Source: Candidatus Altiarchaeota archaeon (GTDB lineage: Archaea; SpSt-1190; DYHY01). From it: DNA of 18,050 nt. The translations under genes were made by a program, and so were the position numbers. Below the pieces are notes generated by a model. The model did no database searches. It saw only the letters and a list, made by a program, of their open reading frames with translations, and had not been told where the DNA came from. Below, one piece after another: positions 1 to 18,050 of the stretch; positions within the stretch are counted from its first letter, which is position 1, and each line of letters opens with the position of its first letter. The stretch lies in the NCBI GenBank assembly GCA_030622515.1, contig JAUXGB010000013.1, positions 1 through 18,050 on the forward strand, in the 5' to 3' direction.

Positions 1-1203
1 GCCAGCGATGTCCCTGCCTTCCTTGAGCACACAAGAAATGTCATTTTCCTTGAGGACGACGAACTTGCAGTTGTGAATTCCAGCCTGAAAATATTCGACA
101 CCCTCACCATGAAAGAGCTTGAGAAAAAGCCGGAAAAAATAGAGTGGGAAATCGGGCAGGCCCAAAAAGGAGACTTCGAACACTACATGATGAAGGAAAT
201 CTCCGAGCAGACCGACACCCTTAAGCGGGCAATCAGCCAGCCGGACAAGGTGATTATGGACGTCGCCAAAAAAATCAACGACGCCTACGGTGTATTCTTT
301 GTTGCCTGCGGCTCCTCCTACCACGCCGCCCTGACAGCATCCTACCTCTTCTCGAAGATAACAAAGAAGCACATAAATGTTGTCGTCGGCAGCGAGTTCC
401 CCAATTACGAGCACTTCCTCACTGACAAGACCCTTATGGTAACAATCTCCCAGTCAGGCGAAACAGCCGACGTGCTGGCTGCGGTCAAGGCCGCGAAGAA
501 GAAAGGGGCGGAGGTCCTCTCCATCGTCAACGTCGTCGGCTCCTCTCTCATGCGCTACTCCGACTACACCCTCCCTATGAACGCGGGCCCGGAGATTTGC
601 GTCCTCTCAACAAAGTCCTACACCTCCCAGCTCGCCATCCTCACCCTTCTCGCCTACGCCTGCATTGGAAAGCTGAAAGAAGGAAAAGAAATGCTGCGAA
701 ACCTTACGGAGGATGTTGAAAAGCTAACATCGCCAAAAACCCAGGTGAAGATAGTCAAGCTGGCCTCAAAGCTTCACGAGACAAACGACATATTCACAAT
801 CGGCAGGGGCCTAAACTACGGAACAGCCCTTGAGGCCGCATTGAAAATCAAGGAGGTGTCCTACATCCACGCGGAAGGCTTTCCCGGTGGCGAACTCAAG
901 CACGGCACAATCGCCCTGATTGAGGAAGGCACCCCCGCAATTGTCTTCGTTTCAGATGATGATACAAAAAAAGAAATCCTCTCAAATGCGATGGAAATCA
1001 AGTCCCGTGGCGGATACATTGTTGGCGTCTCCCCCGAGCCGAACGAAATCTTCGACTTCCACATAAAGGTTCCAAACGCAGGCGACGCATCCCCGATAAT
1101 TAACATCATCCCGATTCAGGTCCTAGCCTACTACCTTGCCGTCTTCCGCGACTGCGACCCTGACAAGCCGCGCAATCTGGCAAAGTCGGTGACTGTCAAA
1201 TAG
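1..1203 (+). CDS. glmS: Glutamine--fructose-6-phosphate aminotransferase (isomerising), 5'-truncated at window edge
   Basis: Frame 1 is open from nt 1 to the TAG at 1201-1203. The first residues, ASDVPAFLEHTRNVIFLEDDELAVV, match the end of the glutaminase domain. They are followed by the isomerase-domain start KGDFEHYMMKEISEQ. SIS motifs VACGSSYHA and ISQSGETADVLAA are present, and the C-terminus is the canonical RNLAKSVTVK. Confidence 0.9.
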   Translation, partial: ASDVPAFLEHTRNVIFLEDDELAVVNSSLKIFDTLTMKELEKKPEKIEWEIGQAQKGDFEHYMMKEISEQTDTLKRAISQPDKVIMDVAKKINDAYGVFFVACGSSYHAALTASYLFSKITKKHINVVVGSEFPNYEHFLTDKTLMVTISQSGETADVLAAVKAAKKKGAEVLSIVNVVGSSLMRYSDYTLPMNAGPEICVLSTKSYTSQLAILTLLAYACIGKLKEGKEMLRNLTEDVEKLTSPKTQVKIVKLASKLHETNDIFTIGRGLNYGTALEAALKIKEVSYIHAEGFPGGELKHGTIALIEEGTPAIVFVSDDDTKKEILSNAMEIKSRGGYIVGVSPEPNEIFDFHIKVPNAGDASPIINIIPIQVLAYYLAVFRDCDPDKPRNLAKSVTVK

Positions 1204-1618
1204 GTTCCAATTCAATCAAAGTCTCGTCAGCCGTCGGATAAATCTTTTCAATCCAGCACCGGTAGCCTTTCTTCGACAGCCTCTCGGCAACCGCGACCGA
1301 GGTGTAAAGCTTGCCTCTTGCAACAGCCTCAATCAGCCTCGGCTTAAGCCTAAGCTTCCTGACAATTTCCTTCCTGTCGCCTGCCGACCCTGCCACCACG
1401 CCAAACACAAGCAGGCCATCGACGTCGACAACTTGGTAAGGCTTCCTAATGTTCTTCGCCGTCCTAAGGAACCGCTTCCTCAGCTGGACCGCATCCTTGA
1501 TGTAGGAAGGGCAGTAGTGCAGGCTCATCCCGAGATGCTTCTCCCCCCAGACCAGCAGCTTCAGCGCAACATCCTCGCTCCCCCTGACTGCAGGGGAAAA
1601 CCTGTGCTTTGTTTTCAT
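1196..1618 (-). CDS. Probable C-terminal continuation of the same radical SAM gene (140 aa), in the same frame 1 codon after the TGA
   Basis: The ORF is in phase with 1622..2257: the minus-strand codons read K-TGA-K-ATG. The combined length of about 353 aa fits the COG2108 family. Its stop at 1196-1198 overlaps the glmS stop region. Confidence 0.5.
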   Translation of the reverse strand: MKTKHRFSPAVRGSEDVALKLLVWGEKHLGMSLHYCPSYIKDAVQLRKRFLRTAKNIRKPYQVVDVDGLLVFGVVAGSAGDRKEIVRKLRLKPRLIEAVARGKLYTSVAVAERLSKKGYRCWIEKIYPTADETLIELEPI

Positions 1619-1621
1619 TTT

Positions 1622-2257
1622 TCACTTGAGAAAAGCAGTCATATTCCCTTCAGAAAACTCAAGCTCATTTATGTTGCAAAAGGTTGCGCCGGCCGCTTCA
1701 AGCCCCTTGAGGAACTTCTTGATAGTGTTCAGCTTCCCCGGCATGGCTGGTATCTCCCCGCCAACCTCCCACCTAAATTTGGTTGCCATCTTGACAGCCT
1801 TGAGGTTCCGGTGGAACCGGATTTCATCCACGCCAGCTTCGTAAAGCCTCTTCAGCTTGCCTCTGGTGGCAGCCGTCCCGGAGGTGTAAAGATGAATGTG
1901 GAACTTTTTCCCAAATTTCCTCTTCAGCGCCCTGACAAACCTGACCGTCCTCCCGACCTTAAGCAGGGGGTCGCCCCCAGTTATCCCCGCCCCTGTCGCC
2001 TTCATCCGCTTCGCTTCCAGCATCAGGTCGTCAACGTGAACAACCCTCCTCTCATTCGCAAAAGCCCTGTCCTTCCCCCTTCGGGAAAATCCAACAGGAC
2101 AATAGTAGCAGTTATCCTTGCAGACGCCAGTGACAAAAAGCACCAGCTTCTCCCCTCTGAGGCACTTCCTGCACCCCTCAGGCAGCCGGCCTGTGAAAAC
2201 CGAACCGCCAGTTGTCCTCTTTATCTTGCCCATAACAAAAAATGGAGGCGGAGACAT
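1622..2257 (-). CDS. Radical SAM domain protein (COG2108-like, PFL-activase related), N-terminal 211 aa ending at an in-frame TGA
   Basis: It carries a CxxxCxxC cluster (GVCKDNCYYCPVG) after a PEGCRKC motif. GITGGDPLL and HIHLYTSG are typical of radical SAM cores. The ATG at 2257 is preceded by GGTGGAGG. The frame ends at the TGA at 1622-1624. Confidence 0.8.
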   Translation of the reverse strand: MSPPPFFVMGKIKRTTGGSVFTGRLPEGCRKCLRGEKLVLFVTGVCKDNCYYCPVGFSRRGKDRAFANERRVVHVDDLMLEAKRMKATGAGITGGDPLLKVGRTVRFVRALKRKFGKKFHIHLYTSGTAATRGKLKRLYEAGVDEIRFHRNLKAVKMATKFRWEVGGEIPAMPGKLNTIKKFLKGLEAAGATFCNINELEFSEGNMTAFLK

Positions 2258-2284
2258 TTTAGCCTTTTGCCTCCACCCTCAATT

Positions 2285-2602
2285 CTACCTTTTCAGCTGT
2301 ATATCTATTGAAGATATGTTCAGCTTGTCGCCAGACTCGCTCTGCATGTGTTCTGTCCCTATGGATATATTGTCCACTTTCAGCTCGCTCATAAACCTGT
2401 GACGCACTATCTCAGCGACGTCAACAGCCCTCGAAATTGCGCGTCCCCTAGCCTTTATGTGTACCTCATTAGCCCCGTTGTGGAACTGTGTGACAACTGC
2501 CAATACGTAGTTCATCGGAGGCTTACCCCCCACAAACACCACGTTGTCCGCTGCTTTCTTGTGCTCTGTTCTTTTGTGCTCTGTTCTCTTGTTTTCTGTC
2601 AT
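2285..2602 (-). CDS. albA: Alba DNA/RNA-binding chromatin protein (105 aa; an alternative upstream start at 2668 gives 127 aa)
   Basis: [50 protein letters not shown] is the Alba/Sso10b signature. The ATG at 2600-2602 is preceded by AAGGTGA 6 nt upstream. The extra 22 codons upstream ([22 protein letters not shown]) have no Alba counterpart. Confidence 0.85.
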
Positions 2603-2702
2603 TTTGTTCACCTTGTATCTCCTTGTCCAAAACCGCCCTGCTGATTCTTTAAGCTTTTCCCCCTCCAAAAGCTAAATAAGCCGGCTCCACCTATATCTCC
2701 CG

Positions 2703-3299
2703 ATGGGCTTTTCCTTTCAAAAAATGACGCTTGGCACAGGCCTGACAGGCAGGGAGGCCAAGCGACGCCTCATAATGGCGATGAACCACGCACTCAACAT
2801 ACTCTACGGCCCGTCAGACAAGACAATCAACATGTATGCAAAAGACCCTATGCAGGTAACATACCGCCTTTCCCACGGGACGCCGGTTGAGCTTGAGACG
2901 ATGAGGCTTGACGAAAAGATGCTGAAGAAGTTAGTCGAGTCGAAGTATTTCGAAATCCACTTCAACGTCTACACCTTCCAGATAGCTTTCAAGTATGACA
3001 GAAGAATTCACATGGACAACGCGCTTGAGTGCAATGTCAAGGGACACTTCAAGGAAAACATGCACAAGCACTTTCTTGGCTTTATCCTTGAGAAGAACGT
3101 TATCGGCAGCGAGGTATTCTACCAGCAGTTCAAGGACAGGTTTGACCGCGTCCACAAACTAATCTTCGGCATCTTCAAGAAGCACCTTGGCGACACATTC
3201 TACCACCAACTTTCAAGGGGAACAGCCCACAACTATGTGCCGGACGCCATCTATATCAGCATATTCGGCTTCCAGTTCACCATAAGAAGGAAGATTTAG
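2703..3299 (+). CDS. Hypothetical protein, 198 aa, no recognisable domain
   Basis: It is a long ORF divergent from albA and rich in F/H/K/Y. Alternative internal starts exist at 2724 and 2775. A TATA-like CTAAATAAG lies at 2670-2678. Confidence 0.5.
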   Translation: MGFSFQKMTLGTGLTGREAKRRLIMAMNHALNILYGPSDKTINMYAKDPMQVTYRLSHGTPVELETMRLDEKMLKKLVESKYFEIHFNVYTFQIAFKYDRRIHMDNALECNVKGHFKENMHKHFLGFILEKNVIGSEVFYQQFKDRFDRVHKLIFGIFKKHLGDTFYHQLSRGTAHNYVPDAIYISIFGFQFTIRRKI

Positions 3300-3303
3300 T
3301 CCG

Positions 3304-3322
3304 TTAACTATCTTCTAGTTAA
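3304..3322. promoter_or_regulatory. Perfect 7-5-7 inverted repeat TTAACTA-tcttc-TAGTTAA, adjacent to the promoter of the stomatin-like gene
   Basis: Read directly from the sequence. It lies 5 nt after the upstream gene's stop and 8 nt before the TATA-like box. Confidence 0.5.
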
Positions 3323-3338
3323 GAAAAGTCTAAATAGG
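3323..3338 (+). promoter_or_regulatory. Putative archaeal BRE/TATA (gaaaagTCTAAATAGG) positioned for a leaderless transcript starting at the ATG at 3358
   Basis: The A-rich BRE-like stretch is followed by CTAAATAG centred about 25 nt upstream of the ATG. No SD-like sequence is present. Confidence 0.45.
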
Positions 3339-3357
3339 TGTAATACGTCTGTTTTGT

Positions 3358-4341
3358 ATGGCAAATTCCACTTATAAAACTGTAAAATCCTATTCCACGG
3401 AAAAAATCGAAATAGTTGTCATGCTCCTCGTCCTCTTTGTCATCGCAAGCGCATTTTACCCGGAACTCAGGAATCTTGCCTATATCGCCCTTGCCGGTCT
3501 CCTCGGCTACTTCCTCCTCCAGATGCTTCTCCAGTCCGGCATAATTCTCGAAATCCCGGAATACAAGAGATGCGTCGTCCTGAGGATGGGTCATTACCAC
3601 CGTGTTGCAGGGCCCGGCTGGGTCTTCGTTGTCCCAATCCTTGAGAAGGTCCAAGTCGTCGATTTGCGAGTGCAAACAATGGACCTCCAGCCGCAGGAGG
3701 TAATAACAACCGACCAGATTCGTGCGACAATCGACGCAGTAGTCTATTATCAGGTTGTCAACCCAAAGCTCGCCATCCTGAAGGTCAAGGAGTTTGAAAA
3801 GACAATCACAGGCTACGTCTTTGCAGCCATGCGAGACATCGCATCCAACCTCACCCTAAATGAGCTCTACGGAGAGCTTGAAAAAGTCAATGACATTATC
3901 AAGGTAAAGGTCGAGCCCATGGCAGAGGACTGGGGAATAACACTGCGTGACGTCCAAATCGTCAATGTAACCATTCCGGAGCACATTCAGGAAGCCATGC
4001 ACGCGCGAAGAAAGGCACGCGAGGAATTTGCAGCAGCCCAGTTCGAAGCCCGGGCCCAGAAGACAGTCATCGAAGCCCTTGGCGACGCATCAAAGAAACT
4101 CGACGACAGGGCACTGACCTACCTCTACATCAGGGAAGCCCTTCCGAAAATAGCCGAAGGAAAGAGCACAAAAGTATTCTTCCCGGTTGAGTTTGCCAAG
4201 CTGGCAGAAAACCTTGGCTCCGCCGGCATCTCCCACAAAGAGGTATCCTCGGCAGCCGCAGGCCTCTACCCCCTCGCACTGAAAAAAGCAAAAGACATGA
4301 TGGACGAGGAAAGCAAAAAGAAGGAAAGCGAAGAAGAGTAA
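3358..4341 (+). CDS. SPFH / band-7 (stomatin/prohibitin-like) membrane protein with a charged C-terminal tail
   Basis: An N-terminal TM helix is followed by the stomatin signature RCVVLRMGHYHRVAGPGWVFVVPILEKVQVVDLRVQTMDLQPQEVITTDQIRATIDAVVYYQVVNP. The C-terminus is coiled-coil, Ala/Glu-rich and then KKKESEEE. Confidence 0.85.
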   Translation: MANSTYKTVKSYSTEKIEIVVMLLVLFVIASAFYPELRNLAYIALAGLLGYFLLQMLLQSGIILEIPEYKRCVVLRMGHYHRVAGPGWVFVVPILEKVQVVDLRVQTMDLQPQEVITTDQIRATIDAVVYYQVVNPKLAILKVKEFEKTITGYVFAAMRDIASNLTLNELYGELEKVNDIIKVKVEPMAEDWGITLRDVQIVNVTIPEHIQEAMHARRKAREEFAAAQFEARAQKTVIEALGDASKKLDDRALTYLYIREALPKIAEGKSTKVFFPVEFAKLAENLGSAGISHKEVSSAAAGLYPLALKKAKDMMDEESKKKESEEE

Positions 4342-4383
4342 GGCAACCCCGACTTGAACCCTACCTCCCTAATCTGTGCCATC

Positions 4384-4442
4384 TTCACTTAACCTATAAT
4401 CGATTCTACGTTAATCCCACTTAACCTAGAATATTCAAGCAT
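4384..4442. repeat. Two copies of the 15-nt direct repeat CACTTAACCTA[T/G]AAT spaced 42 nt apart in a convergent intergenic region
   Basis: 4386-4400 and 4428-4442 are identical at 14 of 15 positions. They lie in a 163-nt non-coding gap. Confidence 0.4.
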
Positions 4443-4504
4443 TTCGGCCGGAAATTAACGAAAGCAGGGAGTAATCTGTCTATATTACAAGCACATTACA
4501 GGAG

Positions 4505-4711
4505 TTAGCTCTGCTCTTCTTTATCGTCATCAATAACTTCAATTGCCTTTTCCGGGCAGCCGTTCTCGCACGCCTTGCACCCAATGCAGTCATCCGGCCT
4601 TGCGACAATGGGACCCTTCTCATCGTCCCAGTCAAAAACATTCATCGGGCATACTGCAACGCAGTTTTTCGCTTTCTTGCACCTGTCAAAGTTAACTACT
4701 GGCTTTGGCAT
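4505..4711 (-). CDS. 2x[4Fe-4S] ferredoxin (68 aa)
   Basis: It has two CxxCxxCxxxCP motifs (CKKAKNCVAVCP and CIGCKACENGCP) and an acidic C-terminus. Confidence 0.85.
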   Translation of the reverse strand: MPKPVVNFDRCKKAKNCVAVCPMNVFDWDDEKGPIVARPDDCIGCKACENGCPEKAIEVIDDDKEEQS

Positions 4712-4716
4712 GGGAT

Positions 4717-4745
4717 TAGGCCACCGTCTGGCCTATAAATAATTT
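4717..4745 (-). promoter_or_regulatory. Putative ferredoxin promoter with an overlapping hairpin. Minus-strand TTATTTATAG (4733-4742) is followed by the inverted repeat AGGCCA-ccgtc-TGGCCT (4718-4734).
   Basis: The TATA-like box lies about 27 nt upstream of the ferredoxin ATG, consistent with a leaderless transcript. The 6-bp-stem inverted repeat sits between the TATA and the start. It also lies just 3' of the 668-aa gene's stop, in a T-rich context. Confidence 0.4.
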
Positions 4746-4747
4746 TC

Positions 4748-6754
4748 TCAACCCTCATTCGGAAAGTCGCTGCACTCTATCGTGCTGGCGTCATCAATCT
4801 CTTCCCGATACTGGAAGGCAAAAGTCATGGTGTAAAGGGTTTCGTCCAGCCCCTCGTCAGTAATAATCTCCCTAAGGCAGAACAGGTCTGTGACGTCAAC
4901 AGTCACATTGTAGTCAATTGAGCCTGTGTAAAGCTGGCCGTCAACCTCGTGCTTGCAGCACTCGCCCTTCCAAGGACTCCGCTCACAATCCACCTTAAAT
5001 AGCTCTATTGGGATGAGGGCATCCGGGTCCTCCACAACCGTCCCAGAGGGATAGGTTGTCGCAGTGTCTCTTGAGACATCCTCAGTTTCCTTGCAGATGT
5101 CGACTATATCATCAAAGTTGCTCCACAGCTTTTCAATATCAGCACAGTCATCCGCCTTCCAGTTCGAAGACGAGGTGTTGACCGTGCCAAACGTCGGCTG
5201 GTTAGTTTTCAAGGCAAGCGACAGGGGTGATGTCCATGTAGCTATGCTGCCGTTGGCCTCAGCGTTTATGCCAGCGTCGATATCAATGCCAATGTTTTTC
5301 ACCCTGACAACTGTCGGGTGCTCCAGCTCGTTCTTGTTGAAAAGGTCAGCATAAGCCTCAGTCTTGTTCCCGAAGTTCTGGACCAGCCCCTCTTGGAAGA
5401 TAGTTTCTATCGAGCTTACCTGCTGCACATCGCATGTTGTGCACTTGCCCTCTTCCGGCTCCTTGCACTCTGGGGGATAGTAGGCAGGGTCGCCAATCCT
5501 CTCGCAGATTCCGTTTCCGCATGTAAAGCAGTCGCGTGAGCATGTTCTTGTGTTCTCCCCCTTATCTGCCTCGCAGTAAAGGTTTCCGCAGTGGTCGCCA
5601 CAGTCCTGGCTGTTTCCGCAGGTCTCGATAGCAGTGCACTGCACTACATGGTCGCTGTCGCCTTCCCTGCACCAGAACTCGATTGAGCAGACCCCGTCCT
5701 CTGTCCTAGACGGAAGGCCCGGTGTTGACGAACCACCCTCGCAGGCAGAGTTGCTCCACTGGTCAGTTATCCCACAGTCTTCCGGGGCAACATCCGAATA
5801 GCAGGTTTCCCCGCTCTCGCAGTCCTGAAGGCTGTAGCCTGCCCTCACGGCGGCCAGCTGGTTGCTCTCAAGTCCCAAGCTGCTCAGGTCTTTGTAGCTT
5901 TTCCTAACGGCGCAGTCCCTTGGGCACCTGTTTATGTAGTTCCTGACCGTGAACATTAGCACCTCATGCTGCTGGCAAATCCCATCTCCACAGGTGGCGC
6001 CTGCATCTTCAGAATTGAGCTGGGTGCAGTCATTGCCAACCTCAAAGACATTGCAAACCCCGTCGTTTGTGTAGAAACAGTCGCCAACAGCATAGCCTCC
6101 ATAGCCGGGCCCCATGCTTGTTGGCTTTCCATGATAAGCATTTGAGTAAGCCTCGCTTTCTCCAGCCTTCCAGTTGCAGGTCCCGTCACCGACCCATCCG
6201 CAGTCTTCAGGACAGTTCCATATTGTTTCCTTTCCCTTCCGTGGGGTCCCCTTGATATCACCCTCCCTGTCCTTGTCGTAAAGGTTGTCGCATGTCCCGT
6301 CACCGCAGCAGCCATACTGGCTTGGGTCTGTGCACTTTGCGACAGGCTCCCCACAGTCGATTGGGCAGTTCTCAACTGTCTCGTTAACAGTCGGGGGATA
6401 AAGCTGGCCGCCAGACATCCCTTCCTCGCACCATTGCCACATAAGGATTTCGTTCAGGATAGGAACCCCTCCATAATCAGTTTGCAACGAAGCATTTACC
6501 GAAGGTATCCCACCGTGCGCTGAAGAATCATCAACAGCAAACGTGAGTATAAAGTCAACAGCAGTCTCCATAAAGAGTCGGGCCTGCTCATTAGCATGAA
6601 CTGCCTCGATGTAAAGTGTCTCGGCAGCCTGTAAATCCATATACCTGTCTATCTGGGAAAGGTAGCCGGCAGCTATCGTAAGCCCCACGCCCATGGCAAG
6701 GCCGCCAAGCATGCAGAGCAGGTCGGTAGCAAAAGCTTTCCGTCCTTTACTCAC
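4748..6754 (-). CDS. Large cysteine-repeat extracellular protein (668 aa) with an N-terminal class III signal-like anchor. It is the last gene of the array.
   Basis: A GTG start at 6752-6754 is preceded by GGAGGTGA. The N-terminus reads MSKG|RKAFATDLLCMLGGLAMGVGLTIAAG. There are about 43 Cys, in repeated NCPxDCG (x3) and CG[DN]GxC (x4) motifs. Confidence 0.8.
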   Translation of the reverse strand: MSKGRKAFATDLLCMLGGLAMGVGLTIAAGYLSQIDRYMDLQAAETLYIEAVHANEQARLFMETAVDFILTFAVDDSSAHGGIPSVNASLQTDYGGVPILNEILMWQWCEEGMSGGQLYPPTVNETVENCPIDCGEPVAKCTDPSQYGCCGDGTCDNLYDKDREGDIKGTPRKGKETIWNCPEDCGWVGDGTCNWKAGESEAYSNAYHGKPTSMGPGYGGYAVGDCFYTNDGVCNVFEVGNDCTQLNSEDAGATCGDGICQQHEVLMFTVRNYINRCPRDCAVRKSYKDLSSLGLESNQLAAVRAGYSLQDCESGETCYSDVAPEDCGITDQWSNSACEGGSSTPGLPSRTEDGVCSIEFWCREGDSDHVVQCTAIETCGNSQDCGDHCGNLYCEADKGENTRTCSRDCFTCGNGICERIGDPAYYPPECKEPEEGKCTTCDVQQVSSIETIFQEGLVQNFGNKTEAYADLFNKNELEHPTVVRVKNIGIDIDAGINAEANGSIATWTSPLSLALKTNQPTFGTVNTSSSNWKADDCADIEKLWSNFDDIVDICKETEDVSRDTATTYPSGTVVEDPDALIPIELFKVDCERSPWKGECCKHEVDGQLYTGSIDYNVTVDVTDLFCLREIITDEGLDETLYTMTFAFQYREEIDDASTIECSDFPNEG

Positions 6755-7313
6755 TCCTCGTCACCTCCGTTGCCTCTTCGATTCTCTTCCGCAGCTTCCA
6801 GTCAGTGTCTACCTTGGTTATCTTCTCCCTCGTGAGTCTGGGGTTTCCCTCTTCATCAAGCGGAAGCGGGATTAGGTAGTGCCTTGACAAGGCCTCTGTC
6901 TTAGTCTTATCAAAGCCTGCGCAGTCGCCTGCAGTGAAAAGGGCTTCCCCGCTGTTATGTTTCATCAGGCTGAAGTAGTAACAGCCCCTTAAATAGTCTA
7001 GAGTAAACCGCGACCACTTCCCTTCCACAAGCCCCTCGACACTATAGTCCTCACCACAAACCTTTGGTGTGGTAGTGTCAGCTATTATGGCGCTAATCAT
7101 CAGGTTGTAAAGCCGCGGGTTTCCCTCGCATGCCGTGTCATGTGCGGTTGAGTAGGAAAGCGACTGCATGTAAGGCAGTCTTACATCGGCAAGCATCTTC
7201 TCAGTCATATGGAAGGTTGTTGTCATGTCGAAAAGCAGGGCAAAGTAGGCAATAGTTACAAGTGAGAACATAAGTGTTGCTTCCATCAGGCAGTGGGTTA
7301 GTGCTCCTCTCAT
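6747..7313 (-). CDS. Pilin-like hypothetical protein (188 aa)
   Basis: The N-terminus is MRG|ALTHCLMEATLMFSLVTIAYFALLF. The ATG overlaps the upstream stop (ATGA), and the 3' end overlaps the next gene by 8 nt. Confidence 0.7.
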   Translation of the reverse strand: MRGALTHCLMEATLMFSLVTIAYFALLFDMTTTFHMTEKMLADVRLPYMQSLSYSTAHDTACEGNPRLYNLMISAIIADTTTPKVCGEDYSVEGLVEGKWSRFTLDYLRGCYYFSLMKHNSGEALFTAGDCAGFDKTKTEALSRHYLIPLPLDEEGNPRLTREKITKVDTDWKLRKRIEEATEVTRSE

Positions 7314-8284
7314 TCCATATCCTCCAAGAATTGCCTTCCCTGCCTTTTCACCTTGTCGATGATGTCGTCATTTAGGTCAGGGTTTGCGCACTCGCTGTGA
7401 GCCTTCCATACCCAAATCTTTAGCGAGCCTATATGCGTTGCGTCATCATAAACAATCCCCACGGGAAGCATGTAGTCTGTCGGCTTCGAATCCTTCACAT
7501 ATTCCGACAGCTGTTTCAATGTCCTAAGCCTTGCCTTCCATTTCATGTATGTCATTCCAGCCTTAGCTATTACAGCCCCAACGACAGCTGCCACTATCAT
7601 AGATGTGCCGGCACTAGGTGCGGCAAGCGCGGCCCCGACAGCAACACCAGTGCCTGCAGCCACAAGAACTGATGTCATTACATCGTCCTCGGTATAGACA
7701 TCTATAACATTGTTGAAGTGGTTCTTCATCGTCTGCTTCGTGCCTTCAAAGACCTGAGACTGCATGTCTGACCAGACGCTTCGTCCAAAGCTCCACTTGT
7801 AGGGAACAGTTATCTTTTCCTTGTGTGGGCAGAAAATGTCAACCCCGCCAAGGCCCATGCATCCTGCATGTGCATAATAGAGAGGGTTAAGAACCTCTTT
7901 CGTCCGTTCATAGTCAATCACCTCAGCCCTCCAGTGGTAGCAGAAAAGGTGGCTTTCAGGCGACATCTCCCCCATGACAGCTATGTTTATGTCGAAAGCG
8001 TCGGCAAGGGGCGATTCCCACTGGCCATACTTGTCGTCAAAGCTTTTTATTTTATCAATATCAAGCAGGTTCTTGTGGGCTGTCAGGTCCGGCTTGGTAA
8101 AAACATGGGACAGCGTCTCCTGCGAAGATACAAGCCTGTGCGCAACCATCACCGCATACTTGTATGGCATGTAAGTGTCAACCTCGCCCTGAAACTTCAT
8201 GTTAGCACCTGCGATAATGACAAAGACCAGGATTATCATAAGAAGGGAGACAAACGCTGATGAAAACCACGATAGTCCTTTCAT
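7310..8284 (-). CDS. Pilin-like hypothetical protein (324 aa) with a second Gly/Ala-rich TM helix
   Basis: The N-terminus is MKG|LSWFSSAFVSLLMIILVFVIIAGA. A second hydrophobic segment, VLVAAGTGVAVGAALAAPSAGTSMIVAAVVGAVIAKAG, lies near residues 197-234. The start directly follows the upstream TAA. Confidence 0.7.
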   Translation of the reverse strand: MKGLSWFSSAFVSLLMIILVFVIIAGANMKFQGEVDTYMPYKYAVMVAHRLVSSQETLSHVFTKPDLTAHKNLLDIDKIKSFDDKYGQWESPLADAFDINIAVMGEMSPESHLFCYHWRAEVIDYERTKEVLNPLYYAHAGCMGLGGVDIFCPHKEKITVPYKWSFGRSVWSDMQSQVFEGTKQTMKNHFNNVIDVYTEDDVMTSVLVAAGTGVAVGAALAAPSAGTSMIVAAVVGAVIAKAGMTYMKWKARLRTLKQLSEYVKDSKPTDYMLPVGIVYDDATHIGSLKIWVWKAHSECANPDLNDDIIDKVKRQGRQFLEDME

Positions 8285-8830
8285 TTAGCTCACCCACGTG
8301 CAGTTTGACTCGTCGAAATCGTTCGCCCCCAGTTCGAAGTCAAGGTTGTCCTCCCCAGTCTCAAGATTAGTGTGCTTGGTAAATACAACTATGAACCCCT
8401 TTCCCTTTGGCAGCCGGATTGTTTTTTTCGGAACATTGGTTATCGGGATAAAGCTCAGCCCCGACTCCTTCCTGTCAGGGCTCCAGACAGCAACAAAGCC
8501 GCCGGGTCCCCCTGTGCAGACATGCTGGAGTTCCCCAAAGTCACTCCAACCCTCTACGCCGCATTTGGCCGTGTCAACAGTCACAAGATAGCTGTAGGTT
8601 CCGGGGAAGTTAACGCAGTAGACCCCCATGTCTGGTGAGGTTGCAACAGCTGTCATAGCTCCTGCAAGGGTGTTTGCGACCATCCTGGCATTCTGAAGCG
8701 CCCAAAGCTGCCCCTGCATCTGGAGAAGGTAGCCCACAAGAATCACCCCTGCAACCATCATCAGGGCTAAGGGAATAAGCTGGAGCATTCCGTAAACCTC
8801 TTCTTCCTCGTCTGCAAGCTGTCCTCTCAT
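8285..8830 (-). CDS. Pilin-like hypothetical protein (181 aa)
   Basis: MRG|QLADEEEEVYG is followed by the helix MLQLIPLALMMVAGVILVGYLL. The gene lies 8 nt after the stop of the 753-aa gene. Confidence 0.65.
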   Translation of the reverse strand: MRGQLADEEEEVYGMLQLIPLALMMVAGVILVGYLLQMQGQLWALQNARMVANTLAGAMTAVATSPDMGVYCVNFPGTYSYLVTVDTAKCGVEGWSDFGELQHVCTGGPGGFVAVWSPDRKESGLSFIPITNVPKKTIRLPKGKGFIVVFTKHTNLETGEDNLDFELGANDFDESNCTWVS

Positions 8831-8838
8831 CTTTCCAC

Positions 8839-11100
8839 CTAGAACGGTTTGACCGCTCCCAGCACCTCAACCCTGTCTCCCTTGTGCTCTGCCGTGATTG
8901 CTGCAGAAACTGCAGGGTTGCACGAAATCGGCACGCCGCAATCAACTGTGTAGCAGGCTGCGCACATGGCAGGAATATCACATGTTGAAATGGCGTTCTT
9001 GAGGCAAAACACCATCCCCGTGTTGCCAAGGAGTCCGCAGTTGCCAATCGCAGCGGACAAAGTGCCAATGCCTCGCGAAAATCCCTTGCTGATAAAGCCG
9101 CTTGAAAAAGTGGCGGCCTTGATTCCCCAGTGGTCATAAACCTGACCATAGTCGAGAGGCTGCACCGGCATGCCCCGCAGCTGGATAATCCTGTTCCCCA
9201 GCTTTATCCCGTCCTCGTTAAGGTTCAACGCCTCGACAATGCAGCCCTCGCTTAAGGTGAGGGCCTTGGTATCATAATCGCAGTTGAGCCTCACAGCGCA
9301 CTCTGCCAGCTCAACCTTGTTGGTTACAGTTTCAGGGCTAACATCATCCATCTGGAAGTCTGGCGCAGGGAAAGTCTCCGTAACCGTGACGGTTTTCACG
9401 CCACAGTCAGACGACCTCAGGGCTGCAAGCACTTTCCCTTGGGTTTCAAGCAAATCGTCATTTATCTCCTGAAGCTCCGCGGCGTGCTGCTCAATAACAG
9501 CGGCCTGCCCGACAACATTAAAGTACCAGTCGCAGATGTAGTCCTTGTCATAACCCGCCTCCAGCCTGCATATCTCATCCATCTCGCTGGCAGGCTCTGC
9601 AAGGCCGGCAGCGACAAATCTCCATGGGTCGTGCGACAGGCCGGCCTCCCCAAGGACGCCGGTCCAGCTGTAAAGAAAGTCTGCCTTAAGCTGCTCAATT
9701 TTCTCGCCATCTTCTGGATGGTCTCTTGCCATTTCGTCCAGCTTGTAGGAAACAACTATCTCAACATTGTCCCAAAGCCTTTCAGCATGTTCATCCCTGA
9801 CCACAATAAACTCACTGTCCCCTTCCTGAAGCACCTGCACTATGTAGGTCGGGGTTGTTGCAGTTTTCTCAGTGAAGTGGTTTGCAGCATAGCCGCCATC
9901 TTCCAGGAGGACAAACAGCTTGTGCATATCACCGACAAACTTTTGGTGAACCTGCCTTCCCTGTGCCGCCCTAATCTGCGGCTGGTCAGACTCGACTATC
10001 GACTTTATCTGGCTTTCCGCGCTTGTCCCGTCCTTAACAACAATAACCCGGTCTATCCCGACAGGGACATTTGTCGCATTGCTGGCAATAATCTTCTCAA
10101 AATCCTCCTGCATCTCGCTTGTGGCGTCCCCAAGTTCGTATATCAGGTTGGGATAAGCTGACCCAATGAGCATTGCAATGTAACCGCTGCCGGCAGAAAC
10201 CGCAAGGTAGCCATTAAGATACTTCTTCCCAATCCCAAGCTTAAACGACTGTCTCAAAATCTTAAGCCTGCTTACCTTTTCCGTCTTTGAAAGCTGGCCA
10301 ATCTTCCACGCCTCGGCAGTGTACCAGCTGGTTGTCACGTCCTGAGTCCCTTTGATTATGTTTTTTGAAGTTACCTGTGAGGTTTCCACGACAATATCGT
10401 CGCTTGCGAGAAGAACCTCGTCAAGGTATTGGGCATTGCCTGTCTTCTGCCACTTCCCTGCGGCAAAGTCGAGGTATTTTGCCAGGTCATCCCCCTGAAT
10501 GAAAACCTTGACCCCGTCCCCTTTGTCAACCCATGCCCCTGTCTTAAGGGCCTGCTTGCTCATCCTGAACTGGCCTCCCCTGATTAGCAGCTTCTTCGTC
10601 TTTGCAAACCTGAGAAGCCCTTCCTTCATTCTTACGAATTTCCCACCAACCTTTGAAAAGACAGTCTTAAGCGCCTGCATACTCCACTTTGCAACCCCCA
10701 CACCCTTTATTGCCTGCCCCGTAGCCTTGAGGGAAGTGTAAGCGCCTTTGAAACCCTTGCCTATGCTTTTCCCTGCCTTAACCATCTCAGTCCCAAGCGA
10801 AGCTGCAGCGGCAACACCTAGAGCTGTCCTAAGTGCAGCCTTGCCTGAAATTGTTTTGCAGTCATCGCACTGGAATTGAATGTATGGCGGCGGAGCCTCA
10901 AAGCTCTTGAAGTCGCCCTCGCCCCCGCGGCACACCTCCTGGATGTATCCCTTCATCTCAGTCGCTTTTGAAGGAATCGGGTAGTTGCCAAACATAACAC
11001 CCTCAAGGGCGAGCATCATCGGCTTTGCTCCGAAAGCGATAAGGCTTCCGAAAAGGATTACAACCAGCAGCCCGCCTGTTATCCCGCGTCTATATCCCAT
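8839..11100 (-). CDS. Giant pilin-like protein (753 aa)
   Basis: The N-terminus is MGYRRG|ITGGLLVVILFGSLIAFGA. A Lys/Gly-rich region follows. A C-terminal Cys cluster reads NCGLLGNTGMVFCLKNAISTCDIPAMCAACYTVDCGVPISCNP. No in-frame stops occur over 2.26 kb. Confidence 0.8.
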   Translation of the reverse strand: MGYRRGITGGLLVVILFGSLIAFGAKPMMLALEGVMFGNYPIPSKATEMKGYIQEVCRGGEGDFKSFEAPPPYIQFQCDDCKTISGKAALRTALGVAAAASLGTEMVKAGKSIGKGFKGAYTSLKATGQAIKGVGVAKWSMQALKTVFSKVGGKFVRMKEGLLRFAKTKKLLIRGGQFRMSKQALKTGAWVDKGDGVKVFIQGDDLAKYLDFAAGKWQKTGNAQYLDEVLLASDDIVVETSQVTSKNIIKGTQDVTTSWYTAEAWKIGQLSKTEKVSRLKILRQSFKLGIGKKYLNGYLAVSAGSGYIAMLIGSAYPNLIYELGDATSEMQEDFEKIIASNATNVPVGIDRVIVVKDGTSAESQIKSIVESDQPQIRAAQGRQVHQKFVGDMHKLFVLLEDGGYAANHFTEKTATTPTYIVQVLQEGDSEFIVVRDEHAERLWDNVEIVVSYKLDEMARDHPEDGEKIEQLKADFLYSWTGVLGEAGLSHDPWRFVAAGLAEPASEMDEICRLEAGYDKDYICDWYFNVVGQAAVIEQHAAELQEINDDLLETQGKVLAALRSSDCGVKTVTVTETFPAPDFQMDDVSPETVTNKVELAECAVRLNCDYDTKALTLSEGCIVEALNLNEDGIKLGNRIIQLRGMPVQPLDYGQVYDHWGIKAATFSSGFISKGFSRGIGTLSAAIGNCGLLGNTGMVFCLKNAISTCDIPAMCAACYTVDCGVPISCNPAVSAAITAEHKGDRVEVLGAVKPF

Positions 11101-11632
11101 AGGTTACCAGTACGCCCCCTTCAAATCTCATAATAACAAGCTTATGCTCACCAGGCCCAAGAGTTACGCCTGCCAATGCGCCTGCACTGCAGTGGTGGAC
11201 CTCGCCGGCATAACTGTATATTTCTTTCTTCCAAAACCAGCTGCCTTCTGTTTCGTGCCAGCTTCTGGCTATCAAGACGCCCTTGCTCCCACTATCGCAC
11301 TTGTCCTGCATGGCTTTTACACTTTTCTTAAAGGAGGGGTTGCCTTCGTCAAAACCCGGCCAAACACTAATCCCATCCTGAATCGTATTGCAGTCATATA
11401 TCAATATCATCTTGTTCCTTGGCACGGAAATAGGCACCTCTTCCAAAATCTTGCCCTCACATACATCCCTGAGCGCATTTGTTGTGTCAGCTATGCCATA
11501 AAACATTCTGGTCTCCGCGCTCGAATCAACCATTCCCCTCACAGACCAAGCCGCGAAGTAGATAGTTACTGCAGCCAAAATCATGATGAAAAGGGTAGTA
11601 TAGGCAACACCCCTCAAACTGTGCTTAGACAT
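11090..11632 (-). CDS. Pilin-like hypothetical protein (180 aa)
   Basis: The N-terminus is MSKHSLRG|VAYTTLFIMILAAVTIYFAAW. It overlaps the downstream gene by 11 nt. Confidence 0.65.
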   Translation of the reverse strand: MSKHSLRGVAYTTLFIMILAAVTIYFAAWSVRGMVDSSAETRMFYGIADTTNALRDVCEGKILEEVPISVPRNKMILIYDCNTIQDGISVWPGFDEGNPSFKKSVKAMQDKCDSGSKGVLIARSWHETEGSWFWKKEIYSYAGEVHHCSAGALAGVTLGPGEHKLVIMRFEGGVLVTYGI

Positions 11633-11640
11633 CGTGAAGA

Positions 11641-12072
11641 TTATCCGGTCAGCCCGTTCTTTATCGCCTGCTTATTCGCGTAGGTGTGGCAGGCGCTTGG
11701 GTTGTAAATTTCGTGGACCTCTGAGCGGGTAATTGAGGAGGACTCTGTAACGTAGAGGTAAACCGCGCAGTCGCAGTTAGTGAACTTTGCATAATTGTCC
11801 CACTCCTCCCGGGAAATCCAGCCAAGGGATACGGCGGACTTGGTTATGTCTTCCAGTCTCTTCTCTGTCGGGTTGTTGGTCCACTTGCTCCTGTACGAGT
11901 TAAGGCAAAAGCTTTCAATGGTGATTTGCGCAGTGCTCTCATCCGTATTTTTGATTATATCGTCAAACTCCTCAAGGTTGGCCTTCCCCATCATCTGATA
12001 CATTGCGACCCCGACTACCAAAGCCAGGAGAATTGCGACTAAAATCCAGATAGGCTGGTCTGTTCCTTTCAT
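11641..12072 (-). CDS. Pilin-like hypothetical protein (143 aa)
   Basis: The N-terminus is MKG|TDQPIWILVAILLALVVGVAMYQMM. It is preceded by a 56-nt gap containing ATATTTA (a possible internal promoter). Confidence 0.65.
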   Translation of the reverse strand: MKGTDQPIWILVAILLALVVGVAMYQMMGKANLEEFDDIIKNTDESTAQITIESFCLNSYRSKWTNNPTEKRLEDITKSAVSLGWISREEWDNYAKFTNCDCAVYLYVTESSSITRSEVHEIYNPSACHTYANKQAIKNGLTG

Positions 12073-12128
12073 TCAAATCACTCTAGACCAATAAGCAGGG
12101 AGCAGGTAAATATGGCTTTCTCAAGAAT

Positions 12129-12794
12129 TCAGGGAAATGTCCAGCCAACAGCCTCATTTGCGCACTGCTGCACGCTTATCCCGCAGTTATCAGCCTTGTT
12201 CTTAACCGTTTTGCAAACCATGGCGCAGTATGGCGCAAAGTCCCTCTTCATGGTGGTTGCCGAGCCGCTCTCAATCTTCTCCCTCATAATGCTTGCCGCA
12301 GACCCATAGTCAATTGTCCTCAGCTTTTCCCCGCAATCCTCCCCAGCTTCGCAGAGGATAAACTTCAACGCCTCAACACACCTGACAGCATTGTAGCATG
12401 GCGCACCTTCAGTCCTCCCGTCAGTCCCGCCACAGTGATATGTCCGCGGGTTTGCTATCAATTCCCCATTTTCATCCACTATGACCAGCCCTGAGGAGTA
12501 GAGGTGCCACGGTATCTCATAGTACTTGTTCCACTTGTTTACAAACTCGTTTTCACAGTTTGAGCACCCTTCACAATTCTCGTTCGGGCAGTTTGCAATA
12601 TGCTGCCCCCATGCAACGCACTGGATTTTCATGGCGAAGTAAGCGCCAGCATTCCCTTCCAGCTGCTGGGAGTATCCACTAGTTTCTTCCCTGACCACGT
12701 CAGCGTTGAGGTAGTTCATCATCAGGAGAACTACCACTATACCTACCATTAAGGAAATTACCAGCGCAATTGTCATGTCAAAGCCGCCTTTCAT
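12129..12794 (-). CDS. Pilin-like Cys-rich hypothetical protein (221 aa from the ATG at 12794; the ORF track's longer 242-aa form starts at 12857)
   Basis: The ATG at 12792-12794 forms an ATGA overlap with the stop of the upstream gene. The N-terminus is MKG|GFDMTIALVISLMVGIVVVLLMM, and it carries many Cys (CEGCSNCENE etc). Confidence 0.7.
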   Translation of the reverse strand: MKGGFDMTIALVISLMVGIVVVLLMMNYLNADVVREETSGYSQQLEGNAGAYFAMKIQCVAWGQHIANCPNENCEGCSNCENEFVNKWNKYYEIPWHLYSSGLVIVDENGELIANPRTYHCGGTDGRTEGAPCYNAVRCVEALKFILCEAGEDCGEKLRTIDYGSAASIMREKIESGSATTMKRDFAPYCAMVCKTVKNKADNCGISVQQCANEAVGWTFP

Positions 12795-13204
12795 TCCCCA
12801 AGATACCCCCTTAAAGGACTGTTCCAGCACCTCTCGGTCGGCGGGTCTCTGGAACACTCCTTGTATATTTCAAGAACTGCAACGCAGACATCATAGCAAA
12901 TTGACGGGCTTTTCTGCGCGTCTTCAGGCACGCACTGGCTGCTTAAGCTGAGCCGCTGGGAATATTCAGGAACCTGGGAAGGCATTGTAATGTCAATAAA
13001 GTCGCTCCTGTACCATGCGTCGCAGGCCCTGTAAATTGCCTGCACTTTCAGCCCTGTCGCAAAGGGTATGTTTGAGTCGTCAAGGCTGAATTCGCCAGAA
13101 GTCCCAAGCTTTCCAATAAGGACCGTATAGCTTACAAGGAGGAGGCCAATCCCCACCAGTACAATCAGTATCCAAGCAACAGGCATCGTCATCCCTTTCC
13201 TCAA
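12791..13204 (-). CDS. Pilin-like hypothetical protein (137 aa with the TTG start at 13204, or 133 aa from the ATG at 13192)
   Basis: With the TTG start the N-terminus is (M)RKG|MTMPVAWILIVLVGIGLLLV. GAGGAAAGGG lies immediately 5' of the internal ATG at 13192. Confidence 0.65.
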   Translation of the reverse strand: MRKGMTMPVAWILIVLVGIGLLLVSYTVLIGKLGTSGEFSLDDSNIPFATGLKVQAIYRACDAWYRSDFIDITMPSQVPEYSQRLSLSSQCVPEDAQKSPSICYDVCVAVLEIYKECSRDPPTERCWNSPLRGYLGE

Positions 13205-13722
13205 GTTACATCCCTCTCCACCCTGTCCTTCACATCCCCTATCCTTGAGTTGACGCAGTAAAGGTAGGCTGTATTGTAGCTCATGTCAACCTCGCCGCCG
13301 TCAATAATCGCCTTGTGGGTCTTTGTGCTGTACTGGAATGTGTCAGGAAACTTTGCAGGGCTTACCCTGCACCCTATCTCGTCTATAAGCAGCTTTACGC
13401 ACGCGGCCTTGCACTGGCGGCACGGCTTTCTAGGCCTTGGGGCAGTCTCATAGCAGACCTGACAAAAACCCCACCTGTCGTCTTCCAAAATATCTTGGCT
13501 AATAGCAGCCTCCCTCAGGCTTCCCGGTATTGTCGAGTCAAGGACAAGGTTGCTTGTCCAGTCCCTGCACGACCTTACCAAATCGTTTGTCGACAGGGCC
13601 ATCTTAACGTCAGTCGCCTCATTTGCCAGAGGCACATATCTTTGGAAAATACCTAAGTAGACGAGATATAGGAGTAGCAATGCAATTATTATCGCAATTA
13701 TCCACTTTATCCCAATCTCCAT
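13201..13722 (-). CDS. Pilin-like Cys-containing hypothetical protein (173 aa)
   Basis: The N-terminus is MEIG|IKWIIAIIIALLLLYLVYLGIF. It has an ATG start and Cys pairs CRQCKAAC. Confidence 0.65.
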   Translation of the reverse strand: MEIGIKWIIAIIIALLLLYLVYLGIFQRYVPLANEATDVKMALSTNDLVRSCRDWTSNLVLDSTIPGSLREAAISQDILEDDRWGFCQVCYETAPRPRKPCRQCKAACVKLLIDEIGCRVSPAKFPDTFQYSTKTHKAIIDGGEVDMSYNTAYLYCVNSRIGDVKDRVERDVT

Positions 13723-13731
13723 CGGGGTTAC

Positions 13732-14310
13732 CTAACTACATTTTATTGTGCCAATCCTTGTAGATGAGCTACAAAGGGTAGACGTCCTCAACGTGTTCTC
13801 AAGTATTGACTGCTTCTTGTTCTCGCTTACCGCAGTACACTGCTGGTCAACAAGATTTGACATTTCAATAAGGGCGTTGCACGCGTTTACGCACTGCTTG
13901 ACATAGGTGTCATCGAACTTGACAAACCCGTTGTTGCATTTTGTCGACCCCGGATTTTGGGCACATTCCCTCTGGACGTCAAGCGCTTTGTCCTTCAGGC
14001 TGTTTTTGTCGTCCCAGCAGCAACCTGTCTTGCTGCCAAAAGGCGCCATCTTGTCAGGTATCTTGAAAGTCTCGACTATCGCCTTAGCCTTGTACTTGTC
14101 AGGGCTGCCAAGCCACCGCTGGCAAGCAGCTATAGCGCTCCCAGCCTCAAGCTGCTCCTTCTGCGTATCCCCTATCTTCCACATGTCAAACAAGCCCGTC
14201 TGGACCTTGTTTACCGCCCCCATACCTACGAGCAGTATCATCACAAAGAGGATTACCGCAATAACCAGACCTATTACATTGGATTCTGCCATGGTTGAAT
14301 AGATAATCAA
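13732..14310 (-). CDS. Pilin-like Cys-rich hypothetical protein (192 aa with the TTG start at 14310; more likely 186 aa from the ATG at 14292)
   Basis: Codon 14308-14310 is TTG. The in-frame ATG at 14290-14292 gives MAESNVIGLVIAVILFVMILLVGMG. The C-terminal half has 10 Cys. Confidence 0.65.
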   Translation of the reverse strand: MIIYSTMAESNVIGLVIAVILFVMILLVGMGAVNKVQTGLFDMWKIGDTQKEQLEAGSAIAACQRWLGSPDKYKAKAIVETFKIPDKMAPFGSKTGCCWDDKNSLKDKALDVQRECAQNPGSTKCNNGFVKFDDTYVKQCVNACNALIEMSNLVDQQCTAVSENKKQSILENTLRTSTLCSSSTRIGTIKCS

Positions 14311-14329
14311 CTCTTAAAAATGCCTTTCC

Positions 14330-14488
14330 CTACCCAAAGAGGTTGAAACTGGAAACCGAGCGGCCAACCTGCCCCCATGCGTCCCCAACCATGAAGTTCA
14401 TAGCCCCGGTGAACCAGAGCGCCAGAGCAACGACAATGACTGCAAGGCCAATCGTCATTATAAGCTTGAAAATGTCTTCCCCTGCCAT
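14330..14488 (-). CDS. Small single-TM protein, 52 aa (MAGEDIFKLIMTIGLAVIVVALALWFTGAMNFMVGDAWGQVGRSVSSFNLFG). It is missing from the ORF track, which reports only the overlapping 62-aa 'MRYGRG' frame.
   Basis: My own translation of the minus strand gives an ATG at 14486-14488, 3 nt after the upstream stop, and a TAG at 14330-14332. It has a clean TM helix. The overlapping 62-aa frame is Arg/Gly/Trp-rich and looks spurious. Confidence 0.55.
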   Translation of the reverse strand: MAGEDIFKLIMTIGLAVIVVALALWFTGAMNFMVGDAWGQVGRSVSSFNLFG

Positions 14489-14491
14489 ACC

Positions 14492-15028
14492 TCAACTCCC
14501 CAGATAGTCAAACCTCCAGCTAAATACGCTTCTCTCCTCGCCAAGGTGATGCAGCCTCACAATTGCCTGACCGCTTCCATAGCCGCTGGCGTCAATCTTG
14601 ACCTTATTGCTTGATATGTCGTCCCAGTTAAATATAACTCCCCTGCTTGAGAGAAGCTCCGCGCTCCCCTCGCCAGACGGGAAGCCCTTTGTCCCTTCAG
14701 CAATCTTCTCCTCATTCAACCATACCTCGTAAGAGAGCTGGACCTTTGCCAAAGCAATTTCGTCGTCACCGCAGTTGCAAACGCTTATGAGGGTGCCGCC
14801 GAAAACAGTTCCCTCCTTTGCAACAGCCCGCCTGAACCCAAGAACCTCAAGCCTCAGGTCCTCCCCTTCAATGCCGCTGCACGCGCAGGCAAAGCTGTGA
14901 AGGGCGCGTTCCGAGTCCTTGGAAGAATCGATAACCCCCGGCAGGATAACAAAGAGGAAGACAAATATGACTAGAAAGACGGCAACAATCTCAATCACTA
15001 TCGTCATGTTAAACCCGGTCGTTCCCAT
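14492..15028 (-). CDS. Pilin-like hypothetical protein (178 aa)
   Basis: The N-terminus is MGTTG|FNMTIVIEIVAVFLVIFVFLFVIL. The ATG overlaps the upstream TGA (TGATG). Confidence 0.7.
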   Translation of the reverse strand: MGTTGFNMTIVIEIVAVFLVIFVFLFVILPGVIDSSKDSERALHSFACACSGIEGEDLRLEVLGFRRAVAKEGTVFGGTLISVCNCGDDEIALAKVQLSYEVWLNEEKIAEGTKGFPSGEGSAELLSSRGVIFNWDDISSNKVKIDASGYGSGQAIVRLHHLGEERSVFSWRFDYLGS

Positions 15029-15510
15029 CAGGATATCTCCTCAATTGTTACGCAACCGTCAGGGTAGGTCCCGCCCCCAACTGCCTCAATGCCAATCATG
15101 TAGCTTCTCCCGCTCCAGATATAATGGGTTTCGGTTGGCCCAAGCATGTAAAAGTTCAGCCCTTCCTCGTCTCCCGCAGGGCAGGTGGCGACAGCAGTAA
15201 CAATCGGGCCGCCGCCAGCCCTTATCTCCCGCCTCTCATCCTCCTCAAAGCAGTCGCAGTTGACAAGGTTCTTCAAAAAAGAGTCGAGCGAAACCCCATC
15301 GCCCTGCTTGTTAAACCTCACATAAGCAACCCCGTCCTTCAGGTAAGCGCAAAGCTTCTCCATATTGTAATCCCCTGTCGAGGTTTTTCCCCCGCTTGCA
15401 AGGGCGCTGAGAAGGGTCAGGGTGCTTCCCCCGAGAAGGGCGAAAACCAGGGCAGCAACAACTATCGCAATCCCGATGTTTATCGCATTCTTGGTTCCCT
15501 GTTCTACCAA
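15028..15510 (-). CDS. Pilin-like hypothetical protein (160 aa, TTG start)
   Basis: A TTG at 15508-15510 is immediately preceded by an in-frame TAG. The N-terminus is (M)VEQGTKNA|INIGIAIVVAALVFALLGG. Confidence 0.55.
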   Translation of the reverse strand: MVEQGTKNAINIGIAIVVAALVFALLGGSTLTLLSALASGGKTSTGDYNMEKLCAYLKDGVAYVRFNKQGDGVSLDSFLKNLVNCDCFEEDERREIRAGGGPIVTAVATCPAGDEEGLNFYMLGPTETHYIWSGRSYMIGIEAVGGGTYPDGCVTIEEIS

Positions 15511-15614
15511 CTAAGCCACGTTCCAATCTTCGAGGCACTGCCCTGTATCATCATAAAGATGACAGCGGCAGCAAGAAGTACCAGGATTATTCCCACAATG
15601 GCTTCAATGCTCAT
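15504..15614 (-). CDS. Possible tiny single-TM ORF, 36 aa (MSIEAIVGIILVLLAAAVIFMMIQGSASKIGTWLSW), not in the ORF track
   Basis: GAGGGG lies 3 nt upstream of the ATG at 15612-15614. Its TAG stop overlaps the TTG start of the next gene by 7 nt. It fills an otherwise empty 110-nt gap. Confidence 0.35.
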   Translation of the reverse strand: MSIEAIVGIILVLLAAAVIFMMIQGSASKIGTWLSW

Positions 15615-15621
15615 GTCCCCT

Positions 15622-15810
15622 CTAGACTGCCGGGCTGACTGTTCCCCCAAGTGCATCACCTACAATCTGGTCCCTTATTCCTGTAAGGGCAGAACTGACC
15701 CCCGAAGGGTCCATTATGCCTCCAAACACATCTGACGTAAAGAAAATGTAAATAACAAATAAAAATACTATCGCACCGACAACAAACACTAGACCATACT
15801 TCCCCCTCAT
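15622..15810 (-). CDS. Small single-TM protein (62 aa), MRG|KYGLVFVVGAIVFLFVIYIFF
   Basis: It has an ATG start with GGGGGA upstream. The N-terminus is pilin-like and the C-terminal half is Gly-rich. Confidence 0.55.
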   Translation of the reverse strand: MRGKYGLVFVVGAIVFLFVIYIFFTSDVFGGIMDPSGVSSALTGIRDQIVGDALGGTVSPAV

Positions 15811-15813
15811 CTT

Positions 15814-16005
15814 TCATCCCCCAATAATGTCCTTCCCCACAGCTGCCAAAGTGTCTCCTGCCCCGCCAACACCACCTCTCCCTATCAGGTCAGACCATGA
15901 GCCAAGGGAGAAAATCTGGCCGAAAGCTATGGCAACAACAACCATCCCGATAATGAAAACCATGGTCCATACCAGATTTGAATTAACAACCTTGAACGCC
16001 ATCAT
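15814..16005 (-). CDS. Small single-TM protein (63 aa)
   Basis: It has a TM helix (VWTMVFIIGMVVVAIAF) and a Gly-rich tail. Its ATG overlaps the upstream TGA (ATGA). Confidence 0.5.
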   Translation of the reverse strand: MMAFKVVNSNLVWTMVFIIGMVVVAIAFGQIFSLGSWSDLIGRGGVGGAGDTLAAVGKDIIGG

Positions 16006-16157
16006 GTCACCTGCCCAATACCAATAGCCTTTGCTATATTTGCAAGCTGGCCCCAGTAGCCCACCATTGACTGGCCCTGTGTAAGCATGAGGGCGACCAC
16101 TACCATCCCGACCAGCGCAAAGACAACGAAGTAAATTATTCTGTTAACGCTTGCCAT
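16002..16157 (-). CDS. Small single-TM protein, 51 aa (MASVNRIIYFVVFALVGMVVVALMLTQGQSMVGYWGQLANIAKAIGIGQVT), not in the ORF track
   Basis: My own translation gives an ATG at 16155-16157 overlapping the upstream TAA (TAATG). The TGA at 16002-16004 overlaps the next ATG (ATGA). Confidence 0.5.
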   Translation of the reverse strand: MASVNRIIYFVVFALVGMVVVALMLTQGQSMVGYWGQLANIAKAIGIGQVT

Positions 16158-16351
16158 TACAACCAGTCCATCCCCGGGAAGAGGTCGTGAAAGAGGGTTG
16201 TGTAAAAGCTGATTGCCAAGTTGTAAACCCCGGTGAAAATTCTTCCCATGCCCGGCATAATAGCAAAGCCAAGCGCGCCTATAATCACAACAATGGTTAT
16301 CACTGCCTTCAGGTTAAATGCCGGCTGTCCCACATTTCCGTCATCTGACAT
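16157..16351 (-). CDS. Small single-TM protein (64 aa)
   Basis: It starts 4 nt after the stop of the platform gene, with GGTGTGAGAT upstream. It has a TM helix (AVITIVVIIGALGFAIM). Confidence 0.5.
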   Translation of the reverse strand: MSDDGNVGQPAFNLKAVITIVVIIGALGFAIMPGMGRIFTGVYNLAISFYTTLFHDLFPGMDWL

Positions 16352-16354
16352 ATC

Positions 16355-18050
16355 TCACACCAACAGTGTCGAGCTGAGCGCGCCAAATACCAGCGATATC
16401 ACAGCTGTCACCAATCCATATAGTATGGCGCCAACTACTAAAACTTTTCCAAGGATTGCTTCCGTCCCAACCTTGTCGTCAACCCCGTACTGCAGCCCGC
16501 CAATAAAGTATCCCATTATTGTCAGCAGTATGATGGTGTAAAAACCAACGACAAGCTGGAGGAAGCTTGCCTGCATAGTCCCCTGAATGTTTATCATGCT
16601 CTGGATAAAAGAGCCCGAATAGGCCTGAAGCGCTCCCCCTGCAAAGACGTTCTCAACCTCGGTCGCAATCCTCAAAACTATAGTGGTTATCAGCTGCGAC
16701 AGCCCGACCACGACCCCGCTGATAAGGGGGATAAGAAACAGCGCCTGGAACTGCATTGATGTGACGTGGTCGCTCAAAACGTCCTCGACCTTGTTCTGCA
16801 CAGCCTGCAGGTTCTTCAGGTAGTTCGAGATGCTTAGTGTCGTGATAGCGGCAACCCGCGGCCCCTCCTTTGCCGACTCAACAATAACCGACATAACATT
16901 CTTGACTATCGATGACGGGAACAAATTGATTGAGCCAAACCTCTTGTCAAAAATCGCCATCTCAAGCGGCATTCCCCCCCTTGTCACGTTGGCAATAGTA
17001 TTTTGGAAAAACTTGGCCGTTGTCGTTCCCTTCAAATCAGCCGCCGCCCTCTGGAAGGCCTCCTCAAGCGGCTTGCCCTGGTCAAGAATATTCCCCAGCT
17101 GGAAAAGGGACGAAGAGAACTCCTCTTCCATCCTGAATATCTTCTCCCTAAGCTCAAGCTTTTGGAAAGACACCAGATAGAAGTAGGCGCCAATAGCTAC
17201 GCCAAGTGCAACAATCAGCGGAAGGGTTATGAGGGCGCTCGCCCCCGCCGTGCTTCCCTGTGGTATCTGCGCTGAAAGTATCCTCCCGTTCGACGCTGAA
17301 ATCGCCATAAGGGTTATTGACGAGAGGAGAAGGAAGATGGCGAGTGAGGGGATAATCGCGGGAACGTTTATTTCTTTCCCCTTGGAAATCTCAAGCCTGA
17401 AGTGGCCGGGAGGGGCAAGCTCTGGATATTTTGTCATATCTATCTTTGAAAAACCACTTGGCCTTGTGCTCAGGATGTAAACAATCACAAGTATCATGAT
17501 GAACGGGAGGAAAAAGTCGTAGATAACCACGAGAGGGGCTGCAATGCTCCCCTCCGACATGAAAATGCTTGCAACAGGCGCCATGACTAGGCCGAGAATC
17601 GGCAGCAAAACCCCCAGCGCGTTGGTGATGGCAACAGGCATGCCTAATCCCCTTGCGAATCCTTCCATCTTAAGCTTCGTGTCCTCAAGCGCAAGGTTAA
17701 TCGCCTTCTCCAGCGTCCTCAACCTCAGCGCATCGTTAGGCTCATCAGGCGAGTTGGCAACAAGATACAATGCGTTTGAAAAACCCGGCGCCCACTTCTT
17801 CACCCTCTGGCTGTAATTCAGCAGCGCCTCCTTCATGTCAAGGTGAATCTTCAGCTCAACCTCCCACATCATCAGCTTAAACTCCCTGCCGATTGGTTCC
17901 GGCACGGTTCGAGACGCAAAGCTGACCGCCTTCTCAAGGCTTGGCGAGACCCTCAGGCTGATTACAAGGTAGAGAATAGCCAGCGGCGACTGGCCAAGGA
18001 TTGTCATCCTCAACCCCTTCATTCTCCAGTATGGGTAAAACATCACGACC
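16355..18050 (-). CDS. FlaJ/TadC/PilC-family (T2SS-F domain) polytopic membrane platform protein of a type-IV-filament system; the 5' end is at or just beyond the window edge
   Basis: The 563+ aa protein has an N-terminal TM helix followed by a cytoplasmic alpha-helical domain. Multiple TM blocks are separated by a second soluble domain. This length and topology are typical of archaeal FlaJ/TadC. The frame is open to nt 18050. Confidence 0.7.
   Translation of the reverse strand, partial: VVMFYPYWRMKGLRMTILGQSPLAILYLVISLRVSPSLEKAVSFASRTVPEPIGREFKLMMWEVELKIHLDMKEALLNYSQRVKKWAPGFSNALYLVANSPDEPNDALRLRTLEKAINLALEDTKLKMEGFARGLGMPVAITNALGVLLPILGLVMAPVASIFMSEGSIAAPLVVIYDFFLPFIMILVIVYILSTRPSGFSKIDMTKYPELAPPGHFRLEISKGKEINVPAIIPSLAIFLLLSSITLMAISASNGRILSAQIPQGSTAGASALITLPLIVALGVAIGAYFYLVSFQKLELREKIFRMEEEFSSSLFQLGNILDQGKPLEEAFQRAAADLKGTTTAKFFQNTIANVTRGGMPLEMAIFDKRFGSINLFPSSIVKNVMSVIVESAKEGPRVAAITTLSISNYLKNLQAVQNKVEDVLSDHVTSMQFQALFLIPLISGVVVGLSQLITTIVLRIATEVENVFAGGALQAYSGSFIQSMINIQGTMQASFLQLVVGFYTIILLTIMGYFIGGLQYGVDDKVGTEAILGKVLVVGAILYGLVTAVISLVFGALSSTLLV

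What the first reader, a model, noticed from the sequence alone, without database searches (positions are those of the whole stretch)
4748..18050. 13-kb co-directional array: a FlaJ/TadC-like platform, then tiny TM proteins, then at least 13 consecutive class-III-signal (prepilin-like) proteins including 668- and 753-aa giants
Almost every protein from 15810 down to 4748 begins with M[KR]G, xRRG, xLRG or similar, followed directly by a hydrophobic helix of about 20 residues. This is the archaeal prepilin/FlaFind pattern. The N-termini seen are MKG|LSWF, MRG|ALTH, MRG|QLAD, YRRG|ITGG, SLRG|VAYT, MKG|TDQP, MKG|GFDM, MRKG|MTMP, MEIG|IKWI, MGTTG|FNMT, MRG|KYGL and MSKG|RKAF. They sit downstream of a T2SS-F/FlaJ-type membrane protein, in the ATPase > platform > pilins order of Sulfolobus ups/bas-type loci. 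Genes are coupled by ATGA/TAATG overlaps or gaps of at most 10 nt. Several use GTG/TTG starts with good SD-like sequences, so the array looks like one long translationally coupled operon. The number of pilin-like genes, the sizes of two of them, and the cysteine-rich ectodomains are unlike canonical archaella or adhesive-pilus operons. It may be a bindosome- or pseudopilus-like system that displays large disulfide-rich proteins, or a new filament type.
Basis: partly seen in the sequence, partly recalled or inferred. Interest (0 to 1): 0.85.

Follow-up and report, generated by a model that had tools for sequence, protein, structure and literature searches.

The report
DPANN archaeal type-IV-pilus-like gene array
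This is the membrane-platform gene and 19 downstream pilin-like genes of a type-IV-pilus-like machine from a tiny, probably host-dependent (DPANN) archaeon; loci of this kind have been noticed before but never studied, and most of its parts resemble nothing with a known structure.

Summary
Twenty tightly packed minus-strand genes fill 4748-18050, and all 19 proteins after the first have one N-terminal hydrophobic helix. The first gene is a divergent TadC/FlaJ (T2SSF) platform whose 5' end is cut off by the contig end. The ATPase is therefore not visible here, but related DPANN genomes have a ~760-aa T2SSE ATPase directly upstream.

About half of the array (10-11 of 19, not 13 or more) carries a [KR]G class-III-type leader, far more than chance. 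The 143-aa family has a variable basic leader ending in KG, followed by a conserved mature N-terminus. One "tiny TM protein" (15504-15659) has an RG|DMSIE motif conserved in a relative, which makes it the best major-pilin candidate. Other members, including two of five tandem paralogs, have no leader.

An Undinarchaeota MAG carries the same 19-gene array, gene for gene. A confident model of the 143-aa protein shows a transmembrane helix plus an all-alpha head, with no match in the PDB. The 753-aa giant has 12 relatives among 1.84 billion proteins.

Published genomic surveys already describe such DPANN islands as pilus clusters, and none has been characterised. Verdict: a real, uncharacterised variant of an archaeal type IV filament locus. 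Interest is moderate.

The parts
16355..18050 (-). TadC/FlaJ-type (T2SSF) membrane platform. It is 5'-truncated by the contig end, leaving 563 of roughly 690 aa.
   Evidence: The frame is open to base 18050. There are 37 homologues of 620-785 aa, all from DPANN or unclassified archaeal MAGs and metagenomes. PF00482 is hit in 8 of 28 members, and P0025 and P0028 pass the cut-off with 2 stretches. Seven hydrophobic segments, no Cys.
16157..16351 (-). Tiny single-helix protein, 64 aa (NLKA|VITIVV).
   Evidence: Same as the NCBI gene call. L001 has a 61-aa counterpart in the same position.
16002..16157 (-). Tiny single-helix protein, 51 aa, with no [KR]G.
   Evidence: L001 has a 47-aa positional counterpart that starts MRG.
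15814..16005 (-). Tiny single-helix protein, 63 aa.
   Evidence: L001 has a 64-aa positional counterpart. This exact product is not in the protein collection.
15622..15810 (-). Tiny single-helix protein, 62 aa, starting MRG|KYGLVFVV.
15504..15659 (-). Candidate small Flp/EpdE-like prepilin. The leader ends QSRG and is followed by DMSIEAIVG..., with Glu at +5. The mature part is 37 aa.
   Evidence: The motif is conserved in L003 (RRRRG|DMSVELL). L007 has a [KR]G|xxxxE equivalent (KRKG|QVDDEAVL). The long ORF overlaps the upstream gene by 38 nt. Neither start is on record as a gene call.
15028..15510 (-). 160-aa N-terminally anchored protein with 5 Cys and no [KR]G.
   Evidence: Similarity to its L001 positional counterpart is weak (z = 2.5).
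14492..15028 (-). 178-aa N-terminally anchored protein with 4 Cys, starting MGTTG|FNMTIVIE.
   Evidence: The L001 orthologue starts MKG (z = 9.1). The family is found in 7 loci.
14330..14488 (-). Tiny single-helix protein, 52 aa (MAGEDIF...).
   Evidence: L001 has a 49-aa positional counterpart.
13732..14292 (-). Paralog 1 of a five-gene tandem family, 186 aa, 10 Cys. It is leaderless (MAESNVIGLVIAV).
   Evidence: The start matches the NCBI call. Orthologues P0042-P0049 all start MA... In L001 and L003 no in-frame start lies further upstream.
13201..13722 (-). Paralog 2, 173 aa, 8 Cys, leaderless (MEIGIKWIIAII).
   Evidence: Iterative HMM searches link it to its neighbours. It shares the conserved Cys..Trp scaffold.
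12791..13204 (-). Paralog 3, 137 aa, 6 Cys, TTG start, MRKG|MTMPVAWIL.
   Evidence: The L001 orthologue starts MRG (z = 11).
12129..12794 (-). Paralog 4, 221 aa, 14 Cys, MKG|GFDMTIALV.
   Evidence: The start matches the NCBI call.. The L001 orthologue gives z = 29.
11641..12072 (-). Paralog 5, 143 aa, 4 Cys. This is the clearest class III prepilin-like protein, MKG|TDQPIWILVAILLALVVG.
   Evidence: Orthologues have basic leaders of 3-26 aa, nearly all ending in KG, then a conserved [AS]EQPIW[IL]LVA. The AlphaFold2 model has pLDDT 86 and shows a TM helix plus an all-alpha head. No PDB match.
11090..11632 (-). 180-aa protein with leader MSKHSLRG|VAYTTLFIM and 4 Cys.
   Evidence: The family is found in 6 loci. 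The L001 orthologue has AFRRG.
8839..11100 (-). 753-aa giant, MGYRRG|ITGGLLVVILF, 16 Cys.
8285..8830 (-). 181-aa protein. MRG|QLADEEEE precedes the helix, which lies at residues 18-36. 4 Cys.
   Evidence: The L001 orthologue gives z = 23.
7310..8284 (-). 324-aa protein, MKG|LSWFSSAF, with an extra hydrophobic hairpin at residues ~202-247.
   Evidence: The L001 orthologue gives z = 10.7.
6747..7313 (-). 188-aa protein, MRG|ALTHCLMEATLMF, 5 Cys.
   Evidence: The L001 orthologue has KERRG (z = 25).
4748..6754 (-). 668-aa giant, MSKG|RKAFATDLL, 43 Cys. The conserved N-terminal ~135 aa are followed by a Cys-rich expansion with 4 C-x-x-[DE]-C (three of them C-P-x-D-C) and 3 C-G-[DN]-G-x-C motifs.
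   Evidence: The L001 orthologue is only 327 aa and matches residues 26-134. No Pfam, NCBIfam or PDB sequence match. Singleton cluster.

Best explanation
The window holds most of a type IV filament (TFF, archaeal type-IV-pilus-like) operon from a DPANN archaeon. Its closest relatives are MAGs labelled Undinarchaeota or Micrarchaeum and unclassified archaeal MAGs.

Shown:
- A TadC/FlaJ-family platform is followed by 19 co-transcribed-looking genes.
- Each product has an N-terminal hydrophobic helix.
- About half have a short basic leader ending in [KR]G, as class III (prepilin) signal peptides do.
- The whole array is conserved gene for gene in another genome.
- In related genomes a T2SSE ATPase sits directly upstream of the platform.

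Inferred mechanism:
1. The proteins insert into the membrane by their N-terminal helix.
2. A PibD/EppA-type prepilin peptidase encoded elsewhere trims the [KR]G leaders. PibD is known to accept 3-residue leaders.
3. The ATPase-platform motor extracts the subunits from the membrane and stacks their helices into a filament or a short pseudopilus.
4. The ~37-residue mature product of 15504-15659 (RG|DMSIE) is the best candidate for the bulk subunit.
5. The five disulfide-stabilised all-alpha paralogs and the other mid-size proteins act as minor or initiating subunits.
6. The 753-aa and 668-aa Cys-rich proteins are displayed at the tip or base as adhesins.
7. The likely role is attachment to a host cell or surface. 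DNA uptake has also been suggested in the literature for Undinarchaeota.

The leaderless members either join without cleavage or stay in the membrane as an anchoring or alignment complex.
For: Platform family:
- PF00482 is hit in 8 of 28 members, and two pass the curated cut-off with two stretches each.
- The window protein is 39-78% identical to these members over its full length.

ATPase:
- A PF00437 ATPase of 760-774 aa lies directly upstream in L001 and L003.
- Its best solved relatives are the A. fulgidus secretion ATPase 2OAP, CpaF and FlaI.

N-termini:
- All 19 downstream proteins have an N-terminal helix.
- [KR]G is enriched at p = 5e-6 in the window.
- In related arrays the motif is present in 30 of 49 proteins against 26 of 183 controls, p = 2e-10.
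- The 143-aa family has leaders of variable length and a conserved mature N-terminus.
- The L011 array has canonical NNKG|Q leaders.
- The RG|DMS[IV]E motif in the tiny ORF is conserved.

Conservation:
- L001 has the same 19 genes. 12 of the 13 larger pairs score z > 4.

Literature:
- Undinarchaeota MAGs encode prepilin peptidases arCOG02298/02300 and were described as having pilus clusters (PMC7414124 supplement).
- PibD cleaves leaders of 3-4 residues (PMC4307647).
Against: - No pilin, archaellin or class III Pfam or NCBIfam model matches any array protein, here or in L011.
- The one confidently modelled member has an all-alpha head, not the alpha/beta or Ig-like head of solved pilins, and matches nothing in the PDB.
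- 8-9 proteins lack a [KR]G leader, and two paralogs provably have no leader at all.
- In two proteins the helix starts more than 10 residues after the Gly.
- No ATPase or peptidase is in the window, and no peptidase candidate lies in the flanks of the first 50 related loci by a crude screen.
- Nothing shows that a filament is made. 19 subunits is far more than any characterised archaeal pilus uses.
Confidence: 0.72

Rival explanations
1. This is a membrane-anchored surface complex rather than a filament. Most of the 19 proteins are signal-anchored ectoproteins that stay in the membrane. They would form a stator, alignment or envelope-spanning scaffold, comparable in role to FlaF/FlaG or bacterial TadG/TadD-type accessories. 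Alternatively they form a static display platform for the two giants. Only one or two tiny proteins, or unlinked pilins, would be polymerised.
For: - About half lack a class III leader, and the 186-aa and 173-aa paralogs cannot have one.
- The all-alpha head is unlike any solved pilin.
- The 324-aa protein has an extra hydrophobic hairpin.
- ARMAN-4 and most Parvarchaeota relatives have the ATPase-platform pair with no downstream array. The motor therefore does not need these genes next to it.
Against: - The [KR]G enrichment, and the variable leaders ending in KG ahead of a conserved mature end, are hard to explain for plain signal anchors.
- The array is kept in strict synteny behind the platform in several genomes.
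Confidence: 0.2
2. These are ordinary Sec-secreted or lipid-anchored extracellular proteins that merely neighbour a pilus platform. The N-terminal helices would be Sec signal peptides removed by signal peptidase I.
For: - N-terminal basic residues followed by a hydrophobic stretch is also the Sec pattern.
- Cys-rich ectodomains suit secreted proteins.
Against: - The hydrophobic segments reach the threshold over 19-residue windows, which is transmembrane length rather than a 7-15-residue h-region. The basic part is often only M[KR]G.
- Six members are 36-64 aa and would have almost nothing left after Sec cleavage.
- The motif enrichment is specific to the arrays.
- The 19 genes keep their order behind the ATPase and platform in L001.
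Confidence: 0.05
3. This is a mobile or viral island, or a chance run of ORFs.
For: - Sequence evolves fast.
- The window's own products that were looked up are all singleton clusters, and the 753-aa giant had no relative in the word-indexed search.
Against: - The platform has no relatives in 2.9 million viral contigs.
- Flanking genes are housekeeping (GlmS, Alba, SPFH), and the Band_7 neighbour is shared with L001.
- No repeats or tRNA genes mark borders.
- Composition is uniform across the window.
Confidence: 0.02

Closest known systems
DPANN/Undinarchaeota 'pilus gene clusters'. These comprise an arCOG01818 VirB11/FlaI-like ATPase, an arCOG01808 TadC and unannotated signal-peptide proteins (PMC6393860 Fig. 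2A; PMC7414124 supplement).
   Same: Same lineage group, the same ~760-aa ATPase and ~700-aa platform family, and the same run of unannotated proteins with N-terminal helices. L001 (an Undinarchaeota MAG) is a gene-for-gene counterpart.
   Different: Those reports only list the core genes or state that the dark-matter genes are probably pilins. They make no gene-by-gene analysis. The five-gene paralog family, the leaderless members, the Flp-like tiny prepilin and the giants are not described there, as far as the text I could read shows.
Methanococcus maripaludis Epd pili (EppA-dependent), with several minor pilins and a small major pilin, EpdE.
   Same: An archaeal TFF with many pilin genes. 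Processing sites are KG|Q-type, and Glu at +5 is typical of EppA substrates (PMC4371748). Related arrays use KG|Q.
   Different: Per the 2026 TFF preprint, system 1, which includes Epd, is characterised by two platform genes; here there is one fused platform. No sequence or Pfam similarity between the pilins was found. There are 19 linked genes here, against five pilins (EpdA-E) listed for Epd, and the major pilin gene epdE is recalled, not checked here, to lie apart from the assembly genes.
Bacterial Tad/Flp pilus (CpaF/TadA, TadB/C, Flp, pseudopilins TadE/F, large anchored TadG).
   Same: - The ATPase of relatives matches CpaF (E = 7e-18).
- A very small prepilin with G|xxxxE is present.
- The gene order runs motor, then small pilin-like proteins, then large N-terminally anchored proteins.
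   Different: - The Flp signature is G|xxxxEY, whereas here it is G|DMSIEA.
- There is no secretin or Rcp component, as expected for an archaeon.
- No TadE or TadG family hits were found.
- The resemblance in order is recalled from general knowledge and was not tested.
Sulfolobus Ups/Aap pili and the bindosome (BasEF plus sugar-binding proteins with class III leaders).
   Same: An ATPase-platform pair plus proteins with very short class III leaders, processed by the permissive PibD.
   Different: Those loci have 2-3 pilins. Bindosome cargo are recognisable substrate-binding proteins, and none is found here. No homology to UpsA/B or AapA/B was detected.

Membership tests
Type IV filament (TFF) superfamily locus | Polytopic T2SSF-family (PilC/TadC/FlaJ) platform protein | tested here: met
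   The window protein alone scores PF00482 E = 0.038, below the cut-off. Full-length homologues at 39% identity pass it with two T2SSF stretches, and 8 of 28 members hit.
Type IV filament (TFF) superfamily locus | T2SSE/VirB11-family hexameric ATPase partnered with the platform | not testable with these tools
   The contig ends inside the platform gene. In relatives L001, L003, L011 and L034 a 746-774-aa ORF lies directly upstream. It hits PF00437 in L001 and L003, the two that were scanned.
Type IV filament (TFF) superfamily locus | Subunits with class III signal peptides: a short basic leader, [KR][GA] at the cleavage site, then a hydrophobic helix of ~20 residues | tested here: met
   Met for 10-11 of 19 proteins by a FlaFind-like rule that I wrote myself; the original program was not run. 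The strongest cases are 11641-12072 and 15504-15659. Not met for 8-9 members.
Type IV filament (TFF) superfamily locus | A24-family prepilin peptidase (PibD/FlaK/EppA) in the genome | not testable with these tools
   None is in the window. A crude screen of the first 50 related loci (multi-TM ORFs with a GxGD motif) found none. The literature reports arCOG02298/02300 in Undinarchaeota MAGs.
Canonical type IV pilin fold | N-terminal alpha-1 helix packed against a beta-sheet (bacterial) or Ig-like beta-sandwich (archaeal) head | tested here: not met
Archaellum | FlaB-type archaellins (PF01917), FlaH, and FlaF/FlaG next to FlaI/FlaJ | tested here: not met
   No archaellin or Fla accessory family hit at E <= 1 for any product.
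Bindosome (Bas-type) | Substrate-binding proteins of ABC transporters that carry class III leaders | tested here: not met
   No SBP or other domain was detected in any array protein. There is no ABC transporter in the window.
Flp/Tad-type pilin | A prepilin of roughly 50-80 aa with the G|xxxxEY processing motif | tested here: inconclusive
   15504-15659 is 51 aa with RG|DMSIEA. Glu is at +5 but Ala replaces Tyr. The motif is conserved in L003, with an analogous one in L007. There is no Pfam hit, and the start codon is not confirmed.

The most novel reading that the evidence does not exclude
The locus builds a filament type not yet seen. Its core would be a minimal subunit of ~37 residues. It would carry a multi-protein cap made of disulfide-locked all-alpha 'pilins', some of which have dispensed with the leader peptide and therefore with the prepilin peptidase. 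The two giant Cys-rich proteins would be displayed as host-recognition modules, making this the attachment organelle of this DPANN lineage.
Probability: 0.15. Interest if true: 0.75.

Novelty: new variant of a known kind. Interest (0 to 1): 0.45.

Why it matters
How DPANN archaea, with their tiny genomes, find and hold on to host cells is still largely unknown. Type-IV-pilus-like loci are among the few large conserved surface systems they keep. This window gives a gene-by-gene parts list for one such system:
- a candidate minimal major pilin;
- a five-member family with a head fold that matches no solved structure;
- members with no leader peptide;
- two very large, fast-evolving Cys-rich proteins of the sort expected for host-specific adhesins.

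These are concrete targets for proteomics, in vitro PibD cleavage assays, structure work and cryo-ET in enrichment cultures. The limits are plain. The contig is a fragment of an uncultured organism, the core machinery is of a known type, and nothing here shows that a filament is made.

Tried and rejected
1. Extending the contig. The window is the entire 18,050-bp NCBI record. Exact-product look-ups for the 64-aa and 753-aa products returned no contig.
2. Domain assignment of the 19 array proteins by Pfam and, for the nine largest, NCBIfam. Nothing significant was found. The same holds for Pfam on the L011 array, whose leaders are canonical.
3. PDB sequence searches with the platform profile, the paralog profile and the 668-aa protein. 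None gave a significant hit. A 'pilin' chain, 6w8u, appears at E = 0.87 on the helix only.
5. Word-indexed homologue search for the 753-aa giant. It found only itself. The full HMMER scan found 12 relatives.
6. Internal-repeat test of the two platform halves by hhalign. Not significant, probability 7%.
7. Closer relatives in metagenomes. The best match is 53% identical. No viral relatives were found.
8. Linked prepilin peptidase. No candidate lies in the flanks of the first 50 related loci.
9. Rfam, tRNA and tandem-repeat scans found nothing relevant to the array.
10. The bindosome, archaellum and mobile-element readings were rejected for the reasons given in the membership test and the rival explanations.

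Full report
**What is in the sequence**

On the minus strand, 20 ORFs tile 4748-18050 almost without gaps. After correcting two starts to the ones used in the NCBI gene calls (13732-14292 and 12129-12794), the junctions are overlaps of up to 11 nt or gaps of at most 9 nt. The exceptions are one gap of 19 nt, one of 56 nt, and a 38-nt overlap for the long form of 15504-15659. Four genes start with GTG or TTG.

A 19-residue hydropathy scan finds exactly one hydrophobic segment within the first ~45 residues of each of the 19 downstream proteins. The 324-aa protein has one extra hairpin. The platform and the six tiny proteins (36-64 aa) contain no Cys. The 13 larger proteins contain 127 Cys in 3,519 residues, in even numbers in 10 of the 13.

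The physical observation is therefore real. GC content is even along the window. There are no tRNA genes, Rfam families or relevant repeats.

**The platform**

The ORF at 16355-18046 is a fragment. Its frame stays open to base 18050. Its 37 database homologues are 620-785 aa (most 656-720) and align from about their residue 130-150. The window is the complete 18,050-bp NCBI contig, so nothing lies upstream.

Alone, the protein gives only a sub-threshold PF00482 hit (E = 0.038) and no NCBIfam hit. Eight of 28 family members do hit PF00482. P0025 (39% identical over 99% of the query) and P0028 pass Pfam's cut-off with two T2SSF stretches, which is the usual PilC/TadC/FlaJ architecture. I accept it as a divergent T2SSF platform.

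**Lineage and context**

A scan of one genome per species found 47 loci with this platform. Nearly all are MAGs labelled as DPANN or simply 'archaeon': Undinarchaeota, Micrarchaeum, Parvarchaeota including ARMAN-4 and ARMAN-5, 'Nanoarchaeota' and Woesearchaeota. One is labelled Methanobacteriota. None of the closest five is more than 52% identical. The only closer protein (78%) sits on a 3-kb contig.

In L001 (an Undinarchaeota MAG) and L003, a 760-774-aa PF00437 ATPase lies directly upstream of the platform. L011 and L034 have 762- and 746-aa ORFs in the same position, which I did not scan. The best solved relatives of the L001 ATPase are the A. fulgidus secretion ATPase 2OAP, CpaF and FlaI.

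L001 also ends with a Band_7 gene on the opposite strand, as the window does at 3358-4341. There are no relatives among viral contigs.

**Is the array conserved?**

Yes, within one clade. L001 has 19 genes after its platform, with sizes 61, 47, 64, 63, 40, 152, 195, 49, 175, 202, 135, 211, 141, 189, 169, 213, 206, 327 and 632 aa. The window has 64, 51, 63, 62, 51/36, 160, 178, 52, 186, 173, 137, 221, 143, 180, 753, 181, 324, 188 and 668 aa. The only change in order is the position of the 753/632-aa giant.

Twelve of the 13 larger positional pairs are significantly similar (z = 4-54 against shuffles). The tiny ones are too short and too diverged to score, but they keep position, size and a helix. 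L003, L007/L008 and L011 carry related arrays.

ARMAN-4 and most Parvarchaeota relatives have the ATPase-platform pair followed by unrelated genes. Their subunits, if any, are encoded elsewhere.

**Class III signal peptides**

- **In the window.** [KR]G occurs in the first 12 residues of 10 of 19 proteins. Ten of the 22 N-terminal K/R residues are followed by G, against 8.6% elsewhere in the same proteins (p = 5e-6). By a stricter FlaFind-like rule of my own, which requires [KR][GA] within 10 residues before the helix, 9 of 19 pass.
- **In related arrays.** 30 of 49 proteins pass that rule, against 26 of 183 other ORFs with an N-terminal helix in the same loci (odds ratio 9.5, p = 2e-10).
- **The 143-aa family (11641-12072).** Orthologues have leaders of 3 to 26 residues, nearly all ending in KG, followed by a nearly invariant [AS]EQPIW[IL]LVA[IL]LLA. 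A variable basic leader ahead of a conserved mature end is what a processed prepilin looks like.
- **L011.** Its proteins have canonical NNKG|Q leaders, comparable with the KG|Q sites listed for M. maripaludis pilins (PMC4371748).
- **Very short leaders.** The M[KR]G leaders of three residues here are at the shortest length PibD has been shown to cleave. FlaK needs five (PMC4307647).

MEIG, MGTTG and the MAES start lack the basic residue. In 8285-8830 and 6747-7313 the helix begins more than 10 residues after the Gly.

**The tiny proteins were underrated**

The long form of 15504-15659 reads (V/M)MHLGEQSARQSRG|DMSIEAIVGIILVLL.... Its L003 counterpart reads ...KRRRRG|DMSVELLITVIL.... L007 has ...KRVKRKG|QVDDEAVLTVTII....

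A basic leader, Gly at -1 and Glu at +5, with a mature part of 36-53 residues, is the pattern of bacterial type IV and Flp pilins. Per PMC4371748 it is also the pattern of EppA substrates. This makes it the best candidate for the bulk filament subunit. The start codon is unconfirmed, and neither form is on record as a gene call.

**A tandem paralog family with a new head**

Iterative HMM searches link the five consecutive genes 13732-14292, 13201-13722, 12791-13204, 12129-12794 and 11641-12072. Alignment shows an N-terminal helix and then a conserved scaffold in which C56, C100 and C128 are invariant and W59 nearly so.

Two of the paralogs have no leader. All nine database orthologues of the 186-aa protein start MA[EAT][ED].[VI]IG. 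In L001 and L003 no in-frame start lies further upstream. In the alignment the 'A' of MA sits where the 'G' of KG sits in the processed family.

**The giants**

- **The 668-aa protein** shares residues 26-134 with a 327-aa L001 orthologue. It carries an expansion with 43 Cys, four C-x-x-[DE]-C motifs (three of them C-P-x-D-C) and three C-G-[DN]-G-x-C motifs. It has no Pfam, NCBIfam or PDB sequence match.

**What it most likely is and does**

The best-supported reading (about 0.7) is a type IV filament operon of a DPANN archaeon. The steps that are shown and those that are inferred are set out under Best explanation.

The main rival (about 0.2) is that most members stay in the membrane as an anchoring or display complex, and only a tiny protein or unlinked pilins polymerise. 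The leaderless members, the non-pilin head and the array-less ARMAN loci speak for that view. Sec secretion and a mobile-element origin are unlikely.

**Relation to what is known**

Makarova et al. 2019 (PMC6393860) state that some DPANN islands with a FlaI-type ATPase (printed 'FliI' in that text), TadC and signal-peptide 'dark matter' proteins are probably diverse pilins. The supplement of Dombrowski et al. 2020 (PMC7414124) reports Undinarchaeota clusters with a 757-aa arCOG01818 ATPase, arCOG01808 TadC and prepilin peptidases, and suggests host interaction or DNA uptake. A 2026 preprint that classifies archaeal TFF systems mentions DPANN only under system 1, Aap-like systems and subsystem 4A.

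The kind is therefore known and the core is annotated, but no such locus has been characterised. The composition found here differs from every characterised archaeal pilus. I rate it a new variant of a known kind, with interest 0.45.

Noticed in passing
window 1196-2257 (-): A radical SAM ORF (1622-2257, PF04055) and the unannotated 140-aa ORF 1196-1618 are in the same reading frame. They are separated only by one TGA and one Lys codon (...ctc aag TGA aaa ATG...). This could be two genes, a pseudogene, or a recoded or read-through stop.
   Followed up: partly
window 1-1203 (+): The ORF 73-1203 matches only positions ~220-600 of GlmS, that is the two SIS domains. Its glutaminase half is missing, probably because the gene is cut by the contig start.
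   Followed up: partly
window 2285-2668 (-), repeat at 2559-2607: An Alba-family protein carries an N-terminal extension with a 15-nt tandem repeat that encodes [10 protein letters not shown].
   Followed up: no
window 2703-3299 (+): A 198-aa ORF between Alba and the SPFH gene has no Pfam or NCBIfam match.
   Followed up: no
window 4505-4711 (-): A 68-aa 2x[4Fe-4S] ferredoxin lies 36 nt downstream of the last array gene on the same strand. It has no counterpart at the end of the L001 array, so it is probably not part of the system.
   Followed up: partly
L034 (ARMAN-4) 7278-11614; other Parvarchaeota loci: The same ATPase-platform pair occurs without any downstream pilin-like array and is followed by housekeeping genes. 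In these lineages the subunits are unlinked or absent.
   Followed up: partly
L003 14100-16055: A 651-aa protein with 42 Cys sits early in the L003 array. It has no BLAST similarity to the window's 668-aa, 43-Cys protein, which suggests that Cys-rich giants expanded independently.
   Followed up: no
L001 7758-10040; L003 7639-9963: The ATPases of this family are ~760-774 aa. About 290 residues precede the region that aligns with solved secretion ATPases. This is a long, unassigned N-terminal extension.
   Followed up: no

Follow-up and report, generated by a model that had tools for sequence, protein, structure and literature searches.

Pilin-like proteins that carry an extra module are established in bacteria, where the modular pilins include PilB and PilC of S. 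sanguinis and the T2SS minor pseudopilin GspK (Raynaud et al. 2021, PMC8179133). In archaea, type IV filament (TFF) loci have been described that encode several SPIII pilin-like proteins together with large adhesin-like proteins, for example 'system 2' (Sivabalasarma & Albers 2026, bioRxiv 10.64898/2026.04.22.720090), and archaeal TFF loci have been the subject of a census (Makarova et al. 2016, PMC4858521). The locus described here lies in a window of 18,050 nucleotides, by which we mean the whole stretch of DNA that was analysed, and it resembles the archaeal TFF loci in having only one platform gene, a long ATPase (760 aa, on the syntenic contig L089) and, downstream of these, many pilin-like genes, and in that it includes large members exposed at the surface. 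The gene of interest, referred to as the target, is the last one in this run of pilin-like genes.

The target gene and its start

4748..6754, minus strand: target gene, encoding a 668-aa family G pilin-like protein with a Cys-rich insertion (open reading frame and translation; stop codon at 4748-4750)
6761..6768, minus strand: Shine-Dalgarno-like site GGAGGTGA, located 6 nt upstream of the target GTG start (read from the sequence)

The open reading frame of the target is read on the minus strand from 6754 to 4748 and its GTG start codon is at 6754-6752. The preliminary description of this DNA had reported a 668-aa open reading frame with about 43 Cys, and translation confirmed this, as the protein has 668 aa of which 43 (6.4%) are Cys; all the motifs quoted there (ENCPIDCGEP, WNCPEDCGW, NRCPRDCAV, CGDGTCD, GDGTCN, CGDGICQ, and CGNGICE) were also found in the protein. 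The strong GTG start that had been claimed was borne out by GGAGGTGA upstream of it and by the overlap of the start with the stop of the upstream gene (GTGAGTAA), and this overlap suggests that the two genes are translationally coupled. When close homologues of the target protein were searched for, only the target itself was returned, and a look-up of the exact protein sequence gave no entry. RNA genes were not detected by Rfam on the window or on L001, L003 or L005. On the same strand and 36 nt downstream of the target there is a gene for a 2x[4Fe-4S] ferredoxin with its own TTTATA (TATA-like) box. That this ferredoxin is functionally linked to the target was considered and rejected because it has this promoter-like box of its own and it is not syntenic.

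Synteny and the filament machinery

6747..12072, minus strand: partner genes A to F, with A at 11641-12072, B at 11090-11632, C at 8839-11100, D at 8285-8830, E at 7310-8284 and F at 6747-7313
12129..16005, minus strand: genes for further small pilin-like proteins with one N-terminal hydrophobic helix each (hydropathy and motif scan)
16355..18050, minus strand: polytopic membrane protein, type IV filament platform (TadC/FlaJ/PilC-like), with its N-terminus cut by the contig end

The target is the orthologue of G, the last gene of a conserved block of seven genes for pilin-like proteins. The order of genes A to F is preserved among their orthologues in L001, L003, L005 and L089, and the order E-F-G-C was found in L004 and L006. 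Each of the products of A to F starts with [KR]G followed by a hydrophobic helix, and member C is large and variable in length (632-761 aa). The small pilin-like proteins encoded beyond gene A include tiny ones of 52-63 aa, such as that of the 52-aa open reading frame at 14330-14488, with counterparts in L089. Taking all these genes together, [KR][GA] followed by a hydrophobic helix is present in 10 consecutive products including the target, and five more products upstream have the helix only. The target is terminal in this run of pilin-like genes, just as the preliminary description had placed it.

The platform protein in the window (coding part 16355-18046) is 49.7% identical over 559 aa to a 705-aa platform protein of L089, which is encoded directly behind a T2SSE (PF00437) ATPase of 760 aa. 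The T2SSF matches of the platform were weak; the complete protein gave an E value of 0.038 and a fragment gave 9.5e-4, and both fall below the Pfam cut-off. On L089, a syntenic archaeal contig of 488 kb, the block of seven genes lies downstream of the T2SSE ATPase, the platform and the tiny pilin-like genes. A prepilin peptidase gene was not found on the contig that makes up the window, and as both the ATPase and the prepilin peptidase fall outside these 18 kb, we infer the filament system from synteny.

Genes for a Band_7 protein, a 198-aa protein, Alba and a radical SAM protein are also syntenic in L001, L003, L005 and L089. Besides the Alba gene in the window, genes for an EF-1alpha-type protein and for S10/S15 ribosomal proteins are present on the syntenic contigs, and these genes mark the organism as an archaeon. 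The nearby radical SAM protein was considered as a maturase of the target and this was rejected, because it is kept beside Alba whatever the Cys content; the link is further weakened by the three or four genes that lie between the two, some of them on the opposite strand.

A conserved carrier interrupted by an insertion

6422..6754, minus strand: N-terminal family core, aa 1-111 (family HMM, motif, hydropathy)
5456..6421, minus strand: Cys-rich insertion, aa 112-433 (between the two family HMM matches; alignment A4; composition)
4751..5455, minus strand: C-terminal family core, aa 434-668, with predicted helices and strands and 9 Cys (family HMM, alignment A4)

The N-terminal core is made up of the leader MSKGRKA, a hydrophobic helix (about aa 8-32), a helical stalk and a conserved GG...WxWC motif. 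In an exhaustive phmmer search six distant family members (P0002, P0003, P0004, P0006, P0007 and P0009) were found to share aa ~5-114 of the target, and the best match to the N-terminal core was P0002 with an E value of 6.8e-13 against the whole library. When an HMM of this family, which we call family G, was built without the target, it matched the target at aa 6-111 (83.6 bits) and again at aa 434-650, and the score of the C-terminal core was 19.2 bits compared to a highest score of 8.9 among 2000 shuffles. Judged by these profile matches, the target is a member of a conserved and unannotated family whose carrier is about 330 aa long. As the family profile matches only aa 6-111 and 434-650, aa 112-433 is therefore an insertion specific to the target; it is missing from all other family G members and was seen on one contig only. 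The Cys-rich region had been taken earlier to be the ectodomain itself, and this has to be revised, since these 322 aa interrupt a conserved family core as an insertion.

The class-III-like N-terminus that had been proposed holds as a pattern, K-A/F-A followed by a hydrophobic helix (the slash marks the putative cleavage site), and in full it reads MSKGRKA/FATDLLCMLGGLAMGVGLTIAAG, where the cleavage site is a pattern match only. The putative sites of the homologues are RRG/I, RRA/V and KG/L. The K-A at this site in the target, as against the more usual [KR]-G, counts against a pilin reading. Curated pilin N-terminal models, for example PF07790 and TIGR02537, matched neither the target nor the submitted operon proteins in Pfam and NCBIfam at E<=1, and the AF2 models were of low confidence. 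The pilin-like anchor of the preliminary description agrees with the signal-like N-terminus and with the position of the target as the terminal pilin-like gene behind a platform gene. The genome-contig scans gave no relatives of a three-sequence N-domain alignment or of the platform protein, and the first metagenome scan gave no N-domain relatives. The N-terminal family alignment used as a homologue-search query also gave no match, for which the word index or low-complexity filtering is probably to blame.

In two orthologues the carrier has a different add-on, which is a C39-like peptidase in P0003 (Peptidase_C39_2, E 5.8e-13) and, going by a weak M74 match, a LAS-type peptidase signal in P0004. 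These peptidase add-ons sit at sites other than the insertion site of the target. In L005 the gene next to family G encodes a 2177-aa protein with NLPC_P60 and Amidase_3.

The Cys-rich insertion

5528..5590, minus strand: intact 21-aa repeat unit CGNLYCEADKGENTRTCSRDC, aa 389-409 (unit HMMs, 19.6 and 11.8 bits)
6200..6307, minus strand: split unit, CGDGTC, a loop of ~19 aa and ETIWNCPEDC, aa 150-185 (half-unit HMM matches)
5912..5992, minus strand: split unit, CGDGICQ, a loop and CPRDC, aa 255-281 (half-unit HMM matches)
6353..6385, minus strand: C-terminal half unit NETVENCPIDC, aa 124-134
5492..5521, minus strand: N-terminal half unit CGNGICERIG, aa 412-421

The insertion is 322 aa long with 32 Cys and a net charge of -30, and the acidic and Gly-rich character noted previously is evident from its 53 Asp plus Glu and 41 Gly. 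The motifs CPxDC and CG[DN]GxC occur three times each, and neither count was reached in 20,000 shuffles of residues 109-441. The Cys modules of the preliminary description are real modules, but the two classes into which they had been divided are the N- and C-terminal halves of one four-Cys unit of 19 or 21 aa. The regular spacing claimed for them did not hold up either, because only one unit is intact and in the rest the halves are parted by loops of 8-19 aa or longer, so that the units are dispersed and do not form a head-to-tail array. The region of the intact unit (aa 389-409) is what drives the matches to P0005 and P0008, and aa 150-185 together with aa 189-200 make up a variant of a unit pair that is shared with P0005 (phmmer, aa 149-202 of the target against aa 145-193 of P0005, iE 7.7e-4). 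Both the GC3 of the insertion (0.65) and its Cys and Gly codon usage match those of the operon, and this speaks against a foreign or chimeric origin. N-glycosylation had been suggested from an Asn/Thr/Ser-rich segment, and no sequence signal for enrichment was obtained, since six N-x-S/T sequons were observed compared to 4.6 expected and 30% of the shuffles reach six.

Definition and spread of the four-Cys unit

The uncurated consensus of the unit is C-G-[ND]-G-x-C-[ED]-x-G-E-x4-C-P-x-D-C, and the positions of a full unit of 19/21 aa, C1, G2, [ND]3, C6, E10/12, C15/17, D18/20 and C19/21, are all present at aa 389-409 of the target. Among the sampled units there is no variation at the four Cys, Glu10 and Asp18; for the Cys and Asp18 this is by design, as the search pattern fixed them. 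One metagenome scan gave 591 pattern matches, 271 of which were confirmed as relatives, and 550 units were found in 80 loci on contigs with a GC content of 27-71%, the longest array in a single protein having 40 units. In the canonical arrays the linkers are mostly 1-10 aa long and most commonly 2-6 aa. Domains were searched for in unit carriers with a threshold of E<=1 for four proteins and of E<=0.001 for ten, and several of these also have beta-helix/NosD, DUF2341, DUF4215, a metal-binding motif like that of MopE or a sorting tail of the T9SS type; about one quarter of the 80 unit carriers start with a lipobox-like signal. In the related locus L003 a tandem-unit protein is encoded separately at 10772-11755 and it is of the Sec type with a C-terminal anchor.

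When the target was compared with Pfam no family was found at E<=1, NCBIfam was likewise without a match, and phmmer against PDB gave no match at E<=10. The unit profile gave only a chance match (E 0.8) among PDB sequences. Arrays of at least 20 canonical units matched neither DUF4215 in Pfam nor any NCBIfam family. A six-unit array used as a homologue-search query gave seven candidates and no match, the word index or low-complexity filtering probably being limiting, and a literature search for the motif strings found nothing relevant. The repeat called CysRRep in the CysRRep/HGT papers was considered and rejected because its pattern, Cx6-9Cx5-7Cx8-11Cx7-8CC, is different. The preliminary description had allowed for a match to a known family such as EGF, knottin, dockerin or S-layer, and none was found among Pfam, NCBIfam and PDB sequences. 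The search for the repeat across metagenomes showed that it is widespread, with 271 confirmed cases and occurrences in bacterial T9SS proteins as well. Its novelty thus stands with respect to curated families and PDB sequences but the repeat is neither unique to the target nor specific to archaea.

Interpretation of the target protein

The reading that we favor, and consider probable, is that the product of the open reading frame is a modular pilin-like protein belonging to an archaeal TFF system. The target is a Cys-repeat variant of the known 'modular pilin' idea and not a new kind of protein; its extra module is one that also occurs in non-pilus proteins and it is set between two conserved carrier matches. 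After membrane insertion, and probably after cleavage behind K-A (aa 6-7) by a prepilin peptidase, the N-terminal helix would serve as an anchor, either in the membrane or in the filament. Because the protein is bulky, it would more likely sit at the end (tip) or at the base of the filament than in its body, as has been proposed for GspK and the bacterial modular pilins. The even numbers of Cys in the insertion (32) and in the ectodomain of the core (10) fit full disulfide pairing, and the conserved acidic positions of the unit fit binding of Ca2+. The insertion may then form a rigid, disulfide-stapled surface that serves in adhesion or as a spacer. That orthologues have a C39-like or a weak LAS-type peptidase elsewhere suggests that G is a carrier for interchangeable outward-facing modules. 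As far as can be judged from the sequence, the target most likely would function as a surface or filament-tip module for adhesion or spacing that is stabilised by disulfides and perhaps by Ca2+.

An alternative that we regard as unlikely, but that deserves serious weight, is that the target never polymerises and instead works in the TFF locus as an accessory or surface protein anchored in the membrane. Candidate roles are then a stub like that of a bindosome, the base of a pseudopilus or an assembly factor that spans the envelope, and the insertion would be a stiff stalk keeping the C-terminal core away from the membrane or passing it through the S-layer. The co-conservation of A to G with large variable members is indeed more like a multi-subunit complex than like filament subunits, no pilin model matches, and the TFF literature has SPIII proteins that functionalise the base machinery without long pili as well as S-layer-priming roles. 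However, the N-terminal signal and the evidence from the locus apply equally to the pilin reading and do not discriminate between the two, and the separate, C-terminally anchored Sec-type tandem-unit proteins in related loci, as in L003, show that the organism can display the repeat without a pilin carrier.

That the target has a wholly novel repeat domain unique to it, with two kinds of regularly spaced EGF- or knottin-like modules, would agree with the lack of a Pfam, NCBIfam or PDB sequence match and with the self-only result of the close-homologue search. This explanation is improbable and, by the sequence comparisons, already largely refuted, because both motifs are halves of one unit that is irregularly spaced in the target, the unit is present in at least 271 confirmed metagenomic stretches and is carried by bacterial T9SS proteins and by proteins with lipobox-like N-termini, and a conserved family has been interrupted here by the region as an insertion. 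Even less probable is that the Cys ligate Zn or Fe-S in a redox or metal-binding surface protein linked to the downstream ferredoxin. The ferredoxin gene is close and on the same strand, and disulfides outside the cell would be less expected in an anaerobe, which the organism probably is, but the gene has its own TATA-like box and is not at this position in L003, L005 or L089. Moreover, the unit is without CxxC or CxxCxxC and its conserved residues other than Cys are the acidic E10 and D18, which are more typical of Ca2+; some carriers have extracellular domains or lipobox-like N-termini, the GC content of their contigs spans 27-71%, and the Cys counts are even. Finally, the insertion is known from a single contig and no second copy was found in any collection searched, as would be the case if it were an assembly chimera or if the open reading frame were not a real gene. 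Such an artefact is extremely improbable given that the 2-kb frame is unbroken and has a Shine-Dalgarno-like site and a start-stop overlap, that both flanks of the insertion come from one family in the right order, that GC3 and codon choice are like those of the operon, and that the insertion holds the unit-pair variant conserved in an unrelated protein.

With the modular pilin-like protein as the favored reading, the principle of the modular pilin, established in bacteria, is extended to an uncharacterised archaeal filament locus and to an insertion in the style of GspK. The locus also provides seven genes, as a set, for pilin-like families that are conserved together and are without annotation. 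The four-Cys repeat with its invariant Glu and Asp is abundant in metagenomes and unseen by Pfam, NCBIfam and PDB sequence searches, and both curation and structure determination could take it as a concrete target. The carriers in sister loci that are fused to or lie beside peptidases and peptidoglycan hydrolases offer a testable lead on interactions between archaea and bacteria. A more far-reaching proposal, which is speculative and which we ourselves doubt, is that family G would be an interchangeable 'warhead carrier' of an undescribed filament in a poorly sampled archaeal clade, and that different lineages plug into it or beside it a C39-like module, a LAS/M74-like module, the 2177-aa NlpC/P60 and amidase protein, or, as here, a Ca2+/disulfide Cys-repeat. 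The filament might then serve in contact-dependent attachment to bacteria, with lysis in some lineages, and the unit might be a separate, new and very widespread family of extracellular mini-domains.

Comparison with known systems

Reprolysins (ADAM proteins) have a disintegrin-like domain with a Ca2+-binding segment, CGNGxxExGEECD. The start of the unit has the same C-G-N-G-x-x-E-x-G-E, and the Asn, Glu, Glu and Asp of that segment are presumably spaced like N/D3, E7, E10 and D18 of the unit, which we take as a lead only. In contrast to the ADAM segment, the C-terminal half of the unit is C-P-x-D-C after a 4-residue loop, and no ADAM chains were matched by the unit profile among PDB sequences. 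Like DUF4215 (PF13948) and TIGR02232 ('myxo_disulf_rpt'), the unit is an extracellular Cys repeat with a CG[DN]G..x.GE.C start and conserved acidic residues, and DUF4215 co-occurs with it in a protein of L031, in a different segment. However, DUF4215 is longer (~45 aa) and has another Cys pattern, and the PF13948 and TIGR02232 models matched neither the target nor the canonical unit arrays.

The adhesin-like proteins of the described archaeal TFF loci either contain many Ig folds or resemble PilY, unlike the Cys repeats of the target. Compared to the modular pilins, the target is archaeal and without an IPR012902/PF07790-type pilin signature, its pilin fold is putative, its carrier of about 330 aa is uncharacterised, and its extra module is a degenerate Cys repeat and not a defined vWA or lectin domain. 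Nevertheless, it is like the modular pilins (PMC8179133) in having an N-terminus with a class-III-signal pattern, a carrier and a bulky module not confined to pilus biology, in being encoded last among minor-pilin-like genes, and in that its orthologues swap the extra module for a peptidase or other part, and its extra part, like that of GspK, interrupts the carrier and is not attached to one end.

The gene and its product

By its sequence, the product of the target gene appears to be a modular, pilin-like subunit of a type IV filament (TFF), and its inserted module a degenerate version of a common, undescribed four-cysteine repeat. The ORF at 4748-6754 is real and lies on the minus strand; it encodes 668 aa with 43 Cys and starts with a GTG at 6754, which shares nucleotides with the upstream gene's stop codon and has GGAGGTGA 6 nt upstream. 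The preliminary description had reported here a terminal gene with about 43 Cys and a strong GTG start, and all of this was confirmed; every motif string that it quoted was also found in the target. The Cys are divided between the insert (32), the core ectodomain (10) and the transmembrane (TM) helix (1), and the Cys-rich part (residues 112-433) also contains 41 Gly and 53 Asp+Glu, with a net charge of -30. The motifs CPxDC and CG[DN]GxC occur three times each, and neither count was reached when residues 109-441 were shuffled 20,000 times. Their spacing in the target is irregular and not regular as had been described, nor was the suggested N-glycosylation upheld, as there are 6 N-x-S/T sequons against 4.6 expected and 30% of the shuffles reach 6. 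Three long ORFs lie in other frames over real genes, at 8610-9149 (-), 5956-6375 (-) and 1433-2311 (+); as they are rich in Arg, Pro and Ser and lack counterparts among the homologues in syntenic loci, these are probably spurious.

Homologues and the inserted segment

The preliminary description had called the cysteine-repeat ectodomain novel; no match to the target was found in Pfam or NCBIfam at E ≤ 1. There was also none among PDB sequences at E ≤ 10, and in a word-indexed search of 5.8 billion proteins the target matched itself alone. Eight distant matches, of two kinds, came from exhaustive phmmer against 1.8 billion representatives. Six of them, which with the target we call family G (P0002, P0003, P0004, P0006, P0007 and P0009; 327-675 aa; best E 6.8e-13), resemble the target only in the N-terminal ~110 residues, where a basic leader and a hydrophobic helix are joined by a conserved helical segment (LQxAE...HxxEExRLF), a GG motif and WxWC. 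The other two, P0005 and P0008, have tandem Cys repeats that match target residues 384-419. When a profile was made from five family G members, leaving out the query, its positions 2-102 matched target residues 6-111 (83.6 bits) and its positions 110-318 matched residues 434-650 (19.2 bits versus a maximum of 8.9 in 2000 shuffles). Since the two matching pieces flank residues 112-433, this Cys-rich segment is an insertion into a conserved core, located directly after the WxWC motif. It is absent from all other family G members. In GC3 and in its codons for Cys and Gly the insertion agrees with the remaining operon, and this speaks against a segment of foreign or chimeric origin.

The four-cysteine unit

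In P0005, P0008 and the protein encoded directly after G in contig L003 (10772-11755) there are head-to-tail units of the form CGNGxCExxxGENxxxCPxDC. The two modules of the preliminary description are real but they are not of two kinds, as unit HMMs show that CG[DN]GxC is the N-terminal half and NCPxDCG the C-terminal half of one unit. Its 19/21-aa consensus is CG[ND]GxC-E-x-G-E-x4-CPxDC.

Units and half units in the target located with unit HMMs (residues)
124-134, half unit
150-185, unit split by a loop
189-200, half unit
255-281, unit split by a loop
389-409, intact unit
412-421, half unit

P0005 has the split pair of target residues 149-202 as well, at 145-193 (iE 7.7e-4), and thus it is a variant and not mere decay.

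A single metagenome scan with six exact 8-mers from P0008 matched 591 stretches, of which 271 were confirmed by tblastn, so the repeat is not novel to the target as had been proposed. The best 80 of the 271 confirmed loci contain 550 units, mostly of 19 or 21 aa, in which C1, C6, C15, C19, Glu10 and Asp18 are invariant and Gly2 nearly so, with the search pattern itself fixing the four Cys and limiting position 18 to D or N. One protein can have up to 40 copies, the GC content of unit-bearing contigs is 27-71%, and some carriers also have beta-helix/NosD, DUF2341, DUF4215 or T9SS sorting domains; in these best 80 loci 23 of the 80 carriers have a lipobox-like N-terminus. In one sub-type (CEPQCGE..C) each 21-aa unit contains two additional Cys. 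Pfam and NCBIfam gave no match to 20-unit arrays, the unit profile gave nothing meaningful against PDB sequences, and the motif strings were not found in a literature search. The unit is widespread, occurs in both domains of life, is extracellular and is uncurated.

The even Cys counts of the insert and of the core ectodomain would be compatible with complete disulfide pairing. Calcium binding by the unit is suggested by the invariant Glu/Asp together with N/D3 and E7. In this the unit resembles CGNGxxExGEECD, the calcium site in the disintegrin-like domains of ADAM proteins, but the unit profile revealed no sequence-level link between the two in PDB sequences. Cys numbers are even (4-16) in most of the pilin-like proteins that the locus encodes, a sign that this host may use disulfides in its surface proteins generally. 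A different conserved Cys cluster, CPNENCEGCSNCENEF, is present in the product of 12129-12857 (-), and its counterpart at 46-588 of L003 has CPDCSCDTCRDQF.

The filament locus

Pairwise BLAST among the contigs encoding relatives defined a block of seven genes.

Genes of the pilin-like block
11641-12072, minus strand, A
11090-11632, minus strand, B
8839-11100, minus strand, C
8285-8830, minus strand, D
7310-8284, minus strand, E
6747-7313, minus strand, F
4748-6754, minus strand, G (target)

The order A-B-C-D-E-F-G is kept in contigs L001, L003, L005 and L089, while in L004 and L006 it is E-F-G-C; the flanks, namely Band_7 (59-65% identity), a 198-aa protein, Alba and a radical SAM gene, are conserved too. 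The whole locus is present in L089, a 488-kb contig of GCA_964527545.1, in the order T2SSE ATPase (PF00437), a 705-aa polytopic protein, four tiny pilin-like ORFs, about twelve pilin-like proteins, G, a C-like protein, and Band_7 and beyond. The 563-aa protein at 16355-18046 (-) of the window is 49.7% identical over 559 aa to the 705-aa protein; this platform gene (16355-18050, -) is truncated by the contig end, with ~145 N-terminal residues missing, and it matches T2SSF only weakly (whole protein, E 0.038; a fragment of it, 9.5e-4; both fall short of the cut-off). By this synteny the TFF ATPase gene should lie just beyond position 18050. The genes that follow the platform gene include 15, among them a 52-aa ORF at 14330-14488, whose products have a single N-terminal hydrophobic helix, and in the last ten, the target included, [KR][GA] immediately precedes it. 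The pilin-like N-terminus and last-gene position that had been noted for the target thus both hold, as it ends the pilin-like run. The host is an archaeon: the window encodes Alba, and syntenic contigs have EF-1alpha-type and S10/S15 ribosomal protein genes. Given the synteny with the ATPase/platform locus of L089 and the run of pilin-like genes, we take these genes to be the distal part of a TFF locus of an archaeon, in which the target is the terminal pilin-like gene. In recent surveys, archaeal TFF loci have many SPIII/pilin-like proteins and large adhesin-like proteins (bioRxiv 10.64898/2026.04.22.720090).

The 52-aa ORF (minus strand) encodes one TM helix (MAGEDIFKLIMTIGLAVIVVALALWF...) and occupies the space left between two pilin-like genes, and a 49-aa ORF in L089 parallels it; an overlapping 62-aa ORF at 14307-14495 is probably spurious because it lacks the helix.

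Beyond the target, a 68-aa 2x[4Fe-4S] ferredoxin gene (4505-4711, -) lies 36 nt downstream. A TTTATA box precedes its ATG by ~30 nt, and it has a small inverted repeat, GGCCA...TGGCC; L003, L005 and L089 lack this gene at the corresponding position. The radical SAM gene (1196-2257, -) is in two ORFs, 1622-2257 and 1196-1618. In L003 and L089 the orthologue to which the pair aligns is a single protein of 328-354 aa, so that the gene here either has a frameshift, is a pseudogene or contains an assembly error. The SIS half of GlmS is encoded at 73-1203 (+), where the gene is cut by the contig end; GlmS of L089 has 563 aa, with GATase domains.

Modules of the orthologues and a proposed role

Other modules were found in or next to the orthologues of G. 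P0003 has a C39-like peptidase (Peptidase_C39_2, 5.8e-13) and is followed in L003 (8748-11755) by the 327-aa repeat protein, in which a Sec signal and a C-terminal TM helix accompany six to eight tandem four-Cys units. P0004 has a weak LAS/M74 signal and is followed in L005 (10001-18646) by a 2177-aa, 106-Cys NLPC_P60 + Amidase_3 protein and then by a 346-aa repeat protein. These add-ons support the view that G may be a carrier for interchangeable outward-facing modules; more speculatively, they point to a possible role in contacts with bacteria. Between the window (6747-12072) and L005 (660-9966) the members of the block keep the N-terminal ~100-150 aa and differ greatly in length (D 181 versus 696 aa, E 324 versus 585, F 188 versus 355); lengths vary in all of A-G, and hence modular expansion is not limited to G.

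What was first observed in this gene is borne out and its interpretation is supported only in part; of main interest are the repeat family, which is uncurated, the block of seven pilin-like genes, which lacks annotation, and the orthologues with a peptidase or hydrolase. We infer that the N-terminus would direct the target to the TFF machinery, and for a 668-aa subunit with a bulky insert a terminal position would fit better than one in the filament body. The same has been proposed for GspK and for the modular pilins of bacteria, where a pilin serves as the carrier of a grafted functional module (PMC8179133). The target would be like GspK and these modular pilins in having an extra module on a pilin-like carrier.

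Follow-up and report, generated by a model that had tools for sequence, protein, structure and literature searches.

The window under study, the whole 18,050-nucleotide stretch of the archaeal contig JAUXGB010000013.1, carries on its minus strand a gene for a TadC/FlaJ/GspF-like platform protein (16355..18046), the N-terminus of which is cut off by the contig end. This gene is followed by five chained single-helix ORFs (s1 to s5; minus strand, 15504..16351), two mid-size genes, a sixth micro-ORF (s6), and eleven further genes. The five micro-ORFs had been singled out in an earlier note as a run of tiny single-TM ORFs after the platform gene, and all of them are present, each with one strongly hydrophobic 19-residue window (mean Kyte-Doolittle 2.5-3.2). 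Their junctions are as tight as described there, with a gap of 3 nt between the platform stop and s1, a TAATG overlap between s1 and s2, ATGA between s2 and s3, and a further 3-nt gap between s3 and s4; the GAGGGG listed there ahead of the s5 ATG is probably part of a coding sequence and no Shine-Dalgarno sequence. The motifs GGVGGAGD in s3 and GGIMDPSG in s4 are also where they were reported, although the statement that most tails are Gly-rich was generous: the Gly content of the tails is 29% in s3, 19% in s2, 18% in s4, 15% in s5, and 12% in s1.

All five micro-ORFs are protein-coding genes, and their order is conserved. On one strand, this region holds five helix-containing ORFs of at least 35 aa with a coverage of 99.6%, compared to at most three such ORFs and 74% coverage in 2000 dinucleotide-preserving shuffles, and four or more such ORFs occurred in 0/2000 shuffles. 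For all six micro-ORFs (s1-s6), the annotated frame has the top codon-usage score among the six frames. Against the closest relative, pN is 0.18-0.40 and pS 0.63-0.74 for all five; since synonymous sites are saturated in this comparison with the only close relative, we give pN versus pS and no dN/dS. The public gene calls for the source contig include s1, s2, s3, s4, and s6. Antisense ORFs, such as that at 15124..15735 (plus strand, 203 aa), were rejected as spurious on the grounds of variable length between loci and poor codon scores.

At least 14 related loci of uncultured DPANN archaea, with a platform identity of 38-78%, show the same layout. Common to them are the platform gene, five micro-ORFs, two mid-size genes, s6, and around ten proteins with N-terminal helices. 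The number, order, and sizes of the micro-ORFs are equal across these loci, and each position keeps its own length and architecture. Loss of the reading frames, which the earlier note had named as counter-evidence, was not what we found: frames, lengths, and order are kept throughout. Its statement that such a battery does not belong to described archaeal pilus operons agrees with two surveys (PMC4858521; bioRxiv 10.64898/2026.04.22.720090), and our search of the literature on DPANN pilus structures or micro-ORF batteries returned nothing specific. Precedents do exist in the form of helix-only mini-pilins (PMC10710030) and tandem flp genes (PMC3201912). When profiles were built without the window sequences and then tried on the window micro-ORFs, s5 was the only one recognized (20.7 bits, E 1e-4); s1-s4 and s6 were not, so that their orthology is drawn from position, size, and architecture alone. 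A claim of sequence-level orthology for these five was dropped, as it was convincing only with the window sequences in the training set. No paralogy among the s1-s6 families was detected with hhalign, the scores being no better than those of reversed-sequence controls. Pfam and NCBIfam searches with the micro-ORFs, their neighbours, and distant relatives gave sub-threshold noise only, and the micro-ORFs matched neither Flp_Fap nor Class_IIIsignal nor any other Pfam or NCBIfam family even at E<=1.

The platform protein of the window hits Pfam T2SSF at E=0.038, below the Pfam cut-off, and T2SSF is matched by 8/25 of its homologues (best 2.5e-7), which are 620-785 aa long. Its AF2 model (pLDDT 77) resembles the cytoplasmic domain of EpsF (2vmb/2vma; Foldseek probability 0.99, TM 0.62-0.70), a match that is local only; the whole model gave no global match in Foldseek, and the platform profile had no matches among PDB sequences. 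In relatives, a T2SSE ATPase is encoded directly upstream of the platform gene, a position that in the window falls beyond the contig end, and the best solved relatives of this ATPase are afGspE (1e-26), CpaF (4e-22), and FlaI (7e-18). Taken with the ATPase of relatives, these matches place the protein among GspF/PilC/TadC/FlaJ platforms, polytopic membrane proteins with T2SSF domains that are encoded next to a T2SSE ATPase. Because of the ATPase upstream in relatives, the operon belongs to the type IV filament kind, as a divergent Tad/Epd-like member. Apart from platform and ATPase, no operon protein matched a Pfam family. A crude motif screen of the flanks of 78 sequences (77 loci and the window) returned no prepilin peptidase candidate, and Rfam had no match in the window. 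A scan for sigma-70-type promoters and terminators was uninformative, the source being an archaeon. Pili have been reported in all Undinarchaeota genomes (PMC7414124).

The first micro-ORF, s1 (64 aa; 16157..16351, minus strand), consists of an acidic N-terminus, a hydrophobic helix, a Pro-Gly, an amphipathic extension, and an aromatic C-terminus. Its identity to the counterpart in the closest relative is 54% (pN/pS 0.38); its position, length, and architecture are common to 14 loci, and in 7/14 of them the gene directly adjoins or overlaps that of the platform. A basic leader is missing from s1. Leaders of the [KR][GA] type were scored in 3/14 orthologues; those of the window and L048 fall inside the helix window, and the third is the MRG with which L074 starts. 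Most of the 14 orthologues have an acidic or neutral N-flank and a net basic C-tail, unlike the window s1, whose C-tail charge is -1. In L003 and L005, natural fusions join an s1-like module to a second helix through a strongly basic linker (…KRKRVKRKG|Q…), an arrangement that works topologically only with a cytoplasmic s1 C-terminus, for which it argues, and an N-in second module. Given the missing basic leader, the coupling to the platform gene, the charge pattern, and the fusions, s1 is likely a platform accessory protein, which fits it better than a pilin. As weak evidence, an AF2 model made from the single sequence with no alignment shows one helix spanning residues 14-57. This single long helix resembles a pilin helix more than an accessory hairpin.

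The 51-aa ORF that the earlier note had added to the tracked ones, s2 (16002..16157, minus strand), stands; it comprises a single helix with a short tail (…WGQLANIAKAIG…) and is 35% identical to the closest relative (pN/pS 0.58). A [KR][GAS] lies just before the helix in 7/12 positional s2 orthologues and is missing from the window s2. s3 (15814..16005, minus strand; 63 aa, or 62 aa from the second ATG at 16002, the form found in public gene calls) has a single helix and a Gly-rich tail ending in GG, with 47% identity to the closest relative (pN/pS 0.49) and a [KR][GA]-type leader in 2/14 orthologues. s4 (62 aa; 15622..15810, minus strand) begins with MRG, a start shared by the closest relative and L074, and continues with a helix and a Gly-rich tail; it is 44% identical to the closest relative (pN/pS 0.55), and a [KR][GA]-type leader occurs in 5/12 orthologues. 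A conserved basic leader ending in Gly or Ala is found in none of s1-s4; in the window, only s4 (MRG) has one. Judged from their sequences, s2-s4 evolve fast and represent distinct families, which show no detectable paralogy and in which leaders are inconsistent between orthologues. They might act as low-abundance subunits or primers.

The fifth micro-ORF, s5 (15504..15659, minus strand), is a prepilin-like ORF of 48-51 aa. The earlier note had started it at an internal ATG (15614), which gives 36 aa (15504..15614), and this boundary is probably wrong. The frame is open upstream to GTG 15659 (51 aa), and s5 probably starts at this GTG, at ATG 15656, or at TTG 15650. The GAGGGG before ATG 15614 is part of the codons AGA-GGG-GAC (Arg-Gly-Asp), which are spelled CGC-GGT-GAC and CGT-GGA-GAC in two relatives, that is, the same residues in synonymous codons. 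The leader overlaps s4 by up to 38 nt, and the start codon is ambiguous. None of six start variants compared with the public gene calls for the source contig (0/6) was present.

The window leader of s5 reads …ARQSRG|D, with a predicted cleavage after the Gly codon at 15618-15620. The predicted mature peptide has 37 aa (DMSIEAIVG…WLSW) with Glu at +5 (15603-15605), and the helix after the cleavage site, DMSIE-AIVGIILVLLAAAVIFMMI, has a hydrophobicity of 3.2. Related leaders are RRG|DMSVE in L050, L051, P0038, and P0041, YLRG|EMSVE in P0048/L077, and KRA|DISVE in L074; written up to the first mature residue, such leaders are RRRRG|D, KRKPYLRG|E, MKRA|D, and MKG|S. The motif [KR]-[GA] | D/E-M/I-S-V/I-E is kept across sub-clades with synonymous codon changes. 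Glu or Asp occupies +5 in the window, L077, L050, L051, P0038, P0041, L074, and L055, and the acidic residue is displaced by one or two positions in other orthologues. In one sub-clade (L057, L059, L071, and L075), s5 has in-frame stops directly upstream and no leader, which weakens the idea that processing is essential.

With 70% identity of its mature part to the closest relative and a pN/pS of 0.29, s5 is better conserved than the other four. When the whole 1.84-billion-protein library was searched, only its own family and the N-termini of 89-106-aa class-III-type proteins were returned. Its profile gave no significant match among PDB sequences, and Caulobacter PilA and PilE1, at E ~0.6, were not counted as evidence. 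Flp/Fap pilins (Pfam PF04964) carry the motif G|xxxxEY and the archaeal Class_IIIsignal family (Pfam PF04021) the motif QxSxExxxL. s5 matches neither family at E<=1; it has Glu at +5 but Ala at +6, and its D-M-S-I-E-A-I-V-G keeps Ser3 and Glu5. What it does combine are the features expected of a class III (type IV) prepilin: a short basic leader ending in Gly or Ala, a hydrophobic helix with an acidic +5, and a context of ATPase and platform. Among the operon N-termini, which were inspected by eye and not systematically computed, an acidic +5 after the predicted cleavage site is found in s5 only. We read s5 as a putative helix-only, Flp-like mini-pilin that would be cleaved by an A24-type prepilin peptidase and polymerized into a filament, of which it is probably the major subunit; it is apparently an unannotated, unusually small pilin-like subunit. 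The pair of options offered by the earlier note, minimal pilins or platform accessory subunits, was about right, but the five ORFs are not equivalent.

Downstream of s5 lie two mid-size proteins, each with an N-terminal helix and neither with a Pfam match. The first (160 aa; 15028..15510, minus strand) overlaps the end of s5 by 7 nt, and its orthologue in the closest relative starts with MRG. The second (178 aa; 14492..15028, minus strand) returned only itself in a homologue search and has the same position in all complete loci. The sixth micro-ORF, s6 (52 aa; 14330..14488, minus strand), had been missed in the first reading. It has a single helix, a codon score of +0.40, and positional counterparts of 36-59 aa in L001, L050-L054, L074, and L075. 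The remaining eleven operon genes (4748..14310, minus strand) encode proteins of 137-753 aa, several of them Cys-rich and none with a convincing Pfam match. By the screen used, 10/11 have a hydrophobic helix at the N-terminus; the exception, a 668-aa protein under the helix threshold, has a weaker hydrophobic stretch after MSKGRKA. A [KR][GA] within 12 residues before the helix occurs in 10/19 proteins downstream of the platform, and an M[KR]G start in 5/19 operon proteins versus 0/106 background ORFs (P about 3e-7).

To explain these observations, we lean towards the proposal that the five real genes make up a conserved module of micro-proteins within a highly divergent type IV filament operon of the Tad/Epd kind, specific to DPANN archaea, with s5 as a helix-only prepilin. 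The operon would run from the ATPase, beyond the contig end, through the platform and the module to 14 downstream genes, nearly all of which have N-terminal helices. On the cytoplasmic face of the membrane, a class III signal peptidase would remove the short basic s5 leader, which ends in Arg-Gly; the remaining 37-residue peptide would begin with DMSIE and carry Glu at +5. Platform and ATPase would then extract this peptide from the membrane and pack it into the core of the filament, as for Flp pilins, with s5 serving as the major filament subunit. s1 would be produced along with the platform and is probably its neighbour in the membrane, where the C-terminal amphipathic helix of s1 would lie on the cytoplasmic side. 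s2, s3, s4, and s6 may be domain-less bitopic proteins, the Gly-rich tails of which most likely face outward, and would most likely function as low-abundance helix-only subunits or primers at the filament base. Cleavage, polymerization, topology, and every role given here to s1-s4 and s6 are inferred. A bolder form of the proposal, in which distinct helix-only micro-proteins with a subunit of 34-37 residues build a DPANN filament free of globular domains, independent of a peptidase in the leaderless lineages (L057, L059, L071, and L075), seems rather doubtful.

It is possible, though not probable, that no micro-protein is a filament subunit and that all are membrane parts of the assembly machine, such as an anchor, stator, or alignment set, with the larger proteins encoded downstream making up the filament. 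On this view, the Arg-Gly preceding the s5 helix is a mere positive-inside patch, a reading to which the leaderless s5 of L057, L059, L071, and L075 lends itself, and five distinct families in fixed order beside the platform do resemble a stoichiometric complex. Moreover, s5 is matched by no pilin family profile, and about 13 larger proteins with N-terminal helices, many with an M[KR]G start, could be pilins. However, by eye these larger proteins have no acidic +5 after the predicted cleavage site. The s5 motif [KR][GA]|D-M/I-S-V/I-E, for its part, is kept at the protein level despite synonymous changes and reaches the N-termini of longer class-III-type proteins, and helix-only pilins are a known solution (PMC10710030).

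The opposite reading, that all six micro-proteins including s1 are helix-only pilins, either co-polymerizing with no globular domains or forming a filament tip and base, appears unlikely. With 47-83 aa, they fall within or close to the 40-60 aa of Flp pilins (PMC10710030). Each consists of a helix plus an amphipathic or Gly-rich extension, s1 is a single 44-residue helix in AF2, and a 148-aa ORF in L002 contains two such modules with RRKG before each. Several s2-s4 orthologues also have canonical [KR]G leaders, but s1-s3 of the window have none. Furthermore, s1 N-termini are acidic, charge bias and fusions put the s1 C-terminus in the cytoplasm, Glu at +5 is confined to s5, and the families share no detectable sequence relationship.

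Tandem flp genes are known in tad operons (PMC3201912), and all members of the present set are small with a single helix; the module might therefore be viewed as an array of interchangeable major-pilin paralogues in the style of flp1-flp2-flp3, used under different conditions. This is very improbable, as the positional families score no better against one another in profile-profile comparisons than against reversed-sequence controls, and lengths and architecture are fixed by position, with no lineage-specific duplication and loss. Small, hydrophobic, Gly-rich, fast-evolving peptides, many ending in GG, could also be bacteriocin-like or membrane-active cargo or effectors exported by a secretion machine resembling a type IV filament. 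We regard this as highly unlikely: the operon has no pattern of immunity or processing genes, the gene order within this structural operon stays strict across deep divergence, the s1 and platform genes are coupled, and the weak bacteriocin-like Pfam matches are all far below threshold. Next to no credence is left for chance ORFs or for the fragments of a single larger membrane protein that has decayed or been split, for instance a second TadB/TadC-type platform. A combined length of ~290 aa with 5-6 helices does approach a short TadC, and some archaeal systems have two platform genes (bioRxiv 10.64898/2026.04.22.720090), but the shuffle test and the codon scores speak against this reading, as do the boundaries of the ORFs and their start/stop couplings, which are kept in at least 14 loci. 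A split second platform was rejected, the concatenated ORFs scoring at most 4 bits against the platform profile and matching no Pfam family.

DPANN archaea live attached to hosts, and type IV filaments are the main candidates for contact and DNA uptake. Profile-based searches are nearly blind to this operon, in which the downstream proteins have no Pfam match and the platform falls below threshold, and the best candidate for the filament subunit, s5, is apparently unannotated in the source record. Knowing that five or six conserved micro-proteins go with the machine, and which one bears the pilin signature, gives proteomics its targets, supplies sequences that can be fitted to cryo-EM and cryo-ET maps, and allows better models for detecting type IV filament systems. 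If the reading of s5 is true, it lowers the known size limit of pilins, and its leaderless variants pose the question of whether signal-peptide cleavage is always required for assembly.

Tad pili are an established case of helix-only pilins, with 40-60 aa (PMC10710030). Caulobacter PilA, the Flp pilin of a Tad pilus (mature 45 aa; PDB 8u1k), is a helix with no globular domain, as we propose for s5. Flp pilins share with s5 a leader ending in Gly, a hydrophobic N-terminal helix, and Glu at +5 (PMC10710030), as well as an operon that also encodes an ATPase of the CpaF/TadA type and a platform of the TadB/C type. In contrast to them, s5 has no Flp_Fap profile match and no Tyr at +6, its mature length of 34-37 aa is below the quoted 40-60 aa, its gene follows the platform gene instead of heading the operon, and some orthologues are leaderless. 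The major pilins of Epd systems (clade 1 or 'system 1'; ~70 aa, arCOG06620), for which a relationship to Tad pili has been proposed (PMC4858521; bioRxiv 10.64898/2026.04.22.720090), resemble s5 in having an archaeal class III signal and no C-terminal globular domain. They are typically stand-alone genes in systems with two platform genes, whereas s5 is the fifth of five micro-ORFs within an operon with a single long platform and has no Class_IIIsignal match.

The module as a whole recalls flp1-flp2-flp3, the adjacent tiny single-helix genes in the type IV filament operon of Haemophilus ducreyi (PMC3201912). Those copies are paralogues, whereas the five micro-ORFs have distinct identities and order with no detectable paralogy. 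Fixed sets of low-abundance subunits that are encoded with the machine and thought to start assembly include GspH-I-J-K and TadE/TadF. Their priming role resembles the one proposed for s2-s4; known minor pilins, however, have globular domains and canonical leaders, in contrast to the domain-less s2-s4 of 51-63 aa with their inconsistent leaders. In Geobacter, a truncated helix-only pilin gene, PilA-N, is immediately followed by a second gene, PilA-C (PMC10710030), which is reminiscent of the 7-nt overlap of s5 by the next gene. Because it possesses its own N-terminal hydrophobic helix, the 160-aa protein encoded by that next gene does not look like a detached globular half.

The window is an entire NCBI contig of 18,050 nt. 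A single operon on its minus strand extends from 18046, at the contig end, to 4748. Its first gene encodes a TadC/FlaJ/GspF-like platform protein (16355..18046, 563 aa, the N-terminus cut by the contig end) and is followed on the same strand by five micro-ORFs: s1 (16157..16351, 64 aa), s2 (16002..16157, 51 aa), s3 (15814..16005, 63 aa), s4 (15622..15810, 62 aa) and s5 (15504..15614, 36 aa from its ATG, in a frame open upstream to 15659, 51 aa). Next come proteins of 160 aa and 178 aa, a sixth micro-ORF, s6 (14330..14488, 52 aa, single helix, MAGEDIFKLIMTIGLAVIVVALALWF…), between the 178-aa and 192-aa genes, and eleven further proteins of 137-753 aa, all on the minus strand. Successive ORFs of the chain either lie 3 nt apart or overlap as TAATG/ATGA, and a hydrophobicity scan found one strongly hydrophobic stretch in each micro-ORF.

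The five chained single-helix ORFs, which the earlier note had picked out from the sequence, are real and conserved genes. In the 848-nt region, five helix-containing ORFs cover 99.6% of one strand; the maximum among 2000 dinucleotide-preserving shuffles was three such ORFs and 74% coverage. With 14 long genes of the window as training set, the codon-usage score peaked in the annotated frame for 6/6 micro-ORFs (+0.26 to +0.49 per codon; other frames at most +0.09). The synonymous sites, singled out by the earlier note as a check on coding, agree: against the one close relative, from the same sample (loci L048, L076 and L077), they are saturated (pS 0.63-0.74), yet for each gene pN stays far below pS. 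An Rfam search of the window gave no match. A 203-aa antisense ORF (15124..15735, plus strand) opposite s4, s5 and the 160-aa gene is probably spurious; antisense ORFs of variable, non-conserved length lie opposite the module in all loci, and antisense frames in the scored stretches have poor codon usage.

The platform, the ATPase of relatives and the N-termini of the products place the operon among type IV filament operons of the archaeal/Tad kind. The 37 homologues of the platform (620-785 aa) are all from uncultured archaea. The window platform itself matches Pfam T2SSF below threshold (E=0.038), and 8/25 homologues match it, the best at 2.5e-7. An AF2 model (pLDDT 77) gave no global match in a structure search and matched locally the cytoplasmic domain of EpsF, the type II secretion platform (probability 0.99, TM 0.62-0.70). 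Directly upstream of the platform, relatives carry a T2SSE ATPase (758-774 aa), whose best solved relatives are an Archaeoglobus GspE-type ATPase, the Tad ATPase CpaF and the archaellum ATPase FlaI. An N-terminal hydrophobic helix is present in 18/19 proteins downstream of the platform, the 668-aa protein falling under the screen threshold, and [KR][GA] stands shortly before the helix in 10/19. Proteins opening with exactly M[KR]G number 5/19, versus 0/106 among background ORFs (binomial P about 3e-7). The operon is nearly invisible to profile searches: Pfam gave no convincing family for the proteins downstream of the platform, and the weak T2SSF match is the only Pfam signal in the whole operon.

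The comparison covered 47 genomic loci, 18 metagenomic loci and 12 contigs found by protein look-up; related genomic loci are labelled as Undinarchaeota, Micrarchaeota, Parvarchaeota and Nanoarchaeota. Where the platform is 38-78% identical to that of the window, one plan is near-universal: platform, five similar-sized micro-ORFs, two mid-size genes, one micro-ORF and about ten larger genes. Number, order and approximate size are thus maintained in related loci, with s1 to s5 measuring 64, 52, 61, 63 and 53 aa in L048 and L077; 61, 47, 64, 63 and 40 in L001; 63, 76, 56, 48 and 48 in L050; 63, 70, 56, 48 and 44 in L051; 62, 48, 62, 66 and 39 in L053; 61, 58, 83, 69 and 44 in L074; 67, 52, 71, 65 and 37 in L057; 66, 55, 67, 63 and 37 in L059; and 63, 56, 68, 67 and 34 in L075. 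The module is slightly incomplete in L052, L054, L055 and L071, and positional counterparts of s6 (36-59 aa) occur in L001, L050-L054, L074 and L075. L002, L003 and L004/L005 are variants with ORFs of 121-148 aa that each combine two modules. One high-GC Undinarchaeales group lacks the five-gene module and has a 954-aa ORF after the platform; Parvarchaeota/Nanoarchaeota-type loci (platform about 30% identical) lack the module too. In more distant Undinarchaeota-type loci (L008, L009, L030, L061, L063) it is replaced by one mini-pilin of 45-52 aa (…RKG-QFSS…, the hyphen in this and the following leader junctions marking the predicted cleavage site). This group has a second, s5-like gene further downstream (44 aa, NKKA-DISIQ…); in L008 the two mini-pilin-type genes lie at 11632..11769 and 14019..14153.

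The N-terminus of s5 is patterned like a class III (prepilin) signal, in which a basic leader ending in Gly or Ala (-1) runs into a hydrophobic helix, here with Glu at +5. The earlier note began s5 at ATG 15614, behind a GAGGGG; in frame above it the window reads …ARQSRG-DMSIEAIVG…. The junction is RRRRG-DMSVE in L050, L051 and two further metagenomic proteins, KRKPYLRG-EMSVE in the closest relative, MKRA-DISVE in L074, MKG-S… in L001, L053 and L054, and KKG-AMEVD in L055. The Arg-Gly-Asp codons vary synonymously among loci (AGA GGG GAC, CGC GGT GAC, CGT GGA GAC), which argues that selection acts on the peptide and makes GAGGGG needless as a ribosome-binding site. Candidate start codons lie at 15659, 15656, 15650 and 15614, and the leader sequence runs across the 3' end of s4. 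Public gene calls for the contig contain s1-s4 and s6 and 0/6 s5 start variants. Pfam pilin profiles did not match s5, and an s5-family profile run against 1.84 billion representative proteins returned 12 at E<=1e-3: the family itself and the N-termini of 89-106-aa proteins (RRG-VEMS… and RKG-DISI… types) with small Cys-rich C-terminal parts.

The sequence comparisons establish coding status, conservation, operon type and the s5 signature, whereas cleavage, assembly, topology and all functions given to s1-s4 and s6 are inferred. We hold that the micro-ORF module belongs to the filament machine, and propose that s5 is a helix-only, Flp-like prepilin. It is probably the major subunit, judging from its leader, its acidic +5 residue (by eye, unique among operon proteins) and its conservation, the highest of the five. 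Against the close relative, its mature part is 70% identical in amino acids (pN/pS 0.29), compared with 54% (0.38) for s1, 35% (0.58) for s2, 47% (0.49) for s3, 44% (0.55) for s4, 37% (0.59) for the 160-aa neighbor and 78% (0.20) for the platform. The leading alternative makes all five micro-proteins non-filament parts of the machine. It is favored by the many larger candidate pilins in the operon and by leaderless s5 orthologues of 34-37 aa opening M-T/S-E… (L057 5002..5115; L059 5833..5946; L071 8523..8636; L075 10686..10790), with in-frame stop codons just upstream in L059 and L071; the prepilin signature of s5 speaks for a pilin. The leaderless variants raise the question of whether assembly in those lineages needs prepilin peptidase.

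The earlier note's suggestion of minimal pilins or platform accessory subunits fares differently along the module, fitting s5 through its signature. We infer that s1 is a membrane protein that is produced with the platform and associates with it: in 7/14 loci its gene directly adjoins the platform stop or overlaps it, its N-flank is acidic or neutral without a basic leader, and its C-tail is net basic in most of 14 orthologues (the window's own is -1). As weak evidence, AF2 models the single s1 sequence as one helix spanning residues 14-57, without a hairpin. Apparent natural fusions (L002 11909..12355, L003 8210..8575, L005 11985..12362; 121-148 aa) are useful for topology; in them the second module is preceded by a strongly basic linker that ends in RRKG or KRKG and resembles an internal prepilin leader. 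In L003 and L005 this linker (…KRKRVKRKG-Q…) connects an s1-like module with a second helix module, an arrangement that would be coherent only with the s1 C-terminus and linker cytoplasmic and the second module N-in, C-out. The domain-less, probably bitopic proteins s2-s4 and s6 most likely serve as minor subunits, or as primers at the filament's base. Tails of s2-s4 are Gly-rich and often GG-terminated; [KR][GAS] precedes the helix inconsistently (s2 7/12, s3 2/14, s4 5/12 orthologues), and among the window's s2-s4 only s4 has a leader (MRG).

The micro-ORFs are six distinct, fast-evolving families in fixed order. Profiles trained with the window included gave apparently excellent matches; once the window and its close relative were left out of training, only s5 was recognized (20.7 bits, E 1e-4), s1-s4 and s6 scoring 3-10 bits. 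Across sub-clades, s1-s4 and s6 correspond by position, size and architecture. A paralogue array like the tandem flp1-3 genes (PMC3201912) was rejected, since profile-profile comparison found no similarity among the six families above reversed controls, and so was a split polytopic protein, the concatenated micro-ORFs giving no match to the platform profile or to Pfam.

Besides these tandem genes, the closest known systems are Flp pilins, Epd-type pilins and minor-pilin sets. Tad pilins measure 40-60 aa (45 aa in Caulobacter PilA; PMC10710030), and the predicted mature s5 is smaller (37 aa for the window copy, 34-37 aa for the family as a whole); s5 resembles Flp pilins by features yet fails profile-based membership tests. 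The small Epd-type pilins of methanogens measure about 70 aa and mostly come from stand-alone genes (PMC4858521; bioRxiv 10.64898/2026.04.22.720090). In the limited literature searched, those two archaeal type IV surveys and DPANN genome papers, no such module is described, consistent with the earlier note's remark that it lies outside described archaeal pilus operons. The main interest lies in a very small, apparently unannotated pilin candidate, a set of distinct micro-proteins that stays fixed, and variants lacking the leader.

Two flanking genes of the window (73..1203 and 3358..4341, both plus strand) recur beside the operon in distant relatives; such conserved neighbors argue for a chromosomal operon rather than a mobile element. 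A Band_7/SPFH gene lies at its far end in L074 (12905..13212) and a SIS-domain gene near it in L075 (2283..3362); in L050 and L051 it follows RNA polymerase, L7Ae and NusA genes. In the window (4748..16351, minus) and in L050, L053, L074 and L075, nearly all proteins encoded after the platform open with a hydrophobic helix; about half of them have very short M[KR]G-type leaders, and many of the rest open leaderless with MAE, MAD or MEI. Two listed starts are likely mis-set: the 242-aa ORF probably begins at ATG 12794 (12792..12794, minus; MKGGFDM…), giving an ATGA overlap with the preceding stop, and the 192-aa ORF at 14292 (14290..14292, minus; MAESNVIGLV…), in line with orthologues that open MAADRVIG, MATDRIIG and MAESRVIF. 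The 753-aa (8839..11100, minus) and 668-aa (4748..6754, minus) proteins, large and without a family match, are candidate tip adhesins; three smaller genes separate them. The 668-aa gene is the last of the operon, and its product is very Cys-rich, with repeated C-x-x-C-type stretches.
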